The position numbers and the translations under genes were made by a program. A DNA stretch of 64,000 bases from positions 9,114,001 through 9,178,000 of the forward strand of contig OZ024752.1 in NCBI GenBank assembly GCA_964016885.1. Reading direction: 5' to 3'. Below, piece by piece: positions 1 through 64,000 of this stretch. How positions within the stretch are numbered: the first letter of the stretch is position 1; each line of letters opens with the position of its first letter. The notes beneath the pieces are model-generated. The model searched no databases. It saw nothing but the letters and a program-made list of their open reading frames with translations, and had not been told where the DNA came from. This DNA comes from Eledone cirrhosa (Eukaryota).

Positions 1-1469
1 TTGTTGCTGTGTCTCCTACTCGACCACTTTACAGTGTGTGCTGGGTACTTTTTGCTGCGTCTCCTGCACGACCACTTTACAGTGTGGACTGGTATTAGAA
101 ATTTATATCCCACATGAAGTATAAAATGACTAGTAAGTTGTAGGGTAAGGTGTACGCAATGTATATTTCAAATATAAAATATAATAAATATGATAAAAAT
201 TAAAATCAAATACAACAAAATAGAATAAAATAAAATAAAAATCATGTAATGTAGGTTATAAAATGTAATATCCAGCATCCAATATAAATACCTGATAAAA
301 CTAATATATAAAGGTAAAAATTCAGCACAAGATATATAAAGTTGAATTGAATCAGAAAGGATCATGCAAGTGCATCAAACAATTTAGAGAGCCCGTCAAA
401 TATTTTGTTGATCCATATGGGTGGATGTAGCCATATATAGTCATGTCCAGACTTTGAGATAGACTTAGTTTTAGTAAGTTACCTTGGCCTGGAGTGGTAG
501 TTCCTCCAATATTGCGGTCAGGGCATTTGGTTCCGCATTACATCACAAAGCACTCGACTGCAACAGGAGCTGTATTCCATTTGTGTTGTATAGTTTACCA
601 ATTGGTCAAATAGGTCATTCTGGTTAGTAAACCATGAAGAAAAGCACTCTACGTTATGTAACTCATCTATCATAGATGTTAAATGCCATGGCTGGTTCAG
701 GAACAGTAAAATATTTATTTAAAACAACAGAAGGCCGGACTTGAAATATCCTTTTAAAATTTTAATGTTGCAAAAAGCACTATACATATTTCAATGGTCA
801 CATTACATCATCCGATCATGATGTAAGACCTTAGTGACATCGTCAGGAATAGGAACATGACATACATAGGTGAGCCTGGAGCATAGAAGAAATGAGAAAT
901 GAACACTGGTGTGAACTTCAAGATGAGAAAAACTCATCAGTACTCCACCAACATGCCAGAATACAAGATGGGGCTCACTAGAGAACATCGAGATAAAACT
1001 AATATCCACGCACAGAACAAACACAATGCTCAAACAGATTATGGGAGTGACAAACATGAACGAACTCTGACCAAAACTAAATTAAAAACATGAATGGAAT
1101 AGCAACAACCTCACAATTGAGTAACTAATGATAATATAAAAACATACAGAGGCACACCAAAACTAAACCAACATAAACCAGACACCCACAAATAGAACAA
1201 GTAACTAACTAGTAAGAAGTAGGACAGAGAGAAAATAAATAAATAGATAAACATATAAATAAACAAATAAATATATTTTTAAAACTATTAAAAAAACACT
1301 CACTCACACACAAACCAGGATATAATGCATGCACAGCCCAAGTACACAGCTCTCAAAAACAAGATGGTGTAAGACAGATCAAAGGAGAGATGCAAAATAA
1401 CAAAAGCAGTTACAGAATGTGTGACAAAAGAGCTTTCAAGACAATCAACAACTAAACAGTGTTGGGCAA

Positions 1470-2290
1470 GTAGATTTTATTGTGATACCATCACTAATAC
1501 TTTCCAGTAGATTTTATTGTGACACACACCATCATTAATACTTTACAGTAGATTTTATTGTGACACCATCACTAATACTTTCCAGTAGATTTTATTGTGA
1601 CACACACCATCATTAATACTTTACAGTAGATTTTATTGTGACACCATCACTAATACTTTCCAGTAGATTTTATTGTGACACCATCATTAATACTTTCCAC
1701 TAGATTTTATTGTGGCACCATCACTACCACTTTACAGTAGATTTTATTGTGACACCATCACTAGCACTTTACAGTAGATTTTATTGTGACACCATTACTA
1801 CCACTTTACAGTAGATTTTATTGTGACACCATCACTAATACTTTCCAGTAGATTTTATTGTGACACCATCATTAATACTTTCCACTAGATTTTATTGTGA
1901 CACCATCACTACCACTTTACAGTAGATTTTATTGTGACACCATCACTAGCACTTTACAGTAGATTTTATTGTGATACCAGCACTACCACTTTACAGTAGA
2001 TTTTATTGTGGCACCATCACTACCTCTTTACAGTAGATTTTGTTGTGACACCATCACTAGCACTTTACAGTAGATTTTATTGTGACACCATTACTAGCAC
2101 TTTACAGTAGATTTTATTGTGATACCAGCACTACCACTTTACAGTAGATTTTATTGTGGCACCATCACTACCACTTTACAGTAGATTTTATTGTGACACC
2201 ATCACTAGCACTTTACAGTAGATTTTATTGTGATACCAGCACTACCACTTTACAGTAGATTTTATTGTGACACCATTACTACCACTTTAC
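1470..2290. repeat. Minisatellite, ~37-bp unit (agtagattttattgtgacaccatcactaccactttac)
   Basis: Tandem, slightly degenerate copies read directly; grades into the 48-bp array. Confidence 0.95.
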
Positions 2291-3635
2291 AGTGTGGACT
2301 AAGTACATTTTACTGTGACACCAGCACTACCACTTTACAGTGTGGACTGAGTACATTTTACTGTGACACCAGCACTACCACTTTACAGTGTGGACTGAGT
2401 ACATTTTACTGTGACACCAGCACTACCACTTTACAGTGTGGACTGAGTACATTTTACTGTGACACCAGCACTACCACTTTACAGTGTGGACTGAATACAT
2501 TTTACTGTGACACCAGCACTACCACTTTACAGTGTGGACTGAGTACATTTTACTGTGACACCAGCACTACCACTTTACAGTGTGGACTGAGTACATTTTA
2601 CTGTGACACCAGCACTACCACTTTACAGTGTGGACTGAGTACATTTTACTGTGACACCAGCACTACCACTTTACAGTGTGGACTGAGTACATTTTACTGT
2701 GACACCAGCACTACCACTTTACAGTGTGGACTGAGTACATTTTACTGTGACACCAGCACTACCACTTTACAGTGTGGACTGAGTACATTTTACTGTGACA
2801 CCAGCACTACCACTTTACAGTGTGGACTAAGTACATTTTACTGTGACACCAGCACTACCACTTTACAGTGTGGACTGAGTACATTTTACTGTGACACCAG
2901 CACTACCACTTTACAGTGTGGACTGAGTACATTTTACTGTGACACCAGCACTACCACTTTACAGTGTGGACTGAGTACATTTTACTGTGACACCAGCACT
3001 ACCACTTTACAGTGTGGACTGAATACATTTTACTGTGACACCAGCACTACCACTTTACAGTGTGGACTGAGTACATTTTACTGTGACACCAGCACTACCA
3101 CTTTACAGTGTGGACTGAGTACATTTTACTGTGACACCAGCACTACCACTTTACAGTGTGGACTGAATACATTTTACTGTGACACCAGCACTACCACTTT
3201 ACAGTGTGGACTGAGTACATTTTACTGTGACACCAGCACTACCACTTTACAGTGTGGACTGAGTACATTTTACTGTGACACCAGCACTACCACTTTACAG
3301 TGTGGACTGAGTACATTTTACTGTGACACCAGCACTACCACTTTACAGTGTGGACTGAGTACATTTTACTGTGACACCAGCACTACCACTTTACAGTGTG
3401 GACTGAGTACATTTTACTGTGACACCAGCACTACCACTTTACAGTGTGGACTGAATACATTTTACTGTGACACCAGCACTACCACTTTACAGTGTGGACT
3501 GAGTACATTTTACTGTCACACCAGCACTACCACTTTACAGTGTGGACTGAGTACATTTTACTGTGACACCAGCACTACCACTTTACAGTGTGGACTGAGT
3601 ACATTTTACTGTCACACCAGCACTACCATTTTCCA
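2291..3635. repeat. Minisatellite, 48-bp unit (agtgtggactgagtacattttactgtgacaccagcactaccactttac), ~28 copies
   Basis: Near-identical tandem copies; explains the 16-aa repeat ORF 2230..3681. Confidence 0.95.
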
Positions 3636-3759
3636 GATGAGAGTGCATGCTGTGTCCTTGGCTAGGGTGAAGAGTTTGTGATAGGGCTGGGAGAGGTGCA
3701 AGAATAAAGAGCTTCATGTTTCTTGCTGAAGGAGGAGGGAGGTGTAAAGTTGGCCTTAA

Positions 3760-3978
3760 CCCTTTAGCCTTTATACCGACCATATCTGGCCAGAAGTCTC
3801 TCACCTCTTTCTGTTCAAACCAGTCGTAACAGGCCACTCATACTGATATCAAGGTATTGTTCTCAAAATAAATATCAAAATCTCATAGATTCAATATTAT
3901 GTGAGATAACTACATGAGGTAAAGCCTTTACCACAAAATTATAATAGTAAATATAGGAGCAATGTAAATGCTAAAGGG
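3760..3978. mobile_element. piggyBac-like MITE
   Basis: Termini CCCTTTAGC...GCTAAAGGG flanked by TTAA on both sides; related copy in opposite orientation at 47224-47489. Confidence 0.8.
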
Positions 3979-4590
3979 TTAAGAGTGATGTCTGACAGTG
4001 CATTGTGGAGTGAGTACATACGCCTCTCCATGCTGGCATAGTTGAACTAAAAACTGAGGATTCTGCTATTATGAGGGCCAGCAGAAAAATTCATTGTCTG
4101 ACCAAGATACTCTCATGGAATGACCAAATGAGGTTAATTTTTCAACATATTCCATGGAAAGAAACAGTGTAGTTGTGAATAAGAAAAGTTGAAATTAATG
4201 CATGCAAGATTTCACAGCTCTAGCACCATTCCTTTATAGTAAGCCTATGCTTGTACCACCACTCTCTCCTTACACGTTCTATCCTGTTCATGTGGGAAGT
4301 TTAGTCTTCTGCAGCATCACATATTTCCAGATAACTTGATCCTGTATCATATCCTTCATAAGGTTCAGCTTTGTGAGGTCAGCCATTACCATTTCATCCC
4401 AAATTTTCTTTAGTCTAATTCTTCTATATTTTCCCTGCACTATTTTATTCAGCTCTCTTTCAGATGTACCACACACCCATACCAGCAATATGAGTTGTGT
4501 CTCATTGAATATAAACAACTCTGATTTTATAATATTTTATGTCCACTGAGGTATTTCTTGGTCATTCTGACTTTATTCACAACGCCAACA

Positions 4591-5433
4591 TATGAGGCTT
4601 ATCACAAAACTACTGGCTTTTATATGTTTAACACGGTAATGCAGCACCTCGGTTATGTATATAAGTGTGTTGGTTATGACCTTGGCTACACATGCATACT
4701 TGTTTCAACATGATTAATTAAACCAATCATGAATTATTGATGTTTATGTACAGATGTGTTTATAATGTCTGTTACGTTTGCAATTCAAGAAAAAAATCAA
4801 ATTTTATGTGAAACTCAACAAATCTTCCATTGAAACATAATTCTTTAACACAAGATTATGAAGATGCCACTCTATTGGAAAGTAAGGTTTTTAAGAGGTA
4901 CAAAGCTTTCAAACAGGGCCAGGAAAATGTTGAAGACTGATCTCATTCTGGAATGTCAATCTCGTCAACAAATGAACACAATGTAGAAGTAGTATGAGAG
5001 GTGATGAGGAAAGATTGCTGATTATGTGCTTGGATAAAAATGGAGTTCACAGAATTTTAACACACCATTTGCACATGTGAAAAATTTGTGCAAAGGTAGT
5101 GCCCAAACACAGCATTTTCAATTTGAGAATTTCTAGCAAAGAAAAACATTCCCATTATTCCACATCTTTACAACAGCTCAGATTGAGCTCTGTGTGGTTT
5201 CTACCTCTTTCCTAAGTTGAAATTGCAGCTAAAGGGTCATCATTTTGGGACTGTTGAAAAAAAATTGAAACTGATGAGATAAGGACACTCACAGAAAATT
5301 ACTTCCAGGCTGCTATGATCAACAGAATAAATATTAGAACTACTGTATTTTGAAGGAGCTAACTTGTAATTTCATATATGTCTAATACACATTTAAATGA
5401 AACATCAGTACCTTTACATTTGGAACAAACATC
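4591..5433 (+). mobile_element. Degenerate, internally deleted Tc1/mariner transposon
   Basis: Broken frames give IKFYVKLNKS.IET, KAFKQGQENVED..HSG and FYLFPKLKLQLKGHHFGTVE, resembling mariner transposase HTH and C-terminal motifs; ends approximate. Confidence 0.75.
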
Positions 5434-6289
5434 ATATATAATATTCTCATCTATTCCAAGTTACTTGTAGCATTCACCACTGGAGATAGGTGAAATAGAC
5501 AGGCCATTGACATACATAGTCTCCTCTTGACAATTTACCACAGTTTACTACCAAATCTATTGTACTTCTGTTATTATGACCTGTGAGATGCTGTGACCTG
5601 ATGTAACTTTCTCTTGGTACTTAAGGACATCATGAAAAAGATATCAGTGATATTAACCTTTCTGTCTTCTATACTGACAAGCATGTAACAGGGCTAACAA
5701 TAGAGTCACAGTCAGCACAAATATTATTACAGACAAGCTGTCACCATGAAATATTCCTGTCAATACACCAATTCTGTCTGTGACTAAAACTGAAGTAGTT
5801 TTTCAATACAGCTGAGTGGACATATAACAGTTTTTGAATGGCTTCAGCTATGGTCATGGAAATTTAACAAGGCATAGTGACTCTAGTATCCATGAGTGGC
5901 AGTCAGACACCTTCATATAGTCCAGACATAAATCAATTATTATTTTTTAACGTGATATAGATATCAAAGTATTAGGAGTGAAAATATTGAGCATATTACA
6001 TAGAAAGTTATTCATTAAGGTAATTCAGGTGTAAAAAATACCAAGCAAAAAGGTATTACAGGAGATAGATAAAAGATATCATAGCATTGAAAGATGTAAT
6101 AGTAAGGGTATATGATGGAAAATATTAATAAAGGCATACATGAGGTAAGAGTTAGAAAATGAATATGTCAAGCATATTTCATACAGAATGTTAAAGAGTG
6201 TTAAAAGTGTTAAAAATGGAATGCATTATGGTAAAGAAATACGTAATGATATGATGAATAAATGTTGTGTAATGCAAAATATAAATAGT

Positions 6290-6476
6290 TGTTTCTACTT
6301 TTGGCACAAGGCCAGCAATTATCGCAGTATATTACTGGTACTTTATTTTATCGACCCACGTAAAAATGAAAGACAAAGTTAACCTCGACGGGATTTTAAC
6401 TCAGACCGTAAAGGGACGTAACTATGCTGGAAAGCATGGCGTCCGACCTTCTACCGATACTGCTAATTCACCGCCC
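6290..6476 (-). mobile_element. tRNA-derived SINE (same family as 14081-14270)
   Basis: Reverse complement shares gaggttaactttg.ctttcat and ggcct.gtgccaaaagtagaaaca with the plus-strand copies. Confidence 0.7.
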
Positions 6477-6757
6477 TTTATGCAAAATATAAATAGTATA
6501 AGTAAATAAGATAAATAACCTATATATATATGAGAAATGGCAATTTCCTAGCCTCTGTTATCCTAAACACGGCTATTCCTTATGAGCGATTTTTCCGTTA
6601 CGAATATATGCACGTACACAACACATATATATATTAACAGCTATATAAATACAAACAGACATTAGTACATATATCTATATATATATATAAACATCAAAAG
6701 AAGAAAATTGACAATTTATCCCTTATCTTCTCTATGCCAAATATTGAGACTAATGTA

Positions 6758-8139
<1,382 letters not shown>

Positions 8140-8327
8140 GCATAAATGTTGGGAGGTCATTAGGAGAGCATTCTGTGCCTCTATATAGTTGGTCAATGGA
8201 AGTTAAAGCTAGTCAGCTAACTTTCCTCTGACCATGTCTAAGTGACCAAAGCAAAATATCACAAACAAATCTTGCTTTGCTCAACAAATTTGTCCTGCAA
8301 ATCTTATTCTTTGTTCTTGCAATATTG

Positions 8328-8602
8328 CAGATATATCAGGGAGGGGACCATAGAGCAGTTGTTTAATAGGATGCTGTGTCCACAGATATATCAGGGATGG
8401 GACCATAGAGCAGTTGTTTAGTAGGATGCTGTGTCCACAGATATATCAGGGATGGGACCATAGAGCAGTTGTTTAATAGGATGCTGTGTCCACAGATATA
8501 TCAGGGATGGGACCATAGAGCAGTTGTTTAGTAGGATGTTGGGACCATAGAGCAGTTGTTTAGTAGGATGCTGTGTCCACAGATATATCAAGGATGGGAC
8601 CA
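8328..8602. repeat. Minisatellite, 55-bp unit, ~5 copies (one truncated)
   Basis: cagatatatcagggatgggaccatagagcagttgtttaataggatgctgtgtcca repeated. Confidence 0.9.
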
Positions 8603-9353
8603 ATAGATGTTAAGATGATTAATATTAAAGGATGGACTTTCAGCTCGTCTCCATTTAGCCACGTCCTGTTTATCATATATTTATCTTCCATATTAATTCA
8701 GGAAAAAGAAACACAATGACTAAAGTTGATTTTTTAATAATTTATTTCTAAATTACAATAAAAAATAAGCAAAAAGATTAACAATTATATTGTATAACTA
8801 CCAACCAGAACTTAGTTAAGGTAGCTAATGATAAATTGAAATGAAATAATGGTACAAAGATGAGATATTCATAGTTTTTAAGCTAATTTTTTAAGTCAAA
8901 TTTTCTCTTAATATTTTACATTTTCCAGCCAAAAGGCTGTGGCCATGCTGGGGCACCACCATTATTGACTTTACTGTTTAAAAATGAAGCGTGTGTGTAT
9001 CTGCATATATATGTCACCATCATCATCGTTTGGCATCCGATTTCCCTGCTAGAAATAACCTTTTATTCTCCTTTGTATCTCATCCTAATTGTGTACACAC
9101 AGTATAAAAATACATGCAAAAATGTTTTTTTTAATGTAATCTTTGATAAATCCTCATTAAAATGTTTCTTTAATTTTTGTTTTATTTTTCCACATCTATT
9201 TAGAAATATTACACAATAGTTGAGTAATTTTCAGAAAAACTGTTTTATTTAAAAAAAAAATTGAATGAAATAAAAGTGATTTAATAAATGAAGTTTAAAA
9301 ATAATTTTTAATAGTTTTAATATTAGTATAATTCAGACTTAAATCAAAGGTTG

Positions 9354-9540
9354 TCAACCTTTAAATGTTCTGATCAAAATATTTGGATCTGTAGCTAAAT
9401 CAATAACTGCTGCAGTCTGTTGCTCAACAGTAAGATGTTTCTGTGGAAGTGTATACCAAATATTGTCTTCAGCACCAAAAATAGTTGAAGTTACATGTTC
9501 CAAGTCACCATTTATATGTGAATTCAGAGGTATTTCATCA
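9354..9540 (-). CDS. Candidate terminal coding exon of the Ig receptor gene (DEIPLNSHINGDLEHVTSTIFGAEDNIWYTLPQKHLTVEQQTAAVIDLATDPNILIRTFKG*)
   Basis: Acceptor ttttatttaaag; 61 open codons after a phase-2 start in AT-rich DNA; TGA at 9356-9354; AATAAA on the minus strand at 9249-9244. The upstream phase link is unresolved. Confidence 0.55.
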
Positions 9541-11399
9541 CTTTAAATAAAATATTAAAAAGAGTAGACATTTCAAATATTGGCTATTTTCAATATTTTT
9601 GTCACCCACCAGTTGTATAAATAACATTACAAATTGTTTATAATTCTTTACAGAATGAAAATATAAATAAATACAATTAATATACAAAGCATATAAATAA
9701 ATTTACAGTAGAATAACATAACAAATATGTTTTAAATATATACATGAATAACACTACAAATGCTTAAATAACATTATAAATTGCTTGCAATTCTTTCAGA
9801 AGGATATATTCCTTTAATGTTGCAATATTAAAGAAAATGTAAAGGAAGGGGTGAACAACCGAGCCAACACTAGAGCAAAAGACAGCAGCGTCGCGAGGAG
9901 TACCGGGAAACCTCTCTAATGATTTCTGAGGCAAGCCAGCACCCTTGCAGTGTTGTCTCGGGTGATGGTGAGGTTGATGCACTGGAACAACCAAGCGCCC
10001 TTGCGAGAATCACAAGAGAAATCGGAATGTAAGTTTATTTTACATAAACATACTGTATATGGGTCCGTGCTAAGCAATTCTGAAATATTTGAAATAATGA
10101 AAAATAATAAAAATCCGATCTACTTGCAACAATTTTTCTGAAGCGAAAACCCATATCAACATAGGCCAAATCTTCAACTCGGTCTCAAGATTTCAACCCT
10201 AAGCCAAAAATGTAAAGAAGCAGTTGACTTAAGAAATTACCGATTCTATGAAAGTCTGACACACGATGGAAGCAAAGAAAAATGGAAAAGAAACAACTTT
10301 GTGAAAGAAGTTAGTTTGAAAAGTATTGAAGTCCAAAAAGATGTCAAACTTGATATCGATGAAGGAAATTTGCTTGCATCAGATCCCAATCCTCTTGAGT
10401 TAAAAAGATTAAGGTTAGTTTATAATGAATGTTTTTATCTCAAACATTTACCACTTGGCTTTCTAACATATTCGGAAGGCTTTTGATTATCGATCTTCTC
10501 CATTGTGAATTAGCTCTTCTCGATACCATGTGCCCTGCCAAAAATGACAAATCATACCCTATCGTCTGAATAACAAACTCAGTGGATAACGCAGTCAGGA
10601 TAGTCAAAACTGGAATGGCTTTCATCGTAAGGTTTTATTGAAGCTGACAAAACGTTAAACAAAAGCAGAGGTCTGTTTACATAAACATCATCACACAAAC
10701 TGCTAGAAATAGCAGATAAATCGCACATTACATATTTGAATGTTTGACTAAAATATCATTGTAATCGAATCATTCAAACATTATCTGATTGAGCACTCAA
10801 TACTAGTGGGTAGAGTTTAAATTTTCTTGTATTTGTACACACACAAGCCGACGAGGGAATCCTAAATATAACGTGCATAATCCGGTGAATCGCACGAGAT
10901 ATTTTCGTTCCCTTATTTCCTATTAATTTAACATTCAATCAGTCAACACAAGCCAAATATTCAACTGACACAGGACATAAGCTAATAATAATGATTAATG
11001 ACAATAATCTTTAAATTTATTGCAAATTCACCCATGTGGAATCTCACACACTCACACAGGTTCTCATTTTACTGCAGTCTTGCCCATGTGGAATTTTACA
11101 CAAACTCACAATTTCTGATTTTACTGCGTATTTACCCATGCAAAATATTACACAAACTCACAGCCTTAGAATTTGTACTTCTAACCTTTTTATTTTCCTT
11201 CTTTTTGCATGTTCTTCCACTGTATTTACCTGCCTCTCACATGACCACACTTATCTCCACGCACTAATAATCTTCTCCCCCTTCACCACTTTCTATCACT
11301 CCCTCTGCTCACCTCTCACTTTGTCCTCTTGCACAGCCCACCTATGTCTTCGTTCAACCCGTTGGTGGCCCGATGTTTCGATCGAACTATCACCGGCGA

Positions 11400-12190
11400 T
11401 TGCCGATTGATAAAGTTGCCTCCACCTTAACCTAATCCACTCTAGGTGGTGGAGGCATGCGTTGAATGACCAAGAGACCTGCTTGGTGGAACGACTATGT
11501 TACAACAGGTCAGCCTTCGACCTCTCATTTTACACCAGCTTCATGACGCACGAGAAGAGCTAACTTGTCTCCACTTACCCCCTCCTCCCCTTCACTGCAG
11601 ATTCCAAGCGAATTCAACCCTGCCAACTCCACCACCCCTACAACTGTTAGCCCACCACCCAACCTCCGCTCTAGCCCCACCGTTAGAACCATTGCTGCCT
11701 CTTTTACTGACTCACTCCCTCCACCAAATTCCAATGCTGGCCCTCTACTGCTGGCTGCTGCCAACCCATCACCTCACTGCACTAGCCGGTACTTAAAGAC
11801 TATCAAACGTCACCTATGCCACGTAAGCTACCACAGAAGCTGTGTCGGCATCACCAAGGCTCAAGCCGAAAAGCTTCAATACTGGACCTGTGATCGGTGC
11901 CACTTCAGCTACGACGTATTCCATGGAGATGCCCCATGCTTCGATGACCAACTCTCTACTGAGGACTTTGCCACACCCCTCCAGGGTTTCTCCAAATCAA
12001 AGCTCATCAACTGGGTCCCTGAGGGAGCACGGAATAGCTTTGCACATGCCCTCTCTCCTTATTGGTTGGTGACGCCGGACTCAAGCTCTTGGAGTGTCTG
12101 ACTCAGTTTGCGAATCAGTTCTCTTTAGTGAACCTTCTCCTCTATATCCGCCCACTGTTCTTCAAGGCAGGGGAACTCGAGAGATTGCCC
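11400..12190 (+). mobile_element. Non-LTR retrotransposon 5' remnant with PHD-like finger (possibly CRE-like)
   Basis: GC-richer island; ORF 11565..12101 has YHRSCVG...WTCDRC (PHD C-terminal half) and WVPEGAR, resembling the IPKGAR motif of CRE-like elements. Confidence 0.5.
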
Positions 12191-12296
12191 ACGCATAGAC
12201 TTGTTTATGCTAAAAAGGAGGTAACCCAGAATTTGACTGTTAAATGTCACCCAGAGGTCAAGGTGGGGACAGATTTCGCTACATATGTGTACATAC

Positions 12297-12385
12297 TTCA
12301 TGTAAAAGTATATATGGTAATTTTACTTCAATTCCTTTAACAGTTAAGAGCAGCGTTATTGTTTTTTTTTCCCCAAGTATTTCTG
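12297..12385 (-). CDS. Candidate cytoplasmic exon (AEILGEKKTITLLLTVKGIEVKLPYILLHE) with ITIM-like LPYILL
   Basis: Acceptor aatattcag, donor GTATGT; open only in the phase-1 frame continuing from exon 13600-13635. Confidence 0.5.
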
Positions 12386-12416
12386 CTGAATATTCAATTA
12401 ATAATAAATAATTTAT

Positions 12417-12763
12417 AGTAATTTTATACCACACCACCTCAGTAACTATAGATTACCAAGTAATTTCATACTACACCACCTCAATAACTATAGTTTACCA
12501 AGTAATTTCATACTACACCACCTCAGTAACTATAGTTTACCAAGTAATTTCATACCACACCACCTCAGTAACTATAGTTTACCAAGTAATTTCATACTAC
12601 ACCACCTCAGTAACTATAGTATACCAAGTAATTTCATACTACACCACCTCAGTAACTATAGTTTACCAAGTAATTTTATACCATACCATCTCAGTTACTA
12701 TAATATACCAAGTAATTTTATACTATACCAACTCAGTAACAATAGTTTATCAAGTAATTTCAT
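12417..12763. repeat. Minisatellite, 42-bp unit, ~8 copies
   Basis: agtaatttcatactacaccacctcagtaactatagtttacca repeated. Confidence 0.9.
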
Positions 12764-13599
12764 ATTTCCTTGGGTTGTGAGAGATGTATCACTTTTGTCA
12801 CACCAAATACCTTGTTGTTGTTTCATAACAACAAGGCCACTGGCCCTGACATGTATGATATAAAGTAGAAGGAAACTGTGCTTGAAAGGACCCATACAGC
12901 CCATGAAAGCATGAAAAAATAGATGTAAAAAGGTGATAATGATATATATATAAACCACATTTAATTTGGCTAAAATTATGTAATCTAAATAAACTCTGAA
13001 ATATTGATAATTTTCTCACTGAATTTGTTTAATTAAAATATTAAATATTAAGTATTTTGAAAAATACTTGTTTTTAAAAATCAAAAATATATGTTCTATT
13101 ATCTTCTAACATATCAGAACCTTCTGCTGTCCATCTTTCTTCATTCAAGCTATTAACAATTTACTGGTAAAAGATCAACAACCATTTACTTCTGCTTCTC
13201 GTCTTTTTCTTCTTCTTCAATGCTTCCATTAATTTAATCATATTTTCTGGATCCATCTCCTTGACTTCCATTTTTTATAATACATAATATATTTATTTTG
13301 TCATTTGATAGGATCCATTACTAATTTTTCTTGAGAAGAGATGATGTGGCAGATTCAAAGAAGAGAAAGCGAGAATGATTATGTAAGAGTATTAGAATAG
13401 GTTCTAAAGAAAGGTTGAAAGTTATGAAGTTAAAGTAAAGTTACAAAGTAATATACTTTGATATGACAATGTGATGGGCAAGTATACTTACGTGACTGAG
13501 TGAATTAGAAATAAATATTTATAAAATTAAATTATTATTCAACAAAAAAAAAAATGGGGAAAACAAAAGTTATAAGATAAATAAGTCTTTAAATAATAC

Positions 13600-13635
13600 C
13601 TACTTCCAAATAATCAAACGAATCATAGGTGTCAT
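13600..13635 (-). CDS. 36-nt micro-exon, DDTYDSFDYLEV
   Basis: Acceptor ttacaatttcag, donor GTATTA, phase 1-1, no stop. Confidence 0.75.
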   Translation of the reverse strand: MTPMIRLIIWK

Positions 13636-14080
13636 CTGAAATTGTAAGAATAAAAATATATATTATTGTATATTTTCTGAATTTCTTTTGAATATTGAAA
13701 TTCCTTCAATGCGAAAATAATTAAATTTATGACTCAAAGTTAATAATATTATTTTTAATTTTAAGGGGCTTCTTAAAAAATAAAGTTGTTTGCAAGACAA
13801 ATACATTCTAATCCTGAAGCACATATATGTTCCTCTTAAACAATTTTTACATGTATGGTATAGAGATGCAATAAATTGTATTTTCTATTCTAAAGTATGA
13901 CACACACACACACATATATATAGAATGTGTGTGTGTATGTGTGTGTGTGTGTATGTGTGTTCTAAATAGAGAAAGAGTGAGGAGGGGTTGAGGTGAATGG
14001 AGGGTGACAAATAGACAAAAATATTTTCCAAGCCTAAAGAAGAAATCAGTTTGGTTATTCTTCCTCTTCTTATTATTATT

Positions 14081-14270
14081 AGTGGTTTGGCAGCATTGGC
14101 AGAGCATCAGACACCGTGTTTTGCGGTATAGAGTTATGGCCCTTTACGTTCTGAGTTCAAATCCCGTCGAGGTTAACTTTGCCTTTCATCCTTACAGGAT
14201 GAATGGCACTGGGTAATTGCTGGCCTCGTGCCAAAAGTAGAAACAATTATTATTATTATTATTATTATTA
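14081..14270 (+). mobile_element. tRNA-derived SINE with (TTA)n tail; paralogous copies at ~26480-26670, ~32311-32503, ~38594-38788
   Basis: A-box-like TGGCAGCATTGG, B-box GTTCAAATCC, (TTA)n tail. Confidence 0.75.
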
Positions 14271-15113
14271 TCTACTTCTTTTTCTTCTTTTTCACCCACA
14301 TATTCCTGGGATGGTCATGGGAGCAAAGTCCTAAAGCATGCCTTTAATACTATTGGCATGCAGTTAGAATATCTCAAGAAAGAAACGCTGGACAGATTTT
14401 ATGGGCAAAACCAACCTTCTTCTTTGCTCACATATTTCTGGGAGAGTCATGGGGGAAGAGTTCTTAAACACTCCTTCGCGTGAGTCTGGTCAGAAGCAAG
14501 CATTTCCAACAAATCTGGCTGGATCTCCAAGCACCACCCACTATGTTAATGCATTTTATCCAACCATCTCACTCGGGGTCTACTCTGGATCTTGTGATGG
14601 TTGGTTTTGCCTATAAAATATGTCCAGCAATTCTTTCTTGAGACATTCTAACATGCCCAAAGTATTGAAGCTGTGATCTCTCAATCTAGAGAAATAACAG
14701 CTCTACCTGTAGTGCCTCTCTGATCTCTGAGCTATGCATTCTATTAAGTAACATTACTCAAAAGACCTTTCAGAGGAACCACATTTCGGCCCCTTGTTTT
14801 CACAATCGTATTCTTTCTCAGCAGAGCTGTTCTCCTAGAGAACAGGACTGCAGGTAGCAGATGGCGATAAGGTCAACATATACAATGGTTAGTTGCAATA
14901 TAATCTAGTAGCTACCAGATGTACGAGCAAACCCGGACAAAGAGCGGTACATTACGAGGGGATATGAAGCAATGGCTGACACCTGTAGCTCACAAGAAAA
15001 CTGTCACAACCCTGTGATGTAGATATGATGAGGTGAGTAAAGACCACCTCTAAAAAAGACTAGTCTTGACGGGTTTGAGAAAATACCAGATTATTGACTG
15101 GCATGAATAAGAC

Positions 15114-15574
15114 TGTAGTAAGACGCCTCACGCCTCCTGGCGGATAATGGAACAACCCTAGTTGTCTCCCCCTGGTGGAGAACACCAGAGGTAAACAGAG
15201 ACAGCCACTGAAAAGCGGAGGGAACACACGCCACAGAAAACAACCTCTGTACCACGAAACGATAAACAGCCAAGGGAACAGCAAACAGCAAACCCCACAA
15301 TACCTTTGTAATTGTAATACGCTCCTTTCACCACAACTGACCGCGTCTATATTTGGTATGTTCCATTTGTAATATAATAAACACATATAAACAAAATAGA
15401 CATCACCATTATTTACAATTGTTGAATACAACTCTCGTGGTTATTGTCTTATTTACGCACACACCCACTCACTTTGTTATAATTCTCACTTACAAAAATG
15501 GTAAATAGACGAGGGACCTTCCCTCACGTCTATGTCGATAAACAATCCAACTAGGATACATTCATTTTACCACA
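15114..15574 (+). mobile_element. Gypsy 5' LTR (461 bp)
   Basis: TGTAGTAA...TTACCACA termini, preceded by AGAC target site, followed by PBS-like ctgctgaccgacg. Confidence 0.9.
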
Positions 15575-16217
15575 CTGCTGACCGACGTAAGAATTTTACG
15601 CAGCCTTTTTATTCAGTTGAACTTCACTGTTATTGCCACGTTGCCAACCTTTTCGCAACTTATGAAAATATAAAGTGTTTATACCGTATTGACAAGGTAT
15701 ACAAACCAGCCAAAAATTTTTTCCAAGATGGCGTTGCTTTCCTTCCCCGTTTTGTAATTTTCCGCCAGGACAGGGACATTTTGGAATTGCGTGTGTGTTC
15801 CATATTTGATCAAGGGAAAGAAAAAAACTTTTTCGTGAACATTACTGCCCCGCAGGGGATATACATGCCTTACTTTTTTCTAAGGGATTTTTAGCCACAG
15901 GCTACCTATTGTTGATATCCAACGTGGATATATTCTAAAACAAACTTTTTTTTCTCTCTTTTTCATGGGTTATTTGATTTGGCTGGCTCGTTGAAGCAAC
16001 ACAAGGGGACAGACGATGGAGAAAAAAATTTTTTTAAAAAAATATTTATATGTATTTTATGTATTTTTCCTATTTCCTAATGTTTTGAATGTCTGTTTCT
16101 TTTTGACCTTTCATTTTTTTTCCATTTTGGGTGTTTGCTTTTCCCTGTGCGAGGGTACATTAATTGCTGTTTATATATATATATATATATATTTTTTTTA
16201 ATTTTAAACGTTTCAAA

Positions 16218-16982
16218 ATGAATACTCCACATTTGCCCGCCTTTACCGGAAACCCTAAGCTGTGGGTGGCCCAGCTACAGGCGTATTTTACGGTCTGTAA
16301 GACCGAGTCTGACCAGTGCCTCGCTGTCTTGATTAGCGGACTTCCCCCTAATCTAGCAGATTCGGTCCAAGACCTAATTACAGACCCCCCCCCCTCTGAC
16401 TTAACGTATGAGTCTTTGAAAGGCGAGATTTTGAGAAGGAACTGTAAGTCGGTAGAGAGTTGTTTTCGGTCATTGATCGAGGACGAACGATTAGGTGACA
16501 GGACCCCTACCGCTTTTCTCCGGCATTTGCGGGAATTGAGCGATTCCCAAGATCAGGATAGCCCTTTCCTGAAGCAATTGTTCTTCTCTCGCCTACCTCA
16601 AGAGGTACAGGCGATCCTAGCCCATATCCTAGACCACATTGCTGTCTCTGCTGACAAAATTGTAGAAGTGACGAAGAGAGACACTTCGAAGCCAAAGTAC
16701 GTTGCTTCCTCTTCTCTTCCTCAATCACGCTCATCAGCGAGTGATGAGAAATTAGTCACCACAATGGAAGCCATGACTCGTCAAATGGCGGAGTTGTGCC
16801 AGGGATTCAGGTCTTTTGGACGGCAGAGGAGCCGCTCACGATGTTATTCAACTCCTCGCCACCGTAGCCCTTCCAAAACACCAAAACCACCATATTGTTA
16901 TTACCATGACAAATATGGTGACAAAGCCGCCCGTTGTAGGCCCCCTTGTGCTTACATGGGAAACGACGACCAGAGTCACTAA
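16218..16982 (+). CDS. gag: Gypsy gag
   Basis: LPAF.GNPKLW..QLQAYF N-terminus, LGDRTPTAFLR, C-terminal CYYH...C...C knuckle; slippery G GGA AAC at 16958-16964 leading into the -1 pol frame. Confidence 0.9.
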   Translation: MNTPHLPAFTGNPKLWVAQLQAYFTVCKTESDQCLAVLISGLPPNLADSVQDLITDPPPSDLTYESLKGEILRRNCKSVESCFRSLIEDERLGDRTPTAFLRHLRELSDSQDQDSPFLKQLFFSRLPQEVQAILAHILDHIAVSADKIVEVTKRDTSKPKYVASSSLPQSRSSASDEKLVTTMEAMTRQMAELCQGFRSFGRQRSRSRCYSTPRHRSPSKTPKPPYCYYHDKYGDKAARCRPPCAYMGNDDQSH

Positions 16983-19722
16983 TGGCGGATAGTGTGCTCT
17001 GCGAAACATCATCCAACCGCCACTTTTTCAGTGAGGACCTCCTATCAGGTAGAGCCTTTCTGGTTGACACAGGTGCAGTTTGTTCAATATGGCCTGTGTG
17101 TTGTATGAAGGAGACTCCCCCTGAGACACCTATTGAGTTGCAGGCAGTAAATTGTTCGCCGATTCGAACCTTTGGACAAATCTCGCTACCTTTGCAGTTC
17201 CGTAACCTGCGGCGTGAATTTAAATGGATATTTACTGTCGCTGCCTTGCCGTATCCGATTCTAGGCGCGGATTTTCTCCACCATTTTTCATTGACGGTGG
17301 ACCTCCGTCGTAAACGCCTAATTGACGGCATCACTGGTTTAACTGTTGTTGGCAAGGCAGCAGCAGTTCCAACGGTTAGCCCGACCTTTTTTCTTGCTAA
17401 CACCGGTGATACTTACCATGCGTTGTTGAACTCGTTCCCGCAACTGACTTAGGGAAATTTTCGAGTTGATGAGCCAACTCATACCACGGAGCACTTCATA
17501 TCTACAACTGGTGCTCCCGTTTTTTCTCGTCCTCGTCGCTTGCCTCCAGACAAACTCAAAGCAGCACGATCAGAGTTTGATCATATGCTGCAGTTGGGGA
17601 TTATTCGTCCGTCCACGAGCCCGTGGGCGTCCCCATTACACATGGTACCGAAAGCGACTGGCGAATGGAGACCTACTGGAGATTATCGACGCCTAAATTC
17701 GATAACGGAACCGGACCGTTATCCTATCCCTCATCTGCAAGACTTTGCGTCTTCCTTGCAGGGATGCAAGATATTCTCCAAACTGGATTTAATTCGTGCG
17801 TACCATCAAATTCCTGTCCATAAAAATGACATTCCAAAAACGGCTATAGTTACGCCATTTGGGTCATTTGAGTTTTTGACCATGCCGTTCGGATTAAGGA
17901 ATGCCGCTAGTACGTTTCAGCGGTTTATGGATGAGGTTACTCGTGGCCTCGATTTCGTCTATACCTATATTGACGACCTGCTCATTGCTAGTTCTTCTCA
18001 AGAGCAACATACACACCATTTGAATCTTCTTTTCCGCCGATTGAAGACGTATAACGTGCAGATTAATGCACCCAAATGTGTTTTTGGTGCTGAGTCACTG
18101 ACTTTCTTGGGTCACGTCATCGACGCTGACGGTATTCGACCCCGGCCTGAGCGAGTTAAGGTCATAGAGGATTTGCCTCCACCGACCTCACTACGTCAGT
18201 TACGCCAGTTCTTAGGCCTGATTAACTTTTATAGGCGTTTCGTGCCAAATTGTGCAAGATTGCTTTTCTCCCTGACAGAAATTAAAAAAAATTGTCGGAA
18301 GAGGAACAAAGACATTTCTTTGACCGACACTCAACTTGCTGATTTTCAGCACGCCAAAACTGCTTTGGCTAATGCTTCATTACTGACTCACCCGGTACCC
18401 GGTGCAAAGCTAACGCTTTGTGTTGATGCATCGGATATCGCTGTGGGCGCAGTGCTACAGCAAAACATCAATGGTTACCAGCAACCGCTGGAGTTTTTTT
18501 CCAGAAAGCTGAAACCTGCTGAGACGCGCTACAGAACCTTTGGAAGAGAGCTTTTGGCCATCTATTTGGCCGTGAAACATTTTTCACATATGCTAGAGGG
18601 TAGACTATTTACTATCCTCACTGACCATAAACCATTGACTATTGCGTTGAGAGCGAAGGCTGATAAATACTCGCCCAGAGAGACGAGACACCTTGATTTC
18701 ATCTCGCAATATACGAATGATATCCAACACATTCCGGGTTTACTAAATACAGCGGCCGATGCCTTGTCCCGCTTACTCGTGACAGCGATCTCGTCATCCT
18801 CTGACATAGATCTGACTCGTTTGGCTGCGGATCAGCCTCCCCTTGAGTCATTGGATGTTACATTGCCCAAGTTTGCGAATTGCGAGATGAAATACTTGCC
18901 TCTGTCGACTGCAGTTGGCCAAATTCTCTGCAACGTCTCTTTGGACGTGCCTAGGCCCTTCGTTCCAGAGAATCATCGTCGGACCGTGTTTCTGGCATTA
19001 CATGGTTTCTCGCATCCAGGATCTTCTGCCACAGCAAAGCTCATATCAGCTAGATTTTTCTGGCCAAATATGAGGCGTGAAATTGCTGCTTGGTGCCGTT
19101 CCTGCTTCTCTTGCCAGAAATCAAAGGTCCATCGACACGTCAAGGCTCCCCTGGGTACCTTTACTAACCCAGATGCGCGTTTTTCGCACATCCATATTGA
19201 TATAGTGGGACCTTGGCCTGTCAGCGATGGTTATTCTTATCTGCTGACCATAATTGACCGTTTTTCGAGATAGCCTGAAGCCATCCCCTTGAAAAACATC
19301 ACCGCTGAGACAACAGCGCGTGCTCTTGTGTCTGGATGGATCTCTCGTTATGGAGTTCCATTCACAGTAACTACCGACCGTGGACGACAGTTCGAGTCGA
19401 GCCTTTTCCTCGAACTATCAAAATTAATTGGTGCTAAACGCATCAGAACTACGGCGTACCATCCCGCTTCGAATGGTATGGTAGAGCGTTTTCACCGACA
19501 ACTGAAGGCCTCCTTAATGGCTTCGGCGCATTGGAGCGAGTACCTCCCTATTGTGCTACTAGGGATTCGGTCAATGGTGAAGGTCGACTTTGGATTTTCA
19601 CCGGCTGAAGTACTGTACGGTGCCCCTCTGACGTTGCCCGGGCAAATGCTTGCCCCTATCGATCTTGATGCCCAAGATCACGCTTCCTACGTGTCCCGTT
19701 TGCGCTCCTATTTCCAGGATTT
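16946..19722 (+). pseudogene. pol: Gypsy pol (protease-RT-RNaseH-integrase), two in-frame TAG stops and a truncated integrase C-terminus
   Basis: LVDTGA, YIDD, DASD/RELLA, HHCC zinc finger and DDE core, all in one frame with stops at 17450-17452 and 19271-19273. Confidence 0.95.
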
Positions 19723-19880
19723 GAGGGGATATGAAGCAATGGCTGACACCTGTAGCTCACAAGAAAACTGTCACAACCCTGTGATGTAGATATGATGAGT
19801 TGAGTAAAGACCACCTCTAAAAAAGACTAGTCTTGACGGGTTTGAGAAAATACCAGATTATTGACTGGCATGAATAAGAC

Positions 19881-20344
19881 TGTAGTAAGACGCCTCACGC
19901 CTCCTGGTGGATAATGGAACAACCCTAGTTGTCTCCCCCTGGTGGAGAACACCAGAGGTAAACAGGGACAGCCACTGAAAAGCAGAGGGAACACACGCCA
20001 CAGAAAACAACCTCTGTACCACAAAACGATAAACAGCCAAGGGAACAGCAAACAGCAAACCCCACAATACCTTTGTAATTGTAATACGCTCCTTTCACCA
20101 CAACTGACCGCGTCTATATTTGGTATGTTCCATTTGTAATATAATAAACACATATAAACAAAATAAACATCACCATTATTTACAATTGTTGAATATAACT
20201 CTCGTTGTGGTTATTGTCTTGTTTACGCACACACCCACTCACTTTGTTATAATTCTCACTTACAAAAATGGTAAATAGACGAGGGACCTTCCCTCACGTC
20301 TATGTCGATAAACAATCCAACTAGGATACATTCATTTTACCACA
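19881..20344 (+). mobile_element. Second LTR copy, flanked on both sides by AGAC and preceded by host left flank (solo-LTR-like)
   Basis: 19723-19880 repeats host flank 14956-15113; AGAC TSD on both sides. Confidence 0.9.
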
Positions 20345-20625
20345 AGACCACCAAAACTGCAATATGGTGAGAGCTAAGAAAAAGAATCATACTGCATTGT
20401 CTTTCACATTGAATATCAAGGGATGTATTCAGGCCTTAGACAGTGGGGCATGTTCAAAGAATATATTAGTCTCCATTACATGCCGTGAAAACTGGTGATG
20501 TGTCTGCAACCTGTCCTGGGAGGAGTGGCATGGATGCACAAAGATTGTGTATCTCGAGACTCCAAAGAGTGTTTGAAATGGAGCAAACATTGACTGTTTG
20601 GTATTTAGTTTTTCAAATATATATA

Positions 20626-22177
20626 TACCTGGCATTCGTCGATCTTGAGAAAGCCTTTGAAAGAGTTCCACGTGCTGTAATGTGGTGGGCTCTTAGAAAA
20701 CTAGGAGTAGATGAAGGGCTTGTGAAAGCGGTACAGGCCATGTATAGGGGAGCAGTCAGCAAAGTTAGGATTAGCAATGAGTATAGCGAGGGATTTAGCG
20801 TACAGGTTGGGGTCAACCAGGGCTCTGTTCTTAGCCCCCTCCTGTTCATCATAGTCCTGCAGGCAATAACGGAGGAGTTTAAGACTGGATGCCCATGGGA
20901 ACTCCTGTATGCTGATGACCTCGCACTTATAGCTGAATCTATGGTAGAACTAGAGATGAAATTCCAAACTTGGAACCAGGGACTAGAAAGAAAGGGTCTC
21001 AAAGTCAACATGACAAAGACTAACGTCCTTGTAAGTAGACGAGATAACAGAGCCCAGATATCCTCAGGGAAATGGCCTTGCTCAGTATGTAGGAAAGGTG
21101 TATGTAGGAACTCCATTCTCTGCCCCAAATGCAAACAATGGGTACACAAGAGATGTAGCGGGATCTCAGGAAGCTTAATTAAGAATGTAGGCTTCACATG
21201 CAGCAGTTGTGCTGGGACAGCAAGCAGCAAACAGCCACAGGAAACAAGTACCACCAATATCTGGGAGGGCTCTGTAGAAACAGTAGACAGCTTCTGCTAC
21301 CTAGGTGACCGAATTAGCAGCGGAGGTGGGTGTTCAGAAAGTACAATAACTAAGGTAAGAACGGGATGGAAGAAGTTTAGGGAACTACTTCCACTGCTAG
21401 CTGCAAAAGGCTTCTCCTTCAAAATGAAAGGCAGACTGTATGATGCGTGTATCCGAACAGCGATGTTGCATGGTAGTGAGACCTGGGCGCTGAAGGTGGA
21501 AGACTTACGTAGATTAGAGAGAAACGAAGCCTGCATGCTCCGATGGATGTGTAATAGTAATATACGTGAACAACAAAGCATAAATGAATTGAGCGAGAGA
21601 CTGAGCATAAGAGGAATCAAATGCCGTGTGCAGGAGAGGCGGTTGCATTGGTATGGATATGTGATGCGTATGAAGGATGACAGCTGCATAAAAAGGTGCA
21701 GAGCACTAGAAGTCGATGGTAACCACGGAGTGGGGAGACCCAAGATGACCTGGGATGAGGTGATAAAAGCCGACCTTACCCAATTACACCTCTCAAAGGC
21801 GATGACACACGACTGTGAACTCTGGCGTCACGCAGTAATACAGAGTACCCGACCTCCCATGGGTACAAGCTGAAGCATATAGACAATATGCCCCCCCCCC
21901 CACTGCAAGTTGGTCGTGGAGGTGCCACGGCAAAAAAAGCACCCAGCCCACACTGTAAAGTGGATGTGTAGGCGCCACAAAAAAGCACCCAGCACTCACT
22001 GTAAATGAGGTTGGTGTTAGGAAGGGCATCCAGCTGTAGAAATCAAGCCAAAATCAGTTCTTGTATGAGCAAGGCATGGTCAGCCGACCAGACACTGCCC
22101 ACAACAGGACAACCCCTCTAACCTATGCTAGCCTGGAAGAACAGACGTAAAATGGTGATGATGATGATGATGATGAT
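20626..22177 (+). mobile_element. 5'-truncated RTE-clade LINE (RT, PHD-like finger, (GAT)n tail)
   Basis: FVDLEKAF, QGSVLSP, LYADD, LHGSETW motifs; (GAT)n 3' tail; empty site at ~39902-39913. Confidence 0.93.
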
Positions 22178-22679
22178 GCATAGCACAGAGATTAGAATAG
22201 CTACTGTTAGGGCCATTACTTCTCTGATAGTATGGACATGAGATCAGAATGTTAAAGTAAAGAATCATTCCACAGATTTTATAGGAAAAACCAACTGGCA
22301 GAACACCCAGTGGTAGACCCCAGAAACAAGATGTTTGGATGAGATTCATGAGCTCAACTAGTAATGCTTGGGGATCCAGCTGGATCAATTGAAAACATTT
22401 ACTTCTGACAGGATCCACTCGAAGGCATGCTTCAGGATTTGCCTCCATGACCCTCTCAGGAATAAGTTGAAGAAGAGGAAAATGAAGAAGAGAATTGAGA
22501 AGGTGATGGTGGTGGAGAGGAAGAAGAAGAAGAAGACAATTAGTTTGAGTCTCATTAGTTGTATCTTAGAAACAATTAATAGTAGGCTCAAAATAATACT
22601 CAACAGTCCATATACACAACAAATACTCAGCTTTTACATTCTCCAAGTGGTTAACTTATAGCTGTACTCCAGTAGTTCA

Positions 22680-23540
22680 TATAAAAAGAAAAATACCGCC
22701 TAGAATACCTGGAGAAAGTCACGTTTCTCCCAAAACTGTGCAGTGTTCTTCCAGCATCATAACTTTTGTAAATCTACTATTCAAAGTGTGAAGGGAGCCT
22801 CTCTATATAAAAGAGCTCTCAAAATTTTCTAGCTTCCCAAACAGCATTTAATTTGCCTGGTTTCTTGCTAAAATTATGGCTACCAATTTTTCAGAATTCT
22901 CATTTCCTCTACTCCTCAAACAATAGTTCTGTGAACAGCTCTCTCAAGGAGAAAGCCTTCACCTTTGCCGTCCACTTTGTATGCGGCTCCACCCTACACA
23001 TACATAGTGAATCTCCACTCTATCCCATATGAAACCCTGCCCTTCATTCATAAACACCAAATACCATGTTGCTTTGTTTCATAACAATAAGGCCACTGCC
23101 CCTGACAATGAATATGTTTCCCTTGTTCACCCTGACATACTAAACAACATCTAGAAAATAGCTACTCTGCTATTCAATTTAAAGTCACTCATTGACACAC
23201 TACAGCCTCAGATCCACAGACATGATGTCTTCCCTCTCTCTGTCTCTTATACCATTACTGCAATGATCTCTTCTCCTTGAAACTTGCTAGTTTCTTACCA
23301 CCTCAACACTTAATTCCCTTACCTCTCCTTGTTGTGTCCAGGCCTCACACTAACCACTACCCTCAGTCCTTCTTGCCCACAACATTTATATTATGGAACT
23401 CAACCTCTCTTCATGTCTTTCCAGATGGAGTAGACATGAACAATCTTAAACAAAACACCAATAGCATCAATCTCTTTGGTCCCTGAAGACCTGTTAAGGC
23501 CTTGGGAAATTCCCTTCTTACAGACCTACCAAGTAAAACA
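22680..23540 (+). mobile_element. Degenerate CR1/Jockey-like LINE relic, repeated in each duplication unit
   Basis: YPQSFLPTT..LWNS...HVFP resembles the C-terminus of CR1/Jockey-group RT ORFs. Confidence 0.5.
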
Positions 23541-25450
23541 ATAAATACTTACTTTTAGGAGTGTTTGGATCAGTAACATAAATATCCCTGGTAGCAGCAG
23601 AAACTTTATCTATAAGAGATGAAATGAAAAATGAGTATATGTACTGCTTGTGTTGCTTGATATCTAAGGGCTACAGGGAAATGAAGTGGGCATGATCATA
23701 TGGATGTGTGATGTTAATGTACATGATTGACAAAGCATGGACGAGTTGAGAAGAAAACTATGTATAAGAGTAATCAAATGGATGATGATCATTGAAGCAA
23801 GAAATGTTAAGAGAGACAAGAGGAAGAAAGATGCAGTAGAGGAAGACTGAGGAGGGCTTCGGTAGATGTGGGGAGATCTGATCTCAGCAGACTGAACCTC
23901 ACAGAAGAGATTATGAATGTATGATATAAAGTAGAAGGAAACTGTACTTGAAAGGACCCATGCAGCCCATGAAAGCATGAAAAAATAGATGTAAAAAGGT
24001 GATAATGATATATATATAAACAACATTCAATTTGGCTAAAATTATGTAATCTAAATAAACTCTGAAATATTGATAATTTTTTCACTGAATTTGTTTATTT
24101 GTTTAATTAAAATATTAAATGTTAAGTATATATACATAATATATAATATATTTATTTTGTCATTTGATAGGATCCATTACTAATTTTTCTTGAGAAGAGA
24201 TGATGTGGCAGATTGAAAGAAGAGAAAGCGAGAATGATTATTCTCATTTCCTCTACTCCTCAAACAATAGTTCTGTGAACAGCTCTCTCAAGGAGAAAGC
24301 CTTCACCTTTGCCGTCCACTTTGTATGCGGCTCCACCCTACACATACATAGTGAATCTCCACTCTATCCCATATGAAACCCTGCCCTTCATTCATAAACA
24401 CCAAATACCATGTTGCTTTGTTTCATAACAATAAGGCCACTGCCCCTGACAATGAATATGTTTCCCTTGTTCACCCTGACATCCTAAACAACATCTAGAA
24501 AATAGCTACTCTGCTATTCAATTTAAAGTCACTCATTGACACACTACAGCCTCAGATCCACAGACATGATGTCTTCCCTCTCTCAGTCTCTTATACCATT
24601 ACTGCAATGATCTCTTCTCCTTGAAACTTGCTAGTTTCTTACCACCTCAACACTTAATTCCCTTACCTCTCCTTGTTGTGTCCAGGCCTCACACTAACCA
24701 CTACCCTCAGTCCTTCTTGCCCACAACATTTATATTATGGAACTCAACCTCTCTTCATGTCTTTCCAGATGGAGTGGACATGAACAATCTTAAACAAAAC
24801 ACCAATAGCATCAATCTCTTTGGTCCCTGAAGACCTGTTAAGGCCTTGGGAAATTCCCTTCTTACAGACCTACCAAGTAAAACAATAAATACTTACTTTT
24901 AGGAGTGTTTGGATCAGTAACATAAATATCCCTGGTAGCAGCAGAAACTTTATCTATAAGAGATGAAATGAAAAATGAGTATATGTACTGCTTGTGTTGC
25001 TTGATATCTAAGGGCTACAGGGAAATGAAGTGGGCATGATCATATGGATGTGTGATGTTAATGTACATGATTGACAAAGCATGGACGAGTTGAGAAGAAA
25101 ACTATGTATAAGAGTAATCAAATGGATGATGATCATTGAAGCAAGAAATGTTAAGAGAGACAAGAGGAAGAAAGATGCAGTAGAGGAAGACTGAGGAGGG
25201 CTTCGGTAGATGTGGGGAGATCTGATCTCAGCAGACTGAACCTCACAGAAGAGATTATGAATGTATGATATAAAGTAGAATGAAACTGTACTTGAAAGGA
25301 CCTATACAGCCCATGAAAGCATGAAAAAATAGATGTAAAAAGGTGATAATGATATATATATAAACAACATTCAATTTGGCTAAAATTATGTAATCTAAAT
25401 AAACTCTGAAATATTGATAATTTTTTCACTGAATTTGTTTATTTGTTTAA
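22896..25450. repeat. Local tandem duplication, offset 1344 bp; first copy internally deleted
   Basis: ORFs 23277 and 24621 are identical in translation; junction gattattctcatttc at ~24240. Confidence 0.9.
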
Positions 25451-26012
25451 TTAAAATATTAAATGTTAAGTATTTTGAAAAATACTTGTTTTTAAAAATC
25501 AAAAATATATATTCTATTATCTTCTAACATATCAGAACCATCTGCTGTCCATCTTTCTTCATTCTAGCTATTAACAATTTACTGGTAAAAGATCAACAAC
25601 CATTTACTTCTGCTTCTCGTCTTTTTCTTCTTCTTCAATGCTTCCATTAATTTAATCATATTTTCTGGATCCATCTCCTTGACTTCCATTTTTTATAATA
25701 CATAATATATTTATTTTGTCATTTGATAGGATCCATTACTAATTTTTCTTGAGAAGAGATGATGTGGCAGATTGAAAGAAGAGAAAGCGAGAATGATTAT
25801 GTATTAGAATAGGTTCTAAAGAAAGGTTGAAAGTTATGAAGTTAAAGCAAAGTTACAAAGTAATATACTTTGATATGACAATGTGATGGGCAAGTATACT
25901 TAAGTGACTGAGTGAATTAGAAATAAATATTTATAAAATTAAATTATTATTCAACAAAAAAAAAAAATGGGGAAAACAAAAGTTATAAGATAAATAAGTC
26001 TTTAAATAATAC

Positions 26013-26048
26013 CTAGTTCCAAATAACCAATCGTATCATAGAACTCAT
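26013..26048 (-). CDS. 36-nt micro-exon, DEFYDTIGYLEL
   Basis: Acceptor taatatttcag, donor GTATTA, phase 1-1. Confidence 0.75.
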   Translation of the reverse strand: MSSMIRLVIWN

Positions 26049-27789
26049 CTGAAATATTAAGAATAAAAATATATATTATTGTATATTTTTTGAATTTCTT
26101 TTGAATATTGAAATTCCTTCAATGCGAAAATAATTAAATTTATGACTCAAAGTTAATAATATTATTTTTAATTTTAAGGGGCTTCTTAAAAAATAAAGTT
26201 GTTTGCAAGACAAATACATTCTAATCCTGAAGCACATATATGTTCCTCTTAAACAATTTTTATATGTATAGTATAGAGATGCAATAAATTGTATTTTCTA
26301 TTCTAAAGTATGACACACACACATATATATATAGAGAATGTGTGTGTTTATGTGTGTGTGTGTGCATGTGTGTTCTAAATAGAGAAAGAGTGAGGATGGA
26401 GAGTGACAAATAGACAAAAATATTTTCCAAGCCTAAAGAAGAAATCAGTTTGGTTATTATTCCTCTTCTTATTATTATTAGTGGTTTGGCAGGATTGGTA
26501 AAGCAACAGACACCATGTTTTGAGGTATAGAGTTATGGCCCTTTACGTTCTGAGTTCAAATCCCGTCGAGGTTAACTTTGCCTTTCATCCTTACAGGATG
26601 AATGGCACTGGGTAATTGCTGGCCTCGTGCCAAAAGTAGAAACAATTATTATTATTATTATTATTATTATCTACTTCTTTTTCTTCTTTTTCACCCACAT
26701 ATTCCTGGGATGGTCATGGGAGCAAAGTCCTAAAGCATGCCTTTGATACTCTTGGCATGCAGTTAGAATATCTCAAGAAAGAAACGCTGGACAGATTTTA
26801 TGGGCAAAACCAACCTTCTTCTTTGCTCACATATTTCTGAGGGAGTCATGGGGGAAGAGTTCTTAAACACTCCTTCGGGTGAGTCTGGTCAGAAGCAAGC
26901 ATTTCCAACAAATCTGGCTGGATCTCCAAGCACCACCCACTATGTTAATGCATTTTATCCAACCATCTCACTCGGGGTCTACTCTGGATCTTGTGCTGGT
27001 TGGTTTTGCCTATAAAATATGTCCAGCAATTCTTTCTTGAGACATTCTAACATGCCCAAAGTATTGAAGCTGTGATCTCTCAATCTAGAGAAATAACAGC
27101 TCTACCTGTAGTGCCTCTCTGATCTCTGAGCTATGCATTCTATTAAGTAACATTACTCAAAAGACCTTTCAGAGGAACCACATTTCGGCCCCTTGTTTTC
27201 ACAATCATATTCTTTCTCAGCAGAGCTGTTCTCCTAGAGAACAGGACCGCAGGTAGCAGATGGCGATAAGGTCACCAGAAACAATGGTTAGTTGCAATAT
27301 AATCTAGTAGCTGCCAGATGTACGAGCAAACCCGGACAAAGAGCGGTACATTACGAGGGGAGATGAAGCAATGGCTGACACCTGTAGCTCACAAGAAAAC
27401 TGTCACAACCCTGTGATGTAGATTTGATGAGGTGAGTAAAGACCACCTCTAAAAAAGACTAGTCTTGACGGGTTTGAGAAAATACCAGATTATTGACTGG
27501 CATGAGTAAGACCACCAAAACTGCAATATGGTGAGAGCTAAGAAAAAGAATCATACTGCATTGTCTTTCACATTGAATATCAAGGGATGTATTCAGGCCT
27601 TAGACAGTGGGGCATGTTCAAAGAATATATTAGTCTCCATTACATGCCGTGAAAACTGGTGATGTGTCTGCAACCTGTCCTGGGAGGAGTGGCATGGATG
27701 CACAAAGATTGTGTATCTCGAGACTCCAAAGAGTGTTTGAAATGGAGCAAACATTGACTGTTTGGTATTTAGTTTTTCAAATATATATA

Positions 27790-29337
27790 TACCTGGCATT
27801 CGTCGATCTTGAGAAAGCCTTTGACAGAGTTCCACGTGCTGTAATGTGGTGGGCTCTTAGAAAACTAGGAGTAGATGAAGGGCTTGTGAAAGCGGTACAA
27901 GCCATGTATAGGGGAGCAGTCAGCAAAGTTAGGATTAGCAATGAGTATAGCGAGGGATTTAGCGTACAGGTTGGGGTCCACCAGGGCTCTGTTTTTAGCC
28001 CCCTCCTGTTCATCATATTCCTGTAGGCAATAATGGAGGAGTTTAAGACCGGATACCCATGGGAACTCCTGTATGCTGATGACCTCGCACTTATAGCTGA
28101 ATCTATGGTAGAACTAGAGAAGAAATTCCAAACTTGGAACCAGGGACTAGAAAGAAAGGGTCTCAAAGTCAACATGACAAAGACTAACATCCTTGTAAGT
28201 AGACGAGAAAACAGAACCCAGATATCCTCAGGGAAATGGCCTTGCTCAGTTTGTAGGAAAGGTGTAGGTAGGAACTCCATTCTCTGCCCCAAATGCAAAC
28301 AATGGGTACACAAGAGATGTAGCGGGATCTCAGGAAGCTTAATTAAGAATGTAGGCTTCACATGCAGCAGCTGTGCTGGGACAGCAAGCAGCAAACAGCC
28401 ACAGGAAACAAGTACCACCAATATCTGGGAGGGCTCTGTAGAAACAGTAGACAGCTTCTGCTACCTAGGTGACCGAATTAGCAGCGGAGGTGGGTGTTCA
28501 GAAAGTACAATAACTAGGGTAAGAACGGGATGGAAGAAGTTTAGGGAACTACTTCCACTGCTAGCTGCAAAAGGCTTCTCCTTCAAAATGAAAGGCAGAC
28601 TGTATGATGCGTGTATCCGAACAGCGATGTTGCATGGTAGTGAGACCTGGGCGCTGAAGGTGGAAGACTTACGTAGATTAGAGAGAAACGAAGCCTGCAT
28701 GCTCCGATGGGTGTGTAATAGTAATATATGTGAACAACAAAGCATAAATGAATTGAGCGAGAGACTGAGCATAAGAGGAATCAAATGCTGTGTGCAGGAG
28801 AGGCGGTTGCGTTGGTATGGATATGTGATGCGTATGAAGGATGACAGCTGCATAAAAACTGCAGAGCACTAGAAGTCGATGGTAACCACGGCGTGGGGAG
28901 ACCCAAGATGACGTGGGATGAGGTGATAAAAGCCGACCTTACCCAATTACACCTCTCAAAGGCGATGACACACGACCGTGAACTCTGGCGTCACGCAGTA
29001 ATACAGAGTACCCGACCTCCCATGGGTACAAGCTGAAGCATATAGACAATATGCCCCCAGACCCCCCACTGCAAGGTGGTCGTGGAGGTGCCATGGCAAA
29101 AAAAGCACCCAGCCCACACTGTAAAGTGGACGTGTAGGCGCCACGAAAAAGCACCCAGCACTCACTGTAAATGAGGTTGGTGTTAGGAAGGGCATCCAGC
29201 TGTAGAAATCAAGCCAAAGTCAGTTCTTGTATGAGCATGGCATGGTCAGCCGACCAGATACTGCCCACAACAAGACAACCCCTCTAACCTATGCTAGCCT
29301 GGAAGAACAGACGTAAAATGGTGATGATGATGATGAT
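27790..29337 (+). mobile_element. RTE LINE, duplicated copy with stop and frameshift
   Basis: Paralog of 20626-22177 with the same insertion point. Confidence 0.93.
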
Positions 29338-31829
29338 GCATAGCACAGAGATTAGAATAGCTACTGTTAGGGCCATTACTTCTCTGATAGTATGGACATG
29401 AGATCAGAATGTTAAAGTAAAGAATCATTCCACAGAATTTATAGGAAAAACCAACTGGCAGAACACCCAGTGGTAGACCCCACAAACAAGATGTTTGGAT
29501 GAGATTCATGAGCTCAACTAGTAATGCTTGGGGATCCAGCTGGATCAATTGAAAACATTTACTTCTGACAGGATCCACTCGAAGGCATGCTTCAGGATTT
29601 GCCTCCATGACCCTCTCAGGAATAAGTTAAAGAAGAGGAAAATGAAGAAGAGAATTGAGAAGGTGATGGTGGTGGAGAGGAAGAAGAAGACAATTAGTTT
29701 GAGTCTCATTAGTTGTATCTTAGAAACAATTAATAGTAGGCTCAAAATAATACTCAACATTCCATATACACAACAAATACTCAGCTTTTACATTCTCCAA
29801 GTTGTTAACTTATAACTGTACTCCAGTAGTTCATATAAAAAGAAAAATACCGCCTAGAATACCTGGAGAAAGTCACGTTTCTCCCAAAACTGTGCAGTGT
29901 TCTTCCAGCATCATAACTTTTGTAAATCTACTATTCAAAGTGTGAAGGGAGCCTCTCTATATAAAAGAGCTCTCAAAATTTTCTAGCTTCCCAAACAGCA
30001 TTTAATTTGCATGGTTTCTTGCTAAAATTATGGCTACCAATTTTTCAGAATTCTCATTTCCTCTACTCCTCAAACAATAGTTCTGTGAACAGCTCTCTCA
30101 AGGAGAAAGCCTTCACCTTTGCCGTCCACTTTGTATGCGGCTCCTCCCTACACATACATAGTGAATCTCCACTCTATCCCATATGAAACCCTGCCCTTCA
30201 TTCATAAACACCAAATACCATGTTGCTTTGTTTCATAACAATAAGGCCACTGGCCCTGACAATGAATATGTTTCCCTTGTTCACCCTGACATCCTAAACA
30301 ACATCTAGAAAATAGCTACTCTGCTATTCAATTTAAAGTCACTCATTGACACACTACAGCCTCAGATCCACAGACATGATGTCTTCCCTGTCTCTGTCTC
30401 TTATACCATTACTGCAATGATCTCTTCTCCTTGAAACTTGCTAGTTTCTTACCACCTCAACACTTAATTCCCTTACCTCTCCTTGTTGTGTCCAGGCCTC
30501 ACACTAACCACTACCCTCAGTCCTTCTTGCCCACAACATTTATATTATGGAGCTCAACCTCTCTTCATGTCTTTCCAGATGGAGTGGACATGAACAATCT
30601 TAAACAAAACACCAATAGCATCAATCTCTTTGGTCCCTGAAGACCTGTTAAGGCCTTGGGAAATTCCCTTCTTACAGACCTACCAAGTAAAACAATAAAT
30701 ACTTACTTTTAGGAGTGTTTGGATCAGTAACATAAATATCCCTGGTAGCAGCAGAAGCTTTATCTATAAGAGATGAAATGAAAAATGAGTATATGTACTG
30801 CTTGTGTTGCTTGATATCTAAGGGCTACAGGGAAATGAAGTGGGCATGATCATATGGATGTGTGATGTTAATGTACATGATTGACAAAGCATGGACGAGT
30901 TGAGAGGAAAACTATGTATAAGAGTAATCAAATGGATGATGATCATTGAAGCAAGAAATGTTAAGAGAGACAAGAGGAAGAAAGATGCAGTAGAGGAAGA
31001 CTGAGGAGGATTTCGGTAGATGTGGGGAGATCTGATCTCAGCAGACTGAACCTCACAGAAGAGATTATGAATGTATGATATAAAGTAGAAGGAAACTGTA
31101 CTTGAAAGGACCCATGCAGCCCATGAAAGCATGAAAAAATAGATGTAAAAAGGTGATAATGATATATATATAAACAACATTCAATTTGGCTAAAATTATG
31201 TAATCTAAATAAACTCTGAAATATTGATAATTTTTTCACTGAATTTGTTTATTTGTTTAATTAAAATATTAAATGTTAAGTATTTTGAAAAATACTTGTT
31301 TTTAAAAATCAAAAATATATATTCTATTATCTTCTAACATATCAGAACCATCTGCTGTCCATCTTTCTTCATTCTAGCTATTAACAATTTACTGGTAAAA
31401 GATCAACAACCATTTACTTCAGCTTCTTGTCTTTTTTCTTCTTCTTCAATGCTTCCATTAATTTAATCATATTTTCTGGATCCATCTCCTTGACTTCCAT
31501 TTTTTATAATACATAATATATTTATTTTGTCATTTGATAGGATCCATTACTAATTTTTCTTGAGAAGAGATGATGTGGCAGATTGAAAGAAGAGAAAGCG
31601 AGAATGATTATGTAAGAGTATTAGAATAGGTTCTAAAGAAAGGTTGAAAGTTATGAAGTTAAAGCAAAGTTACAAAGTAATATACTTTGATATGACAATG
31701 TGATGGGCAAGTATACTTACGTGACTGAGTGAATTAGAAATAAATATTTATAAAATTAAATTATTATTCAACAAAAAAAAAAAATGGGGAAAACAAAAGT
31801 TATAAGATAAATAAGTCTTTAAATAATAC

Positions 31830-31865
31830 CTAGTTCCAAATAATCAATCGTTTCATAGATGTGAT
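31830..31865 (-). CDS. 36-nt micro-exon, DHIYETIDYLEL
   Basis: Acceptor taatatttcag, donor GTATTA, phase 1-1. Confidence 0.75.
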   Translation of the reverse strand: MTSMKRLIIWN

Positions 31866-33345
31866 CTGAAATATTAAGAATAAAAATATATATTATTGTA
31901 TATTTTTTGAATTTCTTTTGAATATTGAAATTCCTTCAATGCGAAAATAATTAAATTTATGACTCAAAGTTAATAATATTATTTTTAATTTTAAGGGGCT
32001 TCTTAAAAAATAAAGTTGTTTGCAAGACAAATACATTCTAATCCTGAAGCACATATATGTTCCTCTTAAACAATATTTACATGTATGGTATAGAGATGCA
32101 ATAAATTGTATTTTCTATTCTAAAGTATGACACACACACACACATATATATAGAATGTGTGTGTTTATGTGTGTGTGTGTGTATGTGTGTTCTAAATAGA
32201 GAAAGAGTGAGGAGGGGTTGAGGTGAATGGAGAGCGACAAATAGACAAAAATATTTTCCAAGCCTAAAGAAGAAATCAGTTTGGTTATTCTTCCTCTTCT
32301 TATTATTATTAGTGGTTTGGCAGGATTGGTAGAGCATCAGACACCATGTTTTGTGGTATAGAGTTATGGCCCTTTACGTTCTGAGTTCAAATCCCGTCGA
32401 GGTTAACTTTGCCTTTCATCCTTACAGGATGAATGGCACTGGGTAATTGCTGGCCTCGTGCCAAAAGTAGAAACAATTATTATTATTATTATTATTATTA
32501 TTATCTACTTCTTTTTCTTCTTTTTCACCCACATATTCCTGGGATGGTCATGGGAGCAAAGTCCTAAAGCATGCCTTTGATACTATTGGCATGCAGTTAG
32601 AATATCTCAAGAAAGAAACGCTGGACAGATTTTATGGGCAAACCAACCTTCTTCTTTGCTCACATATTTCTCAGAGAGTCATGGGGGAAGAGTTCTTAAA
32701 CACTCCTTCGGGTGAGTCTGGTCAGAAGCAAGCATTTCCAACAAATCTGGCTGGATCTCCAAGCACCACCCACTATGTTAATGCATTTTATCCAACCATC
32801 TCACTCGGAGTCTACTCTGGATCTTGTGCTGGTTGGTTTTGCCTATAAAATATGTCCAGCAATTCGTTCTTGAGACATTCTAACATGCCCAAAGTATTGA
32901 AGCTGTGATGTCTCAATCTAGAGAAATAACAGCTCTACCTGTAGTGCCTCTCTGATCTCTGAACTATGCATTCTATTAAGTAACATTACTCAAAAGACCT
33001 TTTAGAGGAACCACATTTCGGCCCCTTGTTTTCACAATCGTATTCTTTCTCAGCAGAGCTGTTCTCCTAGAGAACAGGACCGCAGTTAGCAGATGGCGAT
33101 AAGGTCACCAGATACAATGGTTAGTTGCAATATAATCTAGTAGCTACCAGATGTACGAGCAAACCCAGACAAAGAGCGGTACATTACGAGGGGATATGAA
33201 GCAATGGCTGACACCTGTAGCTCACAAGAAAACTGTCACAACCCTGTGATGTAGATATGATGAGGTGAGTAAAGACCACCTCTAAGAAAGACTAGTCTTG
33301 ACGGGTTTGAGAAAATACCAGATTATTGACTGGCATGAACAAGAC

Positions 33346-33806
33346 TGTAGTAAGACGCCTCACGCCTCCTGGCGGATAATGGAACAACCCTAGTTGTCTC
33401 CCCCTGGGGGAGAACACCAGAGGTAAACAGAGACAGCCACTGAAAAGCGGAGGGAACACACGCCAAAGAAAACAACCTCTGTACCACAAAACGATAAACA
33501 GCCAAGGGAACAGCAAACAGCAAACCCCACAATACCTTTGTAATTGTAATACGCTCCTTTCACCACAACTGACCGCGTCTATATTTGGTATGTTCCATTT
33601 GTAATATAATAAACACATATAAACAAAATAAACATCACCATTATTTACAATTGTTGAATATAACTCTCGTGGTTATTGTCTTGTTTACGCACACACCCAC
33701 TCACTTTGTTATAATTCTCACTTACAAAAATGGTAAATAGACGAGGGACCTTCCCTCACGTCTATGTCGATAAACAATCCAACTAGGATACATTCATTTT
33801 ACCACA
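33346..33806 (+). mobile_element. Gypsy solo LTR
   Basis: 461 bp, TG...CA, AGAC TSD on both sides. Confidence 0.93.
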
Positions 33807-34087
33807 AGACCACCAAAACTGCAATATGGTGAGAGCTAAGAAAAAGAATCATACTGCATTGTCTTTCACATTGAATATCAAGGGATGTATTCAGGCCTTA
33901 GACAGTGGGGCATGTTCAAAGAATATATTAGTTTCCATTACATGCCGTGAAAACTGGTGATGTGTCTGCAACCTGTCCTGGGAGGAGTGGCATGGATGCA
34001 CAAAGATTGTGTATCTCGAGACTCCAAAGAGTGTTTGAAATGGAGCAAACATTGACTGTTTGGTATTTAGTTTTTCAAATATATATA

Positions 34088-35622
34088 TACCTGGCATTCG
34101 TCGATCTTGAGAAAGCCTTTGACAGAGTTCCACGTGCTGTAATCTGGTGGGCTCTTAGAAAACTAGGAGTAGAAGAAGGGCTTGTGAAAGCGGTACAGGC
34201 CATGTATAGGGGAGCAGTCAGCAAAGTTAGGATTAGCAATGAGTATAGCGAGGGATTTAGTGTACAGGTTGGGGTCCACTAGGGCTCTGTTTTTAGCCCC
34301 CTCCTGTTCATCATAGTCCTGCAGGCAATAACGGAGGAGTTTAAGACCGGATGCCCATGGGAACTCCTGTATGCTGATGACCTCGCACTTATAGCTGAAT
34401 CTATGGTAGAACTAGAGAAGAAATTCCAAACTTGGAACCAGGGACTAGAAAGAAAGGGTCTCAAAGTCAACATGACAAAGACTAACGTCCTTGTAAGTAG
34501 ACGAGAAAACAGAACCTAGATATCCTCAGGGAAATAGCACTTGCTCATTATGTAGGAAAGGTGTAGGTAGGAACTCCATTCTCTGCCCCAAATGCAAACA
34601 ATGGGTACACAAGAGATGTAGCGGGATCTCAGGAAGCTTAATTAAGAATGTAGGCTTCACATGCAGCAGCTGTGCTGGGACAGCAAACAGCCACAGGAAA
34701 CAAGTACCACCAATCTCTGGGTGGGCTCTGTAGAAACAGTAGACTGCTTCTGCAACCTAGGTGACCGAATTAGCAGCGGAGGTGGGTGTTCAGAAAGTAC
34801 AATAACTAGGGTAAGAACGGGATGGAAGAAGTTTAGGGAACTACTACCACTGCTAGCTGCAAAAGGCTTCTCCCTCAAAATGAAAGGCAGACTATATGAT
34901 GCGTGTATCTGAACAGCGATGTTGCATGGTAGAGAGACCTGGGCGCTGAAGGTGGAAGACTTATGTAGATGAGAGAGAAACGAAGCCTACATGCTCCGAC
35001 GGATGTGTAATAGTAACATACGTGAACAACAAAGCATAAATGAATTGAGCGAGAGACTGAGCATAAGAGGAATCAAATGCTGTGTGCAGGAGAGGCGGTT
35101 GCGTTGGTATGGACATGTGATGCGTATGAAGGATGACAGCTGCATAAAAAGGTGCAGAGCACTAGAAGTCGATGGTAACCACGGCGTGGGGAGACCCAAG
35201 ATGACGTGGGATGAGGTGATAAAAGCCGACCTTACCCAATTACACCTCTCAGAGGCGATGACACACGACCGTGAACGCATTAATAGAGAGTACCCGACCT
35301 CCCATGGGTACAAGCTGAAGCATATAGACAATATGCCCCCACACTCCCCACTGCAAGGTGGTCGTGGAGGTGCCACGGCAAAATAGGCACCCAGCCCACA
35401 CTGTAAAGTGGACGTGTAGGCGCCACGAAAAAGCACCCAGCACTCACTGTAAATGAGGTTGGTGTTAGGAAGTGCATCCAGCTGTAGAAATCAAGCCAAA
35501 TCAGTTCCTGTATGAGCAAGGCATGGTCAGCCGACCAGACACTGCCCACAACAAGACAACCCCTCTAATCCATGCTAGCGTGGAAGAACGGACGTAAAAC
35601 GGTGATGATGATGATGATGATG
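34088..35622 (+). mobile_element. RTE LINE, duplicated and degraded copy
   Basis: Paralog of 20626-22177 with several stops and indels. Confidence 0.92.
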
Positions 35623-38114
35623 CATAGCACAGAGATTAGAATAGCTACTGTTAGGGCCATTACTTCTCTGATAGTATGGACATGAGATCAGAATGTTAAA
35701 GTAAAGAATCATTCCACAGAATTTATAGGAAAAACCAACTGGCAGAACACCCAGTGGTAGACCCCACAAACAAGATGTTTGGATGAGATTCATGAGCTCA
35801 ACTAGTAATGCTTGGGGATCTAGCTGGATCAATTGAAAACATTTCCTTCTGACAGGATCCACTCGAAGGTATGCTTCAGGATTTGCCTCCATGACCCTCT
35901 CAGGAATAAGTTGAAGAAGAGGAAAATGAAGAAGAGAATTGAGAAGGTGATGGTGGTGGAGAGGAAGAAGAAGAAGAAGACGATTAGTTTGAGTCTCATT
36001 AGTTGTATCTTAGAAAAAATTAATAGTAGGCTCAAAATAATACTCAACATTCCATATACACGACAAATACTTAGCCTTGAAATTCTCCAAGTGGTTAACT
36101 TATAGCTGTACTCCAGTAGTTCAGATAAAAAGAAAAATAATGCTTAGAATACCTGCAGAAAGTCACCTTTCTCCCAAAACTGTGCAGTGTTCTTCCAGCA
36201 TCATAACTTTTGTAAATCTACTATTCAAAGTGTGAAGGGAGCCTCTCTATATAAAAGAGCTCTCAAAGCTTTCTAGCTTCCCAAACAGCATTTAATTTGC
36301 CTGGTTTCTTGCTAAAATTATGGCTACCAATTTTTCAGAATTCTCATTTCCTCTACTCCTCAAACAATAGTTCTGTGAACAGCTCTCTCAAGGAGAAAGC
36401 CTTCACCTTTGCTGTCCACTTTTTATGCGACTCCACCCTACACATACATAGTGAATCTCCACTCTATCCCATATGAAACCCTGCCCTTCATTCATAAACA
36501 CCAAATACCATGTTGCTTTGTTTCATAACAATAAGGCCTCTGGCCCTGACAATGAATATGTTTCCCTTGTTCACCCTGACATCCTAAACAACGTCTAGAA
36601 AATAGCTACTCTGCTATTCAATTTAAAGTCACTCATTGACACACTACAGTCTCAGATCCACAGACATGATGTCTTCCCTCTCTCTGTCTCTTATACCATT
36701 ACTGCAATGATCTCTTCTCCTTGAAACTTGCTAGTTTCTTACCACCTCAACACTTAATTCCCTTACCTCTCCTTGTTGTGTCCAGGCCTCACACTAACCA
36801 CTACCCTCAGTCCTTCTTGCCCACAAATTTATATTATGGAACTCAACCTCTCTTCATGTCTTTCCAGTTGGAGTGGACATGAACAATCTTAAACACCAAT
36901 AGCATCAATCTCTTTCGTCCCTGAAGACCTGTTAAGGCCTTGGGAACTGTCCCTTCTTACAGACCTACCAAGTAAAACAATAAATACTTACTTTTAGGAG
37001 TGTTTGGATCATTAACATAAATATCCCTGGCAGCAGCAGAGGCTTTATCTATAAGAGATGAAATGAAAAATGAGTATATGTACTGCTTGTGTTGCTTGAT
37101 AACTGAAGGCTACAGGGAAATGAAGTGGGCATGATCATATGGATGTGTGATGTTAATGTACATGATTGACAAAGCATGGACGAGTTGAGAGGAAAACTAT
37201 GTATAAGAGTAATCAAATGGATGATGATCATTGAAGCAAGAAATGTTAAGAGAGACAAGAGGAAGAAAGATGCAGTAGAGGAAGACTGAGGAGGGCTTCG
37301 GTAGATGTGGAGACATCTGATCTCAGCAGACTGAACCTCACAGAAGAGATTATGGATGTATGATATAAAGTAGAAGGAAACTGTGCTTGAAAGGACCCAT
37401 ACAGCCCATGAAAGCATGAAAAAATAGATGTAAAAAGGTGTTAATAATATATATATAAACAACATTCAACTTGGCTAAAATTAAGTAATCTAAATAAACT
37501 CTGAAATATTGATAATTTTTTCACTGAATTTGTTTATTTGTTTAATTAAAATATTAAATATTAAGTATTTTGAAAAATACTTGTTTTTAAAAATCAAAAA
37601 TATATGTTCTATTATATTCTAACATATCAGAACCATCTGCTGTCCATCTTTCTTCATTCTAGCTATTAACAATTTACTGGTAAGAAGATCAACAACCATT
37701 TACTTCAGCTTCTTGTCTTTTTTCTTCTTCTTCAATGCTTCCATTAATTTAATCATATTTTCTAGATCCATCTCCTTGACTTTCATTTTTTATAATACAT
37801 AATATGTTTATTTTGTCATTTGATAGGATTCATTACTAATTTTTCTTGAGAAGAGATGATGTGGCAGATTGAAAGAAGAGAAAGCGAGAATGATTATGTA
37901 AGAGTATTAGAATAGGTTCTAAAGAAAGGTTGAAAGTTATGAAGTTAAAGCAAAGTTACAAAGTAATATACTTTGATATGACAATGTGATGGGCAAGTAT
38001 ACTTAAGTGACTGAGTGAATTAGAAATAAATATTTATAAAATTAAATTATTATTCAACAAAAAAAAAAATGGGGAAAACAAAAGTTATAAGATAAATAAG
38101 TCTTTAAATAATAC

Positions 38115-38150
38115 CTTGTTCCAAATAATCAATCGTTTCATAGAACTCAT
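38115..38150 (-). CDS. 36-nt micro-exon, DEFYETIDYLEQ
   Basis: Acceptor taatatttcag, donor GTATTA, phase 1-1. Confidence 0.75.
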
Positions 38151-41100
38151 CTGAAATATTAAGAATAAAAATATATATTATTGTATATTTTTTGAATTTC
38201 TTTTGAATATTGAAATTCCTTCAATGCGAAAATAATTAAATTTATGACTCAAAGTTAATAATATTATTTTTAATTTTAAGGGGCTTCTTAAAAAATAAAG
38301 TTGTTTGCAAGACAAATACATTCTAATCCTGAAGCACATATATGTTCCTCTTAAACAATATTTACATGTATGGTATAGAGATGCAATAAATTGTATTTTC
38401 TATTCTAAAGTATGACACACACACACACATATATATAGAATGTGTGTGTGTATGTGTGTGTGTGTGTGTGTGTTCTAAATAGAGAAAGAGTGAGGAGGGG
38501 TTGAGGTGAATGGAGGGTGACAAATAGACAAAAATATTTTCCAAGCCTAAAGAAGAAATCAGTTTGGTTATTCTTCCTCTTCTTATTATTATTAGTGGTT
38601 TGGCAGGATTGGTAGAGCAACAGACACCATGTTTTGCGGTATAGAGTTATGGCCCTTTACGTTCTGAGTTCAAATCCCGTCGAGGTTAACTTTGCCTTTC
38701 ATCCTTACAGGATGAATGGCACTGGGTAATTGCTGGCCTCGTGCCAAAAGTAGAAACAATTATTATTATTATTATTATTATTATTATCTACTTCTTTTTC
38801 TTCTTTTTCACCCACATCTCCCTGGGATGGTCATGGGAGCAAAGTCCTAAAGCATGCCTTTAATACTATTGGCTTGCAGTTAGAATATCTCAAGAAAGAA
38901 ACGCTGGACAGATTTTATGGGCAAACCAACCTTCTTCTTTGCTCACATATTTCTCAGAGAGTCATGGGGGAAGAGTTCTTAAACACTCCTTCGCGTGAGT
39001 CTGGTCAGAAGCAAGCATTTCCAACAAATCTGGCTGGATCTCCAAGCACCACCCACTATGTTCATGCATTTTATCCAACCATCTCACTCGGGGTCTACTC
39101 TGGATCTTGTGCTGGTTGGTTTTGCCTACAAAATATGTCCAGCAATTCTTTCTTGAGACATTCTAACATGCCCAAAGTATTGAAGCTGTGATCTCTCAAT
39201 CTAGAGAAATAACAGCTCTACCTGTAGTGCCTCTCTGATCTCTGAGCTATGCATTCTATTAAGTAACATTACTCAAAAGACCTTTCAGAGGAACCACATT
39301 TCGGCCCCTTGTTTTCACAATCGTATTCTTTTATCAGCAGAGCTGTTCTCCTAGAGAACAGGACCGCAGGTAGCAGATGGCGATAAGGTCACCAGAAACA
39401 ATGGTTAGTTGCAATATAATCTAGTAGCTGCCAGATGTACGAGCAAACCCGGACAAAGAGCGGTACATTACGAGGGGATATGAAGCAATGGCTGACACCT
39501 GTAGCTCACAAGAAAACTGTCACAACCCTGTGATGTAGATAGATATGATGAGGTGAGTAAAGACCACCTCTAAAAAAGACTAGTCTTGACGGGTTTGAGA
39601 AAATACCAGATTATTGACTGGCATGAATAAGACCACCAAAACTGCAATATGGTGAGAGCTAAGAAAAAGAATCATACTGCATTGTCTTTCACATTGAATA
39701 TCAAGGGATGTATTCAGGCCTTAGACAGTGGGGCATGTTCAAAGAATATATTAGTCTCCATTACATGCCGTGAAAACTGGTGATGTGTCTGCAACCTGTC
39801 CTGGGAGGAGTGGCATGGATGCACAAAGATTGTGTATCTCGAGACTCCAAAGAGTGATCAAAATTGAGCAAACATTGACTGTTTGGTATTTAATTTTTCA
39901 AATATATATATATGCATAGCCCAGAGATTAGAATAGCTACTTTTAGGGCCATTACTTCTCTGATAGTATGGACATGAGATCAGAATGTTAAAGTAAAGAA
40001 TCATACCACAGAATTTATAGGAAAAACCAACTGGCAGAACACCCAGTGGTAGACCCCACAAACAAGATGTTTGGATGAGATTCATGAGCTCAACTAGTAA
40101 TGCTTGGGGATCCAGCTGGATCAATTGAAAACATTTCCTTCTGACAGGATCCACTCGAAGGCATGCTTCAGGATTTGCCTCCATGACCCTCTCAGGAATA
40201 AGTTGAAGAAGAGGAAAATGAAGAAGAGAATTGAGAAGGTGATGGTGGTGGAGAGGAAGAAGAAGAAGAAGACGATTAGTTTGAGTCTCATTAGTTGTAT
40301 CTTAGAAAAAATTAATAGTAGGCTCAAAATAATACTCAACATTCCATATACACAACAAATACTTAGCCTTGAAATTCTCCAAGTGGTTAACTTATAGCTG
40401 TACTCCAGTAGTTCAGATAAAAAGAAAAATAATGCCTAGAATACCTGCAGAAAGTCACCTTTCTCCCAAAACTGTGCAGTGTTCTTCCAGCATCATAACT
40501 TTTGTAAATCTACTATTCAAAGTGTGAAGGGAGCCTCTCTATATAAAAGAGCTCTCAAAGCTTTCTAGCTTCCCAAACAGCATATAATTTGCCTGGTTTC
40601 TTGCTAAAATTATGGCTACCAATTTTTCAGAATTCTCATTTCCTCTACTCCTCAAACAATAGTTCTGTGAACAGCTCTCTCAAGGAGAAAGCCTTCACCT
40701 TTGCTGTCCACTTTTTATGCGACTCCACCCTACACATACATAGTGAATCTCCACTCTATCCCATATGAAACCCTGCCCTTCATTCATAAACACCAAATAC
40801 CATGTTGCTTTGTTTCATAACAACAAGGCCACTGGCCCTGACAATGAATATGTTTCCCTTGTTCACCCTGACATCCTAAACAACATCTAGAAAATAGCTA
40901 CTCTGCTATTCAATTTAAAGTCACTCATTGACACACTACAGCCTCAGATCCACAGACATGATGTCTTCCCTCTCTCTGTCTCTTATACCATTACTGCAAT
41001 GATCTCTTCTCCTTGAAACTTGCTAGTTTCTTACCACCTCAACACTTAATTCCCTTACCTCTCCTTGTTGTGTCCAGGCCTCACACTAACCACTACCCTC

Positions 41101-41915
41101 AGTCCTTCTTGCCCACAACATTTATATTATGGAACTCAACCTCTCTTCATGTCTTTTCAGATGGAGTGGACATGAACAATCTTAAACAAAACACCAATAG
41201 CATCAATCTCTTTGGTCCCTGAAGACCTGTTAAGGCCTTGGGCACTGAATTGAGAGGAAAATTTTGTATAAGAGGAATCAAATGGATGATGATCATTGAA
41301 GGAAGAAATGTTAAGAGAGACAAGTGGAAGAAAGATGCAGTAGAGGAAGACTGAAGAGGGCTTAGGTAGATTTGGAGTGATCTGATCTCAGCAGACTGAA
41401 GCTAAGAGAAAAGATTATGAATGTATGATATAAAGTAGAAAGAAACTGTGCTTGAAAGGTCCCATACAGCCCATGAAAGCATGAAAAAATAGATGTAAAA
41501 AGGAACTGACCAAAGGTCAACAATCTGTAGGGGGAGAGAGGAAGAAATACAAAGACAAAGTTGCTGTCATCCTGTGGAAATGGAACATTGCTCCTACAGG
41601 TGTGGAAACTCTTCCTGCAGATTGAAGCAGATGGCTAATCCTTTGACATCAAGCTTGCGAAATTATTGAGACAAAGTGTTGTCAATGGCTCAATGGATGT
41701 TGAGTGAAGTGTGGTGCAACCACTGCTAGATCACCTCCAACACCCAGCTAATTGATTACTTGACTGACTTGTGGGAAACTCTGCTACTGGGCTTTTGGTC
41801 TCTGCTCACATCAGAACTGAGGGAACTCCAAGCTAAGTTAATTTCACATTTAGAAAAATAACATCTAAATCATTTTCTAAATGTATGTATAAAAACGAAG
41901 AATATAGCCAAATAC

Positions 41916-41972
41916 CTTGCATTTCTAACTGTTGATTATGCCTGTCACCCACAGAGTCAATATTTTTAATTG
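41916..41972 (-). CDS. Juxtamembrane cytoplasmic exon (AIKNIDSVGDRHNQQLEMQ)
   Basis: Acceptor tttgtttttcag, donor AAG|GTATTT, 57 nt, phase 1-1, in unique sequence. Confidence 0.7.
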
Positions 41973-42170
41973 CTGAAAAACAAATCAATAGAATATATTA
42001 ACTCAAATAGAAATGACAAAATTATGAAGAAACACTAAAGAAATTTCTTTTTAAATTAGCAACTCCTTTTTTTATCTTTCAGACGCTTCACCTTATTTCA
42101 TAATCTATTTTATAACATCTCTTCACATGGGCATGGTATACAACATGTGTTGGTATACATCAGATTGTGA

Positions 42171-42295
42171 AGGCGCATGGTTGAGTGGTTAGAGAATTGG
42201 ATTTGCAATCTTGAGATTGTGATTTTGATTCCCGGACCGGGCAATGCGTTATGTCCTTGGGCAAGACACTTTATTTCACGTTGCTCCTTCTGTCT
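42171..42295 (+). mobile_element. tRNA-derived SINE 5' part (second family)
   Basis: ggcgcatggttgagtggttagag ... gattcccggaccgggc ... ccttgggcaagacacttt. Confidence 0.6.
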
Positions 42296-42469
42296 GGAAC
42301 TGTGATCAACAGATAGTATTAGAAATTGGAAAGACCAATGGAAACATTGTTTCTTCAGTCCGATTTGACAAGCTCCACCCCACTCGTTAAGCAAATGAGG
42401 TCCGGGATCTTGTCGATACATCAGACAGGATTGTCAGTAGTATTTTGGCATCAGCATTGATAACATTTA

Positions 42470-43190
42470 TCATCATCATCATCGTTTAACGTCCATATTC
42501 CATGCTTGCATGGATTTGGACGGGAGTTTTCCCACTTGAAGCAAGAGTGGTTGTCTTGCTCGCATAGGACTGTCTGGCGGGTTTTCTACGGCTGGATGTC
42601 CTTCCTAACACCAACCACATTTACAGTGTGGAACTGGGAGGTTTTTACCGTGTTACCTACACGGCCACATTACAGCGTGAACTGTGTGTTTTTTTGTCGT
42701 GACACCTACACGACCTCATTTGTTTCGGGCTGGATGTTGTGGTACCAAGATAACTTTACATTGAAAGGGGTGGTGTGGGGGTAGTGTGATGGGGTGTATT
42801 TTGTTAGAGGTGCTTTGTATTTAGGTAAGGCGGGTCTTCTCTATTACTGTGTAGCGCCAAAGATCTTGGTCCAGTGACATTGTCTTGGAGAGGTGTAAGT
42901 GTGTGAGGTTGGAATTTATCAAGTCGTCCCAGGTTTTTCTGGGTCTGCCTACTCCATGACTACCGTCTATTTTTATTGCCCTGCACTTTTTTTATACAGC
43001 TGTCGTCTTTCATGCGCATCACGTGACCATACCAACGTAGCCTTCTCTCGAGTAAACAACATCTGATCCCTCTTATTTCTAATTTTTCCCTTAGTTCGTT
43101 TATGCTTTGCCGTTCATGTATATTACTATTACACATCCAGCGGAGCATGCAAGCTTCGTTCCTCTCTAGTCTGCATATATCCTCTGCACA
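42470..43190 (-). mobile_element. RTE LINE 3' end
   Basis: RLERNEACMLRW...RLRWYGHV; (CAT)n tail on the plus strand at ~42470. Confidence 0.88.
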
Positions 43191-44071
43191 CAGCCTGGGA
43201 ATTGAACTCACGATCTCATGATTGTGAATCCAACTCCCTAGACACTAAGCCACAAGAATTGTGTGAAGACTTGTGCAGCTTTTGAGTTGAAATATGTAAT
43301 ATTTGGATCAAACTTTGATGTAGCATTACGATGTGTCAGTGGGCAAATGCCTGCTATACATGTCATAGTTTATCCACCTGTGATTATGCGTTCCTTGTTT
43401 GAAACTCTTTTTGAGAAATTAGAAATGAGATTTTTAAGTTTATGGTCTAGGGCCTGGCTGGAAGGAACGATTGGCACCTGCTTGGGAAAATCATAGCCTT
43501 GTACAGGGCAGGTTATGACTGAGAATGGTGGTGGTAGTAGTGACGATTGTGGTGGTGGTAGTGGTGATGATTGTTGTGGTGGTAGTGGTGGTGGTAGTGG
43601 TGATGATTGTGGTGATGATGATGACAGCAAAAATGGCATTAATAAGTTCTTCTCATTTGATGAGATGTTTCTACTTTATCCTATGTAGAGTTACAACTTG
43701 TGGCTTCTAGCCAATATATTAAAGTTTCAAACCTGATACTCTAGCACTAAGCAGACTGGGGCATATAACCACTTATCTCAATTTGTCAAACATGAGCTTG
43801 TTGAAATGTGTGTGTGTGCCTATATATAATTTTACATCTAGGCAGGTTGTCATGATATGAGATGAGACTGGTTGGGGAATCATGTGTTGCTCATAGGTTC
43901 TATATTTTGGCATGGTTTCTCTGGTTGAGTGCCCTTTCTAATGCCAACTACTTTAAAGGGAGTATTGAGTGCTTTTATCATCACATCAGCATTTTCACTT
44001 TACAAGGTTCAATGGGTGCACTTCATCATGACACCCACAATATCACTCATCATGACACCCACAATACCACT

Positions 44072-47028
44072 GGGTAACGGAAACTGTCCACTATTTCTAT
44101 AGAACCATCTGTGCAATTGAAAGAGCTAGTATTCTGTGGGCACTTGCTGCTACTTATTGCACAAGAGCACCGGCCACATATGAAATCTATGTTCTTAGTT
44201 AGCTTACCTGTGATCCCACTACATCTTTTATGCACCCATACTTTGCATTTGGGACATAAAATGGAGTTTCTACCTACTCCTTTCCTACACACTGAGCATG
44301 GCCATTTCCCAGAAGGGACCGGCGCCTCATTTTCTTTCCTACAAACTAGAACTTTAGTCTTAACCAGGTTAATTTTAAGGCCTTTTTATTCTAGGCCATG
44401 CTTCCATGTTTGGAATTTCTTCTCTAGTTCGGCCATTGATTCAGCTATGAGCGTTAGATCATCTGCGTATAGGAGTTCCCATGGGCAGCCGATCTTGAAC
44501 ACCACTGTTATAGCCTGAAGGGCAATAATAAATAGTAGGGGGCTAAGAACGGACCCCTGATGAACACCAACTTTTAAGCTAAACTCTTCACTATATTCGT
44601 TGTTAATTCTAACCTTGCTGACTGTTTCTTTATACATGGCTTGTATAGCTCTCACAAGCCATTCATCAACACCTAGTTTTCTAAGAGCCCACCAGATAAT
44701 GGAACGGGGGACTCTGTCGAAGGCTTTCTCCAAGTCGACAAAAGCTAAGTATAGGGGTTTACTTTTAGCTAGGTACTTCTCCTGTAGTTGTCGTACAATG
44801 AAAAGAGCGTCTGTGGTACTTTTGCCTGAGAATTGATCTAGATGAAAAGCACAAACTGCATTCCATCTAGATCAATTCTCTCTCTGATTAGTTGCACTAT
44901 TACTTTTTCTGTGACCTTCATGACCTGGTCGATTAATTTAATGCCTCTATAGTTACTCCTATCTAGGGCATCTCCTTTACCCTTGTAGCAGTTAATGATG
45001 ATGCTGCGACGCCAGTCCTTTGGAACAACCCCATTCTGTATGACTTGGTTTACTATCCGGGTGACCATGGTGTGTCCCACCGTTCCAGAAGCTTTCAGCA
45101 TTTCAGCAACTATTTCCGAAGGCCCAGCCGCCTTACCCGTCTTCATATCTTTGATTGCCTTACTTATTATACTACCTTCGACTAACACTGCTGGTCCCTT
45201 TATTGGGTCAATGTGGGGGAGACTGTCTTTCTCCCATTTATTCTCCTCATTTAGTAGCCTTTCGTAGTGACACTTCCAAGCTACCTTCTTATCAGCGTCA
45301 GTGATGGCAAGTACACCATCATCATTAAGTACACACTTCTCCCCGACAATATCATGGTTTTCCTTGACATATTGCCTATCAATCCTGAACACCTCACGTT
45401 TTTGGTCCTCGCGTTGTAGAACACGCTTGAACTTTCTTTCCTCTGCTTCCCTTCTTGCAAAGTACACTTGTCTCCTAGCTTCCCTCCTGGCCACTTGATA
45501 GTCTTCTCTACTTCCCCCATCCCGCCATACTTTCCAAGCCTGCTTTTTGGCCTTAATTGACTCCTCCACCACCATGTTATTCTTCTCCTGCCTATAGGCC
45601 TGCTCCAGCTACAGCCTTTGTCTGCCGCCATCAGCAGGTTTGCTTTCAGGAATTCCCACTGTTCCTCTATATTGTACGACTCTAAATGCTCTTCCTTACT
45701 GTCGAAAGCATCAAGTAATATGCTTTGAAATTTATTTCTGGCTGTGGGGTCCTTTAGCTTCCATATTTTTCTCCTGAGGATAGTCCTCTTCTGCTGTCGA
45801 GTACGTCTCGCCCTGACTATAAGGTCGCTAATTATCAGTCTATGTTGGGAGGTGCATTCTTCATGGGGGGGGGGGGGATTTAGTGTTTACAACAGACACT
45901 CTGTCACGTCTCCTGGTAAGGATATAATCTACCTGGCTGGTATGTTCCCCTGATCTGTAGGTGATCAAGTGATTGTCTTGTTTTTTGAAGTTAGTGTTAC
46001 AGATAGTTAGGTTATTTGCGTCACAGAATTCCAGGATTCTGGAGCCTTCCCCATTTCTAGTACCAAACCCATAGCCTCCGTGGATTCCATCATAGCCGTC
46101 ACAATGTTGTCCAACGTGACCATTTAGGTCGCCAGCAATAATTATATAGTCACTGTCGGTTATTTGGAAGGTAGTGAGCATCAGTGTCTCATAGAAACTG
46201 TCTTTTATAGCGCCAGGCAATCCGATTGGGGCGCGTACGCAGATATTACCGTCACAGTAGTTCTATTTAGAACAAGTCTTATTTTAATTATTCTGTCATT
46301 CACTCTATTTACGTCTATTATCTTATCCACCCATTTTTCTGCTAACATGATTCCTACCCCACCCAGCCCATTGTCATTTCCCACCCAGAAAAGCTTATAG
46401 CATCGTTTTTTACCCACAATGAATCTAGTATCTCTTGGATACAGCAAACATCAACCTCTTTACGTTCAAGCATTTCTACAACCTCGTTAGAGCGGCCTTT
46501 TAAGGTGCCTACATTCATGGTACCAACTCTGAAGTTTTGGATTGCGTTTGGTGAGTGGGGCGCAGGGAGGGGTGAGGGGGATGGAGTTGGGGTTATGTTG
46601 GCCATCTGCGGCCGCAACAAAGAGGAGAGGGCCTTGCCCTTTCATCCGGCAGCATGAGGTGAATTTGTCGTTATCTTTGGCATTGTCTTCAAGTGTCCAG
46701 ATTCTTCAGACTCTCCAGAAATTCCTTAGTCCATCCATCATTTCGAAAAGCAACCAGAAGTGATAGCATAGGCCGTTGACTTGTGATTGGTTCAAATAAT
46801 AAAGGTGGAGAGTGGGGGCGGGAGGGAGGAGTATAGGGTAGTTAGCGAGGAGCAGGCTTATTTATATTTGGTGCGAGTAGGGAGAGAGAGAGAGATTGAG
46901 AGAGCTACGTATATGATAGAGAGAGTGGGGGTGATAGCGATTTTAGAGGACCGAGAGAGAGAGAAGCCATTTTTATGAATCCTGGAAAAATTTTCGGCCA
47001 AAATGGTAGCGAGAAGATTATTTAGAAC
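44072..47028 (-). mobile_element. RTE LINE 5' part with AP endonuclease and RT, degraded
   Basis: TMNVGTL...VCCIQE, IIAGDLNGHVG, SQVDYIL (APE), NYRGIKL, LYADD; 5' end abuts (TA)n. Confidence 0.92.
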
Positions 47029-47223
47029 TTATATATATATATATATATATAATAATAGTAATAATTACAATTATATATAGAATTATAAATAAGATAAGGG
47101 TAATATTGTATATTAGCTGATTACCAGTAAGATAATTAGCTCAATATAAATACTCAATATAATTAGCTCAATATAAAAACTCTAGATGCAGCTTGCCTCA
47201 GTTGAAGCACAGCCTTTCTTTAA

Positions 47224-47489
47224 CCCTTTAGCATTTACATTACTTTATATATACTATTGTATTTTCATGGTAAAGGCTTTATCTCACATAACATTTACAT
47301 TACTTTTTATTTACTATTGTATTTTCATGGTAAAGGCTTTATTTCACATAATATAGACTATGGGATTTTGATGTTATTTATTTTGAGAACAATACCTTAA
47401 AGTCTGTATAAGGAGATAGTTACGGCTGGTTTGAACAGAAAGAGGTGAGGGAATTCTGGCTGGATATAGCCAGTTTAAATGCTAAAGGG
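47224..47489. mobile_element. piggyBac-like MITE
   Basis: TIR CCCTTTAGCATTTA...TAAATGCTAAAGGG, TTAA on both sides. Confidence 0.85.
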
Positions 47490-47626
47490 TTAAAGTGCAA
47501 AAGTGCTAGCAAGCAAATCACTAATTAAACATACTGAATTACATAAGATAAAGTTAATCTCTTAAAGTTAACCTCATATGTTAAACTCTATTTTTCAAGT
47601 CAATAGCAAATAAATATTTCATATAT

Positions 47627-47646
47627 TTACATATCTTTTTTGATAG
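47627..47646 (-). CDS. Candidate alternative exon after the TM exon (AIKKDM*, or a 16-nt phase 1-2 exon ending at 47631)
   Basis: Strong acceptor ttttatttttttcag; possible donor GTAAAT. Confidence 0.35.
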
Positions 47647-47889
47647 CTGAAAAAAATAAAATAAAATATGGAAGATATCTTTCAATATAAACAGTTATAA
47701 CAGGAATAATACTTTCTATTATTGCCGAAGCGCTGAAAAGTTTCAGAATCTGAGAGGGGGAATATGTTGAATAAAATTTATAATTAACTGATCCTCCTGT
47801 ATTTTCTTTTAACTGATCTTCTTGCATTTTCTTTTGCCCAAAGCCAGAAACTTTTCTGCACCCCGGTATAAGGGTTTCTGATTAAGGCA

Positions 47890-48085
47890 CAGACTAACAA
47901 TTTTCAGGGACGGGAAAGTCGATTAAATCCATCTCAACATGTTACTGGTACTTTATTTTACTGAGCTCATAAGTATGAAAGGCAAAGCTAACCATGGCAG
48001 GATTTGAACTTAGAATGTGAAGGGCCATAACTATATGCCACAAAGCATTTTGTCTGATGTTCTACTGATTCTGCCAATCCTTTTC
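47890..48085 (-). mobile_element. tRNA-derived SINE, diverged copy
   Basis: Similar to 6290-6476 (gtactttatttta...aaggcaaag..aacc...gatttgaact). Confidence 0.6.
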
Positions 48086-48206
48086 TATTATTATAATAAG
48101 AATAATACTTTTCTCCACACATGTAAATATCATTTTTCACAATATAAATAAAGTACTTATATACATCTGTTGTGATCATCATTATGCAACAATATATAAT
48201 ATAGAG

Positions 48207-48451
48207 CAGACATGAGAAACATGCAGCCCGTGGGCCACATGCAGCCCTTTACAAGCACACCAGCAGCCTGCACAAAGGTTTTTACAGTGCGAGCGTAATA
48301 TAAAATAAAAAAATATTAGTTGTCATGTGTGCAATTAGTTGTCGTGTATGCAATTAGTTGTCGTGTGTGCAATTAGTTGTCATGTGTGGCCCTCAGACAA
48401 CACACATGGGACCCATGTGACCCTCGGGAGACCCTCAGTTTGACATGTCTG
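48207..48451. mobile_element. hAT-like MITE with 8-bp TSD
   Basis: TIR CAGACATG..AAAC / GTTT..CATGTCTG; TSD ATATAGAG at 48199-48206 and 48452-48459; internal 20-bp repeats. Confidence 0.85.
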
Positions 48452-48632
48452 ATATAGAGGGGTCACTTTAGACCTGACAGACAATATAGAGGGGTCACTT
48501 TAGACCTGACAGACAATATAGAAGGGTCACTTTAGACTTGACAGGCAATCCCTCTAGTGCTTAGAGTATGATAAAATGTATACAATCCATGCTGGTGATA
48601 GAAAACTCATGCTAAAACTATGAACAGTACAT

Positions 48633-48990
48633 ATCATCATCATCATCATCATCATTTTACGTCCGCTTTTTCCTGCTTGGAAGGGTGGGATGGGTCCTCT
48701 TCAGCCCAGCATCTCTCCATATGTCACGGTCCTTCGTCATCTCCTTTGTGAGCTTCAACGATCTGAGGTCAGCTCTCACCACCTCCGCCCATGTCTTCCC
48801 AGGTCTTCCCCTAGTGCATCTTCCTTCCACTGGGATCACCTGGCACTGCCACTTCTTCACCCAGTGGTCATCCCTCATGCGCATCAAATGGCTATACCAA
48901 CACAGTCTTCTCTCCTACACACTACAGTTTATTTCTTTTATACACAGTTTCTGTCTCACTTCATTCATGCTTGGTCTTTCATGCACATTG
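48633..48990 (-). mobile_element. RTE 3' fragment (family of 56553-59008)
   Basis: GRPGKTWAEVVRADL...KRT; (CAT)n tail. Confidence 0.85.
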
Positions 48991-50029
48991 TTACATATAT
49001 AGTAACAATTCCTAGCTGTGTATACAGAGCTAACAAAATCAATGTTTGTCCTGTACATGGTAGTGGGATGGTTAAGTTGAAATATCTAGCCATATATGAC
49101 AATCCCTTAGCCATTATCAAATCATTAAAAACTTCTTACTATGTACAGAAATCAAGTCAAAAGATGATTCAATGATGTGCAAAAATGAGATGGAGGAGAG
49201 CTTCAACCAGATTCCCTCATAAGCAAAGAGATAAGTGGGAGAGCACACTATTAACAGAAATAGAGAGGTAATGTATTTAAAATAGATATCTTTCTTTATT
49301 TGCCACAGGGGTGTACAAAAATGGGACATTACAAGACGTGACGGTGGGGGTTTTACATAAAATCTTTAACAATGATCAATAACAAACTATATAAAAATAA
49401 AACAATTGAAATCCCCTTTAGGGTGGGGTAGGGGGCGGGCGACGCTACTGCGGGGTTGTTTTACACCTCGTGGATAGAACAACCCTCAACACCAGGAACA
49501 CGTTTTGTAGGTGTTCCCGTCTTCCCTCTGTTTAATGTATTTAAGTTAGATAGTGGTTGCAACAGAATTATTAGGCCTAGACTAGTCATTGGCATTATAA
49601 CAACTATTGCTATTTCAATCTACTATATCATAATCAGGACTGATTAATGAATAAAAGAATCTTTTCTATGAGAACCTCCCTTGAAGACTATCTCCATAAC
49701 AAGTGACTGCGGCTACATTATTATGGCTGGTGACTTTAAGGGACATGTTAGGAAGTACCAGGATGGCTATTCTGGAGTAATTGGTGATGAATATGGCTCA
49801 AGATGGACTGGGCACTTTTTGCTGTGTCACCATCATGACCACTTTACAGCGTGGGCTGGGCACTTTTTGTTGTGTTGCCATCACGACCACTTTACAGTGT
49901 GGGCTGGGCACTTTGTGTCAACAACAACAACACCACCACCACCACCACCACCACCATCACCACTGTATTACAAAGGTATTTATGTCAAGATAATTGATAA
50001 AGCTTTAAAATATGTAAAAATATACCAAC

Positions 50030-50134
50030 CTCTTATCCGGTGGCATCTATAAATAAGAATTCCCAAAATTATTAACAATATTACCATTGCTACAGTACAA
50101 CCAATAATTAGTTTCAAATGATTTTCTGTTTTTA
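50030..50134 (-). CDS. Transmembrane exon (KTENHLKLIIGCTVAMVILLIILGILIYRCHRIR)
   Basis: Acceptor atattttcag, donor G|GTTGGT, 105 nt, phase 1-1; ~21 hydrophobic residues followed by basic stop-transfer residues. Confidence 0.8.
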
Positions 50135-52070
50135 CTGAAAATATATATAAAATAAACCAAACATCATCAAACAAGAAAAATAATTAAAGTAAGGATTATG
50201 ATGAATCATTCACTAGTCATAATTTGTCTAATATTTTGCAAAGTTCAGTGGTGTATTGGTAGGGGTGCATGGTAGTGCAGCTGCACACCCCCAAAAATTG
50301 TTGTCTGAAAATTATGAATGTCTGTTAGGAGAATACACTTATGGCAAGGTTAGTATATGCATTGGTATGAGTTGGACAATCTTTTATATGTCTCAAACCT
50401 GTATCATCTTTTCTTTAAGTCACAATCTTTTAAAATCATGTTTGAATATTTCCTTTTCTTTAACCAGTCTAGTGTCAGACTCGTCAAATTCTTGCCAGCT
50501 TGTAAAGCAAATATATGATGGTGATGATGATGATTATCTTCATAACATTGTTTCATTTTGTTACAAATTAGTCATCTTCAGGATGGAGTGGTTGGGAGGA
50601 CTCTTTAGTCCCATCAGGGATATGATAATCTCTGTAGTGCTGCTACCATAATACACTACATAAAATGGTTGGTGTTGAGAAGGGCATCAGGTCATAGAAA
50701 ACTTGCCAATTATCCTTATTATTGGAACTTTCCACTGTAAACTCATTATCACAATGTCATTTCTTTCTACTTATATTCTTGATTACAATTAATGTATCAA
50801 TATAAGAAATAACTTTTTATAAACTTTTATTGAATCTTACTGAATGAATATTGTTGAAGGTCTTAAAGTTTTTATGGTCGAATCTGTCAAAAAATTATGA
50901 CAAATGTTCTGGAGACTACATGATTAAAAGTCAACATGAAATTTGCAGTTTGTTCAAATCCAAAAATAACTGGATCTTTTGACATTTTGCATAGTGATAA
51001 ATTTCAGTTTATCAACCAGAATATATTTTAATAATTATGGTCTAGACCAAGAATGAAGAAACCTTCACATGTATTCAAATTTGTAACTGCCTAATGTCAA
51101 AGTCTCTTAAATCACATATGAACAAAATCAGTTTAATCCTTAAGACTAAAACATCATCATCTTCATCATTATCATCATTTTATGTCTGTTGTATCAATAT
51201 AATAATCTTTAAGAGCATAAATTTTTAACAAGAAGACACAGTCAACTCCTGTACTTGGTATTTACTTTTATTTACTATATAGGGGGATGGATTGTCAGGA
51301 TCGGTAGGGCATCAGACAATTTGGGCAATCTACAGGTGCAATCTACAGATGCAAGCTCAGAGCAGGTCTTTTCACTCGGAGTATGTTCGCCACTCTCACC
51401 CACCTTTCAAAAAACTCGTTTAAAAGTCACTCTCCACCCTGATTTTCCTCATCAAGGGAAACCTGTAAAAGTTAATCAGGGCTTCACCAAAGAAGAAAGT
51501 GCTTGTCTTCAATCCTTTTAAATGTGTCCACCACATGACATCATATGTCATGGCCACCACACAGATAAAAACTGCCTGTCTTTCCTGGTTAAAGGAAGGC
51601 AGCAGGGTGATCAACATTAATACAATTTAAAAGAGTACAGATCCCAATTAGACTAAGTTTTGCAATGTTCATCAACAAATCTTAGAGACAGACATTATCA
51701 GTAACTGGTTTGCAATTAGAGGAGCTTTGCTTCTCTCATGAACAATTGTATGTTGGATGCTCGTGTATTAGTAGTTCAAAAAATCTTTTAATTTATACTC
51801 CATTGGGAAAAACTCAATGTATATAAAGAAATTTTGTCATAATTTTCTTTTGTACATTTCTATTTCAAGTTTATTATTGTTGTTAATCTGCTATCTAGGG
51901 GAAGAGGGTGCTTGGAGAGCATAATAGCTAGAATAAGAATAGGATGGAAAAAGTTTAGAGAGCTACTCCCACTGTTGACAACAAAATGTTTCTCTCTATG
52001 TATGATGCCTGTGTGCAAAGTGCAACACTGCATGGTAGTGAAACATGGGTTGTAACTGGAGAGAAATGAA

Positions 52071-53633
52071 GTGAGTGCTGCGTGCTTTTTTGTGGCGCCT
52101 ACACGTTCACTTTACAGTGTGGGCTGGGTGCTTTTTTTGCCATGGCACCTCCACGACCACCTTACAGTGGGGGGTGTGGGGGCATATTGTCTATATGCTT
52201 CAGCTTGTACCCATGGGAGGTCGGGTACTCTGTATTACTGCGTGACGCCAGAGTTCACGGTCGTGTGTCATTGCCTTTGAGAGGTGTAATTGGGTAAGGT
52301 CGGCTTTTATCACCTCATGCCAGGTCATCTTGGGTCTCCCCACTCCGCGGTTTCCATCGACTTCTAGTGCTCTGCACCTTTTTATGCAGCTGTCATCCTT
52401 CATACGCATCATATGTCCATACCAGCGCAACCACCTCTCCTGCACACAGCATTTGATTCCTCTTATGCTCAGTCTCTCTCTCAATTCATTCATGCTTTGT
52501 CGTTCACGTATATTACTGTTATACATCCATCGGAGCATGCAGGCCTCGTTTCTCTCTAATCTACGTAAGTCTTCCACCTTCAGCGCCCAGGTCTCACTAC
52601 CATGCAACATTGCTGTTCGGATACACGCATCATACAGTCTGCCTTTCATTCTGAGGGAGAAACCTTTTGCAGCTAGCAGTGGTAGTAGTTCCCTAAACTT
52701 CTTCCATTCCATTCTTACCCTAGTTATTGTACTTTCTGAACACCCACCTCCGCTGCTAATTCGGTCACCTAGGTAGCAGAAGCTGTCTACTGTTTCTACA
52801 GAGCCCTCCCATAGATTGGTGGTACTTGTTTCCTGTGGCTGTTTGCTGCTTGCTGTCTCAGCACAGCTGCTGCATGTGAAGCCTACATTCTTAATTAAGC
52901 TTCCTGAGATCCCGCTACATCTCTTGTGTACCCATTGTTTGCATTTGGGGCAGAGAATGGAGTTCCTACCTACACTTTTCCTACATACTGAGCAAGGCCA
53001 TTTCCCTGAGGGGATCTGGGTTCTGTTTTCTTGTCTACTTACAAGGACCTTAGTCTTTGTCATGTTGACTTTGAGACCCTTTCTTTCTAGTCCCTGCTTC
53101 CAAGCTTGGAATTTATTCTCTAGTTCTACCATAGATTCAGCTATGAGTGCGAGGTCATCAGCATACAGGAGTTCCCATGGGCATCCGGTCTTAAACTCCT
53201 CCATTATTGCCTGCAGGACTATGATGAACAGGAGGGGGCTAAGAACAGAGCCCTGGTGGACCCCAACCTGTACGCTAAATTCCTCGCTATACTCATTGCT
53301 AATTCTAACTTTGCTAACTGCTCCCCCTATACATGGCTGGTACCGCTTTCACAAGCCATTCATCTACTCCTAGTTTTCTAAGAGCCCACCAGATTACAGC
53401 ACGTGGAACTCTGTCAAAGGCTTTCTCAAGGTCGACAAATGCCAAGTAGAATGGCTTACTTTTAGCTAGGTACTTTTCCTGTAATTGCCTCACAAGGAAG
53501 AGGGCATCAGTGGTGCCTCTTCCTGGTACAAACCCAAATTGCATCTCGTCTATTTTCACCCGGTCCCTAATCAACTGTGCTATAACTCTTTCTGTTACTT
53601 TCATGACCTGGTCCATCAACTTCATATCTCTAT
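52071..53633 (-). mobile_element. RTE LINE fragment
   Basis: ORFs 52200..53204 and 53314..53658 carry RT motifs. Confidence 0.92.
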
Positions 53634-53639
53634 AGTTTA

Positions 53640-54190
53640 AATATGTATTTAAAAACATACATATTTATCACACAAATATATATTTGTAAATATATATATA
53701 TTTCACATAAATATTCTAAATAAACCTATACATAATGTGGTAAATATATATTTAGTAAGAAAGATTTACTTCACATAAACATATATTTAGAAACACACAT
53801 ATATTTCACATAAACATATATTTCACTTAAATATATAACGAGAAATATTCATATATTTCACATAAACATATATTTTTCATAAATATATATTTAGTAGAAA
53901 CATACATATATATTTCACAAACATATTTTACATAAATATATATTTAGAAACATATATATATATTTCAACAAACATATATTTCACATAAATATATTTTTAG
54001 AAACATACATATATATTTCACACAAACATATATTTCCCATAAATATATATTTAGAAACATTCATATATATTTCATATAAATATATATTTAGAAACATACA
54101 TATATATTTCACATAACCACATATTCATAAATATATAAGGACAAACATATATTTCACAAAAATAAATATTTAGAAACATACATATAAATA
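53640..54190. repeat. Degenerate AT-rich minisatellite (atatatttcacataaac / tttagaaac units)
   Basis: Visible recurring motifs. Confidence 0.75.
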
Positions 54191-54234
54191 TACCTAAACT
54201 TTATGCATTATACAAATAAAAATAGAAAACTTAC

Positions 54235-54561
54235 ATTTTATCTGTATCTGGAGTTTCTTTGAAGTTTGATTAAATTCGTTTTTATTTGGAACATATACCT
54301 CACATTGTAGTTCCTTAAAGTCCTTGCTGAGTGTTAATGTCAATGTTGAAGTCAAAGTAAACAGTTTCCCTTTTTCACTATATTTGTTAGTGTTAGAAAT
54401 ATATTTTGTAGGACGTTCTGTTCTCCCATTCTTGAATGTGATAATCCAAGAAGATAAAAATTTAGGGTTGATGTCTTTAACAAGACATTCGTAAGTTTTG
54501 TTCTGATTTTCTACAGGGTTCTTTTCAGAAGTTGGCCTTATTATCACCGATTTTGGCAAAA
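54235..54561 (-). CDS. Immunoglobulin-like domain exon (C1/C2-set-like) of a type I membrane receptor
   Basis: Acceptor atatttcag, donor GTAAGT, 327 nt, phase 1-1. Protein has YECLV..INP....W, TLTSTLTLT and LQCEV, i.e. B-strand Cys, C-strand Trp and F-strand Cys, plus N-glycosylation sequons NKT and NQT. Confidence 0.85.
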
Positions 54562-55784
54562 CTGAAATATATGTAATCAAAATTATATCCATATAGGTAG
54601 GTAAATGGGTAGGAGTGTAGGTAGGTAGGTAGGTAAGTAGAAACATGCACAAACATACACACACATGCACAAACATACTAACACAAACATATACACACAC
54701 ATACACAAATATACATACACAAACATACATACACACACTAACATTCACGCACAAACACACACACACGTGTGTACAGCAGAAAATGATGAAAATTATTTCT
54801 ACAGTAAAATGACTTTTTTGGTGGTTGGTATTCTTGTGTTTGTGTGTATGTATGTGTAGATGCATAGGTATATATGTATGTTTGTATGTATGTACGTACG
54901 TACGTACGTTTGTATGTATGTATGTGTGTGTATATGTCGGGTCGCTCTTGAGTGCTACTGGTAACATGTAACCCAGTACAACCTGTCGCATGGTTGGGTC
55001 GTCAGCGACTAAACCGGCAACCCCCACCAAGTTTACTTAGTGAGGAGTGTGATTTTGGACACCCTGCAGGACAAAAATCAAAACCTGACAAAGGGCAGAA
55101 GAACTCATAAGAGTAAACGGTTTGTAAATATGTATATACACATGTACATATGTATGTATATGTGTATATACATGGGTGCATGTGTGTGTATATGCGTGGG
55201 GACATAGAAATAGTCGGGCTGGACACAAGATCGCACGGTTAAACCACTGGGAGTGAAGGACCCCTAGCATTTGTCAGGGCATTCTTCTAGGAGTAGGCAA
55301 GTCAGGAAACTGGGATAACTCCGATATAAAACCTGCGGCTCAGTAGTTACCGATGATGTTGATCTTTTCTTCTTTTCAGGTTACAGCTACTGTCGCTCAG
55401 AGAGTGGGATTGGCTCAGTGCACAGTCTTTCCTCACTTTAAAAAATATCTTCATGCACAGGCATTGCATGATAGAATTAATTAATAATTATTAATAATAG
55501 TATATCGTGCAATGGCCATACTCGATAACGAGGAGGCAGCCATCATGTGTGTAATTATCTATGTAAGTACATATGTATATATGTACATATGTACGTATGT
55601 ATGTATGTATATATGTATGAATGTATGTATGTTTGTATGTATGTACATACATGTACGTATGTATGTATCTATGTATGAAATGTATGTATCTATGTATGAA
55701 ATGTATGTATCTATGTATGTATATTTGTATGTATGTATGTATATATATATGCATGTACGTATGTATGTACATATGTATGAGATG

Positions 55785-56503
55785 ACTGTCTCTGGTGCAG
55801 GCAAGGAATCACAATGAGGATCAAGGTGAGAGTGTATGCTGCATGTGTACTGTCAGCTTTGCTGTATGCATGTGAGACATTGGTTGCCCACAAATGGTAT
55901 ATCCACAGACTGGAATGGTTTCACCAGCAGTGTCTCAGAAAGATGCTCAGTATCAAGTGGCAGATGCATGTGAGTGATGTTGAGGTAATTGAGAGAAGTA
56001 AGTGTCGGAGCATTGAGAGTATCATCCACCAACGGCGTTTGTGATGGACTGGACACCTCTGCAGAATGGAGGATGATCGAATCCCAAAACAACTCTTGTA
56101 TTGCGAGATTTGTGAGGGTAAGAGACCACCTCACAAGCCAAGGCTCCGATTCAAGGACTCATTGAAAAAAACTGATTTGATGATGGCTGACTGGGAGATA
56201 GAAGCTCTTGAAAGAGAAACTTGGCGTGGAATGGTGAATGATGGGGTTCATAATCTTGAGGACAGACGCATAGAGTACGAGAAGATCAAACGGGATGTGC
56301 TTAAGCAATGCCCTAGAGTATCTCTCGAAATGATCAGTCTCTCCATTAAATAGAAGTGCCCTGAGTGTGGAAAGATTTGCTTGAGCAAATCTGGTCTCAG
56401 GAGCCACATTCGCAGTCAGGTTCAAAGAGAACCAGTGAACTATGATCTCCACGGTGTTGTGAGGGTTCACGGGCAACCTGATGCAGGATCTCAAGTCAGG
56501 GAG
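55785..56503 (+). mobile_element. LINE 3' fragment (RTE-type) with C-terminal C2H2-like finger
   Basis: LLYACET, RIPKQLLYCE, and CPECGKICLSKSGLRSHIRS in broken frames. Confidence 0.8.
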
Positions 56504-56552
56504 ATACATATATACATATATATATTTACATATATATATATATATATATATA

Positions 56553-59008
56553 ATATGAAGACGTCGCATCTCAGAGTTGCAACACTTAATGTTGGCACTC
56601 TCAGAGGTAGATCTGCTGAAATAGAGGAGATGCTGGAGAGAAGGCATGTGTGGATGTGTGCTGCATGCAAGAGGTGAGATGGGGAGGTGCCTCTGCGAGA
56701 CTAGTCGTAGGCAAACGTCTTAGCTATAAGCTATTCTGGGTAGGTAAGGATGATGGGTTAGGGGGAGTAGGCATTTTCCTGGCTGAGAAATGGATCAATA
56801 AGACAATAGATGTAGTTCGAGTTAGTAATCGAATAATTAAGCTTAGATTAATTGTAGGTAGGAGACTACTGACAATCATCTCGGCCTATGCTCCGAGAGT
56901 GACCTGGTGGTGGAACAGCACAGTAGATAAGGCCATTAGAGACAAAAGACTAGCATGGAAGGCTTGGAAAAAGGGTGGGAGTAGGGAAGAATATACAGCC
57001 ACTAAGAGAGAAGCTAGACGTCAGGTGTACTTAGCACACAGGGAGGCGGAGAGTAGGAGGTTTGCCAATGTTCTGCGACGGGAAGATCAGAGGCGTGCGG
57101 TGTTCCACATTGCAAGGCAGTGTGTCAATGCAAATCAGGTTGTTGTTGGAGATAAATGTGTCCGGGATGATGCCGGTGTACTTAGTGTCACGAATGACCA
57201 GAAAAAGGAGGCCTGGAAATGTCATTATGAGAGACTGATGAATGTGGAGAACGAATGGGAGAGAGAGAAATTACCCTTAGTAGATCCGACAGAGGGACCA
57301 GCTATTGAGATTGACGAATATAGGGTCCAAGAGGCGATTAGGGAAATGAAAAATGGTAAGGCTGCTGGACCATCGGGAATAGTTGCTGAGATGCTGAAGG
57401 CATCAGGGGACGTAGGCACTAAACTGGTTGCACGCATCATCAATCAGGCTATATATGGTGGTTTCATACAAAAAGACTGGTGCAGCAGTATTCTCATAAA
57501 TTGCTACAAAGGTAAAGGGGATGCTCTGGAGAGGAGCAATTATAGGGGTATAAAACTGATGGATCAGGTTATGAAAGTGGCAGAAAGGATATTAGCACAA
57601 CTAATTAGAGAAAGGGTCAAACTAGATGAGATGCAGTTTGGTTTTGTGCCTGGGAAGAGTACAACAGATGCCCTCTTCTTGGTGAGACAATTGCAAGAGA
57701 GGTTCTTAGAGAAAAATAAGCCACTATACTTAGCCTTTGTTGACCTAGAGAAGGCCTTTGATAGGGTACCCCGATCTGTCATCTGGTGGTCCCCAAGGAA
57801 GCTAGGTGTTGAGGAATGGCTTGTGAGGACTGCAAACTTTGTACAGAGGTACTCTTAGTAAAGTCAGGGTAGGAATGGAGTTTAGTGAGGAATTCCAGAT
57901 ACAAGTAGGAGTACATCAAGGTTCGGTCCGTAGCCCGCTCTTGTTCATTATAGTCCTCCAAGCCATAACAGAGGAGTTTAAGACTGGCTGTCCATGGGAA
58001 CTTCTCTATGCTGACGATCTGGTTCTTATAGCAGAATCAGTAGAGGAGCTAGAGAATAAATTCTGGCTATGGAAACAGCAGTTGGAAGCAAGAGGACTGA
58101 GAGTGAACCTAGCTAAGACAAAAGTGTTGATAAGTAGAAAAGATGACAAAACCCTGATTCCGTCAGGGAAATGGCCATGTTCGATATGCAGAAAAGGAAC
58201 TGGCATAAATTCTATAAAATGCACACAATGCAGATCCTGGGTACACAAGAGATGTAGCAGGATAGCAGGCAAACTAACAGGTAGGGAGAAATATGTATGC
58301 AGGAGATGTACAGGGAAATTAGACAGTAGAAGTCGCATTGATAGACACATTTTTCAGATGCAGGAGGGCGCTATAGAAGTGGAGGATAGCTTCCGGTACC
58401 TAGGAGATAAGATTAGCATGGGAGGAGGGTGTTCTGAGGCCATAGTATCTAGAATAAGGATGGGTTGGAAGAAGTTTAGGGAGCTGCTTCCTCTGTTGAC
58501 GAAAAAGGGTTTATCACTGCGTACGAAAGGCCGGTTGTATGATGCCGGTGTGAGGAGCGCGATGCTGCATGGTAGTGAGACATGGGAAGCAACTGCAGAG
58601 GATATGCGATGGCTGGAGAGAAATGAGGCAAGAATGCTCCATTGGATGTGCAGTGTAAATGTGCGCGAACGACACAGCATAAATGTGTTGAGAGAGAAAC
58701 TGTGTCTGAGAGGGATAGAATGTAGTGTACGGGAGAGGAGACTGAGGTGGTATGGACATGTGATGCGCATGGAGGATGACCGATGGGTGAAGAAGTGCCA
58801 GGAATTGCCAGTTGAAGGAAGACATGGTAGAGGTAGACCACGAAAAACATGGGCAGAGGTGGTGAGAACAGACCTCAGATCATTGAAGCTCACGGTGGAG
58901 ATGATGAAGGACCGTGACGAGTGGAGAGATGCTGTGCTGAATAAGACCCATCCCACCCTTGCAGGCAGGGAAAAGCGGACGTAAAATGATGATGATGAAG
59001 ATGATGAT
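56553..59008 (+). mobile_element. RTE LINE (second family) with internally deleted APE, RT, PHD-like finger, (GAT)n tail
   Basis: TLNVGTL, VCCMQE, AYAP joined directly to TWWWN (deletion), LYADD. Confidence 0.93.
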
Positions 59009-59027
59009 ACATACATATATAAATGTA

Positions 59028-60374
59028 AGTAAGCCACTCTACTTGGCATTTGTCGACCTTGAGAAAGCCTTTGACAGAGTTCCACGTGCTGTAATCTGGT
59101 GGGCTCTTCGAAAACTAGGAGTAGATGAATGGCTTGTTAAAGCGGTACCAGCCATGTATAGGGGAGCAGTCAGCAAAGTTAGGATTAGCAATGAGTATAG
59201 CGAGGAATTTAGCGTACAGGTTGGGGTCCACCAGGGCTCTGTTCTTAGCCCCCTCCTGTTCATCATAGTCCTGCAGGCAATAACGGAGGACTTTAAGACC
59301 GGATGCCCATGGGAACTCCTCCTGTATGCTGATGACCTCGCACTTATAGCTGAATCTATGGTAGAACTAGAGAATAAATTCCAAACTTGGAAGCAGGGAC
59401 TAGAAAGAAAGGGCCGCAAAGTCAACAGTTGTGCTGGGACAGCAAGCAGCAAACAGCCACAGGAAACAAGTACCACCAATCTCTAGGAGGGCTCTGTAGA
59501 AACAGTAGACAGCTTCTGCTACCTAGGTGACCGAATTAGCAGCGGAGGTGGGTGTTCAGAAAGTACAATAACTAGGGTAAGAACGGGATGGAAGAAGTTT
59601 AGGGAACTACTACCACTGCTAGCTGCAAAAGGCTTCTCCCTCAGAATGAAAGGCAGACTGTATGATGCGTATATCCGAACAGCAATGTTGCATGGTAGTG
59701 AGACCTGAGCGCTGAAGGTGGAAGACTTATGTAGATTAGAGAGAAACGAAGCCTGCATGCTCCGATGGATGTGTAACAGTAATATACGTGAACGACAAAG
59801 CATAAATGCATTGAAAGAGAGACTGAGCATAAGAAGAATCAAATGCTGTGTGCAGGAGAGGCGGTTGTGCTGGTATGGACATGTGATGACAGCTGCATAA
59901 AAAGGTGCAGAGCACTAGAAGTCGATGGCAACGCGGAGTGGGGAGACCCAAGAAGACCTGGGATGAGGTGATAAAAGCTGACCTTACCCAATTACACCTC
60001 TCAAAGGCAATGACACATGACCGTGACCTCTGGCGTCACGCAGTAATACAGAGTACCCAACCTCCCATGGGTACAAGCTGAAGCATATAAACAACAAGCC
60101 CCCACCGCAAGGTGGTCGTGGAGGTGCCACGGCAAAAAAGCACCCAGCCCACACTGTAAAGTGGACATGTAGGCGCCACGAAAAAGCACCCAGCACTCAC
60201 TGTAAATGAGGTTGGTGTTAGGAAGGGCATCCAGCTGTAGAAATCAAGCCAAATCAGTTCCTGTATGAGCAAGGCATGGTCAGCCGACCAGCTACTGCCC
60301 ACAACAGGACAACCCGTCTAACCCATGCTAGCGTGGAAGAACGGACGTAAAACGATGATGATGATGATGATGAT
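59028..60374 (+). mobile_element. 5'-truncated RTE LINE
   Basis: Same family as 20626-22177; (GAT)n tail then (TA)/(TACA) repeats. Confidence 0.92.
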
Positions 60375-60385
60375 AAATATATATA

Positions 60386-60419
<34 letters not shown>

Positions 60420-60612
60420 AATATATATATACATACATATATAAATATATATATACATACATACATATATAAATATATATATACATACATATATAAATAT
60501 ATATATACATACATATATAAATATATACATACATACATATATAAATATATATATACATACATACATATATAAATATATATATACATACATATATAAATAT
60601 ATATGTATGTAT

Positions 60613-62040
60613 ACAACTAATCAGAGAGAGAATTGATCTAGATGAAATGCAGTTCGGGTTTGTGTCAGGCAAAAGTACCACAGACGCTCTTTTCATTGTA
60701 CGACAACTACAGGAGAAGTACCTAGCTAAAAGTAAACCCCTTACTTAGCTTTTATCGACTTGGAGAAAGCCTTCGACAGAGTCCCCCGTTCCATTATATG
60801 GTGGGCTCTTAGAAAACTAGGTGTTGATGTATAAAGAAACAGTCAGCAAGGTTAGAATTAACAACGAATATAGTGAAGAGTTTAGCGTAAAAGTTGGTGT
60901 TCATCAGGGCTCTGTTCTTAGCCACGTACTATTTATTATTGCCCTTCAGGCTATAACAGTGGAGTTCAAGACCGGCTGCCCATGGGAACTCCTATACGCA
61001 GATGATCTAACGCACATAGCTGAATCAATGGCCGAGTTAGAGAAGAAATTCCAAACATGGAAGCACGGCCTAGAATCAAAAGGCCTTAAAATTAACCTGG
61101 TTAAGACTAAAGTTCTAGTTTGTAGGAAAGAAAATGAGGCGCCGGTCCCTTCTGGGAAATGGCCATGCTCAGTGTGTAGGAAAGGAGTAGGTAGAAACTC
61201 CATTTTATGTCCCAAATGCAAAGTATGGGTGCATAAAAGATGTAGTGGGATCACAGGTAAGCTAACTAAGAACATAGATTTTACATGTGGCCGGTGCTCT
61301 GGTGCAATAAGTAGCAGCAAGTGCCCACGAATTACTAGCTCTTTCAATTGTGCAGAGGGTTCTATAGAAATAGTGGACAGCTTCCGTTACCTGGGTGACA
61401 AAATCAGCAGTGGGGAGGGTGCTCTGAAAGTACAGTAGCTAGAGTCAGAACTGGATGGAAAAAGTTCAGATAGCTTATACCACTATTAGCCGCTAAAGGG
61501 TTCTCCCTAAAAATGAAAGGCAGGCTGTATGATGCCTGCATACGAACAGCAATGTTGCCTGGCAGTGAGACCTAGGCATTGTGTGCAGAGGATATACGCA
61601 GACTAGAGAGGGACGAAGCTTGCATGCTACGCTGGATGTGTAATAGTAATATACGTGAATGGCAAAGCATAAACGAACTAAGGGAAAAATTAGAAATAAG
61701 AGGGATCAGATGTTGTTTACTCGAGAGAAGGCTACGTTGGTATGGTCACGTGATGCGCACGAAAGACGACAGCTGTATAACAAAGTGCAGGGCAATAAAA
61801 ATAGACGGTAGCCATGTATTAGGCAGACCCAGAAAAACCTGGGACGACCTGATAAATTCCGACCTCACACACTTACACCTCTCCAAGACAATGTCACTGG
61901 ACCGAGATCTTTGGCGGTACTCAGTTATAGAGAAGACCCGCCTTACCTAAATACAAAGTAAAACCTACTACAGTCAGTAGGCATCTCTAACAAAATACAC
62001 CCCCACCCCATCCACACCGCCCCTTTCAATGTAAAGTTAT
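60613..62040 (+). mobile_element. RTE LINE fragment (family of 42470-47028)
   Basis: RT motifs in ORFs 60821..61438 and 61579..61950. Confidence 0.9.
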
Positions 62041-62049
62041 GTTGGTGCC

Positions 62050-62800
62050 ATATATATCCAATGAGGATATCTTCAACCAAGCGGCAGATTACTACAATAG
62101 GGCCCTGATAAGCGCCGGCTTTAACCGAGGAATTTCCTACATCCCTAACCACCCCCCTCATAAAACAAACGTTATAGTAAGCCATACCTATAACCGATCA
62201 TGCGGCGACCTCGTTGAAGTCGGATATAATAGAATAGATAACCGCACCAAAGATCACGACCCCGGCGACGGTGACCACTGTAGATTACTCAAACTATTCC
62301 CCTATTACAAAACCAACAAAGGCGACGGCCTACTACCAACGCCTTCCAACCAACATCTTCATGTACATAAACATGGAAGAGGTAGCAAGAGTGCACCCGA
62401 GCATAAAGTGAAAGGGGCACCGAACGGGCGACTGCGCATTAACACACATAACAGCGGTCACCTAGATGGAACCATCCGGCGGGCAGGCGCTGCAAAATAA
62501 CACCCAGGAAACAATCCTTGCATACCAGACCCAGCCTCAGACAAACAGATGCGGCTAAAAAAAAATAAAAAAAAAATTTTGCCCGGGAAAGACTGCCCTA
62601 ACACCGGCCAGAGTTACCACCCTTGACCTGCTGCAAAATCAAAACAAGATATTTTTGCGAGCAATGAAGCTTGATGTGGATTTAATCCCAAAAACTCTTT
62701 CCGAGCAATATAAGGAACATTTGTGATTATTTATACCCTTGAGAAGCCCAACTGGGCGAAACGTACGTAGGTGCTGTTTTAAATAAACATGTTTTAACGG
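62050..62800 (+). mobile_element. Penelope-like element remnant
   Basis: SNEDIFNQAADYYNRALISAGF resembles the PLE RT C-terminal region; hammerhead-like motif at the 3' end. Confidence 0.6.
62733..62774 (+). ncRNA. Candidate minimal hammerhead ribozyme (U3-A8 variant)
   Basis: TTGAGAA-GCCCAACTGGGC-GAAA-CGTACG-TA; palindromic stem III; weak stem I. Confidence 0.5.
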
Positions 62801-62834
62801 TCTATTCTCCGATTTTTTACTTTCCCACGTGCAT

Positions 62835-62888
<54 letters not shown>

Positions 62889-62892
62889 GTAC

Positions 62893-62924
<32 letters not shown>

Positions 62925-63055
62925 GCAAAAGTTTTATTTAAAATTGTTGGGTTACAACAAGTAAATATTTTATAACTGATATAAAGCACTCGACAAGTTT
63001 TTGGAGTAGATATACGATATTAAACAAATGGAAACTATATTTATAAAACCATATT

Positions 63056-63121
63056 TATTTCATTATACATATTTCAGGGATACCATATTAAAAATATGGC
63101 ATGCCTTCGTCAGATAAAATA
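63056..63121 (-). ncRNA. Type I minimal hammerhead ribozyme (left arm)
   Basis: Reverse complement of the right-arm motif. Confidence 0.7.
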
Positions 63122-63267
63122 CAATATATAAACAGTTTTATAAATAATTTTGACGTACCATAATATAAGCGACCATTAAATTAGGAGACTGCCTTGGTAG
63201 CCTCCCAATTTAATGGTCGCTTATATTATGGTACGTCAAAATTATTTATAAAACTGTTTATATATTG

Positions 63268-63333
63268 TATTTTATCTGACGAAGGCATGTCATATTTTTA
63301 ATATGGTATCCCTGAAATATGTATAATGAAATA
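63268..63333 (+). ncRNA. Type I minimal hammerhead ribozyme (right arm)
   Basis: Stem I tattttat/atgaaata, core CTGACGA, long stem II 63283-63313, GAAA, short stem III, UA cleavage site at 63324-63325. Confidence 0.7.
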
Positions 63334-63380
63334 AATATGGTTTTATAAATATAGTTTCCATTTGTTTAATATCGTATATC

Positions 63381-64000
63381 ATCATCATCATCATCACCGT
63401 TTTACGTCCGTTCTTCCACGCTAGCATGGGTTAGACGGGTTGTCCTGTTGTGGGCAGTGTCTGGTCGGCTGACCATGCCTTGCTCATACAGGAACTGATT
63501 TGGCTTGGTATCTACAGCTGGATGCCCTTCCTAACACCAACCTCATTTACAGTGAGTGCTGGGTACTTTTTTCGTGGCGCCTACACGTCCATATTATTGT
63601 TACACATCCATCGGAGCATGCAGGCTTCGTTTCTCTCTAATCTACGTAAGTCTTCCACCTTCAGCGCCCAGGTCTCGCTACCATGCAACATCGCTGTTCG
63701 GATACACGCATCATACAGTCTGCCTTTCATTCTGAGAGAGAAGCCTTTTGCAGCTAGCAGTGGTAGTAGTTCCCTAAACTTCTTCCATCCCGTTCTTACC
63801 CTAGTTATTGCACTTTCTGAACACCCACCTCCGTTGCTAATTCGGTCACCTAGGTAGCAGAAGCTGTCAACTGTTTCTACAGGGCCCTCCCAGAGATTGG
63901 TGGTACTTGTTTCCTGTGGCTGTTTGCTGTTTGCTGTCTCAGCACAGCTGCTGCATATGAATCCTACATTCTTAATTAAGCTTCCTGAGATCCCGCTACA
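63381..64000 (-). mobile_element. RTE LINE 3' part with internal deletion, runs off the window
   Basis: (CAT)n tail at 63381; same 3' UTR as 60180-60374. Confidence 0.9.

Follow-up and report, generated by a model that had tools for sequence, protein, structure and literature searches.

A young, rearranged copy of an octopod immunoglobulin-domain cell-surface gene in Eledone cirrhosa, a possible paired receptor

A 64,000-nt stretch of the Eledone cirrhosa genome (hereafter, the window) was found to contain the 3' half of an uncharacterized octopod cell-surface immunoglobulin (Ig) gene, present here as a young copy. In the genomic chain, all 17 exons found join in one open frame at canonical AG/GT splice sites, in the order signal peptide, five Ig exons outside the window, Ig domain 3 (D3), transmembrane (TM) exon, juxtamembrane exon and eight tyrosine micro-exons, that is, a type I membrane layout with one TM helix and a tail. 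This exon model is not a product of chance because Octopus proteins match the whole Ig exon and the same order of exons recurs in a paralog. The gene outlined in a preliminary description of the window is real and larger than first noted, but the 3' end given there is wrong or unsupported.

The D3 exon, of the C1/C2 type (54235-54561), passes the Pfam cut-offs for both C2-set_2 (E 2e-6; score 28.2 bits, cut-off 21) and C1-set (E 1.1e-5), in line with the Ig fold claimed for it, and Octopus proteins (four of the 168 candidates in the homolog search) match it over its full length at 56-57% identity. It is followed by the TM exon (50030-50134), which encodes a helix without charged residues, and by a 57-nt juxtamembrane cytoplasmic exon (41916-41972). 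These three, as well as four 36-nt tyrosine exons, had all been described before and indeed lie on the minus strand, in phase 1/1 and with AG/GT ends. The further exons predicted past position 64000 are there as well; the scan of the neighboring sequence recovered both upstream exons and paralogs. The signal peptide exon (C12 9222589-9222655) is followed by D2 (9211469-9211780), D1 (9203014-9203292), D2 (9199899-9200210), D1 (9182574-9182852) and D2 (9179520-9179831), and an assembly gap of 200 N (C12 9212578-9212777) occupies the expected place of the first D1. The signal peptide and TM segment were assigned by eye and by homology. A variable-cassette model in the style of the clustered protocadherins was rejected, given that there is one signal peptide exon per locus, not per D1-D2 unit. 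The D3 exon was listed in four public runs of one study, none of them RNA, which counts neither for nor against expression. In four public runs, the joints shown across 37900-53600 include no exon-exon joint; repeats dominate and introns are covered.

The tyrosine tail, also on the minus strand, consists of two kinds of micro-exon, only one of which had been noticed: the four 36-nt exons claimed (type Y) are all real, but four 57-nt exons encoding DIYV(N/T) (type N) were overlooked. The former are located at 38115-38150 (YETI, YLEQ), 31830-31865 (YETI, IDYLEL), 26013-26048 (YDTI, IGYLEL) and 13600-13635 (YDSF, YLEV), the last being the final exon with family support; the latter are at 36992-37048 (DIYVN), 30707-30763, 24897-24953 and 23553-23609 (DIYVT in each). 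Tandem duplications of ~6-kb intron-plus-exon units, 96-99.5% identical (12851-41247), multiplied these exons, and the tyrosine-exon and D1-D2 repeats all preserve the reading frame. Two matches to the ITIM consensus are left in this tail (IDYLEL and IGYLEL), both in 36-nt exons, and a consensus scan of the tail detected no ITAM (Yxx[LI]x6-12Yxx[LI]). Two motif look-alikes were taken as chance matches: one, DDVYVN at 10675-10692, is in the wrong phase, and the other, at C12:9073978, lies within unrelated sequence.

The gene end previously placed at 9354-9540 is a broken last exon of DNA-PKcs (PRKDC). This dead copy with its FATC motif (9339-9540, minus strand) lies outside the receptor gene, matches Pfam FATC (E 5.9e-5) and carries a Trp-to-stop change relative to the intact exon (C12:39300111-39300351), and the phase-2 acceptor at 9354-9540 is incompatible with the phase-0 end of the 12297-12385 segment that was thought to precede it. 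Homology to the real DNA-PKcs gene spans 8685-9590; the remnant has no sequence match in PDB. The 12297-12385 segment itself was also considered as a DNA-PKcs exon and rejected, with no match within the examined part of the real gene.

The window copy is one of three young paralogs in the genome, all on C12. The parent (C12:39.17-39.29 Mb) comprises a signal peptide, D1-D8, TM, tyrosine exons and a terminal exon with a pair of ITIM-like and ITSM-like motifs. When judged against the ITIM and ITSM consensus sequences, the ITIM-like motif has Cys at -2 and the ITSM-like motif Leu at +3. The terminal exon has a single match in the genome, next to the parent, so the inhibitory motifs had been placed the wrong way round: the conserved pair belongs to the very exon that the window copy lacks. 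The chain of the parent has no stop whichever of two weak phase-1 acceptors the LYAKV exon uses, nor when that exon is skipped. Compared to the parent, the window copy has lost the D4-D8 exons through a 21.2-kb deletion (C12:39256185 to 39277409) with its junction at 51192-51194, shared with the third paralog, and repeats the D1-D2 units, with two D1 copies that differ at only 2 of 279 nt. Among the paralog copies, D2 is 81-94% identical and D3 is identical at 99 of 106 residues. No additional family locus with D8 was found in the genome (one strong match among 27 candidates). Neutral evolution since the split from the parent would be expected to produce about 2.9 disabling lesions (one copy per exon) or, as an upper bound, 5.7 (all exons); the window copy has none in 17 exons, for which the rough estimate under neutrality is P = 0.055 to 0.004.

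Homologs from Octopus and Argonauta, all annotated 'uncharacterized', have the domain order of the window gene, with D1, D2, D3 and TM colinear (O. sinensis LOC115212114/116/246/249, O. bimaculoides LOC106879981 and LOC106874069, Argonauta hians GAB1598814.1). Some of the Octopus gene models may be C-terminally incomplete. The shared architecture includes a signal peptide, a short D1, a V-type D2, D3-D8, TM and a repetitive tyrosine tail, whereas the window copy has its own D1-D2 repeated and lacks D4-D8. Its identity to these relatives is 51-63% in D2 and 56-57% in D3, but only 21-30% between its D1 and that of Octopus; the remaining domains, where present, are about 42-61% identical. The tail repeats differ as well, YETI/YLEL and DIYV(N/T) in the window copy versus RYLxM and DxYVN in the relatives. 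The terminal motif pair is present in two of the ten family proteins tested (Argonauta P0021 and O. vulgaris P0011); the other eight end without it, and most of these have YxN/YxxM repeat tails. Four protein searches for homologs retrieved no bivalve proteins, with the family found only in octopods; the weakest of 16 matches, a moth cystatin (P0026), was discarded as false. In the D2 tree, the seven copies of the Eledone genome separate from 15 Octopus rows (support 95/88), which points to separate lineage expansions. A literature search on six of the LOC identifiers returned no paper, broader searches listed none on the family, and these six are absent from the three readable supplements (of four) of the octopus brain atlas (PMC9712504).

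D2 is modeled as a V-type sandwich (pLDDT 77) close to CD4 D1 (Z 13.4, rmsd 1.8, 92 aligned). D1 has no Ig match in Pfam, and the comparison of the D1 and D2 profiles gave a probability of 2.7%; the O. sinensis D1 is confidently predicted as an all-beta fold with a Cys-Trp-Cys pattern. In the five-domain fold of P0004 (mean pLDDT 43), only D1 is confident, and the Foldseek matches are generic Ig chains.

The D1 and D2 exons have diverged 5-10 times more than their introns. Between the window copy and the third paralog, D1 differs by 11-12.5% (flanking introns, 1.2-2.4%) and D2 by 4.8-8.3% (introns, 0.7%), whereas TM differs by 1.0% (introns, 0.9%). The omega values are 3.4 for D1 and 4.1 for D2, and M2a was preferred over M1a (p 2e-9 and 2e-16, respectively); these site models, a custom implementation applied to 6-7 copies, may be inflated because the copies probably exchanged sequence. 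Tree-free counts gave 126 nonsynonymous versus 18 synonymous changes in D1/D2 (p 0.002), compared to 22 versus 6 in the signal peptide, D3, TM and juxtamembrane exons combined (p 0.61). The D2 copies of the window gene alone show 21 versus 4 (p 0.33). Such small counts are noisy, as can be seen from the ratio of 10 to 1 (p 0.24) in three FATC copies that served as the neutral control. All 12 selected D2 sites fall in strands C-C'' and F-G, a region of 45 of the 103 residues (p 2e-5; the boundaries of the face were set after the model was seen, and side-chain direction was deduced from alternation around the core Trp). In the model, the fastest change is thus concentrated on the predicted GFCC' binding face of the V-type D2.

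The resemblance to SIRP, Siglec and Alr receptors that had been suggested stands as far as a single-pass Ig-superfamily protein with a tyrosine-motif tail is concerned, as indicated by the homologs, the complete paralog and the V-type D2, but only as analogy. Like vertebrate paired receptors, the Eledone genes are paralogs with highly similar ectodomains, one of which, the parent, has the ITIM-like/ITSM-like terminal exon and another, the window copy, does not. The available portions of PMC5112662 describe, for CEACAM1/CEACAM3, the same combination of an ITIM/ITSM member with paralogs that have near-identical ectodomains and different tails, along with diversifying selection on the ligand-binding domains, signs of gene conversion and lineage-specific expansion. 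There is no orthology between the two systems; the PDB matches of the family profile are generic (CEACAM5, Robo, NEGR1, Dscam; E about 1e-5 to 4e-4). Unlike vertebrate activating members, the window copy contains neither an ITAM nor a charged TM residue and may be a decoy or signal via other SH2 partners; its tail consists of tandem micro-exons, and D1 and D2 are both variable and repeated within one gene. Further vertebrate paired Ig receptors are SIRP alpha/beta and Siglec-5/14. Siglecs begin with a V-set domain in which strand F has an invariant Arg; in the octopod family, the V-type domain comes second, and the residue that follows the Cys on strand F is R, I, S, K, N or L (17 rows). The V-C1-C1 layout of SIRP differs, too, and the family profile matched 10 PDB sequences, none of them a SIRP, which is compatible with distant kinship. 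Nephrin/SYG-2, with eight Ig domains, one FN3 domain and repeated tail tyrosines, resemble the parent in the number of Ig domains and in the tail, but the octopod family is fast-evolving, D8 directly precedes TM (P0001, P0021 and the parent), and no FN3 is among the Pfam matches of P0001-P0004 or P0021.

Among invertebrates, we compared Alr by architecture. According to the accessible part of 10.1101/2022.03.04.482883, Hydractinia Alr proteins have a hypervariable domain 1, exon shuffling and ITAM/ITIM tails, and combine one V-set and two I-set domains with an FN3-like spacer in 41 clustered genes; Botryllus FcoR are introduced, in the excerpts of PMC11507803, as relatives of the Sushi-domain fester proteins. 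As far as these texts go, the octopod genes share with Alr and FcoR a lineage-restricted distribution, outer domains that vary and tails that differ in their tyrosine motifs, but have up to eight Ig domains, no FN3 match, a domain layout other than that of Alr and three dispersed loci. Another molluscan example, oyster CgIgR and CgIgIT2, are multi-Ig single-pass receptors that bind bacteria on haemocytes and have ITAM or inhibitory tails; CgIgR, with five Ig domains and an ITAM, is unlike the octopod family, and the portions of PMC6994640 and PMC11999971 at hand do not portray the two as a pair that duplicated recently and evolved under positive selection.

The loss of the parental, probably inhibitory tail end, the multiplication of outer domains and tyrosine exons, and the fastest change on one face jointly suggest that the window copy is likely an immune arms-race counter-receptor. 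We give about even chances to the reading that this young rearranged copy is the paired, decoy or activating, counterpart of its parent, with predicted V-type outer domains engaged in an arms race with a fast-changing ligand. In this scenario, the GFCC' face of the parent would bind a ligand, and an SHP2-type phosphatase on its terminal motif pair would dampen the cell; a microbe, or a non-self cell, would exploit that face. The window copy would display up to three different D1-D2 modules catching the same ligand; upon clustering, a Src-type kinase would phosphorylate the 12 tyrosines of its repeats, and these would then serve as docking sites for SH2 adaptors without the terminal brake, YxN being a Grb2-type SH2 docking motif. 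An activating sign is uncertain, given the two ITIM-consensus matches, no ITAM and no charged TM residue. Somewhat less probable, if still a serious possibility, is the general proposition that octopods independently evolved paired Ig receptors, with a conserved ITIM/ITSM parent that spawns, in each lineage, brakeless copies with shuffled ectodomains and multiplied tyrosine micro-exons; one such copy would carry several different D1-D2 modules under positive selection.

It appears unlikely that the window contains just a truncated segmental duplicate, silent or weakly expressed and at most a sequence donor, in which the D1/D2 divergence reflects selection on alleles of the parent or on other copies, conveyed by gene conversion. 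The duplicated block ends ~30 kb before the last three tail exons of the parent; the last exon is doubtful; the copy is young, with introns 1-2% divergent from the third paralog and about 4.6% from the parent; and synonymous change in D1 (4-6%) is higher than intron change, as conversion predicts. However, every exon and splice site in the chain is intact, next to a FATC remnant that has acquired a stop, the repeats are all in frame, and nonsynonymous change has continued after duplication: 10 to 0 in the 36-nt exons of the window copy, and 15 to 1 in D1 and 17 to 1 in D2 of the third paralog, where introns are 0-0.4% apart.

Equally improbable, in our estimate, is that the family is a self/non-self or identity code with a homophilic or host partner, be it Alr-like, wiring of the DIP/Dpr or nectin kind, or gamete recognition. 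Homophilic binding of V-type domains occurs through the GFCC' face, the structural neighbors include nectins, ZIG-8, DIP/Dpr and CD2-family domains, and Alr offers the precedent described above. Yet, the genome has only three loci, and a single conserved member with the motif pair alongside brakeless lineage copies is more in keeping with paired receptors. Moreover, related genera usually have conserved wiring molecules, unlike D1.

An inhibitory receptor with a tail that ends via 12297-12385 (minus strand) and LPYILL as a working ITIM, as initially proposed, is far less credible. This possible but doubtful cryptic last exon is the first good open-frame acceptor past the duplicated units, with a fair acceptor, a frame open in the window copy and the third paralog, and a fit to the ITIM consensus. 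The parental counterpart, though, is within an intron and frameshifted, with a stop after nine codons; a homolog on C28 (78% identity), flanked by minisatellites, has no acceptor AG; and LPYILL sits in a hydrophobic context, unlike the acidic family motifs. LPYILL probably fits the consensus by chance, given that the parent has this sequence within an intron, and a role of the segment as an ITIM exon is unsupported.

Assembly artefacts (uncollapsed haplotypes or misjoined repeats) can practically be dismissed. In their favor, the introns of the window copy are 96-99% identical to those of the third paralog, at a distance of 3.7 Mb on C12, and the gene contains the 200-N gap, but the homology is bounded (about -2900 to 119000 in window coordinates) with no N at its ends, exon content differs, D1 is 11-12% apart, and contigs from the public runs equal the TM region letter for letter and hold other Y-exon variants at higher depth, although they are not independent because the runs may be the assembled sample.

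How cephalopods specifically recognize self versus microbes is the question that this family addresses. The available portion of a 2026 review of immune diversification (PMC13428168) features FREPs for molluscs and cephalopods only under blood-cell formation, and in that of a 2025 review of the invertebrate Ig superfamily (PMC11999971) the words 'octopus' and 'cephalopod' are absent. If the paired-receptor interpretation is correct, this would be, as far as literature searches showed, the first diversified arms-race recognition receptor family in cephalopods and would provide a handle on the pathogen or non-self ligand. The family offers named genes in three Octopus species and in Argonauta, one face with a dozen residues predicted to make contact, and a parent whose terminal motif pair sets it clearly apart from the copies that lack this pair. 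The ITIM-based paired-receptor design would then be convergent outside vertebrates.

The window carries a real gene model for an Ig-superfamily receptor on the minus strand, one that is richer than the preliminary description indicated and for which the 3' end proposed there is wrong. The Ig exon (54235-54561), the transmembrane (TM) exon (50030-50134), the juxtamembrane (JM) exon (41916-41972) and the four 36-nt Tyr (Y) exons (at 38115, 31830, 26013 and 13600) were all borne out, with phase 1/1 and AG/GT ends throughout, and the Ig exon scored above the Pfam thresholds of both C2-set_2 and C1-set. The Y exons reside in ~6 kb tandem duplications between 12851 and 41247, and the same units contain a second, previously overlooked exon type of 57 nt that encodes DIYV(N/T) and is present in four copies (N exons). 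As anticipated, the signal peptide (SP) and further Ig exons lie outside the window, namely, one SP exon and five upstream Ig exons in the order D2, D1, D2, D1, D2, with a 200-N stretch in the expected position of a first D1. The 17 exons, joined by a script, are open throughout, and all internal sites are AG/GT. The tail includes 12 tyrosines in repeats, with two ITIM-consensus matches and one YxN; no ITAM was found in it.

A paralog scan, proposed in the preliminary description, identified three paralogs, all on C12 (contig OZ024752.1). The parent of the window copy, at 39.17-39.29 Mb, has intact SP, D1-D8 (Ig domain), TM and JM exons, with three Y and three N exons. When the C-terminal 66 residues of P0021, an Argonauta protein, were searched against the 3.0-Gb genome, one weak candidate (E 5) emerged, located on the same strand as the parent and 55 kb below its last N exon. 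This terminal exon is clean, with YAALDF and TIYASL preceding its stop codon, and within the local region it aligns to the C-termini of the O. vulgaris (E 1e-4) and Argonauta (E 8e-4) proteins; a motif pair of this type forms the C-terminal end in two of the 10 family proteins tested. A DNA search with this exon yielded a single match genome-wide, so neither the window copy nor the third paralog has it; the homology of both to the parent ends ~30 kb short of it. The same clean 21.2-kb deletion (window 51192/51194) has also removed D4-D8 from both. At 5.39-5.44 Mb, the third paralog encompasses three D1-D2 units, one N and one Y exon, and D3 is absent from it. Two further probable parent tail exons map to C12:39174929-39175645; the first encodes LYAKVNKP, as in the O. 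vulgaris protein P0011, and is absent from the examined stretches around the window copy and the third paralog, and the second is a 107-nt, phase 1-to-0 exon.

The first intron of the window copy harbors frames at C12:9213662-9217493 that, by the look of their translations, are LTR retrotransposon-like gag/pol; these are common to the third paralog and unmatched in the parent. Dispersed repeat copies at 20626-22177, 27790-29338, 34088-35622, 52070-53637 and 57000-64000, three of which multiplied along with the Y exon units, contain what we take, from their translations, to be reverse-transcriptase-like frames. Window 4450-5954 is an inverted copy of the DNA directly upstream of the receptor SP exon (91-98% identity to C12:39293480-39294489 and to the window copy's own upstream DNA), possibly, a relic of an earlier duplication; a further inverted block lies at about -793 to 2532.

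The segment at 9354-9540, previously taken for the receptor end, instead matches Pfam FATC and is a DNA-PKcs passenger that is no part of the receptor. The genome contains six FATC matches above the cut-off; that at C12:39300129 marks the end of a gene with DNA-PKcs CC5 exons at 39.36-39.38 Mb (10 matches). This intact DNA-PKcs gene (C12:39300111-39382500) is on the strand of the parent, and its end is located 7.4 kb upstream of the parent's SP exon. Four broken DNA-PKcs last exons were detected: window 9339-9540, where a stop occurs at a point at which the real exon stays open to its end, and, beyond the window, C12:39221470 (last large intron of the parent), C12:5388332 (third paralog) and C28:14354715.

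The receptor family is uncharacterised and, in protein searches, was found in octopods only. The Ig exon retrieved four O. sinensis proteins among 168 candidates (56-57% identity), and further searches retrieved 10 matches among 2771 candidates and 16 among 8000, the named matches all being from Octopus. When O. sinensis D1-D2 was run with HMMER against the full set of 1.84 billion representatives, there were 16 matches, 13 of them named as Octopus or Argonauta and two unnamed; none of these searches, the scan included, produced a match in squid, cuttlefish or other molluscs. P0026, a moth cystatin with the weakest E-value of the 16, was dropped. Searches of mainly openly available literature listed no paper on this family. 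Full-length members combine a signal peptide with eight Ig domains, a TM segment and a repeat tyrosine tail, and among the Octopus members, D1 varies most (mean identity 41% vs 74-80% for D2-D8). In a midpoint-rooted D2 tree with a long Argonauta branch, the seven copies from this genome form a group distinct from the 15 Octopus rows (support 95/88), suggesting independent expansions. The Octopus gene models P0006, P0012, P0016 and P0017 are, by eye, without D5-D6, D3-D6, D5-D6 and D3, respectively, which suggests that domains in this family have been deleted repeatedly or are alternatively spliced. A distant octopod subfamily (P0020, P0022-P0025; 29-34% identity) shows D1-D2-D1-like domains, TM and short tails, and a weak V-set exon of its type is present at C1:171633792-171634049.

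Between the window copy and the third paralog, the D1 exons are 11-12.5% apart, against 1.2-2.4% for the flanking introns, and the D2 exons 4.8-8.3%, against 0.7% for introns; the corresponding values are 8-22% vs 1.1-2.2% for Y exons within the window copy and 1.0% vs 0.9% for the TM exon. Under our own MG94 code with computed trees, D1 had an omega of 3.43 (p 4e-4 relative to 1) and D2 one of 4.13 (p 1e-3); M2a was better than M1a (p 2e-9 and 2e-16, respectively), although copy-to-copy conversion can inflate such site tests. Tree-free minimum counts of nonsynonymous to synonymous changes were 77:11 for D1 (p 0.012) and 49:7 for D2 (p 0.057), with p 0.002 for D1 and D2 pooled, 20:1 for Y and N exons (p 0.023) and 22:6 for SP, D3, TM and JM (p 0.61); for the D2 copies of the window gene alone, the count was not significant. 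Against selection speak a dead-exon control of 10:1 (p 0.24) and the difference of only 2 nt between the two D1 copies of the window gene. The excess of amino-acid change in D1-D2 itself is directly observed, as are the structure, the losses and the gains.

The predicted D2 model is V-type (pLDDT 77), with CD4 D1 as the best structural neighbour (Z 13.4, rmsd 1.8, 92 aligned), followed by CD48, CD58, B7, nectin and TCR domains. All 12 D2 sites with a posterior >0.8 (11 of these >0.95) map to the C-C'' and F-G strands, in an alternating pattern about the core Trp; clustering is significant (p 2e-5) for 45 of the 103 residues, a region delimited after model inspection. The same positions are variable among Octopus members. 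This V-type face is the ligand-binding one in the CEACAM, CD2 and nectin families.

The parent would be an inhibitory receptor acting via the terminal motif pair, and the window copy would display D1-D2 modules that are related yet diverged, on a phosphotyrosine scaffold that has been amplified and from which that pair is missing. Given this combination, there is an even chance that the window copy is a decoy or counter-receptor to the parent. That it is a silent truncated duplicate seems unlikely, and its open frames argue only moderately for a function (P 0.004-0.055 under neutrality); a self or identity code embodied in the family is comparably doubtful. A working ITIM in LPYILL is quite improbable: the segment at 12297-12385, described as part of the tail, is indeed open in the window copy and the third paralog, whereas its parent homolog is intronic and frameshifted, and its C28 homolog is without an acceptor. 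It could be a cryptic end in the window copy, the last Y exon of which, if read through, reaches a stop after three codons. Minisatellite arrays occupy 1469-3636, 6761-8139, 8328-8538 and 12417-12764 (units of 37, 48, 4, 55 and 42 bases), and the 42-base array adjoins the LPYILL segment in the window and on C28. An artefactual origin of the copies is barely conceivable.

By the features tested, the window gene is not a member of the Siglec, nephrin or Hydractinia Alr groups (10.1101/2022.03.04.482883); Botryllus FcoR (PMC11507803) and oyster CgIgR (PMC6994640) provide invertebrate parallels. In its way of working, the proposed decoy or counter-receptor is likened to vertebrate paired receptors, which couple ITIM/ITSM or ITAM-like tails to similar ligand-binding domains and evolve by gene conversion and diversifying selection (PMC5112662). 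Unlike classical activating partners, the window copy has no ITAM or charged-TM feature. Judged from sequence, the genomic pattern of the octopod family is that of an apparent paired-receptor arms race.

What the first reader, a model, noticed from the sequence alone, without database searches (positions are those of the whole stretch)
13540..38210. Micro-exons are hypervariable with only non-synonymous differences while flanking intron is near-identical
Hand counts over 36 nt: 13600 vs 26013 differ at 7 sites, 26013 vs 31830 at 5, 31830 vs 38115 at 4 and 26013 vs 38115 at 3. Every variable codon changes the amino acid (D/E/H, T/F/I, D/E, S/T, F/I, D/G, V/L/Q) and both tyrosines are invariant. 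The ~60 nt of intron on each side are identical among the three upstream copies apart from A-run length, and the 13600 copy differs at ~3 sites. Changes cluster around the tyrosines, including pY+1 to +3, which set SH2 specificity. Inference: diversifying selection on docking specificity, or intron homogenisation by gene conversion with exon differences retained. The pattern also argues that these are real exons.
Basis: partly seen in the sequence, partly recalled or inferred. Interest (0 to 1): 0.85.

Follow-up and report, generated by a model that had tools for sequence, protein, structure and literature searches.

The report
Octopus receptor's fast-evolving tyrosine micro-exons
An uncharacterised octopus cell-surface receptor carries four tandem copies of a tiny signalling exon that differ from one another about eight times more than the surrounding intron, which suggests selection is retuning its docking sites, although splicing of the copies is not yet shown.

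Summary
Observation confirmed. The four 36-nt minus-strand exons differ at 7, 5, 4 and 3 sites as stated. 10 of 36 exon columns vary against 75 of 2204 intron columns (Fisher 4e-7; scan permutation 5 of 20000). All 10 changes are non-synonymous, but that alone is not significant (P about 0.15).

The exons lie in the cytoplasmic tail of an octopod multi-Ig single-pass receptor. Two sister loci on the same contig carry one copy and three identical copies, so the sequence is no intrinsic hotspot. The family's second Ig domain shows the same pattern with more power: 51.5 non-synonymous against 4.5 synonymous changes over 7 copies, pN/pS 3.7.

Best reading: a cassette expanded by unequal crossing-over, with a selected divergence peak against homogenising conversion. 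Most single copies encode an ITIM (6 of 8). The 12-residue period would create ITAM spacing if copies splice in line. No RNA evidence was obtained, and each unit also holds a candidate short terminal exon, so in-line use is open. No paper on this family was found in six searches.

The parts
38115..38150 (-). Micro-exon D (first in transcript order), DEFYETIDYLEQ; second tyrosine lacks the +3 hydrophobic residue
31830..31865 (-). Micro-exon C, DHIYETIDYLEL; ITIM consensus met
26013..26048 (-). Micro-exon B, DEFYDTIGYLEL; ITIM consensus met
13600..13635 (-). Micro-exon A (last), DDTYDSFDYLEV; closest to the copies in the sister loci; Phe at -2 misses the ITIM consensus
41916..41972 (-). 57-nt phase-1 linker exon of the tail; present in both sister loci
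50030..50134 (-). Transmembrane exon; three copies in the genome, 99% alike with flanks
54235..54561 (-). Ig domain exon D3 (Pfam C2-set_2 E 2e-6, C1-set E 1e-5)
47627..47646 (-). Unresolved acceptor followed by six codons and a stop, resembling the start of the post-transmembrane exon of relatives; identical over 111 nt in sister locus g3, not found in g2; would give a tail-less form if used
   Evidence: function inferred
12985..12995 (-). Candidate 3-codon terminal exon; further copies at 24051-24061, 25395-25405, 31205-31215 and 37490-37500, one per unit
   Evidence: analogy to the 3-residue terminal exon; not shown to be used
41480..41503 (-). Core of the interspersed element that starts each unit; 6 copies (41503, 37438, 31153, 25343, 23999, 12933) bracket the four exons and one exon-less fragment
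12847..41503 (-). Whole tandem array: units of about 4.1, 6.3, 5.8, 1.3 (no exon) and 11 kb, 96-98% alike
14956..20344 (+). LTR retroelement inside unit A (622-nt direct repeats, 98% alike); solo repeat in unit C and a shared partial remnant in B and D, which groups B with D

Best explanation
The four stretches are phase-1 cassette exons of the cytoplasmic tail of an octopod multi-Ig, single-pass receptor. SHOWN from sequence: gene order signal peptide, Ig domains, transmembrane, linker, micro-exons; copy number 1, 3 and 4 in three related loci; an interspersed element on both sides of the cassette even in the one-copy locus. INFERRED: unequal crossing-over between those two element copies expands and contracts the cassette; exchange between copies keeps the introns alike; selection for different residues around the two tyrosines builds and protects a narrow divergence peak in the exon. 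INFERRED function: after phosphorylation by a Src-type kinase each exon offers two SH2 docking sites (YxxI/F and YLEL/V/Q), and copy number, copy sequence and exon skipping tune which effectors are recruited and how strongly. The receptor most likely works in non-self or pathogen recognition, because its V-like domain is under clear diversifying selection.
For: Exon rate about 8 times the intron rate, and the excess survives a scan correction. About 1 change is expected at some 30 non-synonymous sites at the intron rate of 76 per 2204, against 10 seen (hand arithmetic). Three copies in sister locus g2 are identical although their units are only 96.3-97.5% alike, so there is no intrinsic hotspot. 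No donor turned up: a degenerate 33-nt pattern with 2 mismatches finds only the 8 known copies. Same signature in Ig domain D2: 7 copies, minimum 51.5 non-synonymous against 4.5 synonymous changes, pN/pS 3.7, binomial P 8e-4. Three D2 copies in g3 differ at 16, 8 and 11 exon sites while their flanks differ at 0, 2 and 2 of about 590-600. Control domain D3 has pN 0.031 and pS 0.032. Exon sharing is mosaic (B with D at codons 2-3, C with D at codon 5), which points to exchange between units. Relatives have annotated isoforms that skip single-tyrosine tail modules.
Against: No transcript evidence for this gene. dN/dS within the micro-exon has no power (about 6 synonymous sites; P about 0.15). Two of the four copies (A, D) have lost the ITIM consensus, which could be decay. 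Each unit carries a candidate terminal exon, so C, B and A may lie beyond the stop. A possible earlier stop exon at 47627-47646 could remove the tail altogether. The changes are few and mostly conservative (D/E, S/T, I/F). One genome gives no population or between-species data. g1 and g3 could be uncollapsed alleles.
Confidence: 0.55

Rival explanations
1. Imported tract without selection on the tail: the 5' part of the B/C/D exon and its acceptor were copied by gene conversion from an older, diverged paralogue that is lost or unassembled, and later shuffled among the units.
For: B, C and D share intronic changes next to the exon (13643, 13644, 13677) as well as two exon changes. The YETI motif of C and D also occurs in tails of more distant relatives (P0004, P0012). 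Exon-proximal DNA is unusually alike between loci, for example 99% around the transmembrane exon, which points to conversion. There is a 200-N gap in the gene.
Against: No donor within 2 mismatches in the genome. An old tract should bring about 2 synonymous differences and none is seen (weak, P about 0.15). Three changes are private to single copies among B, C and D and postdate any single import.
Confidence: 0.2
2. Silent or decaying copies: only one exon copy is translated, the rest lie after a terminal exon or are skipped, and the cluster is a chance excess noticed afterwards.
For: A candidate terminal exon sits in every unit. A and D have lost the ITIM consensus. The non-synonymous-only pattern is not significant. 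No RNA data.
Against: Relaxed constraint can raise the rate only to the intron rate, not 8-fold above it; scan P is 5 of 20000. Splice sites and frame are intact in 8 of 8 copies.
Confidence: 0.13
3. Local mutational hotspot or repair artefact at this 36-mer.
For: The changes are tightly clustered and include neighbouring sites.
Against: The same sequence is unchanged in three g2 copies and differs by one base in g3. The cluster matches the exon borders except for two acceptor bases. It recurs at surface patches of a different exon.
Confidence: 0.06
4. Assembly effect: alleles or haplotypes placed in tandem, so that exon differences are allelic rather than between copies.
For: Units are 96-98% alike, and g3 is 95-98.5% alike to this gene over about 37 kb on the same contig.
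Against: Four different exon versions exceed the two alleles of a diploid. Units carry nested structural markers (full LTR element, solo repeat, shared partial remnant) and clean junctions. The window has no N.
Confidence: 0.06

Closest known systems
Uncharacterised octopod multi-Ig receptors (O. sinensis LOC115212114, LOC115212116, LOC115212249; O. bimaculoides LOC106874069, LOC106869178, LOC106879981; Argonauta GAB1598814.1)
   Same: 56-58% identity in D3 and 53-63% in D2; same domain order, similar transmembrane segment, tails built of repeated tyrosine modules with skipped-module isoforms.
   Different: Their modules are mostly 14 or 20 residues with one tyrosine; here the module is 12 residues with two. 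This gene has only D3 between the D1-D2 pairs and the membrane. No function is annotated, and six locus ids found no paper.
Peak of divergence under gene conversion, human red/green opsin exon 5 (PMC3924837, passages); bovine CEACAM32 (PMC7042247, passages)
   Same: Exon more divergent than flanking introns between duplicates, read as selection resisting homogenisation.
   Different: Here the duplicates are exons inside one gene, the peak is 36 nt, and it lies in an intracellular signalling motif rather than a ligand-facing region. The species-versus-paralogue tree test used for opsins could not be run.
Hydractinia Alr family (10.1101/2022.03.04.482883, passages) and Botryllus FcoR (PMC12582321, passages)
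   Same: Lineage-specific Ig receptors with ITIM/ITAM-type tails. FcoR3 and FcoR4 alleles and splice forms swap ITIM and hemITAM, including a Phe at -2 that breaks the ITIM, as in copy A here.
   Different: No homology was found to these proteins in the searches run. No allorecognition locus or phenotype is known here. Amplification of a motif exon in tandem was not described in the passages read.
Oyster CgIgR (PMC6994640, passages)
   Same: Molluscan multi-Ig receptor whose ITAM recruits Syk, so the pathway exists in molluscs.
   Different: One ITAM in a conventional tail; not among the homologues returned; no exon array described in the passages read.

Membership tests
Octopod uncharacterised multi-Ig receptor family (LOC115212114-like) | Homologous D1, D2 and D3 Ig-like domains | tested here: met
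   D3 56-58% identical, E down to 6e-27; D2 53-63%; D1 found by tblastn
Octopod uncharacterised multi-Ig receptor family (LOC115212114-like) | Signal peptide, single transmembrane helix, tail of short tyrosine modules | tested here: met
   exon joins are predicted, not observed
ITIM-bearing receptor | [I/L/V/S]xYxx[I/V/L] in the tail (definition from 10.1101/2022.03.04.482883) | tested here: met
   Met in 2 of 4 window copies (B, C) and 4 of 4 sister copies; not met in A and D
ITIM-bearing receptor | Phosphorylation-dependent recruitment of SHP/SHIP and inhibition | not testable with these tools
   needs biochemistry
ITAM-bearing receptor | Yxx[I/L]-x6-9-Yxx[L/I] in one polypeptide | tested here: inconclusive
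   Not met within one exon (spacing 1). Met across adjacent exons with spacing 8 in 3 of 6 possible tyrosine pairings in this gene and 4 of 4 in g2, but only if copies splice in line, which is unshown
ITAM-bearing receptor | Syk/Shark tandem-SH2 recruitment | not testable with these tools
   needs phosphopeptide binding
Peak of divergence under conversion (opsin type) | Exon divergence significantly above flanking intron between duplicates | tested here: met
   for the micro-exon; for D2
Peak of divergence under conversion (opsin type) | Introns group by species while exons group by orthologous copy | not testable with these tools
   no sister genome available (one search states no relatives held)
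Positive selection on the micro-exon | dN/dS significantly above 1 | tested here: inconclusive
   10 non-synonymous, 0 synonymous, P about 0.15; significant only against the intron rate (and hand arithmetic)
Dscam-type mutually exclusive exon array | One copy per transcript, chosen from the array | not testable with these tools
   no RNA data; docking/selector pairing was not searched
Alr / FcoR allorecognition receptors | Homology and linkage to a histocompatibility phenotype | tested here: inconclusive
   None named among the hits (P0029 and P0030 carry no name; P0031 and P0033 were not looked up); phenotype not testable
V-set-like Ig domain (D2) | Ig V-type fold | tested here: inconclusive
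   Model pLDDT 65.9, all-beta, Cys25-Trp35-Cys89 pattern; best structural matches are Ig domains such as CRTAM and antibody/TCR chains but none at E <= 0.001; no Pfam hit

The most novel reading that the evidence does not exclude
Exon copy number acts as a polarity switch. One 36-nt exon encodes an ITIM, and because its period is 12 residues, two copies spliced in line place YxxI eight residues before YxxI and YxxL eight residues before YxxL, which is ITAM spacing. Unequal crossing-over and exon skipping would then move an octopus Ig receptor between inhibitory (one copy, g3) and activating (three or four copies, g2 and this gene) states, with selection tuning the new ITAMs. Joined to hypervariable, tandemly repeated V-like domains, this would be an undescribed cephalopod paired-receptor system for non-self recognition.
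Probability: 0.2. Interest if true: 0.85.

Novelty: new variant of a known kind. Interest (0 to 1): 0.6.

Why it matters
Positive selection in immune-type receptors is normally seen on the ligand-facing domain. A divergence peak inside a 36-nt intracellular phosphotyrosine exon, in a receptor whose V-like domain is also diversifying, suggests that signalling output is being retuned as fast as recognition. The family is annotated only as 'uncharacterised' in the octopus and argonaut records returned. It therefore offers a concrete candidate for a diversified cephalopod non-self receptor, and a natural series of one, three and four motif copies on which an ITIM-to-ITAM switch can be tested directly.

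Tried and rejected
RNA: no RNA holder listed, and no reads were laid, so splicing is untested.

A candidate longer terminal exon near 12260-12376 was rejected because the g2 copy is one base shorter in an A-run.

The automatic scan for other phase-symmetric exons gave repeat-derived candidates (24 and 33 nt in the duplicated element, plus two singletons) that were not pursued.

Flank divergences that involve g2, g1a or downstream microsatellite are spoiled by insertions and were not used; only the g3 trio was used for the exon-versus-flank contrast. D1 dN/dS was not computed because the script machine was lost.

A test of how far g1-g3 likeness extends hit a high-copy repeat and was uninformative. 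Structure search of D2 gave no match at E <= 0.001. No complex prediction was sent, since unphosphorylated peptides would not inform. Earlier findings of the scan: none returned. One search was an empty check with no bearing.

Literature: searches returned 0 papers. Searches listed 10, 12 of 14, 5 and 15 of 18 papers, none on this family by title or abstract start. Subscription papers are not searched and no supplement was opened, so a gene table could list these loci.

Full report
1. The observation. The four stretches are at 13600-13635 (A), 26013-26048 (B), 31830-31865 (C) and 38115-38150 (D) on the minus strand, each flanked by TTTCAG and GTATT. Pairwise differences are A-B 7, A-C 6, A-D 8, B-C 5, B-D 3 and C-D 4. 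In 60 nt on each side B, C and D differ at 0 of 120 columns and A at 3 of 120. Against the whole shared 2.27-kb block, which is a stricter background than the near-invariant flanks, 10 of 36 exon columns vary against 75 of 2204 (Fisher P 4.1e-7). The best other 36-column window has 6, and 5 of 20000 permutations gave a window of 10 or more. All 10 changes alter the residue and both tyrosines are kept. By hand from the site counts these two facts have P about 0.15 and 0.12, so they add little. The real signal is the rate: about 1 change expected at the intron rate, 10 seen.

2. The gene. Upstream on the minus strand lie a 57-nt linker exon (41916-41972), a transmembrane exon (50030-50134) and an Ig exon D3 (54235-54561; Pfam C2-set_2 and C1-set), all phase 1 and mutually in frame. 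Beyond the window, on contig C12, are three D2 and two D1 exons and one signal-peptide exon; a 200-N gap may hide a third D1. The closest named homologues are uncharacterised Octopus and Argonauta proteins, so the genome is inferred to be an octopod; the species was not determined. Their tails are strings of tyrosine modules. Eight RefSeq isoforms of O. bimaculoides LOC106874069 differ only by 14- and 20-residue modules and by an alternative last exon, one of which codes for three residues. Nine of the 15 listed records for the LOC106869178 cluster were aligned and show the same. That RefSeq isoforms rest on transcript data is recalled, not checked. This is indirect support that such micro-exons are real and skippable.

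3. Sister loci. Genome searches find exactly 8 micro-exon copies, 3 transmembrane exons, 2 D3 exons and 7 close D2 exons plus one distant hit. Locus g2 (C12, 39.22-39.29 Mb) has eight Ig domains and three identical micro-exons (DDTYDSIDYLEL) in units 96.3-97.5% alike. Locus g3 (C12, 5.39-5.44 Mb) has three D1-D2 pairs, no D3, and one micro-exon (DDTYDSIDYLEV). With g2 as outgroup, A is near the ancestral state and 8 of the 10 changes fall in B, C and D. The exon is therefore not a general hotspot; the burst is specific to the extra copies of this gene. g3 is 95-98.5% alike to this gene and could be a paralogue or an uncollapsed allele; one search did not settle it.

4. How the array arose. An interspersed element begins at 41503, 37438, 31153, 25343, 23999 and 12933, one more copy than there are units. 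The copy after the linker is about 92% alike to the others. The one-copy locus g3 has the element on both sides of its exon. Unequal crossing-over between these two copies is the simplest route to 1, 3 or 4 cassettes (inference). An LTR element is full length in unit A, a solo repeat in C and a shared remnant in B and D. This groups B with D, in line with exon codons 2-3, whereas codon 5 groups C with D. The conflict indicates exchange between units.

5. Independent evidence for selection. Seven D2 copies need at least 51.5 non-synonymous and 4.5 synonymous changes (233.5 and 75.5 sites; pN/pS 3.7; binomial P 7.9e-4). This count ignores recombination and uses a minimum-spanning estimate. The three g3 copies differ at 16, 8 and 11 exon sites, many as adjacent doublets, while about 300 nt upstream are identical and about 300 nt downstream differ at 0, 2 and 2 sites. 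The variable residues cluster at 28-38, 42-56 and 90-99. On a moderate-confidence model these follow the first Cys strand, span the C-C'-C'' region and follow the second Cys; equating them with CDR-like loops is my inference. D3, compared between g1 and g2, has pN equal to pS (0.03). This raises the prior that the tail peak is selected too, but does not prove it.

6. Motifs. With the definitions quoted in 10.1101/2022.03.04.482883 (passages), B, C and all four sister copies carry an ITIM around the second tyrosine; A (Phe at -2) and D (Gln at +3) do not. No single exon is an ITAM. The period of 12 residues, however, puts like tyrosines of adjacent copies at spacing 8. If spliced in line, D-C gives YETI-x8-YETI, and C-B gives YETI-x8-YDTI and YLEL-x8-YLEL. 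The other three pairings fail, and g2 meets the pattern in 4 of 4. An ITAM-Syk pathway exists in oyster (PMC6994640, passages), and ITIM/hemITAM swaps by allele and splicing occur in Botryllus FcoR (PMC12582321, passages).

7. What stays open. Each unit holds a candidate acceptor with three codons and a stop (5 copies), like the short last exon of relatives, so the copies may be alternative ends, or C, B and A may be silent. A further acceptor at 47646 leads to a stop after six codons and could give a tail-less form. An imported tract from a lost donor is not excluded: B, C and D share three intronic changes beside the acceptor, although no donor was found. No transcript evidence was obtained.

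8. Comparison and verdict. The evolutionary signature is a known kind, the peak of divergence under gene conversion (PMC3924837 and PMC7042247, passages). The receptor works like the lineage-specific Ig receptors of Hydractinia and Botryllus without shown homology. What differs is the place of the peak, a 36-nt intracellular motif exon repeated inside one gene, and the family, for which six searches found no paper; subscription journals and supplements were not seen. Verdict: observation confirmed, interpretation partly supported, new variant of a known kind, interest 0.6. Selection under conversion 0.55; the ITIM-to-ITAM copy-number switch 0.2, worth 0.85 if true.

Noticed in passing
G000:C12:9179521-9211790 (L011-L014) and C12:5416970-5433226 (L036-L038): The N-terminal D1-D2 Ig pair is itself tandemly repeated (three D2 and at least two D1 here, three pairs in g3, one in g2) behind a single signal-peptide exon. 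D2 is under strong diversifying selection with identical flanks in g3. The pairs may be in line or alternative cassettes.
   Followed up: partly
G000:C12:39220000-39293000 (L022-L029) against this gene and g3: Stalk length differs: g2 has eight Ig domains, this gene keeps only D3 after the D1-D2 pairs, and g3 goes from D2 straight to the transmembrane exon.
   Followed up: partly
window 14956-20344: LTR retroelement with 98%-alike 622-nt repeats and gag-, protease-, RT-, RNase H- and integrase-like frames interrupted by stops; present in g3 too by collinear match. Gag and protease labels are recalled; RT, RNase H and integrase come from Pfam.
   Followed up: partly
window 47627-47646: Acceptor followed by six codons and a stop, identical over 111 nt in g3 and not found in g2; a possible tail-less isoform or broken post-transmembrane exon.
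   Followed up: partly
window 49990-50300 and 13440-13800: Exon-proximal DNA is far more alike between g1 and g2 (about 97-99%) than the rest of their introns (about 93%), suggesting conversion centred on exons or strong splicing constraint.
   Followed up: partly
window 24000-25343: A 1.3-kb partial unit that has the boundary element and the candidate terminal exon but no micro-exon.
   Followed up: partly
G000:C1:171633792-171634049 (L054); proteins P0028, P0032: A distant D2-like exon (35% identity). Octopus proteins with D2-like and D1-like domains in tandem suggest a second, older branch of the family.
   Followed up: no
window 1469-3636, 8328-8570, 12417-12764; 58-bp arrays near the D1 exons: Minisatellite arrays (37, 48, 55, 42 and 58 bp periods) around the gene; the 37/48-bp array recurs upstream of the gene and downstream of g2, and may promote rearrangement.
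   Followed up: no
window 42500-46500 and 52070-64000: Several decayed copies of LINE-like reverse-transcriptase elements in both orientations; class judged by eye, not scanned.
   Followed up: no
proteins P0003, P0004, P0013, P0019, P0027: Tails of relatives repeat YVNV/YANV, YxCM/YxxM and YAEV-x4-YLEL modules, which resemble Grb2- and PI3K-type docking motifs (motif assignments recalled).
   Followed up: no

Follow-up and report, generated by a model that had tools for sequence, protein, structure and literature searches.

Vertebrate ITIM receptors and scaffolds (SIRP-alpha, LILRB, CEACAM1 and PD-1, and Gab1 with its bis-Tyr SHP2 site) carry SHP2-type motifs about 25–35 residues apart, and the receptors combine a variable V-type distal domain with several Tyr motifs, as does the octopus gene considered here. 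According to the available part of the report on Botryllus FcoR, this polymorphic type I family has ITIM, hemITAM and core Tyr motifs that vary by allele and alternative splicing (10.1101/2024.10.16.618699). The Alr proteins of Hydractinia, in the accessible portion of their description, form a lineage-specific IgSF family that has duplicated recently and is alternatively spliced, with unusual V-set domains and tails bearing ITAM/ITIM motifs (PMC9546547). In Drosophila, the consulted sections of the Draper paper describe ITAM or ITIM output (Draper-I / Draper-II) from one gene by splicing, where the ITIM form recruits the phosphatase Corkscrew (PMC4503800). Molluscan Ig-TM-tyrosine-motif receptors are represented by oyster CgIgIT2 (PMC11999971) and NCAM1-ITIM (PMC11841013), as far as the excerpts of both papers go.

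Here we analyse a gene of Eledone cirrhosa whose 3' half lies within a window of 64,000 nt (contig OZ024752.1, positions 9,114,001–9,178,000), and compare it with a paralogue at C12:39.2 Mb and a further copy at C12:5.39 Mb. With a probability of about 0.6, the gene encodes a diversifying octopod type I IgSF receptor whose SH2-docking tail is modular by exon and leans towards ITIMs. Repeated copying of a pair of tiny tail exons, together with duplicated and diversified outer domains, marks the gene as a good candidate for a recognition receptor that evolves fast.

Exon structure of the tail

The exons are listed in order of transcription with their positions in the window; all are open, in phase 1-1 and have intact splice sites, with a single stop at the end.

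54235..54561, minus strand: Ig exon, CD80-like C2-set, 327 nt, membrane-proximal domain of the gene (Pfam PF08205, E 2e-6; 44–58% identity with octopod receptors)
50030..50134, minus strand: transmembrane exon, 105 nt, found in both paralogues
41916..41972, minus strand: first tail exon C1, 57 nt, without Tyr, found in both paralogues
38115..38150, minus strand: tail exon A1, 36 nt, YETI and YLEQ
36992..37048, minus strand: tail exon B1, 57 nt, DIYVN, a YxN motif
31830..31865, minus strand: tail exon A2, 36 nt, YETI and ITIM-consensus IDYLEL
30707..30763, minus strand: tail exon B2, 57 nt, DIYVT
26013..26048, minus strand: tail exon A3, 36 nt, YDTI and ITIM-consensus IGYLEL
24897..24953, minus strand: tail exon B3, 57 nt, DIYVT
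23553..23609, minus strand: tail exon B3', 57 nt, same sequence as B3, product of a 1.2–1.3-kb duplication
13600..13635, minus strand: tail exon A4, 36 nt, ancestral-type YDSF and YLEV
10579..10643, minus strand: predicted last coding exon, two Tyr and stop codon, conserved in the 39.2-Mb paralogue; inferred, without read support
12851..41247, no strand assigned: segmental-duplication array with the A-B unit, identity of 96.6–98.3% in the longest pairs

The tail cassettes follow the order A-B-A-B-A-B-B-A, where the A module comprises 12 aa (YxxI-x-YLE(L)) and the B module 19 aa (DIYV(N/T)). A preliminary description had placed four 36-nt minus-strand exons with AG...GT sites and phase 1-1 in this region, and these exons, with their translations, hold at all four coordinates. 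It had also placed one such exon in each ~6-kb unit; the A exon is not alone there, the 57-nt B exon having been overlooked, and the A-to-A distances are 6285, 5817 and 12413 nt, so that the last interval is not ~6 kb. The first three B exons lie 1059–1066 nt downstream of A1, A2 and A3, with the fourth 1287 nt further. The B exon behind A4 is lost, and homology of the A-B intron stops at 12851. Donor sites deviate from the consensus at one position in B exons and at three to four in A exons.

When a loose filter for 36-nt and 57-nt exons of this type was applied to 60 shuffles of the 64-kb strand, it returned on average 0.23 (36 nt) and 0.35 (57 nt) matches, at most 2 in 60 shuffles, compared with five and four, respectively, on the real minus strand and none on the plus strand. 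This test is weak alone because the exon copies share one ancestor; what carries the case for the tail exons is their order, their homologues and the reads. A candidate exon at 47646, with a strong acceptor and either a 16-nt frame-shifting or a short stop-containing form, was left out, the 39.2-Mb paralogue having no counterpart. In a scan of 50100–10500, splice-site candidates at 49247, 44837 (in a LINE), 33835 and 20373 were rejected because the paralogue has no counterparts.

Growth of the array and sequence change

A tight A-exon pattern, searched over the 3.0-Gb assembly, matched eight copies, of which four are in the present gene, three at C12:39.23 Mb and one at C12:5.39 Mb; the reversed pattern, used as control, matched none. 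In the tree of A flanks, the three 39.2-Mb copies stand apart from the remaining five with support of 100/100, and the B-flank tree is mostly unresolved. The A-B unit expanded separately in the two paralogues, and the tail probably lengthened through unequal crossing-over of this two-exon unit. B3 and B3' lie in a duplicated pair (22896–24129 and 24240–25473) that is 99.5% identical. The 39.2-Mb paralogue has a full 8-Ig layout, relative to which five Ig exons and one B exon are lost here, the proximal five Ig exons having given way to repeated copies of the distal D1-D2 pair. In the 5.39-Mb copy, C2, one A and the last exon are missing, and a search for an alternative last exon of that copy found none.

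Within the gene, 10 of 36 A-exon sites are variable, compared with 42 of 1432 intron sites (Fisher p 1.6e-7). All seven variable A codons alter the residue, and both A-exon Tyr are invariant in the eight copies; the zero synonymous changes among about 11 A changes are not significant alone (19% synonymous sites). For the B exons, 4/57 compared with 3/137 variable sites is not a significant excess (p 0.11). The comparison demonstrates an excess of amino-acid change in the gene, a pattern that gene conversion could mimic.

Ectodomain and octopod relatives

The gene looks intact and consists of a signal exon (C12:9,222,655), Ig exons in the order D2-D1-D2-D1-D2-C2, the TM exon and the tail, and thus has the features of a type I IgSF protein: Ig-fold ectodomains behind a signal peptide, a single TM segment and a frame that stays open into the tail. 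An assembly gap separates the signal exon from the first D2, and the ectodomain part is interrupted by a 200-N gap. Only the C2 exon scores above the Pfam cut-off (PF08205), a scan of D1 and D2 giving no Ig match. The D2 model (pLDDT 88) matches V-type Ig folds (E 2.8e-5, TM 0.70), and the D1 model (pLDDT 95) has weak Ig matches (E 2.6e-3), among them nectin-1, CD2/CD58 and 2B4. The N-terminal Ig exons are also duplicated. Values of pN/pS are 0.074/0.020 for D2 and 0.145/0.064 for D1, i.e., pN is 2–4 times pS, the pairwise values not being independent; D1/D2 intron baselines are unusable because the alignment is poor. The 11 most variable D2 positions sit on elements matching C, C', C'-C'' and FG, and D2 variation is accordingly concentrated on what is predicted to be the GFCC' face.

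A homology search with the C2 exon against longer proteins gave no match; a full HMMER scan then found relatives. The only close ones are uncharacterised octopod multi-Ig receptors with no function attached to their names (O. sinensis XP_036359227.1 / LOC115212116; O. vulgaris CAI9722596.1; Argonauta hians GAB1598814.1; Octopus bimaculoides LOC106869178, LOC106879981, LOC106874069 and LOC106874055). Four of seven weaker matches comprise one repetitive and unrelated protein, two proteins that read as immunoglobulin-heavy-chain-like and one short C2-like piece. By sequence comparison, the gene belongs to a LOC115212116-like octopod family with a D1-D2-C2 head and YL(E/C)x and YVN tail modules; its exon anatomy and octopod family are established. 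In literature whose coverage leaves most subscription journals outside, we found no relevant paper on this family or its LOC identifiers, nor a description of a polymorphic ITIM/ITAM-type receptor family in cephalopods.

The relatives' tails alternate YL(E/C)(L/M) and YVN modules. Among 11 tails, YLE[LMI] occurs in four, Y[VIAG]N in nine and DIYVN-like motifs in four; among 10 tails, a strict ITAM occurs in none, a consensus ITIM in five and YxxM in seven, so the SH2 reader may differ in the relatives. In O. bimaculoides, annotated isoforms gain or lose entire modules of 14 or 20 aa: a 14-aa YVN-type module is skipped in annotations of two genes, and another 14-aa module in a third.

Sequencing reads

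None of the public runs listed is on record as RNA, and the kind of run X1 is likewise unrecorded. Four runs of unrecorded kind contain 0.29 of the words, near the 0.27 share found in the 39.2-Mb paralogue. In contigs of run X1, summed depth is 316 for A, 424 for B and 3–4.5 for nearby introns, although the depth of contigs is no basis for ranking the parts of a gene; the run looks like RNA and contains A as well as B. Its only A variant seen is of YDS type, not of the A1–A3 types, and its B has the reference-type base (B1 of this gene or the 5.39-Mb copy). Exon-exon joints were absent among the joints listed for read contigs, where repeats dominate and 2322 further rows fall outside the listing, and this is not evidence against splicing.

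Tyrosine motifs and models for the tail

The tail made from all exons has 15 Tyr, two consensus ITIMs, one YxN and no ITAM, either by the strict pattern or with 6–12 spacing, and that of the 39.2-Mb paralogue has three ITIMs, three YxN and no ITAM. Single exons had been said to hold ITIM-like IDYLEL or IGYLEL, which is correct for A2 and A3; the consensus (S/I/V/L)xYxx(I/V/L) is present in only two of four A copies here, compared with all three in the paralogue, and YxN is kept in one of four B exons. The view of an in-frame cassette tail grown by segmental duplication stands, in that the gene has a type I Ig receptor tail from which the cassettes permit 192 distinct in-frame tails, none with an internal stop. 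The proposal that splicing of neighbouring exons creates ITAMs is not supported. ITAM spacing arises only where B is skipped. The neighbours of A exons are B exons, so three of the four junctions named in the preliminary description are skipping junctions and not default. We infer that the default product would be of ITIM/adaptor type, not ITAM type.

In the preferred reading of an ITIM-leaning docking tail, the V-like D2 domains would bind ligand through their variable GFCC' face, which would cluster the receptor, and a Src-family kinase would then phosphorylate the acidic Tyr sites. ITIM-like YLEL sites, spaced 31 residues apart by B, could then recruit a SHP2-type tandem-SH2 phosphatase, and the YxN sites could bring in a Grb2-type adaptor; how many docking sites the tail offers, and in what mix, would depend on copy number and cassette skipping. 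In the genome, one SH2 exon finds its best matches exclusively in SHP2, and a possible SHIP-like SH2 exon is of ambiguous assignment. No Syk/Shark SH2 was identified in the 20 of 35 SH2 matches translated, three of which were compared with PDB entries.

An unlikely alternative is that B serves as a regulated spacer, which yields ITIM and YxN sites when included and, when skipped, brings A exons 12 residues apart, with junction ITAMs that recruit Syk/Shark. Skipping all B exons would give three strict ITAMs here and four in the 39.2-Mb paralogue, 48 of the 192 possible tails hold one, and module skipping is annotated in the three O. bimaculoides genes. Splice-based ITAM/ITIM switching is also published for Draper (PMC4503800) and, in the available text, Botryllus FcoR (10.1101/2024.10.16.618699). 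However, the better donor site belongs to B, an exon of 12 aa would always give the x8 spacing, the relatives' tails have no strict ITAM, no A-A junction is among the joints listed, and the translated SH2 matches yielded no Syk/Shark domain. If B were a spliced spacer, one gene could flip between inhibition and activation with a gain set by copy number, and the corrected exon map makes the idea directly testable. We likewise regard as doubtful the broader proposal of a new, positively selected octopod recognition family, built at both ends from duplicated phase 1-1 cassettes, in which B would produce a 31-residue phosphatase repeat when in and junction-only ITAMs when out.

The same anatomy might also serve a non-immune role, as an adhesion, neural or gamete recognition receptor (nectin/nephrin/CD2-like) with the tail as general adaptor scaffold for Grb2, PI3K and SFK. 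The weak D1 fold matches agree with such a role, as do the relatives' tails, in which YxN and YxxM predominate over ITIM. We find this improbable in view of the turnover of lineage-restricted paralogues, the domains lost and gained, and the excess of pN over pS on one face. Such a combination is typical of recognition receptors under conflict, and reproductive or self-recognition proteins can share it.

It is more improbable still that the tail is a neutral by-product, with duplications driven by repeat-rich introns and extra exons without function in a decaying paralogue. Exon losses here and in the 5.39-Mb copy, the partly decayed ITIM and YxN motifs, and the absence of A1–A3 variants from run X1 could be read in this way, but every exon is open with intact splice sites, exons outpace introns in divergence only at the amino-acid level with both Tyr kept, and the reference-type B base is found in X1. 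A false expansion in the assembly, to which the near-identical 1.2-kb B3/B3' pair and the 200-N gap might point, is very unlikely given A flanks 1.2–2.2% apart, private insertions in the units and, as a hint only, a depth of 71 and 96 on unit-derived contigs of DNA-like runs compared with 22 and 21 on unique neighbours (3–4.6 times).

Comparison with known systems

Unlike this gene, vertebrate ITIM receptors are not known to have tails that are recent tandem exon arrays. Draper is, to our knowledge, not an Ig protein. In the consulted sections of the Draper paper, each isoform has its own motif and none is built across a repeated-exon junction (PMC4503800). Botryllus belongs to another phylum, and the available part of the FcoR report describes no tandem exon array or motif-spacing pattern (10.1101/2024.10.16.618699). 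The Alr proteins, as portrayed in the accessible text, differ in having V-set, I-set and Fn3-like domains and contiguous ITAMs (PMC9546547); homology searches with the receptor sequence gave no Alr or FcoR protein among the named matches. CgIgIT2 (PMC11999971) and NCAM1-ITIM (PMC11841013), compared by description, have single motifs or pairs, a repeated cassette not being reported in the excerpts at hand.

The octopod receptors share homologous D1-D2-C2 domains (C2 44–58%, D2 42–60%), the TM segment and tails of alternating Tyr modules, but their double-Tyr module has 20 aa compared with 12 aa here. Beside these systems, the locus provides a concrete cephalopod candidate: it is lineage-restricted, its copy number varies at both ends, and change is fastest on the face predicted to bind ligand. 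It also illustrates how duplication of an exon pair, which took place separately in two paralogues, may build and re-tune a multi-site phosphotyrosine tail.

Gene structure and the duplicated tail unit

The window covers positions 9,114,001-9,178,000 of contig OZ024752.1 (C12). The receptor gene extends upstream of it on this contig, where its parts outside the tail are arranged as follows.

Upstream of the tail, in the window: transmembrane (TM) exon and C2-set, CD80-like Ig exon (C2; PF08205)
C12:9,179,520-9,211,780, beyond the window, upstream: distal Ig exons in the order D2-D1-D2-D1-D2
C12:9,222,655, beyond the window, upstream: signal exon

The preliminary description placed four 36-nt segments (exon A) in the tail, and each lies where it was placed, flanked by AG/GT and in phase 1-1. 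It took this segment to be the sole exon of each duplication unit; exon A is indeed contained in the unit, which also holds a 57-nt exon (exon B). Reading of the duplicated unit gives four copies of B, in phase 1-1, with the donor AAA|GTAAGT and coding for D-I-Y-V-(N/T). From TM, the exon order is TM, C1 (the first tail exon), A1, B1, A2, B2, A3, B3, B3′, A4 and the last exon. A stringent splice-site scan of the 40-kb tail interval in the window returned 13 candidates, nine of which are C1, A and B, and the same scan on a paralogue at 39.2 Mb returned exactly seven, corresponding to C1 and (A-B)x3; the duplicated unit is therefore the A-B exon pair, 93 nt encoding 31 residues. Mismatches to the donor consensus number one in B donors and 3–4 in A donors. 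The A exons are contained in segmental duplications, the longest pairs of which are 96.6–98.3% identical, and a tight pattern search of the 3.0-Gb assembly found eight A exons, all on C12 (four in the window, three near 39.23 Mb and one at 5.39 Mb). At window 47646-47626 (minus strand), a strong acceptor is followed by a six-codon frame closed by a stop, from which a tail-less isoform could result; the acceptor is also found in the 5.39-Mb copy, and is absent from the 39.2-Mb paralogue.

The ectodomain is likewise a tandem array, with three D2 and two D1 exons, and one more D1 may be concealed in the 200-N assembly gap that separates the signal exon from the first D2. The 39.2-Mb paralogue comprises a signal exon, eight Ig exons, TM, C1, (A-B)x3 and a last exon; its five proximal Ig exons are missing from the window gene, where the Ig total is nearly restored (6 versus 8). 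The copy at C12:5.39-5.44 Mb is a recent duplicate of the window gene (96–99% identical) with the layout (D1-D2)x3, TM, C1, one B and one A, without the C2 exon and with no matching last exon found, and could be either a pseudogene or a partner with a short tail. Distant D1-D2-D1-like Ig exons on another contig (C1:171,631,662-171,634,507; D2 35% identical) represent a further family member, at which no tail was found.

Window 14956-20344 holds Gag/protease/RT/integrase-like ORFs interrupted by stops (16164-19789) and flanked by a 622-bp direct repeat, which from its motifs we take to be a Gypsy-type LTR retrotransposon; the 622-bp repeat recurs, full or shortened, at the corresponding place in the other duplication units. 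Many decayed non-LTR retrotransposon copies with endonuclease/RT-like ORFs, presumably of the RTE family, lie at 20470-21873, 27634-28872, 33932-35386, 44050-46641, 52200-53664 and 56620-61950, one of them co-duplicated with the tail unit. Downstream of the gene, 1469-3636 and 6761-8139 contain minisatellite arrays with 37-bp and 48-bp units, together with an AT-rich microsatellite of 1.4 kb, and the long ORFs in these stretches are artefacts.

Sequencing reads

Four read runs (X1–X4), none recorded as RNA, were placed on window 36955-50300. In X2–X4, exon A and its introns have similar, DNA-like depth (56–96), and the depth of contigs from the duplicated unit is 3–4.6x that of unique neighbours, which hints that the expansion is not an assembly artefact. 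In X1, summed contig depth reaches 316 in exon A (38136-38137) and 424 in exon B (37041), compared with 2.9–4.5 at intron sites, and by our arithmetic a bin mean of 22.2 implies deep contigs spanning only about 28–30 nt, the size of exon A. This pattern hints at spliced RNA in which A and B are both included; contig depth is unsuitable for ranking parts of a gene, and no exon–exon junction stands among the read joints listed. The exon A variant in X1 is of the YDS type, as in A4 and the paralogues, and not of the A1–A3 type; at exon B, roughly 130 of the summed depth of 424 carries the base found in B1 and in the 5.39-Mb copy.

Tyrosine motifs and the octopod family

With all exons included, the tail has 172 residues, 15 Tyr, two ITIM-consensus sites and one YxN, but no ITAM, even when a spacing of 6–12 is allowed. 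The consensus definitions used agree with those in the available part of PMC9546547, where ITAM spacing is 6–9. Judged by sequence, the gene classes as ITIM-bearing, and its default form does not class as ITAM-bearing. The three ITAMs that the preliminary description built across junctions of neighbouring A exons arise when all B exons are skipped. The headline mechanism of that description is reduced to a testable but unlikely possibility.

With the C2 exon as query, a scan of 1.84 billion representatives yielded 14 matches, seven with E < 1e-10; the four of these seven that are named come from Octopus sinensis, O. bimaculoides or Argonauta hians, and all four are uncharacterised. Of the 11 proteins from a second search, 10 bear the name Octopus, and from these matches we take the genome to be that of an octopod. 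The window gene belongs to an uncharacterised octopod family, of which a literature search on the family and its LOC ids found no description. In the relatives' tails, a ~20-aa module with YL(E/C/P)(L/M) alternates with a 14-aa module with YVN, and A-B alternation is therefore a trait of the family; of 11 tails, four contain YLE[LMI], nine contain Y[VIAG]N and four contain a DIYVN-like word. Ten tails were scanned for motifs, with a poor TM call for one: strict ITAMs occur in none, loose ITAMs in two and consensus ITIMs in five. Annotated isoforms (gene models) of O. bimaculoides relatives gain or lose whole tail modules, with 15 distinct tails among 15 of the 16 members of LOC106869178, three among five of LOC106879981 and nine among 15 of the 17 of LOC106874069. 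The tails of some relatives (P0023, P0007) carry another repeated module, of LYAKV, IYALV and YADL/YADI types, so that several unrelated tyrosine cassettes have expanded in the family.

Evolution of tail and ectodomain

Intron flanks of A are 97.8–98.8% identical among the four window copies and ~94% identical to the 39.2-Mb copies, which form a separate clade in the tree (support 100/100); the two arrays therefore underwent either separate expansion or separate homogenisation. Among the four window A copies, 10/36 exon sites vary versus 42/1432 in introns (p 1.6e-7), and the residue is altered at all seven variable codons. Both Tyr of exon A are retained in 8/8 copies, and the three copies at 39.2 Mb do not differ from one another. 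The exon A changes could stem from gene conversion instead of selection. Mean pN/pS is 0.074/0.020 for D2 (seven copies) and 0.145/0.064 for D1 (six copies), from pairs that are not independent. The modelled D2 fold resembles a V-type Ig domain, and the 11 D2 positions with the most variation (32, 34, 36, 42, 45, 47, 50, 52, 54, 92 and 95) map to the core-Trp strand, the next strand, the loop following and the last hairpin, which we read as the predicted GFCC′ face, where V-type Ig domains usually bind their ligands.

Proposed signalling mechanism

The anatomy of the receptor, its family, its duplication history and the amino-acid excess are established. Signalling may begin with ligand engagement of D2 and receptor clustering, upon which a Src-family kinase would phosphorylate the acidic Tyr sites. 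The YLEL sites, spaced by B at 31 residues, would suit SHP2-type tandem SH2 domains, for which Gab1 and PD-1 have similar motif spacing, and the YxN sites would suit Grb2. Valency and motif mix would be set by copy number and exon skipping. For one SH2 exon in the genome, all matches with E < 1e-22 are SHP2. Four SH2 exons lie within 80 kb on a further contig (C6:17.10-17.18 Mb), two of them near-identical and one of these with Csk as best match (E 2e-28); in this cluster, Csk-like genes have expanded in tandem. Of 35 SH2 matches, 20 were translated, and none of these was identified as a Syk/Shark SH2.

Comparison with known systems

By analogy, the window receptor may work like ITIM-bearing recognition receptors. 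In the parts of the sources available, it resembles the Botryllus fester co-receptor FcoR (10.1101/2024.10.16.618699) and Draper (PMC4503800), both with tyrosine motifs swapped by splicing, and, as an unusual lineage-specific IgSF family, Hydractinia Alr (PMC9546547). The available part of the review PMC11999971 has no mention of octopus, cephalopod or squid. Splice-based motif switching is already precedented, and the kind is therefore known; what is new is a tail made of an exon pair that has undergone repeated, recent duplication, within a diversifying octopod Ig family.
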